A stretch of DNA of 64,000 bases from an uncultured Acidobacteriota bacterium (GTDB lineage Bacteria; Acidobacteriota; JAQAZP01). Made by a program: the position numbers and the translations under genes. The first letter of the stretch is position 1; each line of letters opens with the position of its first letter. The stretch spans positions 1,568,001 through 1,632,000 of the forward strand of contig CAWIIB010000001.1 of NCBI GenBank assembly GCA_963836075.1. The letters are read 5' to 3'. Shown here piece by piece: positions 1-64,000 of the stretch. The notes under the pieces were generated by a model that saw only the letters and a list, made by a program, of their open reading frames with translations, was not told the DNA's origin and made no database searches.

Positions 1-598
1 TGATCGGTCTCATGGCCTGGACCCTCCCCTGTTTATGAATTCGTTGGCATGGCCACACAGACAGGTGACGTCGCCGTATATCTATTCCCCCTGGTTGGAT
101 GAGAACGGATGGAGCCTAAACAGTTATTTACTAAATTTGTATTTTATATTTAGTTCTTGATCGGGCAAATGTCCAGTGCTTTTTCAATTACGAAGAGCAT
201 ATCACATTTTCCCGCAGGCCCAAGGCAGCAGCAGGGGTCTCCAGCCCCATACCCCACTGAAGGTATTGGACATGAAAGTGGAGCTCCCCACCCTGCTGAA
301 CCAGTGTTCCACCGTTACCCCGGGCGAGGCGAACCTCCAGGCAGAGGAAAACCCCGAAACCTATCATTCGCCACAAGGATCAGATGTCAATACGATCAAA
401 TCTTTCATCCTCAGGAACATATCTTGAGAATTACCTCGAAGCCTCCTTGTTTCCTTGTCGTTGAATACCTATATTTAATAAAAGGATTTTGACCCGGGGC
501 GGTACCACTACAAGTTTCCGGGTCCCACACGTTTATACCGCTGTCAGGATTTTGCTTTGCATCCTTTCCCAGACCATGTAACCGCCGGAGGTAGTGCA

Positions 599-3500
599 AT
601 GAAGGCCTCGTATCGTCATCTCCTGATCCTCGTCGCATTTTTCATGCTCATCCCCAGCACCAGCCAGCCATCCCAGGCCGCCTGGTCCACCAATCCATCG
701 GAGAACACCCCGGTGTGCACCCTGAGCGAAAACCAGGATGCTCCGCAAATGGTGAGTGACGGGGCCGGAGGGATGATCATCGTCTGGCGCGACGTCCGTT
801 ATTCAGGCTGGTCCTTTGTTTACGCTCAGCGGCTGGACGCTTCCGGAGAAGAAGTCTGGCAGGCAAACGGCATATCCGTCTGCCCCTATGAGCACAACCA
901 GCACGCCCCGATGCTGATCAGCGACGGCGACGGCGGCGCGGTCATCACCTGGCTTGACTACCGCTCAGGGTCCACCGAAATCTATGCCCAGCGGTTGGAC
1001 AGCGACGGCAATCAGCTCTGGCCCTTGGATGGAGTGGCGGTCTGCGGCATTGACGGCAGTTCCTGGGAGCCGGAAATTGCCTCAGACGGCGCCGGCGGTG
1101 CAATCATCTGCTGGATGGACAGCCGCCCCGGCAGCCACTGGGACATCTACGCCCAACGGATTGATGGTTCGGGATCCGTGGCCTGGACAATTGACGGCAT
1201 CCCGGTCTGCAACGCCGCCTACAACCAGCTCGATCCCCGAGTGATCAGCGACGGCGCCGGCGGCGCTTTTTTCTCCTGGCAGGATCCCCGTTCCGGCGTG
1301 GACGACGACATCTACTGTCAGCGCATCGACTCTTCGGGCACGGCCCTCTGGACAGCCAACGGCGAAGCCGTCTGCCTGCTGTCCGGCCACCAGCAATACA
1401 CCAGCCTGGCCAGTGACGACAACGGTGGCGTCTATATCGGCTGGCGGGACCAGTTCTCCGGCGATCCAGATATTTACGTCCAGCGCCTCGACGGTTCCGG
1501 AGCACCGCTCTGGCCCATCGATGGCCTCCCCGTCTGTACCGCAGCAGGCGACCAGGACTGGGTCGCCCTGGAAGCGGACGGCACGGGCGGCGTATTCGTC
1601 GCCTGGGACGACGAGCGGGCGAGCAGTTTCGACAACAACATCTACGCCCAGCGCCTGGACGGCTCCGGCACGGCACTGTGGACCGCAGACGGGATCGCCG
1701 TTTGTACCGCAACAAACAACCAGACCGTGCCGAGAATCACCGGGGACAGAGCCGGCGGTGCCCTTCTCGTCTGGCTGGACTACCGCACCAGCAGCAGCTA
1801 TGACCTCTATGCCCAGCGGATCGACCAGTGGGGCTTCCTGCTCTGGGAGGAAAACGGTGTGGCGGTGGGCGCGGCGACAAGCAACCAGCTCGACCCCGTT
1901 TTGCTGGCCGACGGCAATGGTGGAATGTTTGTCGCCTGGGAAGACGATCGTCCGGGCACCGACTACGATGTCTACGCCCAGCACATCGACTTCCACGGTC
2001 GACGGGCCGGAGCGGCCTGGTCAGTCGACCCGGGCGAAAACAATCCGGCCTGTCTGGCGACATACTATCAACACGAGGCCGAGGCGGTGAGCGACGGTGA
2101 GGGTGGTGTGATCGCCATCTGGCGGGACATTCGTGATTTCACCACATCCGAAGTCTACGTCCAGCGGATGGACAGCAGAGGCAGCCAACTCTGGACCATG
2201 GACGGTGTTTTGGTCACCACCGGCTCCGGGGGCAAATTCGACTCTGTGCTGGCCAGTGACGGCCAGGGCGGGGCGCTCATCGCCTGGAAAGATGGCCGGT
2301 CGGGCATCGAATTCGACATCTACGCACAACGGGTCGACGCCACGGGAACCGCGCTCTGGACCACGCACGGTGTGGCGGTCTGTACCACGGTGGAGAACGC
2401 GGACTACATCTGCATCACCGATGACGGCGCGGGAGGAGCGATCATCTCCTGGCATGATTTCCGAAACGGCAGTCACACGGACGTTTACTGCCAACATCTG
2501 GATGCTTCGGGGACACCCCTCTGGACTGCAAACGGGGTATTGGTCTGCGGTGCGGCCGGCCATCAGACCCTGGCACAATGCGTCACCGACGGATCCGGCG
2601 GCGCGATCATCAGCTGGGCTGACGCTCGCGACAGCCTGCCGTCCGATACCTACACCCAACGGATCGATTTCCTTGGGAGCCCCCTCTGGACCACCAACGG
2701 TATCCAGGTCTTCACCGATTCCGGCGCACCCAGGATGATCAGTGACGGCGCGGGCGGAGCGATCATCACCAACCGTTCGGGCAGCAGCCCCGACTATGAC
2801 ATCGCTGCACAGAAGGTGAATGCCAGCGGCAATCTGACCTGGCCCGGGACTGTTGTCTGCGATGACACCGACAGCCAATTCAATCCCAAACTGGTGAGCG
2901 ACGGCTTGGGTGGAGCAATCATCGCCTGGGAGGATTTCCGTAACTCGGAACAATATGACATCTACGCCCAGCATATATCCACCAACGGTGATACGCACTG
3001 GAGTTCCATCGGTATCCCGATCTGCACCCACTCGGCCAGTCAATACGAACCAACCGTAGCCAGTGACGGGGCCGGCGGTGCGATAATCGCCTGGGAAGAC
3101 TACCGATCCGGATTAATCAGAAACATCTACGCACAACACGTTGACGATTCGGGCGCCACCACCTGGCCGTATAGCGGTCTAGCCATAGGGACAGCAGCCG
3201 GCGACAAGTATGGACCCCAGGTGGTGAGTGACGGCAGGGGCGGCGCCATCGCCGTCTGGGTGGACGGCCGGGTTTCGAGTAACGACATCTACGCTCAGCG
3301 GGTGGGCCGCCACGGAGAACTCGGTGATGGAACCCCAGCGATCAAAAACGTCATCGACCACCCGGACGACCAGGGGGGGGTGACCATCGTCAGCTGGGAA
3401 CGCAGCCCCCATGACGAATTCCCCCACCAGCGGATCACCCACTACACGGTCTGGTCGAGACTGCCCGAAGATGCCGACCGGGCCGGCTGGACCTGGGTAG

Positions 3501-4330
3501 GCGAGGTTCCTGCCTACTACCAGGAAGAGTACGGGTTCAATGCCCCGACTTACGAAGACCATACCGGCGGCTTGCCCTTCCCCCTCACCGAATACAAGGT
3601 GATGGCCCACACCGACGACCACTGGGTCTTCTGGGAATCGGATGTCAGGAGCGGCTGCTCGGTGGACAACCTGGCTCCGGGGGCGCCATTGACCCTGCTC
3701 GGCCTACCTGATGAAGCGGATGTCGTGCTCACCTGGGAGGCCAGCGGCCATGACGACGAGGACCTGGCCCACTACAACGTCTACCGCGGAACAACGCCCG
3801 GGTTCAGCCCAGACCCGGATACGCTGATCGGCACGACCATTGACATCGAGTTCACCGACCCATCCCCGGGTTCGGGGACCTTCTACTACGTGGTGGCCGG
3901 TGAGGACGTGCACGGCAACGTGGGCACCCCGTCCAACGAGGCAGCGGTTCCACTGTCCACATCAACGGTGGCCGCGGCCCTGGCCTGTTCCCCGTCCTCG
4001 GGAGTCCTGCCTTTTGTCTGCGGATTCAATGTGGAACTGACCAACCAGTACCAGGGACAGATCCGCCGCATCGTCGGCCGGATCAATGTCACCCTGGCCA
4101 ATGGAACATCCTATGGCAACTGGCGGGCGGGCAGTACCAATGTTTCACCTGGCAGCACCTATGTCACCCAGTGGAACCAGCCGATCCCGGCACTGGCTCC
4201 CCTGGTGGGCGACAACCTGTTCCGGCTGGTGGTTGCGGATGTTACACCGGCGCCCTACAACCAGCCGCCCTATCCCCCGGCCGGGGATACGGATTCCGAT
4301 ACGGCCACGGTTACCGGCATTGCGCCGTAA
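599..4330 (+). CDS. Secreted double beta-propeller protein (16 DGxGGAIIxW...DIYAQR repeats) with FN3-like domain and C-terminal module A
   Basis: ATG at 599 with GGAGG at 587-591. Signal peptide MKASYRHLLILVAFFMLIP...QA. 2x8 repeats of ~55 aa, an FN3-like DNLAPGAP...YNVYRG...YYVVAGED segment, and the shared CTD at 3962-4330. Confidence 0.9.
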   Translation: MKASYRHLLILVAFFMLIPSTSQPSQAAWSTNPSENTPVCTLSENQDAPQMVSDGAGGMIIVWRDVRYSGWSFVYAQRLDASGEEVWQANGISVCPYEHNQHAPMLISDGDGGAVITWLDYRSGSTEIYAQRLDSDGNQLWPLDGVAVCGIDGSSWEPEIASDGAGGAIICWMDSRPGSHWDIYAQRIDGSGSVAWTIDGIPVCNAAYNQLDPRVISDGAGGAFFSWQDPRSGVDDDIYCQRIDSSGTALWTANGEAVCLLSGHQQYTSLASDDNGGVYIGWRDQFSGDPDIYVQRLDGSGAPLWPIDGLPVCTAAGDQDWVALEADGTGGVFVAWDDERASSFDNNIYAQRLDGSGTALWTADGIAVCTATNNQTVPRITGDRAGGALLVWLDYRTSSSYDLYAQRIDQWGFLLWEENGVAVGAATSNQLDPVLLADGNGGMFVAWEDDRPGTDYDVYAQHIDFHGRRAGAAWSVDPGENNPACLATYYQHEAEAVSDGEGGVIAIWRDIRDFTTSEVYVQRMDSRGSQLWTMDGVLVTTGSGGKFDSVLASDGQGGALIAWKDGRSGIEFDIYAQRVDATGTALWTTHGVAVCTTVENADYICITDDGAGGAIISWHDFRNGSHTDVYCQHLDASGTPLWTANGVLVCGAAGHQTLAQCVTDGSGGAIISWADARDSLPSDTYTQRIDFLGSPLWTTNGIQVFTDSGAPRMISDGAGGAIITNRSGSSPDYDIAAQKVNASGNLTWPGTVVCDDTDSQFNPKLVSDGLGGAIIAWEDFRNSEQYDIYAQHISTNGDTHWSSIGIPICTHSASQYEPTVASDGAGGAIIAWEDYRSGLIRNIYAQHVDDSGATTWPYSGLAIGTAAGDKYGPQVVSDGRGGAIAVWVDGRVSSNDIYAQRVGRHGELGDGTPAIKNVIDHPDDQGGVTIVSWERSPHDEFPHQRITHYTVWSRLPEDADRAGWTWVGEVPAYYQEEYGFNAPTYEDHTGGLPFPLTEYKVMAHTDDHWVFWESDVRSGCSVDNLAPGAPLTLLGLPDEADVVLTWEASGHDDEDLAHYNVYRGTTPGFSPDPDTLIGTTIDIEFTDPSPGSGTFYYVVAGEDVHGNVGTPSNEAAVPLSTSTVAAALACSPSSGVLPFVCGFNVELTNQYQGQIRRIVGRINVTLANGTSYGNWRAGSTNVSPGSTYVTQWNQPIPALAPLVGDNLFRLVVADVTPAPYNQPPYPPAGDTDSDTATVTGIAP
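3962..4330 (+). repeat. C-terminal module A, copy 1
   Basis: 122-aa terminal domain that aligns with the C-termini of the genes ending at 8092, 11544 and 62560. Confidence 0.9.
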
Positions 4331-4348
4331 ACTTCTGGAGGCAGCGTC

Positions 4349-7300
4349 ATGAAGGCATTGCGCAATTGTTTCATGTTTCTCGTGTTGTCAATCATTATCG
4401 TTGCCTTCTCCTGGCAACCAACTTTTGCCGCCTGGTCCACCAACCCCTCGGAGAACACCGTGGTCTCCGGTGGTGTGTACAACCAGGATGATCCGCAGAT
4501 CGTCAGCGACGGCGCCGGCGGGTCGATCATCGCCTGGCGTCATGTCCGGTCCATTGCCGGCACCGAGACCGACATCTTTGTTCAGCGTCTCGATGCCGAA
4601 GGCAACGAGCTCTGGATCGCCAACGGGACGGCGGTCTGCAGGGCAACTGGAAACCAGACCGCACCAGTCCTGGTGGGTGACGGCACCGGCGGGGCAGTGA
4701 TCACCTGGCTCGACTACCGTTCCGGATCCACCGAGATCTATGCCCAGCGGGTGGACAGCAGCGGCGACAAGCTCTGGGCCACGGACGGCGTATCGATATG
4801 CAGCAGCCCCACCGGCAACCCCTGGGAGCCGGAGATCGCCACGGACGGCGCCGGCGGAGCGATCATCGCCTGGATGGAGGGCCGTACCGGGTCCCAGTGG
4901 GACATTTACGCCCAGCGGGTGGACAGTTCAGGGAGCACGCTCTGGACCACCGACGGCGTGGCGGTCTGCACGGCGGCAGACAGCCAGCTCGGCGTGGTGG
5001 TGGTCGGTGATGGTGCCGGCGGAGCTATTCTAGGGTGGGGTGACCTGCGTGACGGTGACTTTTACGATGTCTATCTTCAGCAGGTGGACCCTTCGGGCAG
5101 CATGCTCTGGACAGCCAACGGAATCTCCATGGGCGCCTTGTCGGAGAATGAGTTATCCCCCGACCTGATGGGTGACAGTGCTGGTGGAGTATTTGTTTCC
5201 TGGCCCGACGAAAGATCCGGAGAGAAAGATATCTATGCCCAGCGGGTTGACGGGAACGGCAATCAACTGTGGACCGTCGGCGGTGAACCGGTCTGCAGCG
5301 CATCCAATGAGCAGACCGATCCCCGCCTGGCCGGTGACGGCTCGGGCGGAGCGATCGTGGTCTGGCAGGACTGGCGAGCAGGGACCAACAGTGACCTCTA
5401 TGCCCAGCGAGTTGACATGGACGGCACTGCGCTGTGGGCCACCGACGGGATCGCGATCTGTACAGCAGCAGGAGATCAGTACAGTCATCAACTGGTGAGC
5501 GACGGGGCCGGCGGAGCAGTGATCGCCTGGACAGACTTCCAGGTCGGTTACAGCCGCGACATCTACGCCCAACGCATCGATACCTGGGGCATCGTGCTAT
5601 GGCCCGACCGAGGAGTGGTCATCAGCATGGCGGCGAACGACCAGCGTGACCCGGCGCTGACAGCCGACGGTGATGGCGGCGTGTTCATCGTCTGGGACGA
5701 CATCCGTTCGGGGACCAACTATGACGTCTATGCCCAGCATGTGGACTTCAACGGTCGCCGGGCCGGAGCCGCCTGGTCCCACGACCCGAACGAGAACAAT
5801 CCGGTTTGCCTTCCCACAACAAACCAGTATAGCCCCAAAATGGTGAGCGATGAGGATGGCGGCGCCATTGTGGCCTGGTGGGAAGCTCGCAGCGGCCCTC
5901 GTGACATATACGCTCAGCGATTGGATCGCATGGGTAGTCCTCTCTGGACTGCGGATGCCGTACCTGTTTGCGTCACACCATTCCAATCGGAATATCTCAA
6001 TATTGTCGGAGACGGCGCTGGCGGGGCCATCATCACCTGGGAAGAAGACAGCTCGGGAACCGGTGCTGATATCTATGTCCAGCGGGTGGACAAATTTGGG
6101 GTTACGCAATGGACCACCAACGGGATCGCCGTCTGTTCGCTAGCGGATGATCAGACGCGGCCATCGATCACCAGCGATGGAGCAGGAGGAGCGATCATCG
6201 CCTGGACTGACCAACGGTCCGGGACCGGGTATGACATCTACGCCCAGCGGGTGAGCGCCTCCGGCACTCCGCTCTGGACTGCTGGCGGTCTGGCGGTCTG
6301 CACGGAATCCGCTGACCAGTGGGGCTCGACGCTGGCCAGTGACGGGGCAGGTGGGGCGATCATCGCCTGGATCGATGACCGTCTTACTGCTTACACATTA
6401 TATGCCCAGCGGTTGGATAGCGCAGGTACGGCACTCTGGTCTCTTGACGGCAGGACAGTAAGTTCCCCTGTCTTCAATGTGAATGAATACGACCTGGTGA
6501 GCGACGGCAATGGTGGGATTATTGCCGCCTGGTCGGAGGATCTGGGTGGCGACACAGAGATTGTGACCCAACGATTGGACAGTTCAGGTAACCAGGAGTG
6601 GGGTTTTGACGGAGTGCAGCTAACCGAGATGACCGGGCCCCAGGATCGACCCCGGCTGCTTGCTGGCGATGCCGGTGGAGCGATCATCACCTGGCTGGAC
6701 GCTCGCTCAATGTCGCAATACGAAGTGTATGCGCAACGCATATCTCCTGCCGGGATCCTGGACTGGGCCACCAACGGCGTGGCCATCACTCCGGCCATGG
6801 GTGCGTCAGGCGTTGAGATCGTGAGTGATGGCGCTGATGGGGCTGTCATTTCCTACCGATACTCACATTCCGGAGGTGCCCCCAACATCTACAACCAGCG
6901 GGTGAGTGGAACCGGCAGCATTTCCTGGGATGTAAATGGCATGCCGATTTGCACGGCCACCGACTATCAGGATTCGCATCAAATAATTCTCACCACCGAG
7001 AACAAAGTCATCGTCAGTTGGGGTGACCAGCGATCAGGCGAAAGTAAAATCTATGCACAGCAGGCAGACCTGAACGGCTACCTCGGCGACCCCGAGCCCA
7101 CAGTGAGCACCGTCATCGACCACCCCGAAGACCAGGGTGGCGTCACCGTGCTCAGTTGGGAACCGAGCCCCCATGACGAGTTCCTATCCCAGGTAGTGAC
7201 ACACTACTCGGTCTGGAAGCGCCTTCCCGATGATCCGGATCGTGCCGGCTGGACGTTGATGAATACCGTAGTGGCCACCTACCAGTCCGAGTACGGCTTC

Positions 7301-8092
7301 GACGCCGCGACCTACGAAGACTACACCGGCGGCCCCGACTTCCCGCTCACCGAATACAAGGTCATCGCCCACACCTCCGATCCCTGGGTCTTCTGGGAGT
7401 CGGGCGTCAGGCGCGGCTGTTCGATGGACAACCTGGCCCCGGGAGCACCGTTGACCCTGCTCGGCCTGCCGGATGAATCAGACGTGCTGCTCACCTGGGA
7501 AGCCAGCGGCGATGACGATGAGGACCTGGCCCACTACAACGTATACCGTGGCACAACGCCAGGATTCGCCGTGGACGAAAACTCGCTGATCGGCACGGTC
7601 ACCGACATCGAATACACCGACCCCAACCCGGGTTACGGCACCTGGTACTACCGGGTGGCCGGCGAGGACGTGCACGGCAACGTGGGCACAGCGTCCAACG
7701 AGGCTGCGGTGCCACTCTCCACCTCGACGGTGGCGGCATCGCTGACCTGCACCCCGCCGGCGGGCGTCCTGCCCTTTGTCTCCCAGATGAGGGTTGAGCT
7801 GACCAACCAGTACACGGGCCTGACCCGCCGCATCGCCGGTCGGATCAACGTCACCCTGGCCAGCGGCAAGTATTACCCCAACTGGCGGGCCGGTTCCACC
7901 AATGTCCAGCCCGGCAGCACTTATGTCACCAGCTGGAACCAGCCGATCCCGGCCCTGGCCCCCCTGGTGGGTGACAACCAGTTCCGGCTGGTGGCCGCGG
8001 ATGTGACACCGGCGCCCTACAACCAGCCGCCCTATCCGCCGGCCGGGGATACGGACTCGGCGACGGTCACAGTTACCGGCATGGCGCCATAG
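4349..8092 (+). CDS. Tandem paralog: secreted double beta-propeller protein with FN3-like domain and C-terminal module A
   Basis: GGAGG upstream and a signal peptide. Same 16-repeat architecture as 599..4330, colinear along its full length. Confidence 0.9.
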   Translation: MKALRNCFMFLVLSIIIVAFSWQPTFAAWSTNPSENTVVSGGVYNQDDPQIVSDGAGGSIIAWRHVRSIAGTETDIFVQRLDAEGNELWIANGTAVCRATGNQTAPVLVGDGTGGAVITWLDYRSGSTEIYAQRVDSSGDKLWATDGVSICSSPTGNPWEPEIATDGAGGAIIAWMEGRTGSQWDIYAQRVDSSGSTLWTTDGVAVCTAADSQLGVVVVGDGAGGAILGWGDLRDGDFYDVYLQQVDPSGSMLWTANGISMGALSENELSPDLMGDSAGGVFVSWPDERSGEKDIYAQRVDGNGNQLWTVGGEPVCSASNEQTDPRLAGDGSGGAIVVWQDWRAGTNSDLYAQRVDMDGTALWATDGIAICTAAGDQYSHQLVSDGAGGAVIAWTDFQVGYSRDIYAQRIDTWGIVLWPDRGVVISMAANDQRDPALTADGDGGVFIVWDDIRSGTNYDVYAQHVDFNGRRAGAAWSHDPNENNPVCLPTTNQYSPKMVSDEDGGAIVAWWEARSGPRDIYAQRLDRMGSPLWTADAVPVCVTPFQSEYLNIVGDGAGGAIITWEEDSSGTGADIYVQRVDKFGVTQWTTNGIAVCSLADDQTRPSITSDGAGGAIIAWTDQRSGTGYDIYAQRVSASGTPLWTAGGLAVCTESADQWGSTLASDGAGGAIIAWIDDRLTAYTLYAQRLDSAGTALWSLDGRTVSSPVFNVNEYDLVSDGNGGIIAAWSEDLGGDTEIVTQRLDSSGNQEWGFDGVQLTEMTGPQDRPRLLAGDAGGAIITWLDARSMSQYEVYAQRISPAGILDWATNGVAITPAMGASGVEIVSDGADGAVISYRYSHSGGAPNIYNQRVSGTGSISWDVNGMPICTATDYQDSHQIILTTENKVIVSWGDQRSGESKIYAQQADLNGYLGDPEPTVSTVIDHPEDQGGVTVLSWEPSPHDEFLSQVVTHYSVWKRLPDDPDRAGWTLMNTVVATYQSEYGFDAATYEDYTGGPDFPLTEYKVIAHTSDPWVFWESGVRRGCSMDNLAPGAPLTLLGLPDESDVLLTWEASGDDDEDLAHYNVYRGTTPGFAVDENSLIGTVTDIEYTDPNPGYGTWYYRVAGEDVHGNVGTASNEAAVPLSTSTVAASLTCTPPAGVLPFVSQMRVELTNQYTGLTRRIAGRINVTLASGKYYPNWRAGSTNVQPGSTYVTSWNQPIPALAPLVGDNQFRLVAADVTPAPYNQPPYPPAGDTDSATVTVTGMAP
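7724..8092 (+). repeat. C-terminal module A, copy 2
   Basis: 7743-8043 matches 11195-11495 with 9 mismatches in 301 nt (hand count). Confidence 0.92.
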
Positions 8093-8403
8093 CGCTCAGG
8101 AAAAATCCTCACGACGGGCGGGCCGAAGGCCAACGGCGGCGTATTTTAAGCCCGCCCTGCCCTTCTCCGGTTCGTAAGAAAAATTCAAGGAGGGGCAACA
8201 TGTCATCACCTCGGAATAGCTGCTTCATTCTTGCAGCCGGCATCAATAAATTCACCCCTCACATCCAATGTGTTCACCAGCGGACGTTCCTGATGAAGAA
8301 CGGGCAATCCGTTCCATTGGTATTTTCTTGCGGCCATCTCGAGTCCACCCCTGAACATCAGATGCGGTGGGTTTTGTATCTCATCTGAATGGAGGAAAGA
8401 AAA

Positions 8404-11400
8404 ATGTGGAACACCATTCGATTATCACTGTTTGCATCAGGGCTTTTGTTCTTTCTGGCATTCTTTTCTCCGGCGGGATGGGGCGCTGAAGATCTGTGGT
8501 CCGACGTGGTGAGTGGGGTTGTGACACCCTCCCTCACCGCGGGCGAGGCGGGATTGACGGTGCTGGACGTGACCGAGGAACAGAGAAGGTCCGCACTTTC
8601 CCGAGGAGCCGGTGATCAGTATTTTCTCTCCATGGCTGGATGGGACGACGGGAGTGAATACGGTTACGCCGTCGAGCCCACCTCGGACGGCGGATTCATC
8701 GCGGCCGGCCGGACCAACAGCCTTGGCGGTGGGTTTTACGATGTGCTGCTGGTGAAATATGACAGTTCGGGAGCGCTGGAATGGGCCAGAGCGGCGGGGG
8801 GTGCATCAACCGAAGCCGCCAACGATGTCATCGAAACCGCGGATGGCGGATATCTGGTTGCCGGCATCACCGTCAGTTTCGGAGCCGGGGGACAGGATGT
8901 CCTGATGCTCAAGTTTGACAGCTCCGGGACGCTGCAGTGGTCCCGCACCGCCGGGGGAACAGGTCATGACAGTGGCCTCTCAATGGACCGTACCCTGGAT
9001 GACTGCTTCATCATCGCCGGCTACACCGGCAGTTTCGGTGCGGGCGACGATGATGTGCTCCTGCTCAAGTATGACGATGCCGGGACCCTGCTCTGGGCGC
9101 GGACTTACGGAGGGGCTGACGAGGACAAGGGGAACGCCGTCTGCACCGTGAACGATGGCGGCTATATCATCGCCGGGGAGACCAACAGCTTCGGCGTGGT
9201 GGAGTCTGATGCCCTGGTGCTCAAGCTTGACAGTGCCGGCACCCTGGCCTGGGCCTACACTGCCGGCGGATCGCCGTGGTCGGAGCGGGCATTCGGTGTT
9301 TGCCAGACCACCGAGAACCTCGTCATCGTCACCGGGTATGCCAACAGTTTCGGCGCCGGTGACCTGGATATCTTCACCATGGTATTCGATATTTACGGCG
9401 TGTCCGGTCCCATGCGGACCGTTGGCGGACCGGAGTCCGAGCGGGGCTACAGTGTCCGCCCCACCATCGACGGCGGCTTCGTTGTGGCCGGGTACACCGA
9501 GAATTATGGCGCCGGTGAGGATGATTGGCTGGTGCTGAAGTTTGACAAGTTCGATTCGATGGAGTGGGCGAGGACCGTTGGCGGCGACGGCTTTGATTTC
9601 CTCCACGATATCGCGCCGCAGGAAGATGGCGGCTATCTCATGGCCGGGTACAGCACCAGCTTTGGCGCGCTGGGCTGGGATCTTCTGGTGGCTCGGACGG
9701 ACGCCCGGGGGATGATCCATGGCTGTCCGCACATCGCCCTCTGTAATCCCGAAGTGAACAACTATCTCCCCACGATTCTTTCTCCGGCGGTCACCGTGGG
9801 CACACCGGCCCTGACCACCGGATCGCCCTCGGTGACGGTAGTGGCGCAAGTGCCCGATAAAACGGGGATTTGCAGTTTCACTTACCCCTATCCGGAATAC
9901 GCCATGCTGGCCACCGGCGGCGCCTTGAACGACACCAGTGTGTCTGTCCGCGATACCCCGGATGGCGGCCTCCTGGTGGCCGGAGCCACCAACGGGTATG
10001 GCGTGGGCGGTTTTGATATCCTGCTGATCAAATACGACAGTTCGGGACTGCTCCAGTGGGCCCGGACCGCGGGTGGAGTGGATGACGAGATGGCCTGGGA
10101 CATGGAACTGACCTCGGACGGCGGCTGTATCGTATCCGGATACACCTACAGCTACGGTGTGGGCAACGGATACCGCGACGCACTGATCGTCAGGTTCGAC
10201 CACGCGGGAAACCTGCTCTGGGCCCGCACGGCAGGGGGCACCTACTGGGAAGATGCCTACGATGTGTGCGAAACCTCGGACGGCGGCTTCATTGTCACGG
10301 GAGAAACCGGGAGCGTCGGGCCGGGTTACGACCACGACGTGATGCTGCTCAAATATGACAGCGGCGGCACTCTGGAATGGGCACGTACGGCCGGCGGCGA
10401 TAAAGATGACGAAGGGAAATCGGTATGCGAGACGCCCTTTGGGGAATACGTGGTCACCGGATTCAGCCAGAGCTTCAACACCTCCAACGACTTTGACATC
10501 ATCCTCTTCAGGTTCACCGGCAGCGGTTCGCTCGTGTGGACCCGCGTGGTGGGGGGCGATTCCTGGGACTGGGGGAACAGCGTCCAGATGACCGATGACT
10601 ACGACATCGTCATAGCAGGATACAGCAGCGGCTATGGCGAGGGCGGATCGGCCCTGCTGGTCAAGTTCAGTATGCTCGGAAACATGTATTGGGCCCGGGC
10701 CGCGGGTGGGGCCTCATTTGAGGAGGCGCACGCCATGGACATGACGTCTGACGGCGGATTCGTGGTGACCGGCCGGACCAGCAGTTTCGGTCCCGGAACA
10801 CCCGACGCGATCAACCTCTTCCTCTGGAAATTCGGCTATGGTGGTACTCTGGAATGGGCCAGGGCGGCCGGTGGTGACGGGGAGGAGAACGGCCTCTCGG
10901 TGAAGGAGACCGCTGACGGCGGGTTTGCGGCAAGCGGCTTCACCCTGAACAGTTATGGCGCCGGACAGTATGATGCGTTCCTCCTTCGCACCGATGCATC
11001 GGGCCTGATCGACAACTGCCCGAATCTGGTCCCGTGCAGCCCGGTGGTGGATGTGGTTGACCCCGCCGTCCAGGAACCCTCGCTCAGCGAGCAGATCCCT
11101 TCATTCACCTACACCAGCCCCAATCTGTACACCGGGAGCGCTTCCCCGAACAATGAGGCCGTCTGCCCTGTTGATTCGACCGTTGCGGCGGAGATGACCT
11201 GCACCCCGCCGGCGGGCGTCCTGCCCTTCGTCTCCCAGATGAGGGTTGAGCTGACCAACCAGTACACGGGCCTGACCCGCCGGGTCGCCGGACGGATCAA
11301 CGTCACCCTGGCCAGCGGCAAGTATTACCCCAACTGGCGGGCCGGTTCCACCAATGTCCAGCCCGGCAGCACCTACGTCACCAGCTGGAACCAGCCGATC

Positions 11401-11544
11401 CCGGCCCTGGCTCCCCTGGTGGGTGAGAACCTGTTCCGGCTGGTGGCCGCGGATGTGACACCGGCGCCCTACAACCAGCCGCCCTATCCGCCGGCAGGGG
11501 ACACCGACACGGACACGGAGACGGTTACCGGTCTTGCGCCGTGA
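8404..11544 (+). CDS. Secreted double beta-propeller protein (14 TxDGG(Y/F)IxAGxTxSFGAG repeats) with C-terminal module A
   Basis: GGAGG at 8391-8395 favours ATG 8404. Signal peptide, 2x7 repeats separated by a Cys/Pro/Thr-rich linker, and the shared CTD. The repeat type differs from the two upstream genes. Confidence 0.9.
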   Translation: MWNTIRLSLFASGLLFFLAFFSPAGWGAEDLWSDVVSGVVTPSLTAGEAGLTVLDVTEEQRRSALSRGAGDQYFLSMAGWDDGSEYGYAVEPTSDGGFIAAGRTNSLGGGFYDVLLVKYDSSGALEWARAAGGASTEAANDVIETADGGYLVAGITVSFGAGGQDVLMLKFDSSGTLQWSRTAGGTGHDSGLSMDRTLDDCFIIAGYTGSFGAGDDDVLLLKYDDAGTLLWARTYGGADEDKGNAVCTVNDGGYIIAGETNSFGVVESDALVLKLDSAGTLAWAYTAGGSPWSERAFGVCQTTENLVIVTGYANSFGAGDLDIFTMVFDIYGVSGPMRTVGGPESERGYSVRPTIDGGFVVAGYTENYGAGEDDWLVLKFDKFDSMEWARTVGGDGFDFLHDIAPQEDGGYLMAGYSTSFGALGWDLLVARTDARGMIHGCPHIALCNPEVNNYLPTILSPAVTVGTPALTTGSPSVTVVAQVPDKTGICSFTYPYPEYAMLATGGALNDTSVSVRDTPDGGLLVAGATNGYGVGGFDILLIKYDSSGLLQWARTAGGVDDEMAWDMELTSDGGCIVSGYTYSYGVGNGYRDALIVRFDHAGNLLWARTAGGTYWEDAYDVCETSDGGFIVTGETGSVGPGYDHDVMLLKYDSGGTLEWARTAGGDKDDEGKSVCETPFGEYVVTGFSQSFNTSNDFDIILFRFTGSGSLVWTRVVGGDSWDWGNSVQMTDDYDIVIAGYSSGYGEGGSALLVKFSMLGNMYWARAAGGASFEEAHAMDMTSDGGFVVTGRTSSFGPGTPDAINLFLWKFGYGGTLEWARAAGGDGEENGLSVKETADGGFAASGFTLNSYGAGQYDAFLLRTDASGLIDNCPNLVPCSPVVDVVDPAVQEPSLSEQIPSFTYTSPNLYTGSASPNNEAVCPVDSTVAAEMTCTPPAGVLPFVSQMRVELTNQYTGLTRRVAGRINVTLASGKYYPNWRAGSTNVQPGSTYVTSWNQPIPALAPLVGENLFRLVAADVTPAPYNQPPYPPAGDTDTDTETVTGLAP
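11176..11544 (+). repeat. C-terminal module A, copy 3
   Basis: Near-identical in DNA to copy 2. Confidence 0.92.
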
Positions 11545-11553
11545 TGAGGTGAA

Positions 11554-13239
11554 CTACTGGATGTAGCCGAGGTTGCGCAGCTTTTCCATCTCCCGCTCCC
11601 GGTTGGGGTCCGGGGCATACTGTCTGGAGACGGTGCGCAGCAGCGTGGTGCGGTCGGTGCCCGAGTATTCCGGGATCATGCGGATAGGCTGTCGCTGGAG
11701 GCGCTCGGGAGTGACCGCCTCCTCCAGCACACCGCCCTGGGCCGGGGCCAGGGCCATCATCCTCCCGTCCTGGGGCAGGCCCAGCAGGTAGAGCAGGGTG
11801 GGCGCCACCTGGTAAAGGGTGGCCGGTTCGGTGAGTGTTGCCGGCTGGATGTCCTGGCCGTGGAGGATCACCACGCCCTCCAGCCGGTGGGCCCCGGAGA
11901 TGTCGCTGTGGCGCATCCGCACCTGGACGAAATCGTATCCCTCCTGCCCTTCCCACGCCTTGTCGGTAAACAGCGCCTCGGGTGAGAAGCGCACGGTGGC
12001 TGCGGGATCACCGGACTGCCAGCCGGGATCGGTGGTGTGGTTCACGACCATCTCGAACAGTGGCTGGTTCTCATCGGTGTGCAGGGTTCTCAAACGGTGA
12101 CAGATCTCTTCGGCCTGCTCCAACCCTGCCTGGTCAAGCCAGACCCGCTTGTCGTGACGATACATCTCGTCGATGGCATAGACCTCTCCCCCGCCGCCCT
12201 CCTTCATCAGCCCCAGCTCCTGCAGCAGCAGTTCCAGCCGGAAATGGTAGGCCTCGCCGGGCTGGATCGGGCCGCCGCCATGGTCGGAGACGATGACCAG
12301 GGTAACGTTTTCCGGCGCCAGTTCACGGATCTCACCGAGGAAGTGGTCCATCAGCCGGTAGTAGGCACTGATCACATTGGCCCGTGAGACATCCGGAGAG
12401 CCGTCCTGGGGGAACTGCTGGGAAGCCGGGTCCATGTGCCGCCAGGTGATGTGCTGGGCCACGTCGGTGCCGGAGAAGTAGACGGCCACAAACGGTGTTT
12501 GTTCCCCTTGGGCCACCACGCGCAGGGCGGCCATGCTGCGGGCATCGTTGACCAGCGTGTCCCGGAGAAACTTGCTCCGGGCGATCTCCTGGGCCAGTGG
12601 GCCGGGCATGCGCACCACGGCCTGGTCTTGCAGTGTGTCGGCGAACCGTTCGGGGTGCACCTGTCCCGGCTGGGGCGATTCAGGGTCGAAGCCCTTGGAG
12701 ATGTAGTAGCCGTCGATGGCCTCGGCGGGAAAGGAGCCGAACCAGTTGATCACCGTCGACCTGAGCCCGGCGGTCCCGGCCAGTTCCCAGACCGCCGGTG
12801 ACCGGCGGTCCGGCGGGCCGCTCTCCACCACGTCGTAACTGCCCGGCAGCTTGACCAGGAAGTTGAGCACCCCGTGCTGGAAGCGCGGCATGCCGGTGGC
12901 GATGGTGGCCCAGAGCGCGGGGGAGATGGTCGGCTCTTCGGAGAGCAGCGTTCCGCTGGTCCCTTCGCTGGACAACTCCGCGAAGTTGGGCAACTCTCCC
13001 CGGTCGATCATCGGCTGCAGCAGGTCCCAGGTGATGCCGTCGATGCCCACCAGCCACACCGGCCCCGAGGCGGCAGAAGACCGGACCGGACCGCCCGGCT
13101 GCAGGGGGTAGGTCATTCCGGGGAAATCAGCCAGCGTCTTCTCCGCCGGAAAGACCGGCATCTGAAAATCGTCCTCGGGCGCGGAACACCCGGCCATGGC
13201 CAGGGTGAGGATCAGGGCGATGAAGCGATGAATACGGAT
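11554..13239 (-). CDS. Alkaline-phosphatase-superfamily (nucleotide pyrophosphatase/phosphodiesterase-like) lipoprotein
   Basis: Motifs GIDGITW, PTISPALWATIATG, VIVSDHG, GAHRLEG and a C-terminal LRNLGY. Lipobox LAMAG-C. Start extended from ATG 13197 to ATC 13239, which follows AAGGAG (see findings). Confidence 0.8.
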   Translation of the reverse strand: MRIHRFIALILTLAMAGCSAPEDDFQMPVFPAEKTLADFPGMTYPLQPGGPVRSSAASGPVWLVGIDGITWDLLQPMIDRGELPNFAELSSEGTSGTLLSEEPTISPALWATIATGMPRFQHGVLNFLVKLPGSYDVVESGPPDRRSPAVWELAGTAGLRSTVINWFGSFPAEAIDGYYISKGFDPESPQPGQVHPERFADTLQDQAVVRMPGPLAQEIARSKFLRDTLVNDARSMAALRVVAQGEQTPFVAVYFSGTDVAQHITWRHMDPASQQFPQDGSPDVSRANVISAYYRLMDHFLGEIRELAPENVTLVIVSDHGGGPIQPGEAYHFRLELLLQELGLMKEGGGGEVYAIDEMYRHDKRVWLDQAGLEQAEEICHRLRTLHTDENQPLFEMVVNHTTDPGWQSGDPAATVRFSPEALFTDKAWEGQEGYDFVQVRMRHSDISGAHRLEGVVILHGQDIQPATLTEPATLYQVAPTLLYLLGLPQDGRMMALAPAQGGVLEEAVTPERLQRQPIRMIPEYSGTDRTTLLRTVSRQYAPDPNREREMEKLRNLGYIQ

Positions 13240-13403
13240 GACGGTCTCCTTTTACCGGATGTGTTGACGACGGTTGCTCAAGCCTAGTGGAAAGGCCCGG
13301 CACGATCAAGAAGCCTGGTACATTTCTTTTACAAACCAAGAACAACTTTTTCATGGCCCCCAATGGCTGAGGTGCTAGGATCGATTCAGCCAAAAGGAGG
13401 CTC

Positions 13404-14498
13404 ATGATGATTCCGAAACTCACCATCGGCAGTATCACGGCGGATCTACCCATCGTCCAGGGCGGCATGGGGGTGCGGGTATCGCTGGCCTCCCTGGCTT
13501 CGGCCGTGGCCAACGAGGGCGGCATCGGCACCATATCCAGCATTGGGCTGGGTGACATCGAGGCCTCCAAGGACAAATACGAGCAAACGTCCCGCGAGGC
13601 GTTGGTCACCGAGATACGGAAGGCAAAAGGCATGACCGACGGCCACCTGGCCGTCAATATCATGGGTGTGCTCTCCAACGCCGATGACCTGATTACCGCT
13701 TCGGTGAAGGAAGGGATCAATATCATCGTCTACGGCGCCGGCCTGCCCACAAAAACTCCCGCCCTTGTGGATGGTTACGATGTGAACCTGGTGCCGATCA
13801 TCAGCTCGGTGAGGATCGCCGAGTTCATTCTCCGGTCCTGGGACAAACGGTTCAGCCGGATCCCCGAGGCGTTTATCCTGGAAGGGCCCCTGGCCGGCGG
13901 GCATCTCGGTTTCTCAAACGAACAACTGGAAAATCTGGACGACTTCTCTCTCGAACTCCTGCTGCCTGCGGTGCTGGAAGCGATCAAGCCGTACGAGGAT
14001 AAATACGGCCGGAAGATCCCCATCATCCCGGCCGGGGGCATCTATACCGGCGGTGACATCGCCCGGATGCTGAGTCTGGGCGCCTCGGGCGTGCAGATGG
14101 GCACCCGGTTCGTGGTGACCGAGGATTGCGGTGTATCGCAGGAGTTCAAGCAGGCCTATATCGATGCCACGGAAGAGGACATCGTGATCATCAAGAGCCC
14201 GGTGGGCATGCCGGGCCGGGCCATCCGCAACCCGTTCCTCAAGCATCTGGAAGGGGATGGAAGACACCGGATCCGCTGCCACTACCGCTGTCTCACCGCC
14301 TGCAAGGTGGACAAGGCCAGATACTGCATCGCCGACGCCCTGGTGAAGTCTTACTTCGGCGACGTGGACAACGGCCTGATCTTCTGCGGGCAGAACGCCC
14401 ACCGGGTGGACAGGATAACCACGGTCAAGGAACTGTTCCACGAACTGGTCACCGAATTGACCGCCGAACTGGAAGCAGAGCTGTCGGCCACTGGCTGA
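13404..14498 (+). CDS. Nitronate monooxygenase / 2-nitropropane dioxygenase (FabK-like) FMN-dependent oxidoreductase
   Basis: Motifs PIVQGGMG, EGPLAGGH, AGGI and GASGVQMGTRF. AGGAGG RBS. Confidence 0.9.
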   Translation: MMIPKLTIGSITADLPIVQGGMGVRVSLASLASAVANEGGIGTISSIGLGDIEASKDKYEQTSREALVTEIRKAKGMTDGHLAVNIMGVLSNADDLITASVKEGINIIVYGAGLPTKTPALVDGYDVNLVPIISSVRIAEFILRSWDKRFSRIPEAFILEGPLAGGHLGFSNEQLENLDDFSLELLLPAVLEAIKPYEDKYGRKIPIIPAGGIYTGGDIARMLSLGASGVQMGTRFVVTEDCGVSQEFKQAYIDATEEDIVIIKSPVGMPGRAIRNPFLKHLEGDGRHRIRCHYRCLTACKVDKARYCIADALVKSYFGDVDNGLIFCGQNAHRVDRITTVKELFHELVTELTAELEAELSATG

Positions 14499-15520
14499 TC
14501 AGTAGACACCACCGGCCGCTGTCCCGCCCATCATCAACTGCAGGTCCTGGTAAGCGTCGAAGTCACAGCCGTCAAGCAGGCTCACTTCGCCGCCGTCCAC
14601 GTTCCAGACACAGACCCGGGCGCCCCGGGCGGCGTCCGGTCCGGGGATGGTGATGATTTCCTCCCGGCCGTCAAAGTCGAGGTCGGCAGTGGCCACCGAC
14701 ACACCGAACATTCCCTCCGGATAGGCGAAGAAGTTCACCGACTCCATCGGCGTCACCTGCGACCCGTCCCAGTTCCAGGCCCGCACCTGGGGGCCGAACA
14801 TCGCCCCGGGGCCCGGGCCGGTGATAATCGATTCCACCTCGTTGCCGCTCAGGTCGCCACAGGCCACGTTGACCCCGTACCTGTTTGTCCCGTAAGCCAT
14901 GAAGGAAAGCCCGGTCAGCGCTGCCACCTGGCCGGCCTCCGAATTGTAGGACCAGCCGCGCACATGGGGGCCGAACACCGCCCCCGGCCCCGCGCCGGTG
15001 ACGATCTCGTCCTGCAGGTCGCCGTTCAGGTCGCCGCAGGCCACGTTGACCCCATACTTGTTCGTCCCGTAGGCAAAAAAGCTCAGTCCGGGGAAGGGAA
15101 CCACCCCGCCAACCCTGTCGTATCGCCAGCCCCGCACGTGGGGGCCGAACACCGCCCCCGGCCCCGCGCCGGTGACGATGTCGTCATAGCTGTCGTACAC
15201 GCTGAAATCGAGGTTGCCGGCGGCCACGTTCACCCCGTACTTGTTCGTGCCGTAAGCCAGAAAGCTCAGCCCGGGCAGCGGGTCGCCCAGCGGTGTGAAC
15301 CCGCGGACGTGGGGACCGAAGACCGCGCCGGGCCCGGGACCGGTGATGATGATCGCCGTCTCACCGCCAAACAGGTCGCCCGCGGCCACGTTCACCCCGT
15401 ACGCCGCAACCCCGTAAGACATCCACTGGCGGACCGGCTGAGCGGGGGCGGCAGTGTCGTGCAGCCGGACCAGCGGCGGATTGACCACTGCCGGGCCTGG
15501 TCCGGTGACTACCACCGCTG
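14499..15520 (-). repeat. C-terminal module B (six GPGPGAVFGPHVRG FG-GAP-like repeats), copy 1
   Basis: Aligns repeat by repeat with ~27196-28200 and ~34212-35222. Confidence 0.88.
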
Positions 15521-16862
15521 TGGGGCCGCGGTCAAGGTAGGCGGTGAGGAACTCGTTCCAACCTGTATCGGTGCAGAAGTCCAGCGACGAGGTGGTGTAA
15601 CTGTCATCGTAGTAGCGGCTGTCCCCGGGAAAGTAGAGGGTCAGCCCGCCGGCCCCGGGCTGTCCGGTGCCGTGGCACTCCGCGATCACCGCCCGGTCCA
15701 TCGCCTCACCCAGGCCTCCCAGATCCTGGAGCAGCACCGGGTCGCTCTCCAGCGCGGCCAGCCGCCGGGTAAAATCGAGCAGGTCCACGTCCACCATCTG
15801 GTACCGCCCGCCCCAGCTGTCGGTGAGGAAGTGCCTCGACATCCCCCGGGCCACCGAGAGACGCTCACCGCAACTGTCCAGCCGTTCCACCAGGTGCCCG
15901 GCCAGGCTGTCCAGTCCGACGGCCACGTCACCCAGCTCGCCGGCCCGGACGGCACTCATGGTCCTGTAGCTCATGAACCAGGGATCGATTTCGTTGGCCT
16001 CCACCAGAGAGACGATAGTGGCGGCGATCTCGTCCACCGGAGGCTGAGGCGTTGTGTTGAGCAAGTGGCACATTTCGTCGATCATGCCCCGCCAGTGGAT
16101 GTAGCCGCTGACGTCCTCACTGCCGATATAGACCTCCACCCAGTCCCGCAGTTCATAAGCCGCTTCAAAGGAGCCCATGTTGCAGGGGGCGGTGAAGGCG
16201 ATGATGTCCACGCCGCCGGCCTCCTCGAAGGCCTGCTGGAACTCATCCATGGTCAGCCAGTCGAACCCGCTGCTGGTGTCGAGGCAGGCGCCGCTCCAGC
16301 TCATGCCGTGATCATAGACACCGAGAAAGTAACGATTGGCGGGGTAGTTGGTTTTGCCCCAGGCAATGAAATCCCGCAGGGTGGCAGAGTCACCCATGTT
16401 CGGCTCGCCCCAGTCCTCCAGCAGGGTCAGGCTGTGGTCGGCCTCCACGCGCCAGAGGGTGGCCGGGCCGGTTTCCAGGTCCTGCAGCACCACCACGTCG
16501 AGATGGTCGCCGGAGAATGCCTCGGCGGCGAAGTCTGCCAGTGGGGCGTAGGCGTCGGTAAAATCCGCGTCAGCATAAAAGAGGTAGGTCCAGGTCTCGC
16601 CGCCGCCGGCGGTGGCAGCGCCACTCCCCTTTGCCTCTTCCCTGCGGACTGGTGGACGGGCGGACCGGTCACCGTCGTCGCCCGAGTGATGGTCCAGCTG
16701 GCTGAAGATCCCGTCCCGTTGGGGGATCAATCCAACAACTTGTGACGGAATCTCGGTTCCCGCTGCAACAGTGGCAACCATACCGGCGAACAACATGGCA
16801 GCGATCGCCCACCTCAGCATCATGGCCGGACAATCTTCCCTCAGCGGAGATATTTTCATCAC
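14499..16862 (-). CDS. Secreted clostripain-family (C11) cysteine peptidase with C-terminal module B
   Basis: Signal peptide, WTYLFY, NMGDSATLRDFI, YPANRYFLGVYDHG (catalytic His) and FTAPCNMGSFEAAYEL (catalytic Cys), followed by six GPGP repeats. Start uncertain (16862 or 16823). Confidence 0.85.
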   Translation of the reverse strand: MMKISPLREDCPAMMLRWAIAAMLFAGMVATVAAGTEIPSQVVGLIPQRDGIFSQLDHHSGDDGDRSARPPVRREEAKGSGAATAGGGETWTYLFYADADFTDAYAPLADFAAEAFSGDHLDVVVLQDLETGPATLWRVEADHSLTLLEDWGEPNMGDSATLRDFIAWGKTNYPANRYFLGVYDHGMSWSGACLDTSSGFDWLTMDEFQQAFEEAGGVDIIAFTAPCNMGSFEAAYELRDWVEVYIGSEDVSGYIHWRGMIDEMCHLLNTTPQPPVDEIAATIVSLVEANEIDPWFMSYRTMSAVRAGELGDVAVGLDSLAGHLVERLDSCGERLSVARGMSRHFLTDSWGGRYQMVDVDLLDFTRRLAALESDPVLLQDLGGLGEAMDRAVIAECHGTGQPGAGGLTLYFPGDSRYYDDSYTTSSLDFCTDTGWNEFLTAYLDRGPTAVVVTGPGPAVVNPPLVRLHDTAAPAQPVRQWMSYGVAAYGVNVAAGDLFGGETAIIITGPGPGAVFGPHVRGFTPLGDPLPGLSFLAYGTNKYGVNVAAGNLDFSVYDSYDDIVTGAGPGAVFGPHVRGWRYDRVGGVVPFPGLSFFAYGTNKYGVNVACGDLNGDLQDEIVTGAGPGAVFGPHVRGWSYNSEAGQVAALTGLSFMAYGTNRYGVNVACGDLSGNEVESIITGPGPGAMFGPQVRAWNWDGSQVTPMESVNFFAYPEGMFGVSVATADLDFDGREEIITIPGPDAARGARVCVWNVDGGEVSLLDGCDFDAYQDLQLMMGGTAAGGVY

Positions 16863-16894
16863 GCGCGTCCTTCATCGGGTGTGAGTAAGGCGAA

Positions 16895-16921
16895 ATACAC
16901 TGGTGACTGTCACCGGTGTAT
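16895..16921. promoter_or_regulatory. 27-bp imperfect palindrome (operator or hairpin) between the peptide gene and the clostripain gene
   Basis: ATACACTGGTGAC-T-GTCACCGGTGTAT, 12 of 13 arm positions complementary. Confidence 0.5.
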
Positions 16922-16988
16922 CGGTGCATGGAATTATACAACCGGCAGGGATGGAAAAGGTGACCGTCGCCTGGATTCCGGCGGCCCG

Positions 16989-17258
16989 TCAGGAACTGCT
17001 GAACGTCACCCAGTTGGCGCACAAACCGGAGTAGGCATAGGACTGGGTGGTGCCACCGGGTCCGTAACCAACGCCAACAGACCCGCTCACCGATTCGCTG
17101 CCGCCGAATCCACTTCCCAGATGGCCGGTGAATGTATCATAGGGCGAAGCGAAGTGCCAGGAGCCGGGCGGCGGGTCGGGGTTCTTGGCGCAGGCCAGCG
17201 CATCAGTTTCAAATGATTTTTCGGACTGGATGTCAGGCTTGAGGTAGGTCCTTCTCAT
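16989..17258 (-). CDS. 89-aa RiPP-precursor-like peptide
   Basis: GGAGG 7 nt before ATG 17258. Leader MRRTYLKPDIQSEKSFETDALA followed by a Gly/Ser/aromatic-rich region bracketed by two Cys. Confidence 0.7.
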   Translation of the reverse strand: MRRTYLKPDIQSEKSFETDALACAKNPDPPPGSWHFASPYDTFTGHLGSGFGGSESVSGSVGVGYGPGGTTQSYAYSGLCANWVTFSSS

Positions 17259-17577
17259 CAACTGTCCTCCCTGGTGGTGGTAAGGAATCAGCAAGGATAT
17301 TGTCCATGAATACCACAATCGAGGTAAAAACCATGAACAATTCTTCTAACTGCATGTGAAATGTAATCAATTGCCCGGCCGACATCGGTGTCCGCAGCCG
17401 GGACGGGATCATCTGATCTGATCCCCTGCTGAAATACCTTGTCCTTCGGGACGGAAAACCCTATTAATATAGTAAAACCGCACAGGCCAGGTGAGCGCCA
17501 ATCCGGTTCCGTGAGCCGTAGTCCATGCCGAGGACCGGGCACCGCAAGCCGGTTTCCAGCACGCAAGGGGGACGCAG

Positions 17578-18300
17578 ATGAAGCAGACAAAAACCGAGGG
17601 AATCGAAAAGCTCGTCGAACACCAGCTCGGGCTGTGGCAAACCAGGCGGAAGATCAGCGACGAGCGCATCCGCCGGGAAGCGGACCCCGGGCGCACGCTC
17701 AGTTTCATCACTCTCTCCCGGGACGCCGGCAACGGCGGGGTGGCGGTGGCCCAGGGACTGGCCGAACGTCTGGGCTGGCGGGTCTTCGACAGCGAAATCG
17801 TGGAGTACATCGCCCAGCGGTCCAGCGTGCACCGGGACCTCATCGGCACGCTGGACGAGTCGACCCGGGATTTCGTCACCGACGCGGTGATGGCCCTGGT
17901 GAGCTCCGTGGAACACCGCGAGTACGGCTCGTCGGACTACCGCCAGTCGCTCTTCTCCACCATGGCCATCATCGCCCAGCACGGTGAGGCGGTGATCCTC
18001 GGCCGGGGCGGGAACATCGTCCTCGAGGGGTTCAAGGACAGCCTGCGGGTGCGGCTGATCGCGCCGCAGCCGGTGCGGGTGGCCCGGGTGGCCGAAGAAA
18101 TGTCCATCAGTGCACCAGACGCGGAGAAGCTTGTCCGCCAGACCGACCGAGACCGGAGGGCGTTCATCAAGAAGCAGTTTGGCCGCGATATCGACGATCC
18201 CTGCCTCTACGACCTGGTGATCAACACCGCCGGGATGACTTCCGGCGAAGTGGTTTCCATGATCTGGCAGGCGGCGAGGATCCGGAACCCCGGCATCTGA
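17578..18300 (+). CDS. Cytidylate kinase-like family protein
   Basis: Motifs ITLSRDAGNGG, LAERLGW, VILGRGG and YDLVINT. Confidence 0.88.
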   Translation: MKQTKTEGIEKLVEHQLGLWQTRRKISDERIRREADPGRTLSFITLSRDAGNGGVAVAQGLAERLGWRVFDSEIVEYIAQRSSVHRDLIGTLDESTRDFVTDAVMALVSSVEHREYGSSDYRQSLFSTMAIIAQHGEAVILGRGGNIVLEGFKDSLRVRLIAPQPVRVARVAEEMSISAPDAEKLVRQTDRDRRAFIKKQFGRDIDDPCLYDLVINTAGMTSGEVVSMIWQAARIRNPGI

Positions 18301-18317
18301 ACTCCGGGTTCCCAGTC

Positions 18318-18326
18318 TGATATAAT
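18318..18326 (+). promoter_or_regulatory. Extended -10 element (TGaTATAAT) directly before the Fe-S gene, probably a leaderless transcript
   Basis: TATAAT at 18321-18326, ATG at 18333, no Shine-Dalgarno in between. Confidence 0.55.
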
Positions 18327-18332
18327 TGAAGC

Positions 18333-19613
18333 ATGGCCCATCAAACTGCCAGATCGGCCTGGTCCCGTCTGTCCGACCGGCTGAACCGTCACCCCCAGGG
18401 CGCCCCGCCCACGGAACTGCTGTTCAAGATTCTCCAGATACTGCTCAGCGAACGTGAGGCGGACCTCGTCTCCCGACTCCCCATCCGCCCCTTCACCGCT
18501 GAAAAGGCCGGCCGCTGCTGGAAGCTGAACACGGCGGAGAGCCAAAAGGTACTGGACGAACTGGCCCGCCGGGCGATCCTGGTGGATTTCCAACAGAACG
18601 GCACCACCAGCTACGCTCTCCCTCCCCCCATGGCCGGGTTTTTCGAGTTCTCCATGATGCGGGTCAGGGACGACATCGACCAGAAAGCACTGAGCGAACT
18701 GTTTTACCAGTATCTCAACGTTGAGGAAGACTTCATCCTCGACCTGTTCACCAGGGGGGAGACGCAGCTGGGCCGGGCCTTTGTTCACGAACCGGCCCTG
18801 CCCGCGGACAACGGCCTTCACGTGCTCGACTACGAGCGGGCCTCGAAGGTGATCAGCGAGGCCTCCTTCCGGGCGGTGAGCACCTGCTACTGCCGGCACA
18901 AGATGCACCATCTGGGCCGGGCCTGTGACGCCCCGCTGGACATCTGCATGACCTTCAACAGCACCGCCGCCTCGCTGGCCCGGCACGGAAACGCCCGTGA
19001 AGTGGACAGTGCCGAGTGCCTCGACCTGCTGGCCCAGGCCCACGAGAGCAACCTGGTCCAGTTCGGGGAAAACGTGCGCCGCGAAGTGGCTTTTATCTGC
19101 AACTGCTGCGGCTGCTGTTGCGAGGCGATGATCGCCGCCCGGCGTTTCGCCATCCTGCAGCCGGTGCACACCACCAATTTCCTGCCGCTGCTGGGCAGCG
19201 GCGGCTGCGTGGGTTGCGGCAAGTGCGTCAGCGTCTGTCCGGTGGAGGCCATGACCCTGGTCTCGGCCAACGATCCCAACCGGCCGCGACGCAAGACCGT
19301 GCGCCTGGACGAAGGGCTGTGCCTCGGCTGCGGTCTCTGCGTCCGCTCCTGCTCGCGGGACAACATCACCCTCAAACAGCGGCCGGAACGGGTGATCACG
19401 CCGCTGGACGGCACGCACCGGGCGGTGGTGATGGCCATCGAGCGGGGCATCCTGCAGCACCTGGTGTTCGACAACCAGGTATTGCTGAGCCACCGGGCCC
19501 TGGCCGCCGTGCTGGGCGTGATCCTCAAACTCCCCCCGCTGAAGCAGGCCCTGGCCAGCCGCCAGCTCAAGTCACGCTACCTGGAACGGTTGATCAACGG
19601 GAAGGACAACTGA
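18333..19613 (+). CDS. 4Fe-4S dicluster domain protein
   Basis: CYCRH, CNCCGCCC and two ferredoxin motifs (CVGCGKCVSVCP and CLGCGLCVRSC). Confidence 0.88.
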   Translation: MAHQTARSAWSRLSDRLNRHPQGAPPTELLFKILQILLSEREADLVSRLPIRPFTAEKAGRCWKLNTAESQKVLDELARRAILVDFQQNGTTSYALPPPMAGFFEFSMMRVRDDIDQKALSELFYQYLNVEEDFILDLFTRGETQLGRAFVHEPALPADNGLHVLDYERASKVISEASFRAVSTCYCRHKMHHLGRACDAPLDICMTFNSTAASLARHGNAREVDSAECLDLLAQAHESNLVQFGENVRREVAFICNCCGCCCEAMIAARRFAILQPVHTTNFLPLLGSGGCVGCGKCVSVCPVEAMTLVSANDPNRPRRKTVRLDEGLCLGCGLCVRSCSRDNITLKQRPERVITPLDGTHRAVVMAIERGILQHLVFDNQVLLSHRALAAVLGVILKLPPLKQALASRQLKSRYLERLINGKDN

Positions 19614-19935
19614 GGGCCGCCGGGGGCGCCGCCTCACTGGGCGGAGGTGAGGTGCTTCATATAGCCGATGGTGATTTTCTCCGGGAACGGACACCGATGG
19701 ACCGGTCGTATGCCGCCCGCCGGTCGTCGACGGTCAGGGTGGCGTAAGCCTCGTCGATGCGTTTCAGCACCGCCTCGCGTTGTTTTCGCTAACGGCGGGT
19801 AGATATCCATCAATGAAAATGATAGACTTGAATGGTGACATATCATCCACTCCATAATGCTGTTTTCGAGAATCTTGTATTGTTCCCCTCACTTTGAACA
19901 CCCGCAGTGCGGGCAACGAATCAGGGAGAAAGCGA

Positions 19936-20715
19936 ATGAAAGTATTCCCAAAAGAGTCGTTCTCTATCACTATCGCACTTCTTGGCGCCTGTTTCTGTCT
20001 GCTGCTTGCAGGATCAACTGCAATAGCAGAGGATCCTGCACCTGAAGAAACCGGCGCTGCGGAATCAGGAGCATTTTCCATCCCTGAAGGGCAGCAGACA
20101 TTCGAGCAGTTCGTTTCAAATCGTTCAGACGACGTTCGTATCGCCGCCGGTTTTCAAATCGCACAGCTGAGACTTGGCGAGGATTCGGCCTATGTGCCGA
20201 TCGTCGTGGCGATGCAGAGTTTCAAGCACAAGATGTGGAATGTGAAGATGAAGGATGTTATTTTTTCAACCGAAGATGGCACAGAGTTAAAACCCATCTC
20301 ATTGAAAGAAGTGCGGAAACAGTACAGCAAATACGCTGAAGACTACGTCTTCATCACCCGCACGACGACGTTGAAGCAACTCCTGCCCAGCGCTGATATA
20401 TCGGGTGCGATAATGAAGGAAAGAGCGGGTGCGGCGGACGAAACTCAAGCTGACGGACGTGTGGGCGGATTTGGTGGTGCCGACATCAGCCTGCCCGAAT
20501 CAGTCAGTGGCGGCTGGTATCGCCACACCCTCTTCTATCCCAGCCCCGGGCAGACTGCGGTCTATTCGGTCACTCTGGACTTCAAGCAGTTCTTTTATGA
20601 CATCTTCTACTTCAAAAAAGAAGATGTCGTAGGAAAACCGATTCGCATCACGGTACCGGCGAAGAAGAAACGGCCGGCGCAGGAGCTGATTTTCCTGATC
20701 AAGTCGGCCGACTGA
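19936..20715 (+). CDS. Hypothetical exported protein
   Basis: GGGAG upstream of ATG 19936. Signal peptide ending AIA-E. No recognisable family. Confidence 0.7.
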   Translation: MKVFPKESFSITIALLGACFCLLLAGSTAIAEDPAPEETGAAESGAFSIPEGQQTFEQFVSNRSDDVRIAAGFQIAQLRLGEDSAYVPIVVAMQSFKHKMWNVKMKDVIFSTEDGTELKPISLKEVRKQYSKYAEDYVFITRTTTLKQLLPSADISGAIMKERAGAADETQADGRVGGFGGADISLPESVSGGWYRHTLFYPSPGQTAVYSVTLDFKQFFYDIFYFKKEDVVGKPIRITVPAKKKRPAQELIFLIKSAD

Positions 20716-21031
20716 CGGCAGGCATGGCGATGGCAGACGGTCAAGGGCAGCGGCTACCCGTTGTCCTTGACCGATATCGTGATAACGACACCGGGCTCGT
20801 CCTGGCAATCATCAGCCACAGCCTGCCTTCCTTTTCCTGCACCGATATCTTCATTATTGTGGCGATAGATCCACTCGTTCCCTGAGAAGAGTTCCAACCT
20901 CAGATCGACAAGCCTGCTTACCGCCTGTTGCCTTTCCACAGATCCGGTGCTAGAGTTCGTTTCACTAGAGACAAGGCCTACTCTTTTTCCGTGAACCACT
21001 CAAATCACCTGCAGCCACAAGGAGAAAAGGC

Positions 21032-23617
21032 ATGGGAGACGCCATCCGCCCCGCCTGCACGATGAACTCACACCGGTCGCTCATTCGGGCGGCGGGGACG
21101 CTCTTGACCATGCTGGCCATCATGGCCGTCCTCACCGCGGCTCCAGCCCTGGCCGGTCCTGCCGCAACGGCGGCCGCTGACTATACCTCCCTCCTGGAGT
21201 GGCAGTTCAGTGAAACGACAACGCCCATGCCCGCGGGCGGTGTCACCTTCGCCAGGGACACGGCCAGGTGGACCCTGGAATCCGGCACATTTCGTCAGAT
21301 GCGTCCCACCTCGGACGGGGCGGTGACCGGCCTGATCTTCGAGGGCCGGGGCCGCTTCCAGATGACCATCCCCGACAAGCACGAGGCCGGGCAGCTCTTT
21401 CGCTACCCCGACTTTGAAAACACCGACACCATAGACTTGACCTTCTCCCGGATGGTGCTCCGCACACCCGAAGGCCTGGTGGCCGAGCTGGCCGGCGCCC
21501 CTCCCGCCGGCGGGTTCTCCTCCAGCTCGCTGGCCAAAGAGCGGCACGAGCGCTGGCTCCGCTACGCCCGCCTGGATGTGGACAGCCGGGTGATCACCGG
21601 CCTGCTCACCCCGGGGGACGAGTACCTGCTGGTGGACATGGAAGCCGACGGCCCGGGTTGGGTGATGTACCAGTTCGACGCCCTGATCTACGAGGAGGTC
21701 AGCTTCAGCCGGCTGCGGGACACCAACGACCACCAGGAATACCTGGTCAGCCTTGACCGGGCCGAGGACCGCCAGGCCGACGGCACACCGGGCACGGCGC
21801 GGCACGACCGGATCGATGTAACCCACGCCAATATCGTGGTCAGTCTTGATGAGCACGACGGCCGGACGGGCCAGGAGATCGCCCAGGGACTGTCCTCGGG
21901 TCGAGTCGCGCCCGTAACCTGGGTCAATTCGGAAATTCGGTTCAAACCCCTCAATGACGGGGCGAGGGCCGCCAGCTTTTACCTGCGTTCTTTTGCCCAG
22001 GTGTTTCAGGTCACCGACAGTGAGGGGAATGCGCTTCCTTTCATGCGCGACTACATCGGCGACCGGTTCAAAATGGTGCACTACAACGCCCACGACACCA
22101 GCCTGGTCGTCCTCTTCGATGAACCTCTGCAGAAGGACCAGGAATATTCAGTCTCCGTGCTCTCCGGTCGACAAACACTGAACCAGTTGAGTGGACCATC
22201 GTGGTACCCTCTCCCGTATGAGAAGATAAATGACCATCACACGGCAAAGATCACGGTCCTGCATCCCAAAAAACTGGAGCCGTTCGGTCCAGGCACGATC
22301 TCCGGCCCTGTGGAAAAAACCGATGACGATCCGAGACCGGCGGGAAGTGAACAGATGAAACTGGGCGGCAAGTACATGGTGACGACCTTCACCGTGGACG
22401 AGCCCACCCTGTCCGTGGCATGTACTTACGGCTGCAGTTTCAAGAAGGAGCCGGTGCAGGTGGAGGGCCTGCCGGAGATCGTCGCCTTCGGCAAGTCGGA
22501 CGGCGCCACCATCGGCAGCGTGCAGAAGAACAATGCCGCCGACGTGGCCAACAGCCTGAATTTCTACCAGAACTTCCTCGACTGCAAACTGGACACGGAC
22601 CTGCTGCGGGTTTCCCGAGCTGCCGGATTGAACGCGTCCCACGAAAACTTCCTCATTTTCGGCACCTACACCTATACCTACGAAAGCCCGGGGCTCTCCT
22701 CGCTGCTCCGCGGCACCGAAACGGCCTACCAGCTCTGGGGCCACTCGGTGAACTGGAGCAGTTACCGCGACCAGTGGCTGGCCACGGCACTGCCTGAATA
22801 CATGGCAATGCTCTTTCTCGAGTCCACCCAGCCCGAGGAGGGCTTCTTCGACGAGATCCTCGAGGTCTACGGCAACGAACAGATCAGCTCCCAGGCGTCA
22901 GCGATGAGCCGTTTCGCCACCGGCCTCAACGCCCCGACCAGTGTCAGCACGTCGCTGTTCTTCAGTTCAGGAATCAACAGCGGTGTGCGGGAATATGAGT
23001 TCTCGCTGCTCCCCAACTACCTCGATTACAGCCGCTGGGGCACCCAGACGCTGGAAAAGATCGGGCCGATCAGCGTCGGTTTTCGCTCCAGCCCGGCCGA
23101 AGTCCCCCTGGCCCACACGGTGTTCAATCATCGCCGCGGCGTGCTGGTGCTGCACATGCTCCGCTCCCTGCTGAAGAACAGCCCGGCGGGCAAGGAACGT
23201 GATTTCTTCCGGGAGATCCTCAGCACCTTCTACAAGGATTCAGTGGGCCAGGAAGTGAGCACCGTGGATTTCATCAATACCGTGGAGAAGGTGACCCAGG
23301 CCGACTGGGACTGGTTCTTCGAACAGTGGATTTACGGGACGGGCCTGCCCACAATCAGCTGGGGCTGCAATGCCGGTGGGAAGGACGCTAACGGCAAATA
23401 CCCGCTCCAGGTAAACATCACCAAGACCAACGTGCCGGCTGACTTCAAGGTCTTTGTCCCGCTTAAGCTCGATTTCGGCGGTGACCGGTGGACTGAAATT
23501 CTTTTACCGGTCACCAAAGCCACCATGGCTCAGCAGATCCCCCTGCCGGCGGAGCCGAAAAAGGTGGAGCTCAACCCACGGATGTCCTGTCTGGCCAAGA
23601 TAGAAAGTTCCAAGTAA
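21032..23617 (+). CDS. Secreted M1 aminopeptidase homolog lacking zinc ligands (pseudo-peptidase)
   Basis: Signal peptide. M1 context QLWGHSVNWSSYRDQWL, RGVLVLHMLR and DWFFEQWIYGTGLP, but HExxH-x18-E reads TETAY-x18-T. Confidence 0.8.
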   Translation: MGDAIRPACTMNSHRSLIRAAGTLLTMLAIMAVLTAAPALAGPAATAAADYTSLLEWQFSETTTPMPAGGVTFARDTARWTLESGTFRQMRPTSDGAVTGLIFEGRGRFQMTIPDKHEAGQLFRYPDFENTDTIDLTFSRMVLRTPEGLVAELAGAPPAGGFSSSSLAKERHERWLRYARLDVDSRVITGLLTPGDEYLLVDMEADGPGWVMYQFDALIYEEVSFSRLRDTNDHQEYLVSLDRAEDRQADGTPGTARHDRIDVTHANIVVSLDEHDGRTGQEIAQGLSSGRVAPVTWVNSEIRFKPLNDGARAASFYLRSFAQVFQVTDSEGNALPFMRDYIGDRFKMVHYNAHDTSLVVLFDEPLQKDQEYSVSVLSGRQTLNQLSGPSWYPLPYEKINDHHTAKITVLHPKKLEPFGPGTISGPVEKTDDDPRPAGSEQMKLGGKYMVTTFTVDEPTLSVACTYGCSFKKEPVQVEGLPEIVAFGKSDGATIGSVQKNNAADVANSLNFYQNFLDCKLDTDLLRVSRAAGLNASHENFLIFGTYTYTYESPGLSSLLRGTETAYQLWGHSVNWSSYRDQWLATALPEYMAMLFLESTQPEEGFFDEILEVYGNEQISSQASAMSRFATGLNAPTSVSTSLFFSSGINSGVREYEFSLLPNYLDYSRWGTQTLEKIGPISVGFRSSPAEVPLAHTVFNHRRGVLVLHMLRSLLKNSPAGKERDFFREILSTFYKDSVGQEVSTVDFINTVEKVTQADWDWFFEQWIYGTGLPTISWGCNAGGKDANGKYPLQVNITKTNVPADFKVFVPLKLDFGGDRWTEILLPVTKATMAQQIPLPAEPKKVELNPRMSCLAKIESSK

Positions 23618-23676
23618 CCGGCTATATTTCAACGAGTTCCACGGGGGGCGGCACGGCATTGCCGGCCGTCCCCCGG

Positions 23677-23705
23677 TTGACAGTGGCCGGTGGGACACCT
23701 ATATT
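23677..23705 (+). promoter_or_regulatory. Sigma70-type promoter
   Basis: TTGACA-N17-TATATT upstream of the DUF362 gene. Confidence 0.7.
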
Positions 23706-23773
23706 GAATTCGAGATAGCCATTATTGTGTTAATTGTGCGCCTTGCCGCTTAGAGCCGAAGGAGAGGTTTGCC

Positions 23774-24898
23774 ATGTCCAAAGATCGTGACCCGAAAGCG
23801 TCAGGCGTCAATCGACGCACCTTCCTCAAGACCGGTGCCGCCGCGGCGGCCGGCGTTGCCGCGGTAACGGGCAAGGCAAAAGCGGACGACCGGGGCGGGT
23901 TCGGCGCCCGCTTCTCCAGGGTGGTCCGGGTCTATGACCCGCAGGTGACCGACTGGGATTACAGCTCCAACTACTACTGGGACTACATCGACCAGGACCG
24001 GCTGAACCACATGGTGGACGAGGGGATCAAGGAACTGGCCCACGTCTTCCCGGGGTACAACCACCTCAAGCGCGCCTGGATGCGGATCATGAACCCCTAC
24101 CAGGCGGGTGACAAGATCGCGGTCAAGATCAACCTCAACAACTATGCCGGGATGTCCAACGAGATGGACGCTATTGGCCCGCCCATCGCCGCACTCTGCC
24201 GCGGCCTGGTGGACGTGCTGGGTGTGCCGGCCGGTGACATCTACGTCTACGACTGCTCCCGGCCCATCGACCAGGCCCGGGTGCGGACCTACGTCCCCTA
24301 CGCGGTGAACTGGGTCGAGTCGGGCGACACCCTGGCCCAGGCCGACTACGACGCGCCGGTCACCTACCGCGGCATCTCCACCCAGTACATGCCAAAGGTC
24401 GTGACCCAGGCCCAGCACCTGATCAACATGCCGCTGTTCAAGGACCACATGTTCTGCCTCTCCACCATGGCCTTTAAAAATCACCTGGGCACCACCAAGC
24501 CCGGACCGTCGAGCCTGCACTCGCCGATCCACACCAACCTCTCCGACCTCAACGCCACCCCGCACATCAGGGACAAGACCCGCCTGCTTTTTGGCGACGC
24601 GCTCTTCGGCCTCTATAACGGTGGCCCCTACGGCGAGCCGATGCAGTGGTCCACTTTCCCCGGCGGCCCCACTCCGAACAGCATCTTCCTCTCCAAGGAC
24701 CCGGTGGCCCACGAGTCGGTGATGATCGACTACCTGATCGCCGAACAGGAGCACCACGGGATCAGCGTCATCTCCCACGAGTTCCTGCACGACGCCTCCC
24801 AGTATCACGAACTGGGTGTCCACGAGCACCGCGGGCCGGGGGGGAAATACAACCGCATTCTCTACCGCCAGATCAATGCCGGCGACACGTTCCAGTAA
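23774..24898 (+). CDS. Tat-exported DUF362 domain protein
   Basis: Twin-arginine NRRTFLK. Motifs GDKIAVKIN, LINMPLFKDH, TMAFKNHLG and SKDPVA. Confidence 0.82.
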   Translation: MSKDRDPKASGVNRRTFLKTGAAAAAGVAAVTGKAKADDRGGFGARFSRVVRVYDPQVTDWDYSSNYYWDYIDQDRLNHMVDEGIKELAHVFPGYNHLKRAWMRIMNPYQAGDKIAVKINLNNYAGMSNEMDAIGPPIAALCRGLVDVLGVPAGDIYVYDCSRPIDQARVRTYVPYAVNWVESGDTLAQADYDAPVTYRGISTQYMPKVVTQAQHLINMPLFKDHMFCLSTMAFKNHLGTTKPGPSSLHSPIHTNLSDLNATPHIRDKTRLLFGDALFGLYNGGPYGEPMQWSTFPGGPTPNSIFLSKDPVAHESVMIDYLIAEQEHHGISVISHEFLHDASQYHELGVHEHRGPGGKYNRILYRQINAGDTFQ

Positions 24899-24919
24899 CC
24901 GACCCGGGAAGACAACACC

Positions 24920-24954
24920 ATGCCCGGCGCCCCGCGCGCCGGGCATTTCTTTTT
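24920..24954 (+). terminator. Rho-independent terminator
   Basis: ATGCCCGGCGC-cccgc-GCGCCGGGCAT followed by TTCTTTTT. Confidence 0.8.
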
Positions 24955-25009
24955 ACGCTACGATTGCTCAGACACGTTTAGCGGACCCACGAGCCGGAGG
25001 AACCACCTG

Positions 25010-28000
25010 TTGACCGGGAAACCAGCTGCCGCTGACGCGGCGCCATTCCAGTATCCCGCAACGCTTGCTGTCCTGGTCACCCTGGCCCTGCTCTTCTGTG
25101 CACCCGCCCCGGTGCCCGCCGGGTACTTCTTCGATGCGGCCGCCGCCTTTGGCGCCGGTTACCGGCCGGTCTACCTCTTGGCCGGAGACCTCGACCTGGA
25201 CGGTATCACCGATTTGGTGGTGAACAACTACTACGGCAACAGCGTCTGTGTGCTTCCGGGCCGCGGGGACGGCACTTTCCAGTCTGCGATCTTCACCGGT
25301 GTGGGCGGCAACTGTTTCGGCGGCGCCATCGGTGACCTGGACGAGGACGGCATTCCCGACATGGTGGTCAACCATGACGACTACTGGGGGATCACCATCC
25401 TGCTGGGCAACGGGGACGGTTCGTTCACCAGCGGTGAGGTGTACGAACCCCAGGGGGTCAACCCGGCCAACATGGTCCTCGGCGACCTCGACGGCGACGG
25501 GCACCTCGACCTGGCGGTGGCCAACATCTTCAGCGACGACATCTCCATCCACCTCGGGCCGGGGGACGGCACACTGGAGTTCGCCGGCAATGTCGCCACC
25601 GGCGATTTCCCCATCGGGATCCTGCTGGCCCACCTGGACGGCGACGATCTCCCGGACCTGCTCACGGCGAACATGCACGACAACACGGTATCGGTATTGC
25701 TCAATGCCGGGTCCGGCTCCTTTGCCCCGCAGGTGGTCTACGATGCCGGGATCTACCCCTACTCCATCGCCCTCGGCGATCTGAACGGGGACGGCCATCC
25801 GGACCTGGCGGTGGGCCACGACCAGGGCGATACCGTGGTCATTCTCGACGGCAACGGCGACGGCACGTTTGGCGGCCCACGGGAATTCCCCGCCGGAGCC
25901 TACCCCAACGACGTGGCCCTGGGCGACCTGGACGGGGACGGTCTGCTGGACCTGGCCACCACCAGCCGGGGTGCTGTGCCGGGCAGCGGAAACGGGGTCA
26001 CCGTTCTGCGGGCCACCGGTGACGGTTCGTTCAGCGAACCGCTGGCCCCGGCCGCCGCCGGCCAGGCGGAGCTGGTCCTGCTGGCCGACCTGAACCGTGA
26101 CGGCCTGCTGGACGCCGCCGTGCTCAACGACCTGCAGCGGCGGGTCTGCGTCCTCCTGGGACGGGGGGACGGGACCTTCCGCAGTGCCCCGGACTACGAG
26201 GCCGGGGACGAGCCGCTGGACACGGCCCAGGGCGACCTCGACGGTGACGGGCTGGTGGACCTGGCGGTTGCCGGCGGCGGGGGGAGCGAGGTGAGCCTTC
26301 TCCGCGGCCGGGGCGACGGGACTTTTGACCAGCCGGACGGTGTGGCCGCCGGTCCCGCTCCCGACCTGGTACGGCTGGCCGATCTCGAGCGGGACGGCGA
26401 TCTCGACCTGGTGGTGCGCAGCAGTGCGGGCCAGGGCCTGACCACCTTGACCAATGACGGGGCCGGCGGCTTCACCGGTCTCACCACACACGATTTCGGT
26501 TTCCGCCCGAATACCGTCGCAGCCCGGGACGTTGATGGCGACCGCTATCCCGACCTGGTGCTGACCAACGGGGGCTCCGCCATGGTGGCGGTGGCGATCA
26601 ACGACGGGGACGGCTCCTTTGCCGGCCCCCTGTTCTATCCGGGTTCCGGCCAGCCGTCGACCTCTGTGGTGGCCGACCTGGACGGCGACGGTGACCCCGA
26701 CATCGCCGTGGACGACCGGGCGGGCCTGGTTCACATCCTGATCAACGACGGGACCGGCGCCTTCACCCCGGGCACGGCGGCCACCGCCCCGCTGGCCCGG
26801 GGCCTGGCCGCGGGGAACCTGGACGGCGACCCGTTCCCCGACCTGGCCGTGGGCCGCAACCAGTCCGACCGGATCAGCATCCTGCTGAACAACGGTGACG
26901 GGACCTTCCGCCCGGCGGGAGAGGTCCTGGCCGGCAGCGAGATGACCGGCATGCTCGCCCGTGACCTGGACGCCGACGGGTTCACCGATCTGCTGGCCGC
27001 CTCGGCCGGAACGGAGGCCGTGGCCATCCTGCCGGGCAAGGGCGACGGCACCTTTGGTGAAACTCTGCACATCCCGCTCAAGGGCGCGCCCTCCGGGTTG
27101 ACCGTTGGTGACCTCAACGGTGACCGCGCCCCGGACGCGGTGCTGGCCATGTCCGGGCATGACACGGTGACCGTATTGCTGAACAGCACTCCGCTGTCGT
27201 CGCTGATCGCGGCCGCGCCCGGCCCGGGCCACAGTAATCCCCCGCTGATCCGTCTGTTCAGACCGGGATTTCCCGGGGAACCCCTGGTGGAGATCGCCCC
27301 TTACGGCGCCGCGGGGTTCGGGGCTTCCATGGCCCTCGGCGACCTCGATGCCGACGGATCGGCGGAACTGGTCACCGGGCCGGGGCCGGGCCCGTTGTAC
27401 GGGCCTCACGTCCGCGGGTTCCGCCTGGACGGCAGCCCCATCCCGGGAATCTCCTTCCTGGCCTACGGGACCAGCAAGTGGGGCGTCAACGTGGCCTGCG
27501 GCGACACGGACGGTGACACCTTCGACGAAATCATCACCGGGGCCGGTCCGGGAGCGGTGTTCGGCCCCCATGTGCGCGGGTGGAACTGGGACGGATCGGG
27601 CGTTGCCGCGGCGATCCCCGCACTCTCCTTCCTCGCCTACGGCACACCGAAATGGGGCGTCAACGTGGCCTGCGGCGACGTGGACGGCGACGCCATTGAT
27701 GAAATCATCACCGGGGCCGGACCGGGGGCCGTGTACGGCCCGCACGTCCGCGGCTGGAACGTGGACGGGGCCGGACCGGCCTCAGCCATTACGGGGCTCT
27801 CCTTCCTGGCCTACGGGACCCACAAGTGGGGGGTCAACGTGGCCTGTGGCGACATCGACGGGGACGGTATGGACGAGATCGTCACCGGAGCCGGCCCTGG
27901 TGCGGTGTTCGCCGCGCATGTCCGCGGCTGGAACCTTGACGGAGCCACCGGCGTGAGCGCCATACCGGGCATGAACTTTCTGGCCTACTCCGGACTGGCC

Positions 28001-28264
28001 TGGGGGGTCAACGTCGCCTGCGGTGATCTTGATGGCGACGGCACCGCGGAGATTTTCACCGGTCCCGGGCCGGGGGTGGATCATCCCCCCCTGGTGGCGG
28101 GTTGGACATACGACGGGGTGTCGGTGAACGGAGCGGGCGCCCTAATGTTTCTGGCCTTCGATCCCGCCGGCTTCACCCACGGGGTGCGGGTCAGTTCGAT
28201 GCCCGGTAGGGGTGCGAGCCGTGAACCGGTCAGCTGCTGCGATCCTGGACGAGATCTTCGATGA
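25010..28264 (+). CDS. Secreted FG-GAP/VCBS repeat protein (14 DxDGDG repeats) with C-terminal module B
   Basis: GGAGG at 24996-25000 then TTG 25010. Hydrophobic signal region, 14 canonical GDLDGDGxxDL repeats, then six GPGP repeats. Confidence 0.88.
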   Translation: MTGKPAAADAAPFQYPATLAVLVTLALLFCAPAPVPAGYFFDAAAAFGAGYRPVYLLAGDLDLDGITDLVVNNYYGNSVCVLPGRGDGTFQSAIFTGVGGNCFGGAIGDLDEDGIPDMVVNHDDYWGITILLGNGDGSFTSGEVYEPQGVNPANMVLGDLDGDGHLDLAVANIFSDDISIHLGPGDGTLEFAGNVATGDFPIGILLAHLDGDDLPDLLTANMHDNTVSVLLNAGSGSFAPQVVYDAGIYPYSIALGDLNGDGHPDLAVGHDQGDTVVILDGNGDGTFGGPREFPAGAYPNDVALGDLDGDGLLDLATTSRGAVPGSGNGVTVLRATGDGSFSEPLAPAAAGQAELVLLADLNRDGLLDAAVLNDLQRRVCVLLGRGDGTFRSAPDYEAGDEPLDTAQGDLDGDGLVDLAVAGGGGSEVSLLRGRGDGTFDQPDGVAAGPAPDLVRLADLERDGDLDLVVRSSAGQGLTTLTNDGAGGFTGLTTHDFGFRPNTVAARDVDGDRYPDLVLTNGGSAMVAVAINDGDGSFAGPLFYPGSGQPSTSVVADLDGDGDPDIAVDDRAGLVHILINDGTGAFTPGTAATAPLARGLAAGNLDGDPFPDLAVGRNQSDRISILLNNGDGTFRPAGEVLAGSEMTGMLARDLDADGFTDLLAASAGTEAVAILPGKGDGTFGETLHIPLKGAPSGLTVGDLNGDRAPDAVLAMSGHDTVTVLLNSTPLSSLIAAAPGPGHSNPPLIRLFRPGFPGEPLVEIAPYGAAGFGASMALGDLDADGSAELVTGPGPGPLYGPHVRGFRLDGSPIPGISFLAYGTSKWGVNVACGDTDGDTFDEIITGAGPGAVFGPHVRGWNWDGSGVAAAIPALSFLAYGTPKWGVNVACGDVDGDAIDEIITGAGPGAVYGPHVRGWNVDGAGPASAITGLSFLAYGTHKWGVNVACGDIDGDGMDEIVTGAGPGAVFAAHVRGWNLDGATGVSAIPGMNFLAYSGLAWGVNVACGDLDGDGTAEIFTGPGPGVDHPPLVAGWTYDGVSVNGAGALMFLAFDPAGFTHGVRVSSMPGRGASREPVSCCDPGRDLR
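27196..28200 (+). repeat. C-terminal module B, copy 2
   Basis: Six repeats, from PGPGHSNPPLIRLF to GPGPGVDHPPLVAGW. Confidence 0.88.
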
Positions 28265-30515
28265 GGCTGCGCAGGGTATTGAGGTTGAACGGCTTGATCA
28301 ACGAGGCGTCGAACCCGAAATCCCGGCAATTGGCGATCACCGGGTCATCGGCGTAGCCGCTGGTGACCACGGCGATGACGTCGGGATCGATGGCCTTCAG
28401 TTTCCCCACGGCCTCCCGCCCCCCCATCCCCCCCCTAATGGTGAGGTCGAGCAGCAGCAGGTCGAAAGGTTCCTCCGTCTCCTTCGCACGGCTCTGCGCT
28501 TCGATGGCCTCGGCGCCGTTCCGGGCCAACACCACGGTGTGCCCCAGGCGATCAAGAATTCTGGTGGTGGTACTGATCACCGATTCGTCGTCCTCCAGCA
28601 GCAGTACCCGGCAGACCACCGGGGCCGGCCGGATCGCGGCTTCGTCAGCACCATGGTCACCTGCTGCGGCCGAGCTCGCCGGAAGGTGAAAGACCACCGT
28701 GGTGCCCTCTCCGGGCGATGACTCCACTGAGATGTGCCCCTTGTGTTTCTCGATCACCGAATGGCAGACGGCCAGGCCGATACCGGTCCCTTTCTCTGCA
28801 CCGAGTCTCTTGGTGGAAAAATAGGGATTGAAGACCCGCAACAGATCGGCCTTCCCTATTCCCCTTCCCTGGTCCTTCACCGAAACCCTGATGTATCCGC
28901 CACCGGGCAGTGCCAGGGGGGAGTCTTCACCCAGTAAGACGTTGGCCGCCGCCACCTGCACCGTACCGCCATCGGGCATCGCCTCCCTGGCATTGGTCAG
29001 CAGGTTGTTCAGCACCTGCCAGATCTGGCCCGAATCCACCACCGCCGGCCACAGGTCGTCCGCCAGATCGTATTCGCACCGGATCGCCGACCCGCTCAAG
29101 GAAAAGTCGCAGGTGTTGAGAATCAGGTCGCGTATGGAGGTGGTCTGCAGCACCGGGCTGCCGCCCTTGGAGAAGGTGAGCAACTGGCCGGTCAGTTTTC
29201 TGGCCTGCTCCATGGCGGCCACCGCTTCCTCGAGAGACTTCGCCGCACGGGAACCTTCTTCCAGGTCCAGCGAGGCCAGTTCGATGTTGCCAAAGATGGC
29301 GGTGAGCAGGTTGTTGAAGTCATGGGCGATACCGCCGGCCAGCAGACCCAGCGACTGGAGGTGTTCAACCTTCCGGGTTTCCTCCTCGTGCCGCACGCGC
29401 ATGGTGATTTCCCGGTCGATGCCGCGAAACCCCACCAGTTCACCATCGCTGTCCAGGATCGGTTCGCCGCTGGTCTCCATCACCACTTCACGGCCGTCCC
29501 GGTGCAGGCTGCGGTTGACCAGGCCCACAAAGGGCAACCCGCTGGCGCGGTTCGAGTCGAATGTCGCCCTGGTCCGTTCGGCTTCTTCAGGCGGCATGAA
29601 CTCGTAGAACGCCCGGCCCACCACATCCTGGGGGGAATAGCCGAGAATCGACGACACACTGGGGCTGGAATAGGTGTAGACCCCCTCCCGGTCCACTTCC
29701 CAGATCCAGTCGCTGGAGGATTCCACCAGGCTGCGGAACCGCTCCTCGCTCTCCCGCAACCTCGCCTCGGCCTGCAACCGTTCGGCAATCTCTCTCGACA
29801 GTTCATCGTTGGCGGCCTCCAACTGGCCGGTCCGCAGGTTCACCGTCTGTTCCAGGTCCTCCTTGATCAGCCGCAGCTCGGTTTCGGCCTTTCGCCGCTC
29901 CTCGATTTCATGGCTGTTCTCGTGTCTCAAGGTGAGCGAGTTGACGATCATCCGGCCCATGTTGGAGGAGAGCACCAGGTAGGCCCCGCCAAAAATAGCC
30001 ATCATCAGCCCCATGACCAGGTGCAGGTTGTCTCCGTAGAGGACGAAGATGACGATCACCGGCACGCAGAGCAGCGCGGTGAAAATCCGCATGGTGACCT
30101 TCAACGCAGCCATGGAACCCGCCGCCCCGGCAATGAGACCGCCCAGGACAAAGGCGATGAACACATTGGTCTGAGGTGACTCTGGCGAACAGAAGAGGAT
30201 TGGCGCCAGTCCCCAGGCAACCCCTGACATCTGGGCACTGATCGAATAGAGCGTCAGCCACCGCTCCTGGGTCAGGCGCTGGCCCGCAAACCCTCGATGC
30301 ACGTAGTAGAGAACAAAACGGAAAGCGATGATCGTCCAGACCACCCCCAGCCAGGTGAACAGGATCCCGCTGGGGAAAAGATTCCAGAGGACCAGAACCA
30401 TCAGCGTGGACAGCAGGAGGGTGGCGTAGAGCGCAGCGGGAAGCTGGGAGAAGATCTGGGCCACCAGTTCCCTGAACAGGTGGCGCTGTTCGGGATTGTT
30501 TGCCAGCCTATTCAT
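28230..30515 (-). CDS. Membrane hybrid sensor histidine kinase (TM-PAS-HisKA-HATPase-REC)
   Basis: Several TM helices, PAS (SSDWIWEVD), H-box AGGIAHDFNNLL, N/G boxes and receiver LLLLDLTIRGGMGG. Start uncertain. Confidence 0.92.
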   Translation of the reverse strand: MNRLANNPEQRHLFRELVAQIFSQLPAALYATLLLSTLMVLVLWNLFPSGILFTWLGVVWTIIAFRFVLYYVHRGFAGQRLTQERWLTLYSISAQMSGVAWGLAPILFCSPESPQTNVFIAFVLGGLIAGAAGSMAALKVTMRIFTALLCVPVIVIFVLYGDNLHLVMGLMMAIFGGAYLVLSSNMGRMIVNSLTLRHENSHEIEERRKAETELRLIKEDLEQTVNLRTGQLEAANDELSREIAERLQAEARLRESEERFRSLVESSSDWIWEVDREGVYTYSSPSVSSILGYSPQDVVGRAFYEFMPPEEAERTRATFDSNRASGLPFVGLVNRSLHRDGREVVMETSGEPILDSDGELVGFRGIDREITMRVRHEEETRKVEHLQSLGLLAGGIAHDFNNLLTAIFGNIELASLDLEEGSRAAKSLEEAVAAMEQARKLTGQLLTFSKGGSPVLQTTSIRDLILNTCDFSLSGSAIRCEYDLADDLWPAVVDSGQIWQVLNNLLTNAREAMPDGGTVQVAAANVLLGEDSPLALPGGGYIRVSVKDQGRGIGKADLLRVFNPYFSTKRLGAEKGTGIGLAVCHSVIEKHKGHISVESSPGEGTTVVFHLPASSAAAGDHGADEAAIRPAPVVCRVLLLEDDESVISTTTRILDRLGHTVVLARNGAEAIEAQSRAKETEEPFDLLLLDLTIRGGMGGREAVGKLKAIDPDVIAVVTSGYADDPVIANCRDFGFDASLIKPFNLNTLRSLIEDLVQDRSS

Positions 30516-30697
30516 CCGGATTCCATGGGGATGCCCCGCCTGACGGGGAACAGATGATTCCTGAAGTCCGTCATGATAAACAAGCGTTTTCCGGATTGTC
30601 AAACCATCTTCAGGAATACCGCGGTCAATGTCATCGGCAACAGCTGGCCCGGATGCGATACACTGGGGTTGTTACTATCATTGCCGGGAGCAGTATT

Positions 30698-31810
30698 GTG
30701 CGATCATCAGAACCCAGACTGATCACGCCGCGCCGCGCACCGCATTTCCGCCGGCGCCTGCTGGACTGGTATGACCGGCACCGCCGGGACTACCCCTGGC
30801 GAGAGACATCCGACCCCTATGCCGTCTGGGTTTCGGAAGTGATGCTGCAACAGACCCAGACCGGTCGGGTCATGGAATACTACCGCCCGTTTCTCGAGCG
30901 CTTCCCCGACGTGGCGGCGCTGGCCGCCGCCGATCTGGTGGATGTGCTCAAGGCCTGGGAGATGCTCGGCTACTATGCCCGGGCCCGGAACCTCCACGCG
31001 GCCGCGAGCCAGGTTGTGCGCGAGCATGGTGGACGGGTGCCCGGGGGATACGAACAGTTTCGCGCCCTGCCCGGCGTGGGCGACTACACCGCCGCGGCGG
31101 TGACCAGCATCGCCGGCGGCCAGGAGCGGGCCGTGGTGGACGGCAACGTCAAGCGGGTGCTGGCCCGGCTTTTTCTCCTCGACACACCGGTGAACAGCGC
31201 TTCATCCCGGCCTCTCTTCCAGCAGCATGCCGATGCCCTGCTGCACCGCGGGCGCCCCGGCGACTTCAACCAGGCACTGATGGAGTTCGGCGCCCGGATC
31301 TGCCGCCCACGCACCCCCCGCTGCGATGACTGCCCGGTGAGCGTCTACTGCGGGGCCTTTCAGACCGGCCGCCAACGGGAGCTGCCGCAGCGGGTTCAGC
31401 GCAGCCGCAGCCCCCTGCGGAAGGTGGCGGTGGGGGTGGTCCAGCGGCGGGGCCGGATCCTGATCACCAGGCGGGCGCCCACCGGGCTGCTGGGCGGGTT
31501 GTGGGAGTTTCCCGGGGGCGGAGTGCGGAAGGGGGAGACCGCGGAAGAAGCCTGCCGGCGGGAAATCAGGGAGGAAACCGGCCTGGAGGTGGCGGTGGTG
31601 GAGAAACTGACCCGGGTGCGCCACGCCTACTCCCACTTCCGCATCGAGATGGACGTCTTCCGCTGCCGCTGCCTTTCCGGCCGGGTGAAGCTGGACGGAC
31701 CGGTGGATCACCGCTGGATCCGGCCGGGAGAGATCAACCGTTTTCCGCTGCCCGCGGCCAACCACAAATTCCTTCACCTGCTGGACGTGCGCGGACCGGC
31801 CGACGGCTGA
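30698..31810 (+). CDS. mutY: A/G-specific adenine glycosylase with C-terminal Nudix domain
   Basis: WVSEVMLQQT, LGYYARARNL, HhH LPGVGDYTA, VDGNVKRV and the Fe-S loop C-x6-C-x2-C-x5-C. GTG start after GGAG. Confidence 0.95.
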   Translation: MRSSEPRLITPRRAPHFRRRLLDWYDRHRRDYPWRETSDPYAVWVSEVMLQQTQTGRVMEYYRPFLERFPDVAALAAADLVDVLKAWEMLGYYARARNLHAAASQVVREHGGRVPGGYEQFRALPGVGDYTAAAVTSIAGGQERAVVDGNVKRVLARLFLLDTPVNSASSRPLFQQHADALLHRGRPGDFNQALMEFGARICRPRTPRCDDCPVSVYCGAFQTGRQRELPQRVQRSRSPLRKVAVGVVQRRGRILITRRAPTGLLGGLWEFPGGGVRKGETAEEACRREIREETGLEVAVVEKLTRVRHAYSHFRIEMDVFRCRCLSGRVKLDGPVDHRWIRPGEINRFPLPAANHKFLHLLDVRGPADG

Positions 31811-31910
31811 TAGTTCTTGCACCAAGCCCCGCTCCCCGTAATAATGAGTTGCCCCAGCCAGGGCCGATACCCGACGGGTTGCCTGTTACGCCGCATGCGG
31901 CGGCAGAGGA

Positions 31911-34900
31911 ATGATTGTGAAAACTTATCATACGTCTCCGTTCTTCCACTGGTCGTTTCTGCGCCGCCTGGCTTTCCTGTCCGCCCTGGCCGCCGCCTGT
32001 CTGCTGATCGCTCTCCGGATCGGGCATGCGCCGCAACCGGAGCGGACGCTGCCGAAGGCGCCGAACCCCTGGTTCCACGCCGAGCGTGCCTATCCCCTGG
32101 GCCACATCCCGCTGGAACACTGGCGCAGCGCCAAAGAGCAGGCCCGGCTGCTCAAGTCACAGGCCCCGGCCCGCGGCGGCAGCTGGATCCCCCGGGGGCC
32201 GACCAACGTGGGTGGACGGGTGACCGACGTGGTCGTCGATCCCCTGGACGACGACATCATCTACGCCGGGGCCGCCGAGGGCGGTGTGCTGCGCAGCACC
32301 GACGGCGGACAGCACTGGACGCCACTCTTCGACCAGCAGCCGAGCCTCTCCATCGGCGCCCTGGCCATAGACCCCACGGACCGCCAGACGATCTACGCCG
32401 GCACCGGTGAGGTGAACCCGGGCGGAGGCAGCGTGGCCTACGGCGGGGCGGGCCTTTTCCGCTCCACCGACATGGGTGAGAGCTGGACCGCCCTGGGGCT
32501 GGAGAACAGCGGTTCCATCGGCCGGATAAGGATCGACCCCTCGGACAACCAGCGGATATTCGTCGCCGTGATGGGCCACCTCTGGGAAGGCTCCACCGAC
32601 CGGGGTGTCTACCGCAGCACCGATGGCGGGGCCAGCTGGGAGAATGTCCTCTACAGCGGGACAGAGACCGGCTGCGTGGACCTGGTGATGCGGCCGGACA
32701 ACCCCGATGTGCTCTTCGCCGCCATGTGGGAGCGGATCCGCCAGCCCGAGTTCTACCGCTACGGCGGCGCCACCTGCGGTGTCCACCGCACCACCGACGG
32801 CGGGGACAGCTGGTCCCAGGTGGGCGGCGGGCTGCCGGCGGCCACGGCCAACAGCGGCCGCATCGGCCTCAGCCTCTGCCAGGATCAGCCGGACGTGATG
32901 CACGCGGTCTACGCCGACCGCACCGGCTACTTTGACGGGCTCTACGTCACGAGCAACGGCGGCAGCAGCTGGACCCGGACCAATGACGGCAGCATCTCCG
33001 GCGTCTTCTCCTCCTACGGCTGGTGGTTCGGCAACGTGCGGACCCACCCCCGCGACCCCGACACCATCTTTGTCCTCGGCCTCGACTTCTACCGCAGCAC
33101 CAACGGCGGCAGTTCCTGGTCCTGGGCCGGAGGCTCGATGCACGTGGACCACCACGCCCTCGACTTCGGCCCCGGCACGGACCCGGTGATCTACGAAGGC
33201 AACGACGGCGGGGTCTACCGCTCCACCAACGGCGGCACCGGCTGGGTCAAGCTGCCCGACCTGCCGATCACCCAGGTCTACCGCGCGGCCCTCGACGCCG
33301 GCAACCCCGACGCCCTCTACCACGGCGCCCAGGACAACGGCACCATCCGCACCCTCACCGGGGCGCTGGACGACTGGCAGATGATCTACGGCGGGGACGG
33401 GTTCCAGCCGCTGGTCCACCCCCTCGACTCCAGCCGCCTCTGGGCCCAGTATCAGTACGGCGAACTGGTCTATTCAGGCAACGGCGGATCGTCATTTTCC
33501 GGGGCCACCAGCGGCATCGGCGGCGGTGACCGCCGCAACTGGAACTCGCCGCTGAGCCAGGATCCCACCGCTCCCGACCGCCGCTACTTCGGCACCAACA
33601 AGGTCTACCGCAGCACCGGCAACACCAGCTGGACCGCGGTCAGCCCGGACCTCACCGGCGGGCCGCACTCCGGCAACCCGGGCCAGGTCAACGGCACCCT
33701 GACCACCCTGGCGGTATCACCGCTGGACGGCCAGGTAATCTGGGCCGGAAGCGACGACGGACAGGTCTCGGTGACCGCCGACGGCGGCGGCGACTGGGCC
33801 GATGTCTCGGCCGGTCTGCCGGTCCGCTGGGTCACCACTGTCCGGCCGTCCCCCCGCGACCGGGAGGCGGCCCTGGTCACCATCTCCGGCTTCCGCTGGA
33901 ACGAACCGCTGCCCCACATCTTCCGCACCACCGACCTGGGCCAGAGCTGGACGCCGGTGTCCGGCAACCTGCCCGAAGCGCCGGTCAACGACCTGGTGAT
34001 CGACCCGTCGATAACCGGCCGCTGGTACGCCGCCACCGACGTGGGGGTTTTCGAGACGTTGAACAGCGGCGAGAGCTGGCACGCTTTGGGCGCCGGCCTG
34101 CCCGAGGTGGTGGTCAACAGCCTGGTTTTCCAGGAGCAAACCCGTACCCTGGTGGCCGGGACCTACGGCCGCAGCTTTTTCTCCATGGTGGTTGGCGACG
34201 GCACGGGGCTGCCGCGAATCGTCACCGGCCCCGGCCCCGGCAGTGACAACCCGCCGCTGGTCCGCACCTTCGACCCCCAGGCAACGGGTTCCCACCTCTC
34301 CCAGTGGACGGCCTACGGGGTGGACGCCTTTGGCGTGAACACCGCCTGCGGCGACCTGGACGGTGATGGGCTGGACGACGTGGTCACCGGGCCGGGCCCC
34401 GGCGCCATCTTCGGCCCGCACATCCGCGCCTTTGACGGCGGGGGGACCCCGCTGCCGCAAGTGAACCTGCAGGCCTACGGCACACTGAAGTACGGGGTCA
34501 ACGTGGCCTGCGGCGACATCGACGGCGACGGCTTCGACGAAATAGTCTCCGGCGCCGGTCCGGGGACCGTGTTCGGGCCCCACGTGCGCGGGTGGAACGT
34601 GGACGGCTCAACGGCCGCGGCCATCCCGGGGGTCAGCTACATGGCCTACGGCACGAACAAGTACGGGGTCAACGTGGCCTGCGGCGACATCGACGGCGAC
34701 GGCTTTGACGAAATCGTCACCGGCGCCGGGCCGGGAGCCGTGTTCGGGCCCCACGTCCGGGGCTGGGACCATGACGGCAGCGGGACCACCGTGCCGATCC
34801 CCGGGGTGAACTACTTTGCCTACGGCACGCTAAAATGGGGGGTCAACGTAGCCTGCGGCGACATCGACGGCGACGGCTTCGACGAGATCATCACCGGCGC

Positions 34901-35222
34901 CGGGCCGGGTGAGATCTTTGGCGCGCACCTCCGGGCCTGGGACTACGACGGGGTCGCGCTGACCCCGGTGGCGGCGGTGAACCTCTTCGCCTATCCCCTG
35001 GCTGACTCCCGTTTCGGCCTCAGGGTGTCGACCCTCGACCTGGACAATGACGGCACCGCCGAAATACTCACCGTTCCCGGACCCGACCCGGCCCGCCCCG
35101 CCCTGGTGCGGGCCTGGAAGGTGGGCGGCGGCTCCACCACGCTGGTCGATACGGTGGACTTCGACGCGTATTCAGACCTGCAGCTGACCAGCGGGGGCGC
35201 TATCGCCGGCGGTGGTTTTTAG
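31911..35222 (+). CDS. Exported VPS10/BNR (Asp-box) repeat beta-propeller protein with C-terminal module B
   Basis: GPTNVGGR, many STDGGxSW Asp-boxes, HVDHH, GAQDNG and GTYGRS, then six GPGP repeats. Confidence 0.88.
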   Translation: MIVKTYHTSPFFHWSFLRRLAFLSALAAACLLIALRIGHAPQPERTLPKAPNPWFHAERAYPLGHIPLEHWRSAKEQARLLKSQAPARGGSWIPRGPTNVGGRVTDVVVDPLDDDIIYAGAAEGGVLRSTDGGQHWTPLFDQQPSLSIGALAIDPTDRQTIYAGTGEVNPGGGSVAYGGAGLFRSTDMGESWTALGLENSGSIGRIRIDPSDNQRIFVAVMGHLWEGSTDRGVYRSTDGGASWENVLYSGTETGCVDLVMRPDNPDVLFAAMWERIRQPEFYRYGGATCGVHRTTDGGDSWSQVGGGLPAATANSGRIGLSLCQDQPDVMHAVYADRTGYFDGLYVTSNGGSSWTRTNDGSISGVFSSYGWWFGNVRTHPRDPDTIFVLGLDFYRSTNGGSSWSWAGGSMHVDHHALDFGPGTDPVIYEGNDGGVYRSTNGGTGWVKLPDLPITQVYRAALDAGNPDALYHGAQDNGTIRTLTGALDDWQMIYGGDGFQPLVHPLDSSRLWAQYQYGELVYSGNGGSSFSGATSGIGGGDRRNWNSPLSQDPTAPDRRYFGTNKVYRSTGNTSWTAVSPDLTGGPHSGNPGQVNGTLTTLAVSPLDGQVIWAGSDDGQVSVTADGGGDWADVSAGLPVRWVTTVRPSPRDREAALVTISGFRWNEPLPHIFRTTDLGQSWTPVSGNLPEAPVNDLVIDPSITGRWYAATDVGVFETLNSGESWHALGAGLPEVVVNSLVFQEQTRTLVAGTYGRSFFSMVVGDGTGLPRIVTGPGPGSDNPPLVRTFDPQATGSHLSQWTAYGVDAFGVNTACGDLDGDGLDDVVTGPGPGAIFGPHIRAFDGGGTPLPQVNLQAYGTLKYGVNVACGDIDGDGFDEIVSGAGPGTVFGPHVRGWNVDGSTAAAIPGVSYMAYGTNKYGVNVACGDIDGDGFDEIVTGAGPGAVFGPHVRGWDHDGSGTTVPIPGVNYFAYGTLKWGVNVACGDIDGDGFDEIITGAGPGEIFGAHLRAWDYDGVALTPVAAVNLFAYPLADSRFGLRVSTLDLDNDGTAEILTVPGPDPARPALVRAWKVGGGSTTLVDTVDFDAYSDLQLTSGGAIAGGGF
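34212..35222 (+). repeat. C-terminal module B, copy 3
   Basis: Ends DFDAYSDLQLTSGGAIAGGGF, matching the clostripain end DFDAYQDLQLMMGGTAAGGVY. Confidence 0.88.
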
Positions 35223-35325
35223 CGGCGTCACCGATTCCGCACCGTGGAAGGCCCGCCGGGCCGGGGTGCAGTTCAGCCCGCAGCGGGCCGAAGAGAACCT
35301 TGTGGACCACCGATGGAGGGCGGCG

Positions 35326-35883
35326 ATGATTTTCTCACTTGTTCCGATTCTGATCGCGGCGGCGATTCTCTTCTGGGGAGTCAGCATCTACAACAATCTG
35401 GTAAAGTCGCGAAACCTCGTCGCGGAGGGCGCCAGCGGTATCGACGTGCAGCTGAAACGCCGCGCGGACCTGATCCCCAATCTCCTGGAAACGGTGAAGG
35501 GATACATGGCCCACGAGAAAGGCACCCTCGAGGAAGTGACCCGCATGCGGGCCCGCTGCGCCGACGCCGGCAGCCTCGGTGAGAAAGGCCAGGCCGAAGG
35601 CCTGCTTGGCGCCGCGCTGGGCCGGCTCTTCGCCGTGGCGGAGAACTACCCCGACCTGAAGGCGGATAAAAACTTCGCCGAATTGCAGGAATCGCTGGAG
35701 AAGATCGAAGAAGAGATCCAGTTGGCCCGCCGTTACTACAACGGGACGGCGCGAAACATGAACATCCTGGTGGAGTCCTTCCCCTCGAACCTGGTGGCCC
35801 GGGGCTTCGGCTTCAATACGGCCGAGTATTTCGAGATCGAGATCCCGGGGGACCGCCAGGTGCCGAAAGTGGAATTCAGCTGA
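35326..35883 (+). CDS. lemA: LemA family protein
   Basis: YNNLV, IDVQLKRRADLIPNL, AVAENYPDLKA and RRYYN. GGAGG RBS. Confidence 0.95.
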   Translation: MIFSLVPILIAAAILFWGVSIYNNLVKSRNLVAEGASGIDVQLKRRADLIPNLLETVKGYMAHEKGTLEEVTRMRARCADAGSLGEKGQAEGLLGAALGRLFAVAENYPDLKADKNFAELQESLEKIEEEIQLARRYYNGTARNMNILVESFPSNLVARGFGFNTAEYFEIEIPGDRQVPKVEFS

Positions 35884-35886
35884 AAC

Positions 35887-37818
35887 ATGTCTTTCCTGCG
35901 CACAGTGCTGCTGCTCCTGGTCCTGGTGGGGCTGCTCCTTCCGGCGGCGCCGGCAGGGGCGGACCAGGGCGTCGAGCGGATTCTGCTCTTCAGCAGCCGG
36001 ATTCGCGTCGACCCGGATTCCAGTGTCACGGTCACCGAGACGATCCAGGTCAACTGCCGCCGGGAAGAGATCAAGCGGGGCATTGTCCGCGCGTTTCCCA
36101 CCACCTACATCAACCGCTTCCACAAGCGGGTCACGGTGCGCTTCGAGGTGACCGAAGTGACTCGTGACGGCCGCCCCGAACCCTACCACCTGGAAAAGGC
36201 CCCCAACGGGATCCGGATCTTTGTGGGCCGGAGCGACGTGTTCCTGGACGCCGGTGAGTACACCTACACCCTGACCTACGTCACCGACCGGCAGCTGGGC
36301 TACTTCGACACCTTTGACGAACTCTACTGGAACGTCACCGGCAGCCAGTGGAGCCTGCCCATTGACCGGGCCGAGGCGGAGATCGAGCTGCCCGCCGGCG
36401 CCCGGGTGCTGGAGCACTCCGGCTATACCGGCCCGGATGGCGCCACGGGAAACGACTACCAGGCAGATCAATCCGGCGGGAACCGGATGGCCTTCAGCAC
36501 CACCAGGCCGCTGAAGCCGTACGAGGGGCTCACCGTGGCCGTCTCCTGGCCCAAAGGCCTGGTCCAGCAGCCCTCCACCGCGGAAAACCTCGGCACCATG
36601 CTGAAAGACAACGCCGCGGCCATCGCCGGCCTCTGCTGGTTTGTCTTCCTGCTGCTCTACTACTTCGCCGCCTGGCTGGCCGTGGGCCGCGACCCGGCCC
36701 GGGGCACCGTCATCCCGCTGTTCGAGCCGCCCAAGGGGCTCTCGCCGGCGGCCATGCGTTTTGTCCACCGCATGGGCTTCGACCACAAGACCTTTGCCGC
36801 GGCCGTGGTCAACCTGGCGGTGAAGGGCAAGCTGACGATCAAGGAGAAGGACAAAGTCTTCACCGTGCGTAAAATATCCGGCAGCGGCAACGACGGTCTG
36901 AGCCGGGGCGAGAAAAAGGTGCTGGACAAACTGCTGGCGGGAAGAGCCGCCATCACCCTCAAGAACACCAACCACAAAACGATCAGCGGGGCGATGAACG
37001 GCCTGAAGTCGAGCCTGCGGGACGAATGCGAGAAGGTCTACTTCGTGGTCAACCGGGCCTTCTTCTTCCCCGGACTGGCCTTGACCCTGCTGGCCGTACT
37101 CTCCATCGTGCTCATGCCACCCATCCGGCCGGAAGCGCTGTTCATCTCCCTCTGGCTCTCCATCTGGAGCTTCGGCGTCTTCTTCATGGTGCTCAAACTG
37201 TGGCGTCTCCTGCGTGACGCCATTACCCGGCGGGAGGGACGAGTGGCCGCCCTGATCCAGGCACTGGTGCTGGGCGCGTTTTTGACCCCCTTCCTGGGCG
37301 GAGAGGTGGTTGGCCTGGCGTTCTTTGCCAGGGCCGTCTCCCCGGCCGCCACCGTGGCCCTGGCGGGAATCCTCTTGCTCAACGTCCTCTTCTACCAGTT
37401 GCTCAAGGCCCCCACTCCGGTGGGCCGCAAGCTGATGGACCGCATCGAGGGCTTCCGTCTCTTCCTCTCGGTGGCGGAAAAGGAGCGCCTGGAGTTTCTG
37501 CACCCGCCCGACCGTACCCCGGAACTGTTCGAGCGGTATCTGCCCCACGCCATGGCGCTGGACGTGGAGAACCAGTGGAGCGAACAGTTCGAGAAGGTTC
37601 TGGCGGTGGGGCCGGAAGAGAGCGGCGCCTGGTCCCCGTCCTGGTATTCCGGTAGATCCTGGACCGGGCTCAACACATCCAGTTTCGCCTCCGGGCTGGG
37701 CAGCAGCTTTTCCGGAGCCATCGCCTCGTCCTCCACCGCGCCGGGCTCCTCCTCGGGCAGCGGCGGCGGCGGTTCATCCGGGGGCGGCGGTGGCGGCGGC
37801 GGGGGGGGCGGCTGGTAG
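35887..37818 (+). CDS. DUF2207 membrane protein
   Basis: DELYWNVTG, FERYLPHAMAL and a Gly-rich GGGGGGW C-terminus. Usual LemA partner. Confidence 0.92.
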   Translation: MSFLRTVLLLLVLVGLLLPAAPAGADQGVERILLFSSRIRVDPDSSVTVTETIQVNCRREEIKRGIVRAFPTTYINRFHKRVTVRFEVTEVTRDGRPEPYHLEKAPNGIRIFVGRSDVFLDAGEYTYTLTYVTDRQLGYFDTFDELYWNVTGSQWSLPIDRAEAEIELPAGARVLEHSGYTGPDGATGNDYQADQSGGNRMAFSTTRPLKPYEGLTVAVSWPKGLVQQPSTAENLGTMLKDNAAAIAGLCWFVFLLLYYFAAWLAVGRDPARGTVIPLFEPPKGLSPAAMRFVHRMGFDHKTFAAAVVNLAVKGKLTIKEKDKVFTVRKISGSGNDGLSRGEKKVLDKLLAGRAAITLKNTNHKTISGAMNGLKSSLRDECEKVYFVVNRAFFFPGLALTLLAVLSIVLMPPIRPEALFISLWLSIWSFGVFFMVLKLWRLLRDAITRREGRVAALIQALVLGAFLTPFLGGEVVGLAFFARAVSPAATVALAGILLLNVLFYQLLKAPTPVGRKLMDRIEGFRLFLSVAEKERLEFLHPPDRTPELFERYLPHAMALDVENQWSEQFEKVLAVGPEESGAWSPSWYSGRSWTGLNTSSFASGLGSSFSGAIASSSTAPGSSSGSGGGGSSGGGGGGGGGGGW

Positions 37819-37903
37819 CGGGTCTTGAATATCGGTCCGGTTGAGGGATAATGACCTCGGCAACAATCCCTGCGGCAGCCACACGATCTTTCGGAGAGGG
37901 CCG

Positions 37904-40900
37904 ATGACCAGGTTCATCCTGAGTTGGATCATTCTGCTGGTAACGTTCAGCCTTGCCGGCACGGCCGGTGCAGAGCCGGCCCGGGCACCCGAGATCGAGT
38001 TCGAAGAGATTTCCATCGAAAGCGGGCTCTCGCAGAGCATCGTGGAGTGCATCATCCAGGACCGCCGCGGTTTCCTCTGGTTCGGCACCGAGGATGGGCT
38101 GAACAGATACGACGGATACGATTTCACCGTCTTCCGCAATGACCCCGATGACCAGAACACCCTGAGTTACAACCATATCCTCTCGCTCTGCGAGGATCGT
38201 CGGGGCCGGATCTGGATCGGCACCTTCCAGGGTGGCCTCAACCGCTACGATCCGATGACCCGGCAGTTCATCCTTTACCAGCACGACCCGGACAACCCGT
38301 CGAGCCTCAGCAACAACAACGCCAACCGCATCGTGGAAGGACGTGACGGCCTGATCTGGATCGGCACCGACAACGGCCTGAACTGCTTTGACCCGGACAC
38401 CGGGAACTTCACCCGCTACTTGAGCGAAGCGGACAGCCCGACCTCCTCCGGCAGCAACGTGATCCGGGCGGTCCACGAAGCGCCCTCCGGTGAACTCTGG
38501 GTCGGCACCGACGGCGGGGGTCTCGGCCGCTTCGAACGGAACCGCCTTCTGTTCACCTGGTACCGGCACGACCCCTCAGACAGGCGCAGCCTGAGCCACG
38601 ACAGGGTCAGGGCGATTTATACCGACAGAGAACGCACGCTGTGGGTCGGGACCGTGGGCGGCGGCCTGAACAGATTCGACCCGGAAAGCGATTCCTTCAC
38701 CCGGTTCCACAGCCAGTCGGACGCTCACGCCGGCCTGAGCCACGACCAGGTCTATGCCATGCACGAGGACCGCAACGGCGGTTTCTGGGTCGGGACCAAC
38801 GGCGGCGGGCTCAACCTCTTCGACCGGGAATCGGGAGTCTTTCACCACTACAAGCACGCCCCCCACAACCCGACCAGTCTCAGTTACGACGAGATCTACG
38901 CCATTCACGAGGACCGTTCGGGCGTCATCTGGCTTGGAACATATGGCGGCGGGACCAACCGCTTTGACCGAAACAGGAGGAAGTTCATCCACCACAAGCC
39001 CGACCCCGGCGACCCGAACAGCCTTTCCGCCGACATCGTCTGGGCGATCCACGAGGACCAGGACGGGATCCTCTGGATCGGAACTCACGGAGGCGGTCTG
39101 AACCGTCTGGACCGCAGCACCAACAACTACCGCCACTATCGTCACGATCCTGATGATCCGACGAGTATTTCCAGCGATATCGTCCGGGTGATCAGCGCCG
39201 ACAACGAGGGCACCATCTGGATCGGGACCCACGGCGGCGGGATCTGCCGTTTTGACCGGGAGCGCGGGACCTTCCGTTCCTACCGGCACGATCCCGGAAA
39301 TCCGAACAGCCTGAGCCATGACGAGATCAGGGCAATCTACGAGGACAGCGCCGGCGATATCTGGGTGGGGACCAATGGCGGCGGCCTGAACCGGTTTGAC
39401 CGGGAGAGCGAAACGTTCACCACCTACCGCACCGATCCGGACGCCGCGGGCAGCCTGAGCAACGACTATGTCCGGGTGATCATCGAGGACAGCCGCGGCG
39501 TCTTCTGGCTCGGGACGCAGGGCGGTGGAATAAACATCCTTGACCGGCAAAGCGGAGAGTTCACCCACTACCGTGCCGACCAGGATGACCCGACCAGCCT
39601 GAGCAACGACTTCATCTTCGCGATTCACGAAGACCGCTCGGGCGAGATCTGGATCGGCACCTGGGGCGGGGGGCTGTGCCGCTTCAACCGGGAAAACGGC
39701 ACCTTCAAAACCTACACTGAAAAGGACGGGCTTTCCAACAATTCGGTCTACGGTATTCTCGAAGACGAGCAGGGGCGGCTCTGGCTGAGCACCAACTACG
39801 GTCTCTCCAATTTCGACCCCCAGAGCGAAACGTTTCGCAACTACACCGTGGAGGACGGCCTGCAGAGCAACGAGTTCAACGGCGGCTCGTTCCACCGCAG
39901 CGCTAACGGTGAACTTTTCTTTGGCGGGATCAACGGGTTCAACACCTTCTTTCCCCTGAAGATCCGGCACAATCCGCACGTCCCGCCGGTGGAACTGACC
40001 GCCTTTCTCAAACTGAACCAACGAGTTCCACTGGAGAAACCGGTAGGAATGATGGAGGAGCTGGTTCTCTCACACCGGGACTATGTATTCTCCTTCGAGT
40101 TCGCGGCGCTGGACTTCACCGCCCCGATGAAAAACCGCTATGCGTACATGATGGAGGGCCTCGACGAGCAGTGGATCGAAACCGATGCTTCCCGGCGGAT
40201 CGCCACCTACACCACACTGCCCCCGGGGAACTACAATTTCCGGGTCAAGGGGTCGAACAACGACGGCATCTGGAACGAGGCCGGAACGTCGATCCGGTTG
40301 ACCATCACGCCGCCCTTCTGGCAGACCTGGTCCTTCCGGGTCCTGTCGGCGTGCGCCCTGCTCCTCCTCATCTACCCCTTTTTCAAGCGTAAGGTGCGCA
40401 ACGAGAGGATGGCGGCCGAGCTGCAGGCGGCCCACGCGGCCCAGATGTCGATCATGCCCCACAGCGACCCCGTGGTGCCGGATCTCGACATCTCGGGGAT
40501 CACCCGCCCGGCCAACGAGGTGGGGGGCGACTTCTTCGATTATTTCTGGCTCGACGATGAGCACCAGCGATTCGGCATTGCCGTGGGCGACGTTTCGGGC
40601 AAAGCGATGCAGGCGGCGATGATTGCCGTGATGTCCTCGGGAATGATCTGTTCCGAGGTGGCCGGGGGAGGAACCGCGGCCGGCATCATGAGCAGCCTCA
40701 ACCGGCCGCTTTTTCGCAAAACTTCGGGAAAGATGTTCGTCACGCTGCTCCTGGCCGATATCGATACCGGAACGAGGCGGCTGACCTTTGCCAACGCCGG
40801 ATTCAGCCACCCCCTGCTCAAATCGGGTGAGACCATCAGCTTTCTGGAACGGAAGGGGCCGAGGTTCCCGCTCGGCGTGGTGGAGGATACCGCATACCTC

Positions 40901-41176
40901 GAACGGACGGTCCAGCTTGAGGTCGGTGATGTTCTGGTGCTCTACTCCGACGGGATCCCCGAAGCCAGCGATTCCGAGCATAACCTCTACGAGCTGGAGG
41001 CCCTGAAAAAGCTGCTGGCCAACATGGATACCGGCCCCCTGCCTGCGGAGGAGATCAAGGAACGGATCCTCCGCGACGTGCTGCTCTTCACCGGCCGGGC
41101 TCCCCAGGCTGACGACATGACAGTGGTGGTGGTCAAGGTGCTGCCGGCGGGGCATTCAGATCAAGAGCGGACATAA
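37904..41176 (+). CDS. Periplasmic Reg_prop/Y_Y_Y sensor fused to a SpoIIE/PP2C phosphatase
   Basis: Repeated LWIGTxGGGLNR blades, YTTLPPGNYNFRV, a TM helix, VGGDFFD, GDVSGK, LYSDG and DDMT. Confidence 0.9.
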   Translation: MTRFILSWIILLVTFSLAGTAGAEPARAPEIEFEEISIESGLSQSIVECIIQDRRGFLWFGTEDGLNRYDGYDFTVFRNDPDDQNTLSYNHILSLCEDRRGRIWIGTFQGGLNRYDPMTRQFILYQHDPDNPSSLSNNNANRIVEGRDGLIWIGTDNGLNCFDPDTGNFTRYLSEADSPTSSGSNVIRAVHEAPSGELWVGTDGGGLGRFERNRLLFTWYRHDPSDRRSLSHDRVRAIYTDRERTLWVGTVGGGLNRFDPESDSFTRFHSQSDAHAGLSHDQVYAMHEDRNGGFWVGTNGGGLNLFDRESGVFHHYKHAPHNPTSLSYDEIYAIHEDRSGVIWLGTYGGGTNRFDRNRRKFIHHKPDPGDPNSLSADIVWAIHEDQDGILWIGTHGGGLNRLDRSTNNYRHYRHDPDDPTSISSDIVRVISADNEGTIWIGTHGGGICRFDRERGTFRSYRHDPGNPNSLSHDEIRAIYEDSAGDIWVGTNGGGLNRFDRESETFTTYRTDPDAAGSLSNDYVRVIIEDSRGVFWLGTQGGGINILDRQSGEFTHYRADQDDPTSLSNDFIFAIHEDRSGEIWIGTWGGGLCRFNRENGTFKTYTEKDGLSNNSVYGILEDEQGRLWLSTNYGLSNFDPQSETFRNYTVEDGLQSNEFNGGSFHRSANGELFFGGINGFNTFFPLKIRHNPHVPPVELTAFLKLNQRVPLEKPVGMMEELVLSHRDYVFSFEFAALDFTAPMKNRYAYMMEGLDEQWIETDASRRIATYTTLPPGNYNFRVKGSNNDGIWNEAGTSIRLTITPPFWQTWSFRVLSACALLLLIYPFFKRKVRNERMAAELQAAHAAQMSIMPHSDPVVPDLDISGITRPANEVGGDFFDYFWLDDEHQRFGIAVGDVSGKAMQAAMIAVMSSGMICSEVAGGGTAAGIMSSLNRPLFRKTSGKMFVTLLLADIDTGTRRLTFANAGFSHPLLKSGETISFLERKGPRFPLGVVEDTAYLERTVQLEVGDVLVLYSDGIPEASDSEHNLYELEALKKLLANMDTGPLPAEEIKERILRDVLLFTGRAPQADDMTVVVVKVLPAGHSDQERT

Positions 41177-41178
41177 CC

Positions 41179-42396
41179 TCACAATACATCCTCGAACACG
41201 GCAATCAGGCGATCGATTTCCTCGGCAGTGTTGTAGTGCACCATGCTCACCCGGACCACGCCGTCATCGGGGTCCAGGCCCAGGGCCGTGCAAAGACGGT
41301 GGGCATACATGTGACCGTTGCGGATGCCGATGTTCCGCCGGTGGGCGGCCTCGGCGATCTGCCGCGAGGAGAGATCCCGGTGGAGAAAGCTGACCGTCCC
41401 CACCCGGGAGCGACCGGCACTTTCCGGGCCCACCACGCGCACCCGCGGATGCCCCAGCAGGTAGTCCAGCAGACGCTCCTGCAACGGCAGCTCGCAGCGG
41501 GTCATCAGTTCGAAGGCCCCGGTGACGGTCTCACGATCCACCCGGTCCCGGCCGGAGAGGAAGGACAGGTAGTCCCCCAGGGCCAGCAGGCCGGCACAGC
41601 CCTCGTGGATCGCCCCCCCCAGTTCGAACTTGTAGGGGACCTGGTCGTCGGGGATGAAGTAGTGGTTCGGCCCGGTCAGCTGGGCAAAGGCCTCGTGCTT
41701 GCCGTAGAGCGCGGCCATGTGCGGGCCGTAGACCTTGTAGGTGGAGTAGACATACCAGTCCACGTCCCAGGCCTCCACGTCCATGGCGCGGTGCGGGGCA
41801 AAGGCCACACCGTCCACCACCACCCGGGCCCCGGCCTGGTGGGCCAGGCGGACGATGCCCTCCAGGTCGACGATATCGCCCAGCAGGTTCGACACATGGG
41901 GGAAGGCGACGATGCGGGTGCGGGAAGTAAGCAGGCGTTGAAGACCTTCCAGAGGACAGGTGCAGGTCCGGGGGTCCATCTTCCAGACCTTCACCGTCAT
42001 CCCCCGCCCGGCCAGGGAGGCCCACGGCCCGGCATTGGCCTCATGGGCGGTTTGGGCAATGATCAGTTCATCGCCCGGTGAGAGAACCGCGGCGTAGCAG
42101 TCGGCCAGCATCCGGCAGAGCACCGAGCAGGACGAGGCCAGCGCCACCTGGCCCGTCCGCGTACCGTTCATCAACAGGTTGATGAACTGGTGGGCCCGGT
42201 CCACTGTTTCAGTGGCTCTGGTGGAGAGGGCATAGCCGGCATCCAGCTGAACGTAGGAGTTCAGCATGTACTCGCGCATCCGGTCGGCCACCACCCGGGG
42301 CACCTGGGAACCACCGGCATTTTCCAGAAAAACGGTGTCCGAAGCCAGGGCCGGAAACTGGCGGCGGATGGACTGCTGGTCGATGTGAAGGTCCAT
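41179..42396 (-). CDS. Cysteine desulfurase-like PLP enzyme (aminotransferase class V)
   Basis: FLENAGGSQ, HEAN, VDGVAFAPH, STYKVYGPH and VRVSMVHYNT. Confidence 0.9.
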   Translation of the reverse strand: MDLHIDQQSIRRQFPALASDTVFLENAGGSQVPRVVADRMREYMLNSYVQLDAGYALSTRATETVDRAHQFINLLMNGTRTGQVALASSCSVLCRMLADCYAAVLSPGDELIIAQTAHEANAGPWASLAGRGMTVKVWKMDPRTCTCPLEGLQRLLTSRTRIVAFPHVSNLLGDIVDLEGIVRLAHQAGARVVVDGVAFAPHRAMDVEAWDVDWYVYSTYKVYGPHMAALYGKHEAFAQLTGPNHYFIPDDQVPYKFELGGAIHEGCAGLLALGDYLSFLSGRDRVDRETVTGAFELMTRCELPLQERLLDYLLGHPRVRVVGPESAGRSRVGTVSFLHRDLSSRQIAEAAHRRNIGIRNGHMYAHRLCTALGLDPDDGVVRVSMVHYNTAEEIDRLIAVFEDVL

Positions 42397-42486
42397 GACT
42401 CAGAATATCACTGCTGCCGGTTGAAAACCACCCGGCCGAACCGTCAAAATTGTGCCGGGTCTACCCGCCGGCCTTGGTTCCATCTC

Positions 42487-42514
42487 TTGACATTGCAGGG
42501 GAATTTGGTAGCTT
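42487..42514 (+). promoter_or_regulatory. Putative sigma70 promoter
   Basis: TTGACA-N16-TAGCTT with a TG extended -10, upstream of the FAD oxidase gene. Confidence 0.45.
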
Positions 42515-42608
42515 ACCCTGGAATCACCGTATTTCAGACCTGATTCGAACACCTGCTGTGTCAAGACGGCCGTGAGGCTTGCGACAGGTGAGCCTGCGGA
42601 GCGCGATC

Positions 42609-44069
42609 ATGCAATCTGACCCCCAGTCACCGCCGAGCTTTATGGAGTGGAAGGAGCTGAAATCGCTGGTCGGCTCCATAACCACGCGCTCCCTCGTCGC
42701 CCGCCCGACGACCATCGAGCAGTGCCGGGAGGCGCTGGACTACTGCCGGCAGCACAAGATGACCATCTGTGCCCGCGGGGCCGGGCGCGGCTACGGGGAC
42801 CTGGCGCTCAACGACGGCCACGCCCTGCTGGACATGAGCGGCATGAACCGCATCCTCGAGTTCGACGAGGAGAAGAAACAGATCACCGTGGAGGCCGGCA
42901 CCCGGCTCATCGACATCTACCAGCAGGTCCACCACCTGCTGCTCACGCTCCCCTCCAGCCCCACCGAATCGCACTCCAGCGTGGCTGGAGCGATGTGCGT
43001 CAACGTCAACGGCAAGGACGGGTGGCGCCACGGCAGTTTCGCCCGGCAGGTGGTCCGTTTCACCCTGCTGCTGGCCAACGGTGAGACGGTTTCCGTCGAC
43101 CGTTCCCACGAGCTGTTCAACGCCGTGGTGGGAGGCCTGGGCCTGCTGGGCATCGTGGTGGACGCCACGCTGCAGCTCAAATCGGTGCCCTCACCCTTTG
43201 TGGAGGTCAACCGCATCCCGGCGGCCGGTGTGGACCACATGCTGGAGATCCTGGCCCGCATCGAAAAATCCCACGACATGGCCGTGGTCTGGATGGATCC
43301 CTACACCCGCGGCTCCAACATCGGGCGCTCCGTGGTCCATGCCGCCAAATGGATCGAACGCCCTGAAAACGAAACGGAACGCCGAGAACTTCTCGAAGCG
43401 GGCTACAAACGCCTGGACAACCACCGCCGCTTCGGTCTGGCGCTGCACGAGAAGTTCGGTCCCTTCCTGTCGTTGATGCTGCATGCCCAGCGGCCGATGA
43501 TGATCACGTTCAACAAGCTTTACTACGCCATGTCCCGCCTGACCTACCGCCTGGGACGCTCCTCCAACTCCGAACTCTTTTTGCGGTTCAGTTTCGAAGC
43601 CAGTTTCACCGTACCGCCGGCCCACCTGGTTTGCGGCCCGCGGGGCTACACCGTCCAGCTCACCTTTCCCCGTTCCGTGGCGCGCGAAGCCATCGTCGAG
43701 ATAATGGAGATCTGCCAGTCGTCACCCTGCCCGCCGGTCACCACCATCCTGCGCGGTCACCAGGCGGACGACTGTTTGATCTCCTTCTCCGAAGACGGCT
43801 ACAGCCTTAATTTCGAGTTCCACCCCAAGAAGCGCCACGAAGCGGCCAGCCGCGAAGCCGTCGACCGAATTGTCGATGCCACTGTGCGTTACGGCGGCAA
43901 GATCCATCTGGCCAAGGACCAGGTCCTGACCCCCGAACAGTTCTACCGTGTCTACCCCCGCTACCAGGAACTGCTGGAGATCAAGAAGCGTCTGGACCCG
44001 GAAGGGCTGTTCACCTCCGACCTGGCCCGCCGCGTCGGCATCGATCCCGTGCTCAACCAACCGCAATAG
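42609..44069 (+). CDS. FAD-linked oxidase, DprE1 (decaprenylphosphoryl-ribose oxidase)-like
   Basis: ARGAGRGYGD, NGKD, GGLGLLG, GGKIHLAKD and DPEGLFTSDLARR. Confidence 0.82.
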   Translation: MQSDPQSPPSFMEWKELKSLVGSITTRSLVARPTTIEQCREALDYCRQHKMTICARGAGRGYGDLALNDGHALLDMSGMNRILEFDEEKKQITVEAGTRLIDIYQQVHHLLLTLPSSPTESHSSVAGAMCVNVNGKDGWRHGSFARQVVRFTLLLANGETVSVDRSHELFNAVVGGLGLLGIVVDATLQLKSVPSPFVEVNRIPAAGVDHMLEILARIEKSHDMAVVWMDPYTRGSNIGRSVVHAAKWIERPENETERRELLEAGYKRLDNHRRFGLALHEKFGPFLSLMLHAQRPMMITFNKLYYAMSRLTYRLGRSSNSELFLRFSFEASFTVPPAHLVCGPRGYTVQLTFPRSVAREAIVEIMEICQSSPCPPVTTILRGHQADDCLISFSEDGYSLNFEFHPKKRHEAASREAVDRIVDATVRYGGKIHLAKDQVLTPEQFYRVYPRYQELLEIKKRLDPEGLFTSDLARRVGIDPVLNQPQ

Positions 44070-44100
44070 AGATTGAACGTCTGAGGGGCGCCCGGCCGGA

Positions 44101-45261
44101 TCAGATCCTGGAGACCGCTTCGAACCCGGCGAGTTCCCGTGCGGCCATCGCTTCGTCGTAGAGGGCAAAGGCCGGCACCTGGAGGCACTGGGCGGAGATC
44201 CGTTCGGCGGCGGGGAACTGCCGCTCGGTTTTCACACCGTAGTACTCGGTGAGGGCGCTGTGCCGGTGCAGCAGCACCCCGCCGATCTTGACCACGGTGC
44301 AGCCCTGGTCCAGCAGGCGCTGGAGCACGGCATTGGGCTCGCCCAGCCGGGCATCGGCGCGGAAGGCCACGCGCCAGTACACACGGTCGGCCTCGGCCGG
44401 TGTTGCGAAGGGGGTAAAGCCCGGGAGCTCGCCCAGCGCCCGCTCGAAGGCGCGGACATTGTTCACCAGCCGGGCCGAGCGTTCGGGGTAACTGCTCATC
44501 TGCTCCAGGGCCAGGGCCAGGGCAAAGGCATGGGGGCGGTACTTGATGCCCACGGCATTGGCGATGTGCTTGTAGCGGTCGGTGAGCAGGCCCCCGGGCA
44601 CGCGGTTCACGTGCCCGTAGAGCAGCATGCGGTCACGACAGTCGTCGGTGTTGGCCGTGACCAGGCCCAGCTCACCACCGGAGATCAGCTTGCCCTTGCC
44701 CATGGAGGCGCAGATGTAGTCGTAGTAGTGGCCCAGCGGCCGCCCGCGCCACAGCGTGCCCAGGGCATGGGACACGTCGGCGATGAGCTTCAGCCCGTGC
44801 TGGTCGGCCAACGCTCTCAGCCGGTCGGCATCGGCGGGACACCCCCAGGGCTGGTGGACGACGACGGCCCGGGTGCGGGGGGTGATCATCTTCTCCACGT
44901 CGTCCGGGTCGAGGGTCAGGTCGTCTTCGCGCACGTCGCAGAAGACCGGCCTGGCCCCCATCATGCAGACCGGCAGGGCCATGGCATAGTAGCCGTAGAC
45001 CGGCATCAGCACCTCGTCGCCCGGCTGAAGGTCCATGGCGAAGAGGGCCAGGTGCAGGGCCGCGGTGCCGTTGCACACCGCCACGCCGTGCCGCGCGCCG
45101 AAGAAGGCTGCCGCTGCCTGCTCGAAACGCTCGAGGATGCCGCCCGAGACCACCGAGAGCTCCTCCTCCACCACGGTCTTGAGAATGCGGCCGAGGACTT
45201 TTTCGTCCAGGGCATAGAAGAGGCGCTGCTGGTCTTCGAGCGACAGTGCGGGTGGTTTCAT
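44101..45261 (-). CDS. DegT/DnrJ/EryC1/StrS family PLP sugar aminotransferase
   Basis: NGTAALHLAL, GARPVFCDV, DVSHALG and a PLP lysine in SMGKGKLIS. Confidence 0.88.
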   Translation of the reverse strand: MKPPALSLEDQQRLFYALDEKVLGRILKTVVEEELSVVSGGILERFEQAAAAFFGARHGVAVCNGTAALHLALFAMDLQPGDEVLMPVYGYYAMALPVCMMGARPVFCDVREDDLTLDPDDVEKMITPRTRAVVVHQPWGCPADADRLRALADQHGLKLIADVSHALGTLWRGRPLGHYYDYICASMGKGKLISGGELGLVTANTDDCRDRMLLYGHVNRVPGGLLTDRYKHIANAVGIKYRPHAFALALALEQMSSYPERSARLVNNVRAFERALGELPGFTPFATPAEADRVYWRVAFRADARLGEPNAVLQRLLDQGCTVVKIGGVLLHRHSALTEYYGVKTERQFPAAERISAQCLQVPAFALYDEAMAARELAGFEAVSRI

Positions 45262-45268
45262 GGCAATC

Positions 45269-46528
45269 CTATAGCTCCGGCAGCGAAGCCCAGGCCCGGA
45301 CGGTCTTCGCGATTTTATACATCTGGCTCTCGGGCACCACCGGGTAGACGCAGATTTCCATGATCGACGCTTCGCGGGGCGGCGCTTTGTCCGCACGGCC
45401 CTCGTCGTCGCGGAACTCGTCGAGCACCGAGCAGTCGGACATGTCGCTGATCTTGGTGTCGATCCCGTTGCGCAGCAGGCGGTGGCGCAGCTCGTCCCGG
45501 TTGCCGGCATCCACCGAGAGGGGGTAGTAGACATAGATGTTGGTGCCGCCGGCCGAATCGGGGGGCCGGACACCGGGCACCTCGCCGATCTGTTCGGTGA
45601 GGATGGCGGCGTTGCGGCGCGCGCCCTCGTTGAAGGCGTCGATGTGGCGCAGCTGGAGCAGGCCCACGGCGGCCGAGAGGTTGGCCAGCGGGGTGATCGT
45701 GGGATTTGACGCGGCGAACTTCGAAAGCAGGGTGTTGCCCACCGAGGAGTCCATCAGCGGCTTGCCCATGGCCAGCTTCAGGCGCAGGGCCGGGTAGCCG
45801 GTGAGGCCGAAGACCAGCGGCCGGGTCAGCAGCCACTTGATCCAGATGGAGATGGCCTTATTGCGTATGGCCCCGGCCGGCGCCTGCTCGGTCCTGGCCA
45901 GGATGGCGCGGGTCCGCTGCGCGATGAGATCGTCAGAGGTGGCGATGACCCCGCCGCCAAAGCAGGGCATGTTCTTGCCTTCGGCAAAGCTGAAGATACC
46001 CACGTCCCCGAAGGTGCCGGCCTGCTGGCCCTCCACCCGAACACCGCAGGCATGGGCGCAGTCTTCCATCAGCCGGATATCCCGCCCCTTGATCAGTTCG
46101 GCGATACCGCGGATGTCGCAGGGCTGCCCGAAGAGGTGGGTGGCCAGCACCGCGCCGGTACTCTCGTTGAGCAGCGGCCCGACCTCTTTCGGACCGGCGT
46201 TGTAGGTCTCCGGGTCCACGTCGCAGAACACCGGTTTGTAGCCCAGCATCTTGGCCACCAGGGGCATCACCGGAAAGGTGAAGACCGGGAAGATGATTTC
46301 CCGTCCCTTTTCGATTTCCAGCGCCTCCAGCGCCAGCTGGAACGCCGTGCGCCCGGAAGACGCCCCGAAGACGTGGGTCACCCCCAGCCAGTCGGCCATG
46401 CGGCTGGTGAATTCACCGAGCTCCGGCCCGTCCTGAACCCTCTTGCGGAGAATGCAGGAGATCAGGGCACGAAGCGAACCGGGCGGGAGGTTCACGCAGC
46501 GGCGTGGTACGGCTCCTGCAAAAGGCAT
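45269..46528 (-). CDS. DegT/DnrJ/EryC1/StrS family PLP sugar aminotransferase
   Basis: SGRTAF, THLFGQ, EDCAHA and FSFAEGKNM. Confidence 0.88.
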   Translation of the reverse strand: MPFAGAVPRRCVNLPPGSLRALISCILRKRVQDGPELGEFTSRMADWLGVTHVFGASSGRTAFQLALEALEIEKGREIIFPVFTFPVMPLVAKMLGYKPVFCDVDPETYNAGPKEVGPLLNESTGAVLATHLFGQPCDIRGIAELIKGRDIRLMEDCAHACGVRVEGQQAGTFGDVGIFSFAEGKNMPCFGGGVIATSDDLIAQRTRAILARTEQAPAGAIRNKAISIWIKWLLTRPLVFGLTGYPALRLKLAMGKPLMDSSVGNTLLSKFAASNPTITPLANLSAAVGLLQLRHIDAFNEGARRNAAILTEQIGEVPGVRPPDSAGGTNIYVYYPLSVDAGNRDELRHRLLRNGIDTKISDMSDCSVLDEFRDDEGRADKAPPREASIMEICVYPVVPESQMYKIAKTVRAWASLPEL

Positions 46529-46633
46529 TTCACATTCTCCTCTTTTCCCTGTGCCGTGCGGCAGCGGGCTTTGGAACGCTCTGCGTTACGGCGAAAAGCG
46601 ACGGCGGATTGTATATCCGGAGACCGGCCTTTC

Positions 46634-47698
46634 TCAAGTGGCCGGCGGCGGGCCCGGCGGCCCAGTTTCTCCTGTGATTACGCCGGACCGCTCGCGCCAG
46701 GTGTACAGACCGAGCTGTTTCCTGAAAATCCAGACCGCCAGACCCAGCCAGATGTGCAGCCAGGAATCGATGAGCCGGTTGAGGACGGTGACCGAAGCCG
46801 CCGTGGGATGGGCGACCCCCAGCAACCGCAGGCAGCCGTACAGGGTCGCTTCAACGAGGCCTGCGCCGGAGGGCGTCAACGGAAAGGTCGACGCCAGCAG
46901 CGGGAGCTGGAGCAGAAAAACGATTTCCACCACACTGAACTTCAGGTCGAAGGCCAGCATCAGGCAGAGCGTCCAGAGCGCCTCCAGCACCCAGATCACG
47001 ATGGTCAGGCCGCCGATGGCGCCCAGTTCCTTTCGTGCCGGCCACATCCCGGCCTGGAAGGCCTCGATCATCTCCCGCATGGTCCTGGGGACCCAGCCGG
47101 GCAACGATTTTCTGTAGATCACCAGCGGGGTCAGGATGGCGGTGAGAGCCAGCGCCAGGGTCAGACCGCCGACCAGGCCCCAGGCCACGGACGTGGGGAG
47201 TGTGGCGGAGAAGATCAGGAATGACGAGAGCACCGCCAGAACCAGCACGATCCAGGCATCGATCAAGCGGAGAAAGAAGAGGGACCCCAGGGCGGTTGTG
47301 CGGCGGACGCGGAAATTGATCCGGGCCAGGTGGGCGGCGTAGAGATCCCCCAGCTTGCCCGGGACCACGTTGTCCACCGCGTTGTAGAAAAAGACCACCA
47401 GCCCGAACTTGCGCGTGCTGCCTTCAACCGGCACGTGCCCCAGCGCCCTGCTCCACCTCATGCCCCGGACCGGGTAGGTGGCGTAGTGGGCCAGGAAGCC
47501 GAGAAAGACATACCACTTGTTGCAGGCGGCGATATCGAGCCAGACCTGGTGCAGGTCGATTTTAGTGATCATCCAGCCGAGCAGCGCCAGGGCGGCGGCG
47601 ATGCCCAGAAACGTCTGCACCCCCCAGAGACCGGGCATGTCGTGGGTCTCCGCGGGAGCAGAATCGGCGGCTGGCTTTCCGGGATCATTCTGGGACAT
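46634..47698 (-). CDS. Lysylphosphatidylglycerol synthase TM / flippase-like (UPF0104) membrane protein
   Basis: RGMRW, NVVPGKLGDL and TPSGAGLVE in a multi-TM protein. Confidence 0.85.
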   Translation of the reverse strand: MSQNDPGKPAADSAPAETHDMPGLWGVQTFLGIAAALALLGWMITKIDLHQVWLDIAACNKWYVFLGFLAHYATYPVRGMRWSRALGHVPVEGSTRKFGLVVFFYNAVDNVVPGKLGDLYAAHLARINFRVRRTTALGSLFFLRLIDAWIVLVLAVLSSFLIFSATLPTSVAWGLVGGLTLALALTAILTPLVIYRKSLPGWVPRTMREMIEAFQAGMWPARKELGAIGGLTIVIWVLEALWTLCLMLAFDLKFSVVEIVFLLQLPLLASTFPLTPSGAGLVEATLYGCLRLLGVAHPTAASVTVLNRLIDSWLHIWLGLAVWIFRKQLGLYTWRERSGVITGETGPPGPPPAT

Positions 47699-48939
47699 CA
47701 GGTTTCCGTACCCGAACCCTGGAGCCGGGCTTCGAAGAGACGGCAGGCCAGCTCGAAGACTTCATCCACGCTGAGCTTCTGCATGCAGATGTTGTCGGTG
47801 CAGGCCGATTGCCGGTCGTTGAAGGCGTTGACGCAGGGGCTGCAGGCGATGCCGGCCCAGAGCACGTGCGTCCGCTCACTCTGCGCGCCGAAGACCGCGG
47901 GGGTCTCGGGGCCGAACAGCGCGATCACATCCATCGGCGTGACCGTGGCGTAGTGCGCCGGCCCGCTGTCGTTGGTCACCATCAGTTCAGACCGGAAATA
48001 GGTGGCAAAAAGCTGGTACAGGGTGGTCTTCCCGGCAAAGTTGATGCAGCGGGGCGAACCGACCTTTTGCACCAGCTCCCGGGCACCCTCCTCCTCGTCC
48101 GGGGCACCGGTGAACACCACGGCCAGGTCTTCGTAACGCTCCAGCAGGCGCCGGGCCAGCTCCACATAGCGCTCCCCCGGCCAGGAACGGAGCGGCAGAA
48201 AATCGCCGCGGTTGGCATTGAGCAGGATCATGGGAGGGATGGTCTCCACACCGAGCATGGTCCGCAGCAGGGTGTCAACGCTCTCGATGGTCTCCGGAGC
48301 GGGCTGGTGCTCGGGGAGCTTCCCGCCCCTCACCGGCATCAGGTCGCAGGCGGGCAGCTTGTCCGCGGGGCACCAGATGGCGTCCACGATCTGGTGGAAG
48401 ATCTCGCTGGCGTGCATGGTGGTGTTGTAGCACAGACGGTGGGTCATCAGGTCGCCGCGGTAGGAGGCTTCACCGTAGAACGCGTGAAAACCGACCCGGA
48501 TGGAGGCGCCGCTGAGCCAGGAGAGCACCGCCGTGGAACGGGCGAAGAACTCGCAGTCGATGGTGGCCTCGATGCCCTCGCGGCGCATCCTGACCACTGC
48601 CCGCAGGGCATCCATCATCGCCTGCAGGGCATTGTCGGCGCGGATGACGATGAGGTTCTCCAGGGGGACGATCTCCAGCAGCTTGACGATGAACTGGTTC
48701 TGCTCGAAGACCACGAAGAAGAGGTTCTCGCGCCCCACTTTTTCGGCGGCGCGCATCAGGGCGGGATAGGCCACCACGGTGGCGCCCTGTTCGGCGAGCT
48801 TGATCGCGGCGATCCGCTTCGGTGAATCCACCGGCCGGCGGGTCCCGAAGAGGTCGCCCAGTCTGCGCATCAGCGTGAACAGGGCGCAGAGGGGTACACC
48901 GAACCACTTGTCCACCAGGCGCATCAGTCCTACGTTCAC
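47698..48939 (-). CDS. Glycosyltransferase family 9 (heptosyltransferase-like)
   Basis: RSWPGERY, AGKTTL, NDSGPAH, LFGPE and CSPC. Confidence 0.88.
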   Translation of the reverse strand: MNVGLMRLVDKWFGVPLCALFTLMRRLGDLFGTRRPVDSPKRIAAIKLAEQGATVVAYPALMRAAEKVGRENLFFVVFEQNQFIVKLLEIVPLENLIVIRADNALQAMMDALRAVVRMRREGIEATIDCEFFARSTAVLSWLSGASIRVGFHAFYGEASYRGDLMTHRLCYNTTMHASEIFHQIVDAIWCPADKLPACDLMPVRGGKLPEHQPAPETIESVDTLLRTMLGVETIPPMILLNANRGDFLPLRSWPGERYVELARRLLERYEDLAVVFTGAPDEEEGARELVQKVGSPRCINFAGKTTLYQLFATYFRSELMVTNDSGPAHYATVTPMDVIALFGPETPAVFGAQSERTHVLWAGIACSPCVNAFNDRQSACTDNICMQKLSVDEVFELACRLFEARLQGSGTET

Positions 48940-50549
48940 GGTTTCTCCCGGTTGGCGATGAGTATGAATTCCCTGTGCCCGATGGCTTTTCTGGCTATTT
49001 CAGGCAGGGCCGCCAGGTAGGCGTCCTCCAACTCGTCGTGGTCACTGGTACCCACGACGGCCATGGAGAAAGTCGGACGCTCCATGAAGGCCTTGAGCTC
49101 TGCTTCGGTTTCGACGACATCCACCAGGGCGTCGGTGTAATAGACAAACGCCGCCCGGTAGTGCTTGTACATCACCCACTGTCCGCCCTGTTCCAGCCGT
49201 GAGGCGATTTCCTCGCAGAACGGCTTGGGCGTTTTGTAGACGTTCATCGCCGGGATCAGGACGTGGACTCCCAGAAGTATCAGCGCACCCATGAAAGCCG
49301 CCGGCAGGAAGATCAGCGCCCGGGGGTTGTCCCGGCGCCAGGCCACGAAGAGCAGCACGGCAAACGTCCCGGTGAGCACACTGGTAATGATGCCCAGTTT
49401 GAGGAACTGGGGGTATTCCAAACTGCCGGCCACCGGCAGGGCGACGGTGATCAGCAGCAGGATCGAGGCAAAGATCAGGGCAGGGATGACGATCGACTTC
49501 CGGAAATAGTTCTCCCTCCAGCCGTCAAGGGCCCGGTGTCCCAGGTAGCCCATCAACAGCGCCAGGCCCGGATAGAGCCCGAGGATATACTGGTGCCGTT
49601 TGCACTGGGCCAGGGAGAAGAAGACCAGCAGGGCGATGACCCAGACCAGCAGAAGCTTGAGATTCCTGCGGTCCGCCTCGCTGCGCCGGGAAAAGGCCAG
49701 GTGGAACGCACCGGGCAGGAACAGCGACCAGGGGAGGAAGGCCCACAGCAGACCCGCCAGGTAGTAATGGGCAGGCTGGTTGTGGGTCCAGGTGTTGAGA
49801 AACCGGGTCAGGTTGGTGGTGATCAGGAGCTCGGACCCGTAGTCGCTTCTCATCCCGGCCGGGATATACCAGGAGAGGGCGATGGCCGCGAAGATCAGCG
49901 TCCCCCAGACCAGCTTCATCTGCAGTATGTGCTTCAGGTCCTTCATCAGCACCAGGTAGACAAAGATCACCAGGCCGGGGATCACCAGGTTCACCGGCCC
50001 CATGGTCAGCACACCGAGACCGGTGGCGGCATACATCCAGAGATACGACCCCGTCCGTTTCTCCGGTTCCGAATATCCCCGGTGGAACATGAAGATGGCC
50101 AGGGTGGCGAAGAAGGTGGACAGCATGTAGGTCTGGGCCCACCGGCCGTTCTCCAGGAACATGACACTGGTGCCCAGGGCCACCGCACTGATGAACCCGG
50201 CGCGGGGCGAAAAAGCGCGCCGGCCCATGAGAAAGGTGAGCAGGATCGTCCCCATGGCCGCCAGGGCAGAGAAGATCCTCGCCCGGAACTCGTCCACATC
50301 GCCGTAGGGCAGGGAGATGATCCCCACCAGCCAGTTGTAGAGAGCGGGTTTGATGGTCCAGGGTATGCCGTTGCAGGTGGGATAGAGCCAGTTGCCCGTC
50401 CGGATCATCTCCCGGCTGATCTGGGCATACTCGTCCTCGTCGGGAGCCCACAGGTCACGGTCACCCACACCGTAGACAAAGAGAAAAAAACCGATGAAGA
50501 GCAGGGCGATGACCATGTTTCGGGTCTGTGCCGAACTAGGCTCAGTCAT
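48936..50549 (-). CDS. ArnT/PMT-like GT-C membrane glycosyltransferase
   Basis: DEDEYAQISREM, KPALYNW and FLPWS, multi-TM. AGGAG RBS. Confidence 0.88.
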   Translation of the reverse strand: MTEPSSAQTRNMVIALLFIGFFLFVYGVGDRDLWAPDEDEYAQISREMIRTGNWLYPTCNGIPWTIKPALYNWLVGIISLPYGDVDEFRARIFSALAAMGTILLTFLMGRRAFSPRAGFISAVALGTSVMFLENGRWAQTYMLSTFFATLAIFMFHRGYSEPEKRTGSYLWMYAATGLGVLTMGPVNLVIPGLVIFVYLVLMKDLKHILQMKLVWGTLIFAAIALSWYIPAGMRSDYGSELLITTNLTRFLNTWTHNQPAHYYLAGLLWAFLPWSLFLPGAFHLAFSRRSEADRRNLKLLLVWVIALLVFFSLAQCKRHQYILGLYPGLALLMGYLGHRALDGWRENYFRKSIVIPALIFASILLLITVALPVAGSLEYPQFLKLGIITSVLTGTFAVLLFVAWRRDNPRALIFLPAAFMGALILLGVHVLIPAMNVYKTPKPFCEEIASRLEQGGQWVMYKHYRAAFVYYTDALVDVVETEAELKAFMERPTFSMAVVGTSDHDELEDAYLAALPEIARKAIGHREFILIANREKP

Positions 50550-50646
50550 TGTCCAGGTCTCCTGACGGTCTTCACCATTGGCGTTCACAAGTCCCTCAAG
50601 TGTAATGAAATCCAAGTATTCGTCAAGTGAGGAAACGTCTGCCGGC

Positions 50647-52254
50647 CTAAGGATCCGGCATGTTCGAGACGATCAGGTTGTTCCCCTTGTCCCGGACGAT
50701 GAAGCACTTCTGCTGCAACGGCCCCAGGGGATCGTAGCGGCGGCGTTCGGTCACGAAATAGACCCGCCGGTCCGTTGCCAGAAATTCCTCCAGCTGGTCC
50801 GGCGAGTGCAGAACGATGGCCTGCCTTCCGGTGTAGAAGAGTATCGAATCCTTCATCTGCCAGTAGAACACGAACTTCTCGTCCGGGGGGACCAGCTGGT
50901 CCAGCTCGGCCCCCAGGGTTTTTGTGGAACGGTAGGGGTTGATGGATGGAACCACCCAGATGATGAACGGGATCATCAGCAGAAAGACCGTCCCCGCGGT
51001 CATCAGGAAACAGGCCTTGTATCTTCGGACCAGCAATAACATGAACGCAACCATGCCGCCCAGACAGGCCAGCCCGAAGATCCAGTTCACGCGTATGAGA
51101 TCGACGCCGTATCTGTATTCCACGCGAACCGGCGGCTTGAGCAGCAGGTAGACCACGGCAAAGACCAGAAAAGCCGAATAGAGGCCCGAGGACCAGATGA
51201 AAAATCGGTGGAGCCGAGGCGTGGGCTGACGAATCAGATCGTGCCAGAGCATAGCCACCAGCAGGGCTATGGCCGGGTAGAGAGGAAGGATGTATGTCGA
51301 CATCTTCGATCCCGCGGCGGAAAAGAAGAAAAAGATGAAACCGCACCAGATCAGGCAGAACAGCGTTCCGTCTTCGATCTTCCTCAGCCCCCCCCTTAAG
51401 CTGTGGACCAGGGCCAGCGGCAGGAAAAAGGACCAGGGGAAAAAGCCGCCGATCAGCCGGGGCAGGTAGTAGTAGAGCGGCTGCGGGTGCCGAGCCCCGG
51501 CCCCCCCGGTAAAGCTGTGCAGGTTCTTTTCAATGATGAAGTAGTGGAGATATTCAGTGTTTTTCAGACTGAGCAGAACATACCAGGGAGCGACGATCAG
51601 GACAAAGATCGCGATGCCCGGGCCCAGCTGCATCCGCTTGAGAAATCCGAGGTCTTTGCGGGTGAGCAGAAAGAGGCCGATGATGGCGGCGGGAACCAGC
51701 AGGCCGATGGGCCCCTTGGCCAGCACCGCGAACCCGGCCGAGACATAAAAGAGGACAAGATTCAGCCGCCGGCGCTCGGCGCAGGTACGGGCCGTATAAA
51801 AAAAATAGAGGGCGGCGGTGATGAAAAAGGCCAGGGCGATGTCATGGACCACGACGCGGGACAGCGCGATAAACTGGACACTGGTGGCCAGCACCACCCC
51901 ACCGAGAAAACCGGTCGTGCGGTTGAACATCCGCCGGCCCAGCAGGTAGGTGACCAGTACGCATCCCGTCCCCAGCAGTGCCGCGGGCAGCCGTGCCGCG
52001 AATTCGGTAAAACCGAACAGCAGAAAACAGATCGACACGAACCAGTTGAACAGTACCGTCTTGTCGTAGAACGGTTCGCCGTTGAAAACAGGGGTGATCC
52101 AGTCGCCGCTCTCCACCATTATCCTCGATGTGGAGGCATGCATCCCCTCGTCGATATCCCAGAGCGGCTGGTCCCCCAGACAGGTGAAGAACAGGACAAG
52201 ACAGCAGACGGAGAGGAGTGAGACGAAAAGAACGTCCTGCTTGTATTCGGTCAT
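50647..52254 (-). CDS. ArnT/PMT-like GT-C membrane glycosyltransferase
   Basis: DEGMHA, GDWITP, AARLP, LAKGPIG, FFPWS and YILPLYP. Confidence 0.9.
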   Translation of the reverse strand: MTEYKQDVLFVSLLSVCCLVLFFTCLGDQPLWDIDEGMHASTSRIMVESGDWITPVFNGEPFYDKTVLFNWFVSICFLLFGFTEFAARLPAALLGTGCVLVTYLLGRRMFNRTTGFLGGVVLATSVQFIALSRVVVHDIALAFFITAALYFFYTARTCAERRRLNLVLFYVSAGFAVLAKGPIGLLVPAAIIGLFLLTRKDLGFLKRMQLGPGIAIFVLIVAPWYVLLSLKNTEYLHYFIIEKNLHSFTGGAGARHPQPLYYYLPRLIGGFFPWSFFLPLALVHSLRGGLRKIEDGTLFCLIWCGFIFFFFSAAGSKMSTYILPLYPAIALLVAMLWHDLIRQPTPRLHRFFIWSSGLYSAFLVFAVVYLLLKPPVRVEYRYGVDLIRVNWIFGLACLGGMVAFMLLLVRRYKACFLMTAGTVFLLMIPFIIWVVPSINPYRSTKTLGAELDQLVPPDEKFVFYWQMKDSILFYTGRQAIVLHSPDQLEEFLATDRRVYFVTERRRYDPLGPLQQKCFIVRDKGNNLIVSNMPDP

Positions 52255-52462
52255 GGTGATTGCCGCCTGGAAGAACTCAGGATAGATAGGCATTCCGATT
52301 GTAAAAGTGTGCCAAGACCGCGTCAAGTGAGGGGGAGACCGGTCCTCCGCCGGCCTTGAAATTCCGGCCCGCCACTGTCTCTGCTTTCCCGGCACGTTCA
52401 AGGGCAGGGTTGCGCTCGAACCCCGGATGGAATAAAAATGGAGACAAAACGGTACCTGCCCC

Positions 52463-53236
52463 ATGGGCCCAAAGAAACGAAAAAGAACGTCGGCGCGCAA
52501 GCGCTCCGGGTGCCTGACCCGCCTGCTCCGCCCGGGCATGAAACTGGCGCTGCTCGCCGCGCTGGCCACGGCCGCCCTGGCCGGGTGGTGGTATCTCACC
52601 TGGCCCGACGTGGGCTCGCTGGCCACGCAGGCCCCGGAGACCACGGCCTTTATCGAGCAGAGTCGTGAGCGGTTGGGCCGGCAGCAGGTGCGATGGGCCC
52701 CGGTTCCCGGTGAGGGCATCTCCGACCGGCTGCGGGTGGCCGTCCTGGTGTCCGAAGACATCGGTTTCTTTGATCACCGGGGATTTGAAAAGAGCGAGAT
52801 CGAGGCGGCAATCCGGGACTCCATCGCGGAACGGAAGCCGCTGCGCGGTGCCTCCACCATCACCCAGCAGCTGGCCAAGAACCTCTGGCTCTCTCCCTCC
52901 CGCAACCCGCTGCGCAAGCTGCGTGAGGCGCTGCTCACCATCGACCTGGAACGCTGGCTGACCAAAGAGCGGATCCTTGACCTCTACCTCAACGTGGCCG
53001 AGTTCGGCCCCGGCATTTTCGGCGCCGAGGCGGCGTCCCGGCACTATTTCGGAAAGCCGGCCTCGGACCTGGAGGCCGGCGAAGCGGCCAGCCTGGCCGC
53101 GGGCCTCTCCCGGCCATCCCAATGGCACCCCGGCTGCGGCAGCGCCTCGTATCAAAGACACGTGCGCACCATCCGGAACAGGATGAAGAAGGTGCGCGGT
53201 CTGCCGATCGGCACGGCCGGCGGATCATCCCCCTGA
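52463..53236 (+). CDS. mtgA: Monofunctional peptidoglycan transglycosylase (GT51)
   Basis: SEDxxFFDHxG, RGASTITQQLAKNL, RKLRE and KERILDLYLN. Confidence 0.9.
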   Translation: MGPKKRKRTSARKRSGCLTRLLRPGMKLALLAALATAALAGWWYLTWPDVGSLATQAPETTAFIEQSRERLGRQQVRWAPVPGEGISDRLRVAVLVSEDIGFFDHRGFEKSEIEAAIRDSIAERKPLRGASTITQQLAKNLWLSPSRNPLRKLREALLTIDLERWLTKERILDLYLNVAEFGPGIFGAEAASRHYFGKPASDLEAGEAASLAAGLSRPSQWHPGCGSASYQRHVRTIRNRMKKVRGLPIGTAGGSSP

Positions 53237-56200
53237 CGGAGCGGCCTCATCGTCCTGTCTCACCTTGCTGAACCGGGCAAGGAAGGAGTAGACCACCGGC
53301 ACCAGAACCAGGGTGAAGAAGGTGGAGAAGAAGACGCCGCCCACCACCACGATGCCCAGCGGCCGGCGGGCCTCGGCGCCGGCGCCCAGGCCGGCGGCGA
53401 TGGGCAGCACGCCGAAGATGGTGGAGAAGGAGGTCATCAGGATCGGGCGCAGACGGATCGCCGCCGCCTCGGTCACCGCCTCGCGGATGCCCATCCCCCT
53501 CCCGCGCAGCTGGTTGGCGAACTCGACGATGAGGATCGCGTTCTTGGCCACCAGGCCGATGAGCATGATCAGGCCGATCTGGGAGTAGATGTTGAGGCTC
53601 TGGCCGAAGAAATAGAGGCAGGCCAGCGCCCCGAAGAGGGCCAGGGGCACGGTGAGCAGGATGGTCAGCGGGTCGATGAAACTTTCGAACTGCGCCGACA
53701 GGACCAGGAAGACGAAGGCCACGGCGAGGATGAACATGAAATAGAGGCTGGAGCTGGAGGTCTTGTATTCCAGCGAGCGGCCGGCGTACTCCCGCTTGAC
53801 GCTCGGCGGCAGCGAGCTGCGGGCGATGCGGTCCAGGTCGTCCAGCGCCTGGCCCAGCCCCACGCCAGGGGCCAGGCTGGCGGTGATCTTTGCCGAGCGG
53901 ACGCGGTTGAAGTGGTTCAGCTCCTTCGGCGCCACCGTCTCGCGCACGTTAACCACGCTGGCCAGCTGCACCAGACCGCCTTTGCTCCTGAGGTAGAGCC
54001 CGTCGATCACGTCGGGGGTGGAGCGGCCCGAGGGCTTCATCTGGGCGATCACGTCGTATTGCTTGGTCCCCCGCTTGAACTGCGTCACCACCCGGCCGCC
54101 GAGCAGCATCTCCAGGGTGGAGCCGATGTCGGTCACCGAGATGCCGAGGCCGGCGGCCCGTTCGCGGTCGATGAGGATGTCCAGCTGGGGCTTGTTCAGC
54201 CGCAGGTCGGTGTCGAGGTTGATCAGGTAGCCCAGCTTTGTCGCCTCGCCCATCATGATCCCCACCGCCTGGTTCAGCTGGCCGTAGGTCTCGGCCTCCA
54301 GCACGTATTCCACGTCGGAAGTGAAACGGCCGCCGAGGCTCGGCGGGTTGATCAGGAAGGCCAGTACGCCAGGGATGCCGAGCAGCCGCGGGAACATCTG
54401 CTGGACGATCTGCTGCTGCGACCGCTCCCGCTGGTCGCGCGGCTTGAGGTTGAGGAAGAGGAAGCCGTTGGTCACCCGGCCCGGGCCGCCAAAGCCGAGG
54501 CCGGTGGCGGTGAACAGCCCCCGCCGTTCGGGCAGCGGCATCAGCACCGCCTCGATCTCGCGCATGTAGCGGTCGGTGTACTCCAGGGTGGCTCCTTCGG
54601 GGGCGATGACGATGCCGAAACCGGTGCCCCGGTCCTCGGTGGGCACCAGCTCGCTGGGCAGCTGGAGGAAGAACCAGCCGCTGGCCGCCACCAGGATCAG
54701 CGAGACGAGAATCATCAGCAGCCGGAAGCGGAGCACCAGGCCAAGGGTGCCCCGGAACAGACGGTCGAGACCATTGAAAAACACGTCGAATGAACGGGCG
54801 GCCCAGCTGCTGCTCTCGCCGTGCAGCCGCTTGAGCACCCGGGCGGAAAGCATCGGCGAGAGGGTCAGGGCGACGAAGCTGGAGATGGCCACCGCCACGG
54901 CCAGGGCCACGCCGAACTCGTTGAACAGCCGGCCCACCGAACCGGTGAGGAAGGCCAGCGGCACGAAGACGGCCACCAGGGAGATTGAAGTGGCGATCAC
55001 GGCAAAACCCACCTCCTGCACCCCGTCCACCGCAGCCACCCGCCGGCGCTTGCCCATCTCCATGTGGCGGTAGATGTTCTCCAGCACCACGATGGAATCG
55101 TCCACCACCAGGCCGATGGCCAGCACCAGGGCCAGCAGGGTCAGCACATTGATGGTGTAGCCGGCGAAGTAGAGCACGGTGAAGGTGCCCACCAGCGAGA
55201 CGGGGATGGAGATGAAGGGGATGATCGTGGCGCGGAAGCTTTTCAAAAAGACCAGCACCACCAGCACCACCAGGGCCATGGCGATAGCCAGGGTTTGGGC
55301 CACCTCGTCGATGGAAGCCTGGATGAATGCCGACGAATCGTAGGCCACGTCGATGCGCATCCCCTCGGGCAGCAGTCCGGTCAGTTCGGGCAGCGCCTCG
55401 CGGACCCGCCGGGCCACGTCAAGGGTGCTGGCCTTGGACTGCTTGACGATCCCCAGCCCCACCGCCGGCAGGCCATTGAAGCGGGCCACGCTCCGCTCGT
55501 CCTCGGCCCCCACGGTGACCTCGGCCACGTCGCCGAGGCGGATCCGGTCGTCACCGTCCTGGGCCACGATGATCGCCGCGAACTCGTCGGGCATGGCCAG
55601 CTCGCCGCGGGTCCGCACGGCGAACTCCCGCTCGTCACCCTCCACCCGGCCGCCGGGGATCTCGGCGTTCTCCCGCCGGATCGCCGCCTCCACTTCCTGG
55701 GTGGTCAGTCCCCGGGCAGCCATGCGCTGCGGGTCGAGCCAGACCCGCATGGCATAGCGGCGCTCGCCGCCGATGATCACCGAACCGACGCCGCTGAGCC
55801 GCTGGAGCCGCTCTTTGAGAATCCGGTCGGCGATGTCGGACAGTTCGAGGCCGTCATGGCGGTCGCTGGAGAGGGCCAGCCAGACGATGGCCTGGGCGTC
55901 GGCGTCCACCTTGGCGATGATCGGGTCGTCGACCTCCCGCGGCAGCTGGCCGCGGATCCGTGAGACCCGGTCGCGCACGTCGTTGGCCGCCTCGTCCACA
56001 TCCCGGCTCAGTTCGAACTCGATGGTGATCACCGAGCCCTGCTCGCGGCTGGACGAGGAGAGGGTCTTGACGCCGGAGAGGGTGGCGAACTGCTCTTCGA
56101 GCACGTTGGTGATCTCGGTCTCCACCACGCTGGGGCTCGCCCCGCGGTAGAGGGTGGTCACCGAGATGATCGGCGGGTCGATGTCGGGATATTCGCGCAC

Positions 56201-56299
56201 CGGCAGCCGGGTGAAGGAAATGACGCCAAAGAGCACAATGGCCAGGCTCATCACCGTGGCAAAGACCGGCCGCTTGATGGAGAAGTCGCTCAGTTTCAC
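53225..56299 (-). CDS. RND efflux permease (AcrB/MdtC family)
   Basis: IKRPVFA, GLVVDDSIVVLEN, GLVAKNAILIVEFA and RLRPILMT. Confidence 0.95.
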   Translation of the reverse strand: MKLSDFSIKRPVFATVMSLAIVLFGVISFTRLPVREYPDIDPPIISVTTLYRGASPSVVETEITNVLEEQFATLSGVKTLSSSSREQGSVITIEFELSRDVDEAANDVRDRVSRIRGQLPREVDDPIIAKVDADAQAIVWLALSSDRHDGLELSDIADRILKERLQRLSGVGSVIIGGERRYAMRVWLDPQRMAARGLTTQEVEAAIRRENAEIPGGRVEGDEREFAVRTRGELAMPDEFAAIIVAQDGDDRIRLGDVAEVTVGAEDERSVARFNGLPAVGLGIVKQSKASTLDVARRVREALPELTGLLPEGMRIDVAYDSSAFIQASIDEVAQTLAIAMALVVLVVLVFLKSFRATIIPFISIPVSLVGTFTVLYFAGYTINVLTLLALVLAIGLVVDDSIVVLENIYRHMEMGKRRRVAAVDGVQEVGFAVIATSISLVAVFVPLAFLTGSVGRLFNEFGVALAVAVAISSFVALTLSPMLSARVLKRLHGESSSWAARSFDVFFNGLDRLFRGTLGLVLRFRLLMILVSLILVAASGWFFLQLPSELVPTEDRGTGFGIVIAPEGATLEYTDRYMREIEAVLMPLPERRGLFTATGLGFGGPGRVTNGFLFLNLKPRDQRERSQQQIVQQMFPRLLGIPGVLAFLINPPSLGGRFTSDVEYVLEAETYGQLNQAVGIMMGEATKLGYLINLDTDLRLNKPQLDILIDRERAAGLGISVTDIGSTLEMLLGGRVVTQFKRGTKQYDVIAQMKPSGRSTPDVIDGLYLRSKGGLVQLASVVNVRETVAPKELNHFNRVRSAKITASLAPGVGLGQALDDLDRIARSSLPPSVKREYAGRSLEYKTSSSSLYFMFILAVAFVFLVLSAQFESFIDPLTILLTVPLALFGALACLYFFGQSLNIYSQIGLIMLIGLVAKNAILIVEFANQLRGRGMGIREAVTEAAAIRLRPILMTSFSTIFGVLPIAAGLGAGAEARRPLGIVVVGGVFFSTFFTLVLVPVVYSFLARFSKVRQDDEAAPSGG

Positions 56300-57406
56300 C
56301 GGGCGTCCTCCGCACCACTCCCGTCAGCGGGGGCGGCCGGAGGCGGTCCGCCCATCCCCTCACCCGCCGGCTGGACCTTTGCCCCCTCGAAGAGCTTCTG
56401 GTGCCCGGAGCGCACCACCACGGGCCCCCGGTTCCAGGCCGCGGATGACCTCCACCGAGGCCGCCAGGCGGGTGCCCAGTGACACCGCCCGCCGGGTCAC
56501 CGTGCCCCCGTCGAGGATCTCGAAGACATAGGTCTGGTTGCCGTCCACAAAGACGGCTTCGTTGGGGATGGTCAGCGCCTCCAGACGCTCACCGAGCACG
56601 GCGGACACATCGGCCGACATGCCGGGCCTGAACTTCCCCTCGGGGTTGTTCACCCGGGCCACCAGGCGAGCGCTGCGGGTGGCCGCGTCGAGCAGCGGCT
56701 CCACCACGATGATCTCCCCGGTCAACTGGTAGCCCGGGAAGGCGGTGGTGGAAATGGTCACCTCCGCCCCGCGGTTCAGCCGGCCCAGATACCGCTCGGG
56801 GGCCGAAAAGTTGATCCTGATCTCGGTGATCCGGGCCAGGTCGGTGATCGCCTCACCCGCCCGCAGGTAGGCTCCAGGGCTGACCCGGCGGGCGCCGAGC
56901 ATCCCGCCGAACGGCGCGGTGATCCTGGTTTTGTCCAACCGGGCCCTGGCCAGCGCCAGGTCCGCTTCGGCCACCTTCCGCGCGGCGGCGGCATCGTCCA
57001 GGTCCTGGGGCGAACCGGCCGACTGGTCCACCACGGCCTTGATCCGGTCGTAGATCGACTGTTTCTGGGCCAGCAGCGCTTCGGCCCGCGCCAGCTCCGC
57101 TTCCAGCTGGGTGCCGTCGAGCCGGGCGATCAGCCCGCCGCGGGAGATGGGCGCGCCCTCGCGAAACGGCAGTTCCACCACCACCCCGTTGATCTCGGAC
57201 ACCACGGTGATCGCCTTCTCCGCCTCGATGGTGCCCACCGCCTGGAAATGGTCCACCACCGGCTCGGTCACCGCCTGGGCCGCTTCCACCGGTGTGGGCG
57301 GCATGGTGAACCCTCCCCCGCCCGCCGGCGGGCCGGAGCAGCCGGGGACCGCCAGGAGCAGGATGAGGAGCACCACAGTCCGGCACGCGTAGCTGTTATC
57401 AGTCAT
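56296..57406 (-). CDS. RND periplasmic adaptor (MFP) subunit with an apparent +1 frameshift near 56422-56429
   Basis: Lipoprotein-like N-terminus, TRITAPFGG and FRPGMS. Removing one base restores VVVRSGHQKLFEGAKV and a stop that overlaps the RND GTG start. Confidence 0.85.
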
Positions 57407-57411
57407 CGATC

Positions 57412-59048
57412 TCACTCCCCCCCCGCTGTTCGGCCGGTCCGGATAACGGCCGGATGTCTGCTGCCGGAGACGCGCCGCGGCCTTGGCCGTCCGCACCAGC
57501 GCGTCGGAATAGCGCTGCTGAGCCGAGGCCATGTCGGCCCCCAGCCGCACCAGCTCGAAGGCGGTGATCCGCCCGTTGCGGAACTCGATCATACCGATGC
57601 GCACCTGCTCCAGGGCCGCGTTCACACCATACTCGGCGGCTTCCAGGCGTGCGGTGCCGTTGACGATCTCCCGGTGGCTGGCCCGCACCTCCTCCTCCAG
57701 CTGGCGCTCGGCGTCCACCAGCAGTTGCGCCGCCCGCTGCACCTCGGCCTCCCGCCGCTGGTATTCGCCGCGCTCCTGGCGCAGGCCCACCGGCAGCAGA
57801 AACTCGAGGCCCAGGCTCCAGGTGGGATGGTCCCAGCCGAAGACCTGGGACCAGGCGTCGGAAATGTTGCCGGACGTTTCATTGGGGATCACCGTGTCGC
57901 CGAAGATGACGTCCTGCCCTTCACCCGACAGACCCGTAGTGGCCCACCGAGCCGAAGAGGTTCACCGCGGGCCGCGCCCTCCGCCGGGCCGCCTCCACCC
58001 GCACCTCCAGGGCTTCGATCTCGTAACGGGCGGCGAGCAGCAGCTGGTTGTGCTCCAGGGCCCGGGCCACCAGGCCCTCCACCGGCTCAAGCGCCACATG
58101 GCTCAGCGGCTCGTCCAGCGGGTTGAAGCGGGAATGCCCCTCTACCGGCCGCCGGCCGATGAGCGAGGCAAGGCTGTCGGAGATCGCATCCAGCAGTTCC
58201 TGGCGGTCCAGCTCGGCCAGCTGCTGCTCGGCGAGGAAGACCCGGGCATTGGCCACCTGCCCCGGCCCCACCAGGCCCACATCGGCCCGCAGCTGCGCCT
58301 CTTCCAGCAGGGAGGCGGCACGGCTGCGGATCAGCATCTGTACCGCCAGGTCCCGCTCCGCGGCATAGAGGTCCCAGTAGAGCGACTCCACCTCGCCACG
58401 GACCGCGAAAACGGTGTCGGCATAACGAGCCCGGGATGCTTCGAGACGGCGCTCGGCAAAAGTCAGGTTCTCACGGGCGGCGGCGCCGGAACCGCCCAGC
58501 AGCGGGTGCCGGATAGTCAGGTTGGAGAAACTGTCGTACTGGGGGTTCAGCGAGGCGAATTCGGAATTGGTCCCGCCGCGGATCGAGGAGAGCGAGGCTT
58601 CGATCTCCGTGCCGGTGGGCAGGTCGATGCGCACCCCGCCAACGGCGGTGGTCTCCCGGGTTTCCAGCACCTCCGCCCCGGAAAAGAACGACGACGTGGG
58701 CGTATCGGTGTCCGAGTGCGCAAGGTCGAGAAACAGCTCCGGGTCGAAGCCGCCACGTTCCCGGATCACCGTGCTCTCCGCCGCCTCGAGACCGGCCCGG
58801 GCCTCGCGAACCGCCGCGGCCTCCAGCAGGGCCAGGTCGATGGCCTCCTCCAGGGTCAGGTCATCACCCCCGATGGCGGCCAGGGTCACCTCCAGCGCCT
58901 TCCCCGGCGAATTCTCCATCTCCTCGTCGGTGATCCCCACCTCCTCGGCCCATGCGGCGGAGGAGCAGAGCAGCACCAGGGCCGCGAGAACCGGGAGCAC
59001 GATCCAGCGCCTGCCACCGGCGGATCGGGATTCGTATCCTGTATGCAA
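57412..59048 (-). CDS. TolC-family outer membrane efflux protein with apparent +1 frameshifts at ~57934 and in the C8 tract 57417-57424
   Basis: Signal peptide, LTLEEAIDLAL and VESLYWDL. The two ORFs join (YGLSGEGQDVIFGDTVIPNE) if one base is removed. TTG start after AGGAGG. Confidence 0.8.
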
Positions 59049-59334
59049 GGATCTCTTCCTCCTGAATTGATGAACCATACCGGAGAATCTATCACAGGAG
59101 GGTGAATGTGTCACAGGAGGGGGGGATGTGCAGGGGGACGCCCCCCCCGGGACTAAAGTATCTGTTGATTTAATATAAGAGGCCGGCAAGCGAACCGGGA
59201 TGGTGTGAAAAGCAGTGACACGATCCACAACAACAATAAGAGCAATAGTTTGCACTGGAGGCTCCGGCGTTCCAGTCGACTTATGCCTACAACATCGATA
59301 TACATTACAGAATTCACATACATACGAATAGCAA

Positions 59335-59363
59335 TTGACAATTACCGAAAATAAGCTTATTTA
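59335..59363 (+). promoter_or_regulatory. Sigma70-type promoter of C25 protease 1
   Basis: TTGACA-N17-TATTTA, with identical hexamers and spacing at 62830-62858. Confidence 0.7.
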
Positions 59364-59378
59364 ACATCGGTAAGATTG

Positions 59379-59452
59379 ACTGCCATGCAGGCGGTCCGGT
59401 ACTCAGGCAGCCGGCCCCCCGCGGTTTTTCCATCCCGTGCCTGAGGTGAGAG
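59379..59452 (+). promoter_or_regulatory. Conserved structured 5' leader element, copy 1
   Basis: ACTGCCATGC...CTCAGGCA...CGGTTTTTC...TGCCTGAGGTGAGAG. 59402-59409 pairs with 59438-59445. Confidence 0.5.
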
Positions 59453-59580
59453 CTTTTGTCGCCGTCGTATTCAATAAATGCCATAACAAAGAACGAGTTG
59501 TGATACCCGGGAGAACTCTGCCGCATGGCAGAACAGAGGCAGGTCCTCCCACGAACCGCAGCACCACTGGAGGAGTTTTG

Positions 59581-62560
59581 ATGAGCGCGAATCGCCCACT
59601 GACCATCATTTTTGCACTGCTGATATCGATCTGCCTGGTGAACGGCGCCACCGCCGACCAGGTGTGGGTCTCCACCGGCGCCCAGGGACAGCCGGTTTTC
59701 GGTGAGACCGGCGAAGCGGCCGGACCGCAGGTCCTGGTAACGGCATCCGACGCCTCCTCGATCCTGCTGGATGTGGACGTTCCCGGCTTCAGCATCGTGA
59801 GGCAGAAGACCAGGGGCGGCGATTTCCTCGTCCTCAACTGGCCCGACGCTGCCGCCGCCGGTGCGGTGGGCTCCCCCATGCTGCCGGTGGTCCGCGAACT
59901 GTTCCTCGCACCCCACGGGGCCGAGGTCAACGTCAGTGTCCAGGCGGGCCTGCCGCTGGTGATCGACGCCCAGGCCCTGGGCTTCGACTTCCGGGTCATG
60001 CCGCGCCAGGCGCCGGTGCCCAAGATCAAGGGCGCTTTTGCCAACGCCCCCTTCGCCTATGACGCGGCGGTCTACAGCACCGCCGGCCAGCTGCCCCTGC
60101 AGCAGGCCACGGTGACCGAGCTGGGCACCGCCCGCGGCCAGCGGCTGATGCTGCTGGAAGTCTCCCCGCTGGTCTACAACCCGGCGGCGGGACGGATCGC
60201 CTACACCCCGCAGATCAGCGTGCAGATCGACTTCCAGGGCGGCAGCACCGAAACATCCGCCCTGCGGCCCCTGCCCGGCCTGCTGGACAACGTGCTCAAC
60301 CCCGACCTGTCCGGCTACCAGCACGACGCGCTGCGCGGCACCGGCAACTACCTGGTGATCGCGGCTTCTACCCTTTCCGGCCACGCCAAGCTGACCGAGT
60401 TCGTCAATGCCAAGACCGCCCAGGGATTCACCGTCAGCACCTACAGCGTGCCGGGCGGCACCTCGAACACCGCCATCAAGTCCTACATCTCCGGTCTGTG
60501 GGGCGGCGCCAACTCGCCGGACTACATCCTGCTGGTGGGCGACAGCAACACCATCCCCGGCTGGACCGGCGGCGGCGACGGCAGCCCCTACACCGACCTG
60601 CCCTATGCCTGCATGGACGCCGGCGACGACTGGACCCCGGACATCGCCATCGGCCGTTTCCCGGCCGATGACGGCGCCGAACTGACCGTCCTCGTGGACA
60701 AGACCCTCAGCTTCGACAACGGCGTCTTTGCCGATGCCGAGTACACCGCCCGGGCCTGCTTCATGGCCTCGGTGGACAACTACACGGTGAGCGAGGGGAC
60801 CCATAACTACGTGGTGAGCAACCACATGGACCCCAACGGCATCGTCTCGGAGAAGCTCTACCAGGTGACCTACGGCGCCACCACCCAGGACGTGCGCGAC
60901 GCCTTCAACGACGGCAAACTCTACGGTTGTTACAGCGGCCACGGCGCCACCACCTACTGGGCTGACGGGCCGGAGTTCCACCAGAGCGACATCAACAACC
61001 TGAGCAACTACCAGATGTACTCCTGGGTGCTCAGCTTCGCCTGCATCACCGGCACCTACAACATCGACGAGTGCTTCATGGAGACCTGGGTCCTGGCCGC
61101 GGACAAGGGTGCGGTTGCCGCCTGGGGTTCCAGCGTCAACAGCTACTGGACCGAGGACGACGTGCTGGAGAAACGGCTCTTCGACGTGCTGTGGGATGAC
61201 GACGTGCGCGAACTGGGCCCGCTCTACAACACCACGAAGATCGTCTACGCCGGCGAGATGGGCAGCGGATCCTTCACCCGCCGCTACTTCGAGATGTACA
61301 ACCACATGGGCGACCCGGCCCTCTTCATCCCCTACGCCATCCAGACGGCGATGACGGTCACCCCCAACAGCGCCTTTGAGTCCGAAGGGCAGAGCGGTGG
61401 CCCCTTCACTCCGACCAGCAAGGTCTACACCATCGAGAACACCGGGGTCACCGGCTTCAACTACACGGTGAGCAAGACCCAGAGCTGGGTCACTCTCTCC
61501 TCCACCAGCGGCTACCTGACGGCCGGCGCCACGGCCAACATCACCGCCTCGATCAACTCCGCGGCCGACTCGCTGGCCGACGGCGGCTACACCGACACCA
61601 TCTCCTTCGTAAACACCACCAACCATGACGGCGACACTGCCCGCAGCGTCAACCTCCAGGTGGGCGTGCCGGTGATGCAGTACCGAGTGGAACATGGACA
61701 CCAACCCCGGCTGGACCACGGCCGGCCAGTGGGCCTACGGATCCCCCACCGGCGGCGGCGGTGCCTACGGCAACCCCGACCCCACCAGCGGCGCCACCGG
61801 CCCCAACGTCTACGGCTACAACCTTGCCGGCGACTACGCCAACAGCATGTCCGAGACGCACCTCACCTCCACGGCCATCGACTGCACCGACCTGGCCGAC
61901 GTCAGCCTGCGCTTCCAGCGCTACCTCAACGTGGAGACGCCGAGTTACGACCACGCCTACGTGCGGGTAAGCAACAACGGCTCCAGCTGGACCACGGTCT
62001 GGGAGAACACGTCTGAAGTGACCGACTCGTCCTGGTCCATGGTGGAGTATGACATCTCCGACGTTGCCGACGGTGAGTCCACCGTCTACCTCCGCTGGAC
62101 CATGGGCACCACCGATTCCAGCTGGACCTACAGCGGATGGAACATCGACGACGTGCAGATATACGCCCTCGGCGGCGGCACCGTGGTGCCCACCGACACC
62201 GTGGAAGTGGCCATCGGCTGCACCCCGGACAGCGGCGTGCTGCCCTTCGCCACCCAGATGGCGGTGTCGCTGAGCAACCTGACCACCGAGAACCGCCGGG
62301 CCGCCGGCCGGATCGACATGGTGATCGGCAACGGCAGCTCGTACACCAACTGGCGTGCCGGCTGGACCAATCTCAGCAGCGGCGAAGTCTACAGCAACAT
62401 GTGGACCCAGAACCTGCCGGGCCTGGCGTCCATGGTGGGCAACAACGTCTTCACCCTGACCGGTGTTGACGTGACTCCCGCTCCTTACAACCAGCCGCCC
62501 TTCGCGCCTTCCGGCGACACTCACACCGACGCCTGCACGGTGGTGGCCACGGCCCCCTGA
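59581..62560 (+). CDS. Secreted gingipain-like C25 cysteine peptidase (propeptide, C25, BACON-like, beta-sandwich, module A) with an apparent +1 frameshift at 61683-61684
   Basis: GGAGGAG RBS, signal peptide, YILLVGD, TDLPY, IGRFP, YSGHG (His), SFAC (Cys) and MGDP. Removing one C gives VPVMQYEWNMDTNPGW and a 992-aa protein. Confidence 0.88.
62195..62560 (+). repeat. C-terminal module A, copy 4 (divergent)
   Basis: GCTPDSGVLPF...NWRAGWTN...DVTPAPYNQPPFAPSGDT...ATAP. Confidence 0.9.
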
Positions 62561-62592
62561 CCTTGTGGGCTGAAAGTTGAATCGATAAACCT

Positions 62593-62623
62593 GGCCCGGG
62601 AGCAAAATCCCGGGCCTTTTTTT
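62593..62623 (+). terminator. Rho-independent terminator
   Basis: GGCCCGGGA-gcaaaa-TCCCGGGCC followed by T7. Confidence 0.88.
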
Positions 62624-62829
62624 GCGGTCATGACGAGGAGCCGTTATCAACTTCCAGTTGATTTTTTTTCGGGCGTGCGCAAGCAGGTCGACGTCACTGA
62701 ACCATGCTCCTGGTCAAGACTCATCCCTTTCACATGGAAAGACTTAGACTCTGGTGCAGGGTTGGTCCGGACCACCTTAAATATATCATCCCAGTAGGCT
62801 TTCAGGTGATAAACTGGCCGCTGTTTTGA

Positions 62830-62858
62830 TTGACAAATCCTTTGATTGCGTTTATTTA
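62830..62858 (+). promoter_or_regulatory. Sigma70-type promoter of C25 protease 2
   Basis: TTGACA-N17-TATTTA. Confidence 0.7.
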
Positions 62859-62875
62859 AAAGATGTATCAGAAGA

Positions 62876-62948
62876 ACTGCCATGCTGGAGGCGTCGGCAT
62901 TCAGGCGGCCGCTCCTCCCGGTTTTTCACTCCCTGCCTGAGGTGAGAG
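62876..62948 (+). promoter_or_regulatory. Conserved structured 5' leader element, copy 2
   Basis: ACTGCCATGC...TCAGGCGG...CGGTTTTTC...CTGCCTGAGGTGAGAG. Confidence 0.5.
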
Positions 62949-63068
62949 TTCTCATATCACCTGAATAAAAAGAATCCATCAAAAAGCACGTTAATGTTCG
63001 GGGATGCTGACGCGGCATGGCAGCGGAGCACCAGATCCCCGGAGAGGCCGCACCCTGGAGGAGTTCTG

Positions 63069-64000
63069 ATGACCGCGCACCGCACACTGATCGTCATGAT
63101 CGCTCTGCTGGCATCGTTCTGCCTGATCAGCAGCAACGCCGGCGCCACCCAGATCTGGGCCACCACGTCCGATGAGGGGACCGCCGCCCTGAAAGAGATG
63201 AGCATCGCCACTGCTCCCGAGGTGGACGTCCTGTCCGCCGACGAATCTGGCATGCGTCTCGACATCCGGGTACCCGGATTCTCACTGGACCTGCAGAAGA
63301 CCAGGGGCGGCGAGTTTCTCGTCCTCGGCTGGCCCGAAGCGGCTCCCTCGGGCGCGCTGGGCGCTCCTGCCCTGCCGGTGGTCCGCGAACTCTTCCTCGC
63401 GCCCCTCGGCGCCGCGGTCTCGGTGCAGGTGAACGCGGGCGATCCGATCCGGGTGGATGCGGACCTGCTGGGTCATGACTTCCGGGTGATGCCGCGACAG
63501 GCCCCGGTGCCCAAGCTCCCCGGTGCGTTTTCCAGCGCCCGTTTCGAGTTTGACGCACAGGCCTACGGTTCGAGCCAACTCCCCGCAGAACGGGCCCTGG
63601 TCACCGAGCTGGGCATCTTCCGCGGCCAGCGCCTGATGCTTCTCGAGGTCTCCCCCCTGGCCTACAACGCCAGGGACCAGCGGATCGCCTTCTGGCCTGC
63701 CATGAACGTACAGGTCAGTTTCCAGGGCGGCACTGCAGCCAAAAGCACGCTGCGGCCCCTGCCCGGCCTGCTGGACAACGTGCTCAACCCCGAACTTGCC
63801 GGTGAGCAGACCGCCATGCGCGGCACCGGCAATTACCTGGTGATCGTGGCCGAAACCTTTGCCGCCCACGCCAAGATGACCGAGTTCATCAACGCCAAGA
63901 CGGCCCAGGGCTTCACCGTCAGCACCTACTCCGTACCGGCGGGAACCGCCAACACGGTGATCAAGACCTATATCGAGGGTCTCTACGGCGGCGCCAGTTC
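63069..64000 (+). CDS. Second gingipain-like C25 peptidase paralog (runs off the window end)
   Basis: GGAGGAG RBS and ATG 63069. Signal peptide MTAHRTLIVMIALLASFCLISSNAGA. Colinear with the 59581 gene (KTRGGEFLVL, FRVMPRQAPVPK, RGTGNYLVI). Absent from the ORF track because it has no stop in the window. Confidence 0.88.
   Translation, partial: MTAHRTLIVMIALLASFCLISSNAGATQIWATTSDEGTAALKEMSIATAPEVDVLSADESGMRLDIRVPGFSLDLQKTRGGEFLVLGWPEAAPSGALGAPALPVVRELFLAPLGAAVSVQVNAGDPIRVDADLLGHDFRVMPRQAPVPKLPGAFSSARFEFDAQAYGSSQLPAERALVTELGIFRGQRLMLLEVSPLAYNARDQRIAFWPAMNVQVSFQGGTAAKSTLRPLPGLLDNVLNPELAGEQTAMRGTGNYLVIVAETFAAHAKMTEFINAKTAQGFTVSTYSVPAGTANTVIKTYIEGLYGGAS

Follow-up and report, generated by a model that had tools for sequence, protein, structure and literature searches.

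Why should secreted proteins of unrelated architecture end in one and the same domain? This question was raised by a preliminary description of the window (the whole stretch of 64,000 nucleotides analysed here), which noticed such a domain on four proteins and proposed that it is a terminal sorting or attachment signal of the lineage's own. We call the domain module A and the genes that encode it carriers.

A shared C-terminal domain in the window

The copies of module A and their carrier genes, read from the ORFs and their translations, are as follows.

599..4330 (start approximate), + strand: carrier 1; signal peptide, DGxGG-type beta-propeller repeats, Fn3-like region, module A
3962..4327, + strand: module A copy 1, 122 aa; stop codon 4328-4330; profile E = 4.7e-71
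4349..8092, + strand: carrier 2, paralogue of carrier 1; signal peptide, module A
7724..8089, + strand: module A copy 2, 122 aa; profile E = 2.5e-72
8389..11544, + strand: carrier 3; signal peptide, delta-60/SBBP-type repeat protein, module A
11176..11541, + strand: module A copy 3, 122 aa; profile E = 6.8e-73
59581..62560, + strand: carrier 4, C25 (gingipain-family) peptidase; propeptide, BACON-like and MAM/choice-of-anchor-J-like domains, module A
62195..62557, + strand: module A copy 4, 121 aa; profile E = 8.2e-66
62994..64000, + strand: N-terminal part of carrier 5, a second C25 peptidase; Propeptide_C25; continues past the window end

The four copies lie in frame on the + strand, with 122, 122, 122 and 121 residues, and each runs up to the stop codon. 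All the motifs listed in the preliminary description were present. Relative to copy 1, identity is 80, 79 and 52% for copies 2, 3 and 4; the four-copy alignment, which has no internal gaps except one residue, contains 57 invariant columns. Against its own members, a profile of the four copies gave E-values between 8e-66 and 7e-73; of the 150 genome matches listed for it, even the weakest had an E-value of 6e-40. Because these E-values are so low, the four copies do not match by chance.

From the signal-peptide-like sequence we infer that carrier 1 starts at the Met before KASYRHLLILVAFF. It gave a weak match to the TIGR04275 beta-propeller repeat in the NCBIfam profile search, and carrier 3 scored 84 bits against TIGR02608 (cut-off 76.5 bits). 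Carrier 4 matched PF01364 (8.6e-52) and PF08126 in Pfam, and reached 26 bits against NF038128, below the 30-bit cut-off. The architectures were as previously described, with one correction for the C25 gene, which contains an apparent frameshift near 61,685-61,735: a tblastn search with the intact 983-aa homologue P0160 matched two frames, one holding the peptidase part from 59,581 and the other the MAM/choice-of-anchor-J part and module A (61,694-62,560). The complete carrier 5 gene encodes 1279 aa, with module A at G000:C1:1634468-1634830, about 2.8 kb outside the window.

Copies 2 and 3 share 91.9% DNA identity on unrelated genes, and the two edges of the similarity coincide with the domain start and the stop codon; this pattern is evidence that neighbouring genes have exchanged the module by transfer or gene conversion. 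Between carriers 1 and 2 the DNA similarity extends upstream of module A.

An uncatalogued domain with a predicted Ig-like fold

Searches of Pfam and NCBIfam with module A alone (two copies, P0001 and P0004) gave no match at E <= 1, and no Pfam family covered module A in 86 members (E <= 1e-5). A PDB sequence search returned a single chance match (E = 0.41), and no description of the domain turned up in those parts of the literature open to a full-text search. Judged by these sequence comparisons, module A is an uncatalogued domain, in keeping with the earlier proposal of a candidate new system; none of the families named there for comparison (TIGR04183, FlgD_ig and CARDB) matches it.

The predicted structure (pLDDT 96.5) is all-beta with eight strands. 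It represents a generic Ig-like beta-sandwich, predicted with high confidence, in agreement with the Ig-like domain first suggested. Structural comparison of the model gave 80 chains at Z >= 8, among which no neighbour stands out; the top one was RbmA, a scaffold protein of the biofilm matrix, at Z 11.8 (106 residues superposed at an rmsd of 2.7 A; TMq 0.72), and Ig-like accessory domains of dextranases and GH2/GH3 enzymes were also found. The CARDB structure 3idu (Z 10.1, rmsd 2.5 A over 99 residues) was tied with dozens of unrelated Ig-like chains. The nearest ESM Atlas clusters were CARDB-like at 0.87, which is below the 0.9 mark and a lead only. The CARDB profile (PF07705), which matched 4 of 14 control genomes, had no match to module A at E <= 1 and none in the whole genome. 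The predicted fold is of the kind found in CARDB, RbmA FnIII, transglutaminase C-terminal barrels and macroglobulin MG domains, a resemblance that does not single out CARDB. Unlike module A, CARDB and other bacterial Ig-like domains are not terminal tags. T9SS CTDs were absent from the top rows of the structural-neighbour lists, with which a shared fold is still compatible. Complex prediction with two module A copies, run without controls, gave a score of 0.00, which speaks neither for nor against self-association.

Copies in the genome and in relatives

Profile search of the 6.2 Mb genome found 189 near-full copies, so the domain is not limited to a few paralogues; copies lie on both large contigs (79 and 99). 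Among 3844 filtered ORFs no shared-tail family is larger than that of module A, which has 154 members. The distance to the stop codon is within 3 aa for 178 copies, 4-10 aa for 8 and greater for 3. The expectation that the domain is always C-terminal therefore held for 186 of the 189 and failed for two internal copies in this genome and for tandem double copies in relatives (8 of 150 representatives); 3 of the 150 representatives were non-terminal.

The 186 terminal copies have a median pairwise identity of 48% and sit on unrelated passengers. Twenty-two columns are at least 90% conserved, including D93, T95, P98, N100, Q101, P102, P103 and G108 of a proline-rich loop (DVTPAPYNQPPYPPxGD), and the conserved residue types include Trp, Arg, Asn, Tyr and Gln. 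The domain ends in ...TVTG-x-AP and has no hydrophobic stretch, which confirms the earlier reading that it is without a TM helix or basic tail. A C-terminal Pro is found in 162 of the 186 copies and an Ala-Pro end in 111. Cys9 and Cys115 co-occur, with both present in 127 copies, neither in 27 and only one in 32. In the tandem doubles the loop is kept in both copies, and the terminal Pro is present in all 8 outer copies and missing from 7 of the 8 inner ones. A 16-residue loop conserved on unrelated passengers, together with a Pro kept only where the domain is terminal, argues for recognition in trans. Part of the similarity among copies could stem from recent expansion and gene conversion, not from a shared ligand.

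Module A was found in 3 of 401 sampled genomes of the phylum, all from one genus, with one further marginal match. Two congeners have at least 108 scored matches each, and about 500 clusters were found among 1.84 billion representatives. The domain is lineage-specific, and a genus-restricted range is unusual for a sorting system; this range, the tandem doubles and the two internal copies count against a pure 'signal' reading.

Exported carriers and the slot of known tags

A signal-peptide-like start was found in 115 of 168 carrier ORFs (>= 300 aa) versus 689 of 2456 control ORFs, and in 100 of 133 Met-start representatives; none of these starts in carrier ORFs has a lipobox. Carriers are thus enriched for signal peptides. 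The preliminary description had expected one on every carrier, but about one third of carrier ORFs showed none by this crude test; frameshifted gene starts may explain some of these. The cargo includes beta-helix, FG-GAP, S8, M28, M14, C1, C25, GH5, PA14, FGE-sulfatase and other families.

Comparison with homologues revealed what stands at the same place elsewhere. Of the 120 C25 homologues nearest in sequence, 83 have a dockerin-like tail, terminal in 76, whereas module A forms the end of 7. The 119 homologues of the mannanase passenger include 1-2 with module A, 33 with PF13860 and/or PF18962 (PF13860 on 30), 6 with PF00404 (19 by a custom dockerin profile) and 2 with PF07589 (PEP-CTERM). 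PF13860 occurred on mannanase homologues from other lineages, never on module A ones, and PF18962 in precomputed Pfam on other-phylum homologues, never on module A proteins. Module A fills the slot held elsewhere by dockerin, FlgD_ig/T9SS tails or PEP-CTERM, and the equivalence in position to T9SS/FlgD-like tails claimed earlier is upheld.

None of these profiles recognised the domain itself. TIGR04183/PF18962 matched neither the module A copies, the window carriers nor the 86 members, and found nothing in five genomes, where the controls were silent too. FlgD_ig (PF13860) gave no profile match to module A, dockerin (PF00404) gave no Pfam match, and the custom dockerin profile missed the carrier tails. 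Eleven ORFs in this genome match the custom profile, at least five of them C-terminally. The 3940 called genes of this genome yielded no PEP-CTERM-like tail.

T9SS type A CTD and FlgD_ig tails are likewise folded beta-sandwiches, with which Sec-exported enzymes and adhesins end; T9SS CTDs number tens to hundreds per genome and are similar to module A in fold and size class. Module A differs in its length (122 aa versus a 72-position model), its own motifs, Cys pair and terminal Ala-Pro, and its confinement to one genus; the sampled genomes of the phylum show no T9SS tails. Type I dockerin, too, is non-catalytic and is carried C-terminally by many unrelated secreted enzymes, which it attaches via one common partner, but its fold is helical and Ca-binding, whereas that of module A is predicted to be all-beta and Ig-like, with no sequence match; we know of no cohesin-like partner for module A. 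PEP-CTERM, LPXTG and GlyGly-CTERM are also C-terminal tags on exported proteins; in these, a TM helix and then a basic tail come after a short motif, and module A has none of these elements.

Candidate partners

Profile searches for SprA, PorV, GldM and GldN found no match in five genomes, including this genome and two congeners, and the GldK profile gave only FGE-sulfatase-level matches (<= 90 bits versus a 350-bit cut-off). The check for T9SS genes suggested earlier therefore returned none of these core genes in the genomes searched, a negative that lacks a positive control because none of the 14 control genomes has T9SS. Protein-family scans of 13 of the 14 ORFs with a length of 1500 aa or more revealed no SprA-like or scaffoldin-like giant.

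A PorU-like C25 candidate (L108:242-2986:-) of 914 aa has a signal peptide, lacks module A and scores 202 bits against NF033707 (cut-off 420). Its operon partners are a radical-SAM/SPASM-PqqD protein, an HprK-related-kinase-A-like protein and an S24/S26-like peptidase. Congener G001 has an orthologue (65% identity), none was found in G002, and 17 relatives lacking module A have homologues at about 30% identity. Because it was not found in G002 and is present in those 17 relatives, this protein was rejected as a module A sortase acting as specific partner; profiling for a co-occurring partner, as the preliminary description had proposed, failed for this candidate, which does not co-vary with module A.

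Two secretin clusters were found, one of a PilQ-type pilus system and one T2SS-like. The secretin of the latter occurs in 41 of 41 relatives and is therefore not specific to the carriers, and it was rejected as a tag-specific partner. FG-GAP-tail proteins (63 of 143 genome-wide) and large sensor/regulators (36 of 93) recur among the 467 non-carrier genes that lie at most two genes away from a carrier; apart from such exported-protein and regulator families none was enriched there, and no small adaptor or barrel family was seen. The FG-GAP-like terminal module ends 117 further exported proteins, whose genes are interleaved with module A genes.

Proposed function and alternative explanations

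The domain itself, its position, number, cargo range, slot equivalence and narrow distribution are established. We consider it probable that module A, as an independently folding domain at the very end of proteins exported via Sec, serves this lineage as a surface-targeting tag of its own, by anchoring or by sorting. The tag slot and the enrichment in export are in line with the sorting or attachment role proposed at the outset; the recognising machinery was not found. If module A is such a tag, a retention or anchor role, dockerin-like in function, is tentatively preferred; a true outer-membrane sorting signal, T9SS-CTD-like in function and possibly cleaved, is somewhat less likely. The carrier would be exported via its N-terminal signal peptide and module A would fold in the periplasm, where a Cys9-Cys115 disulfide probably staples the first to the last strand. 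One shared envelope partner would then bind the invariant proline-rich loop and the free ...x-Ala-Pro C-terminus, and retain the carrier at the cell surface or deliver it there. The outer-membrane route could be served by the phylum-wide T2SS-like secretin cluster.

Binding of an external polymer or biofilm matrix, as by a CBM or Vibrio RbmA, instead of the producer's own envelope, would agree with RbmA as best structural neighbour, with the dextranase and GH2/GH3 accessory domains in the same lists, and with tandem doubling, which is common for binding modules; the invariant Trp, Arg, Asn, Tyr and Gln would fit a glycan site. However, the RbmA score is not separated from those of many unrelated Ig-like chains, no carbohydrate-binding family matches in sequence, the protease, propeller and beta-helix carriers share no substrate, and a strict terminal position with an end-specific Ala-Pro is unexpected for a CBM, and we regard this explanation as improbable. 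Similarly low in probability is a passive spacer, stabiliser or protease-resistant cap spread by recombination and having no common partner. The generic fold, the evidence of module transfer or gene conversion, the expansion within one genus and the missing machinery all suit it, but spacers are usually internal and variable, and the loop conserved over 186 copies, the Pro kept only in terminal domains and a slot held by known tags in homologues all speak against it.

A strongly diverged true T9SS CTD, handled by a cryptic and equally diverged T9SS, would account for the position, size class, fold class and cargo spectrum, for the PF13860 and/or PF18962 tails of the mannanase homologues and for the PorU-like C25 in the genome. 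We consider this very improbable: TIGR04183/PF18962 and PF13860 never match module A, SprA, PorV, GldM and GldN are without a match in G000-G002 (again with no positive control), no SprA-like protein was seen among the 13 large ORFs scanned, and the PorU-like gene does not follow the domain.

Returning to the surface tag, it is possible, though rather unlikely, that module A serves as address tag in a so far undescribed, T9SS-independent pathway of surface display or secretion, which would run in a diderm lineage assigned to Acidobacteriota and cover about 4-5% of the proteome. The receptor in such a pathway might be another lineage-expanded module, for which the FG-GAP-like terminal module is a candidate; the pair would resemble integrin-propeller/Ig-ligand or cohesin/dockerin pairs.

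Implications

T9SS CTD, dockerin, PEP-CTERM and LPXTG tags define bacterial display of enzymes and adhesins, and to our knowledge the recognition of each new C-terminal tag has brought new machinery to light. In the uncultured lineage studied here, in which no T9SS genes or PEP-CTERM-like tails were found, one uncatalogued folded domain marks about 190 exported proteins per genome. A module A profile would at once improve secretome annotation in these organisms, and would be a handle for a partner search by pull-down, phylogenetic profiling and complex prediction. The narrow distribution makes the result less general, but the origin of the tag unusually tractable.

Module A in the window and its host genes

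Translation of the plus strand in the four stretches that the preliminary description had assigned to module A, an uncatalogued C-terminal domain, gave 122, 122, 122 and 121 residues, each running up to a stop codon. Copies 2-4 are 80, 79 and 52% identical to copy 1, and 57 columns are invariant in the alignment of the four. The host genes are:

about 599-4330 and 4349-8092, plus strand, two paralogous beta-propeller-repeat proteins
8389-11544, plus strand, delta-60/SBBP-repeat protein (TIGR02608, 84 bits, above cut-off)
ending at 62560, plus strand, C25 peptidase with propeptide, BACON-like and MAM/choice-of-anchor-J-like parts and module A copy 4
starting at 62,994, plus strand, second C25 carrier, which leaves the window and has its module A end just past the window edge

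The gene of the C25 carrier in the window has an apparent frameshift near 61,685-61,735, where an intact 983-residue homologue aligns in two frames; several other carriers (proteins ending in module A) of this genome likewise seem to be split across frames, and these cases may be assembly errors or pseudogenes.

Copies 2 (7724-8092) and 3 (11176-11544) share 91.9% DNA identity on unrelated neighbouring genes, and the similarity breaks off sharply at the domain's first codon on one side and at the stop codon on the other. Between copies 2 and 1 the DNA identity is just 80.5%, despite genes 1 and 2 being paralogous and alike upstream of the domain. Because copy 2 is closer to copy 3 than to the copy of its paralogue, and the limits are sharp, these data suggest transfer of module A as a cassette, or gene conversion, between neighbouring genes.

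Census and sequence constraint

The four-copy profile was run on every ORF of 60 aa or more in the six-frame translation of the genome assembly (6.23 Mb, 10 contigs) and gave 230 domain matches in 224 ORFs, 189 of them near-full length; module A is therefore not limited to a few paralogues, as the preliminary description had considered it might be. It was also the largest shared-tail family, with 154 members, when 3844 filtered ORFs were clustered by their last 100 residues. The distance to the stop codon is at most 3 residues in 178 of the near-full copies, 4-10 in 8 and more in 3, of which one is frameshifted and two are truly internal, in fusion- or duplication-type proteins. The expectation that the domain is always C-terminal thus holds for 186/189 copies (within 10 residues of the stop) and fails for the two internal ones.

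Terminal copies, 186 in all, are 122 aa long at the median, and pairs of them share a median identity of 48% (range 20-99%, 3000 sampled pairs), with at least 90% conservation at 22 columns. The last residue is Pro in 162 and the end is Ala-Pro in 111. Cys9, on the first strand, and Cys115, on the last, are both present in 127 copies and both absent in 27, with one of them in 32 (odds ratio 17.9, the paralogues not being independent), a co-occurrence consistent with a disulfide that forms outside the cytoplasm. No conserved linker or cleavage motif was found upstream of module A; the four preceding residues are mildly enriched in Pro, Gly and Thr.

In relatives, 8/150 representatives have two module A copies, in tandem in 7. 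The inner copy shares 30-42% identity with the outer one, and the proline-rich loop is retained in both; an end in x-A/T-P was found in outer copies only, except for one fusion-type protein whose inner copy retains AP. With the loop in both tandem copies and the terminal Pro on the outer one, we infer that the loop belongs to the domain itself and that the Pro would be important as a free end.

Fold and family identity

The absence of a known-family match was borne out: P0001 and P0004, two copies used as single queries, had no Pfam or NCBIfam match at E <= 1. The PDB sequence search returned a single chance match (E = 0.41), and full-text searching of main texts found no literature describing the domain. 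AlphaFold2, given 29 paralogues, modelled module A as an eight-strand beta-sandwich (mean pLDDT 96.5, pTM 0.86), in which the last strand is preceded by a segment without regular structure, residues 94-109, made up of the invariant DVTPAPYNQPPYPPxGD stretch. Its neighbours in structure search are generic Ig-like domains without a clear leader (80 chains at Z >= 8), including RbmA (Z 11.8), the AlkC Ig-like domain (11.0), CARDB 3idu (10.1), transglutaminase C-terminal barrels, dextranase N-domains and macroglobulin MG domains. CARDB-like clusters were found in the ESM Atlas at 0.87, a score too low to be more than a lead, and the CARDB profile had no match in the window's genome, though it matched in four control genomes.

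Distribution

The four-copy profile matched 3/41 related genomes, namely the window's genome and two congeners, with at least 108 matches in each, and none of 38 genomes of other families; the related-genome tallies take in one unpublished genome, G025. A 29-copy profile searched against 401 genomes of the phylum (227 genera) found the same three genomes and one marginal match of 20.6 bits. Scanning 185,579 species genomes by motif confirmed 133 stretches of module A, and all 74 loci retained from it fall in two MAG records, labelled 'Acidobacteriota bacterium' and 'uncultured bacterium'. Among 1.84 billion representative proteins, at least 500 matched at E <= 1e-3, 463 at 1e-10 and 368 at 1e-30. 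When 5.8 billion clusters were searched through a word index, 497 proteins came up, and no source name refers to module A among the 120 matches listed.

Carriers and passengers

A crude test scored the start as signal-peptide-like in 115/168 carrier ORFs of 300 aa or more versus 689/2456 control ORFs, and a lipobox was found in none of the carrier ORFs so examined. Such a start was also seen in 100/133 Met-start database representatives. The passengers (the parts N-terminal to module A) of 86 representatives match the Pfam families beta-helix, FG-GAP, subtilases, M28, M14, papain-like, GH5, PQQ propellers, PA14, LTD and FGE-sulfatase, kinds typical of surface or secreted proteins; 43 of the 86 lack any Pfam family at E <= 1e-5, and in none does a Pfam family cover module A.

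The C-termini of the closest homologues of two passengers were then compared. Of the best 120 homologues of the C25 peptidase, whose named sources are Phycisphaerae and other Planctomycetota, 7 end in module A, and 83 have a dockerin-like tail (terminal in 76) by a home-made profile built from 30 of these homologues; precomputed Pfam lists give PF00404 for 9. Among 119 homologues of a GH5-type mannanase carrier, from named sources that include Eisenbacteria, Zixibacteria, KSB1 and Latescibacterota, module A occurs in 1, PF13860 in 30, PF18962 in 7 (either or both in 33), PF00404 in 6 (19 by the home-made dockerin profile) and PF07589 in 2. Given these dockerin, PF13860/PF18962 and PF07589 tails, module A sits exactly where known anchoring or sorting tags sit elsewhere. 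This slot equivalence is our strongest functional argument and does not depend on sequence similarity. The choice-of-anchor-J family takes its name from its varying anchors, and a weak match to it directly upstream of copy 4 (26 bits, cut-off 30) points the same way.

Other shared tails and neighbouring genes

A second tail family comprises 117 ORFs of the same genome with unrelated N-terminal parts that end in an FG-GAP-like module of about 100 aa (...VRGWNYDG...DF.AY...HG..VAAG.F). Those N-terminal parts include a C11 clostripain-like peptidase, FG-GAP and sortilin/BNR proteins and, elsewhere in the genome, a C25 peptidase. Their genes are interleaved with module A genes (63/467 carrier neighbours), and in the window they are:

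ending at 115, minus strand, ORF with FG-GAP-like tail
14499-16862, minus strand, ORF with FG-GAP-like tail
24920-28264, plus strand, ORF with FG-GAP-like tail
31911-35222, plus strand, ORF with FG-GAP-like tail

A type I phosphodiesterase/AlkP-family protein (11554-13197, minus strand) terminates in ...KLRNLGYIQ; a family of 49 ORFs of the genome has the common tail ...LGY[IL][ED], but clustering did not place this gene in that family. Carriers often have as neighbours large sensor/regulator proteins that contain 'two-component regulator propeller' and Y_Y_Y domains; 36/93 members of this family lie at most 2 genes from a carrier (in the window, 37841-41176, plus strand).

Outside the window, on contig C9, two uninterrupted ORFs of about 2180 aa (L116:135-6677 and L117:158-6685, both plus strand) contain an AsmA/TamB-like region together with five POTRA repeats and an Omp85 barrel, score 299 and 367 bits against the BamA model TIGR03303 (above cut-off) and are apparent TamB-BamA fusions. 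Loci L127 and L129 of the same contig each join an AcrB-type RND pump in one ORF to another domain, an ABC ATPase domain (1588 aa) or a TolC-like OEP domain (1525 aa); these may be real fusions or reflect lost stop codons.

Search for machinery

Searches of the three carrier genomes and two other genomes of the phylum found no Por_Secre_tail, SprA, PorV, GldM or GldN, and GldK gave FGE-sulfatase-level matches only; none of the control genomes for these searches has a T9SS. No SprA-like protein was seen in 13/14 scanned ORFs of at least 1500 aa of the window's genome, in which no PEP-CTERM-like tails were found either and, by a neighbour-gene survey, no adaptor family enriched beside carriers. 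Its secretins comprise one PilQ pilus cluster and one T2SS-like cluster; the T2SS-like secretin offers a possible route for folded proteins, and is present in 41/41 relatives, hence not specific to carriers.

A PorU-like C25 peptidase without module A (202 bits to NF033707) was considered as partner and dropped, since no counterpart was found in one of the carrier genomes and 17 non-carriers have homologues of it. Besides this peptidase, its operon carries genes for a radical-SAM/SPASM protein whose N-terminus is PqqD-like, for an HprK-related-kinase-A-like protein and for a small S24/S26-like peptidase; the operon resembles a cassette for peptide maturation in which the protease is unusual:

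L111:9743-15535 (contig C1, 1026742-1032534, outside the window), minus strand, peptide-maturation-like operon with PorU-like C25

Possible role of module A

The preliminary description saw in module A a candidate new sorting or anchoring system on unrelated secreted proteins. Handling by a cryptic, diverged T9SS is very improbable in our estimate. Binding of module A to matrix or substrate is unlikely, and we give little credence to a passive domain spread through recombination. Rather than any of these, module A is probably a tag that a single envelope partner, shared by the carriers, recognises in trans, as argued by its strict terminal position, the end-specific Ala-Pro and the invariant loop on unrelated passengers, together with the signal peptides, the probable disulfide, the cargo spectrum and the slot equivalence. 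For such a tag, sorting across the outer membrane is less likely than not, though favoured by the end-specific terminus and the equivalence with T9SS/FlgD_ig tails. Retention at the surface, hard to tell apart from sorting, is tentatively proposed in view of the tandem copies and the equivalence with dockerins, and also because the distribution is narrow and no dedicated machinery was found; on this proposal, the shared envelope partner would hold unrelated carriers at the cell surface through their common C-terminal tag.
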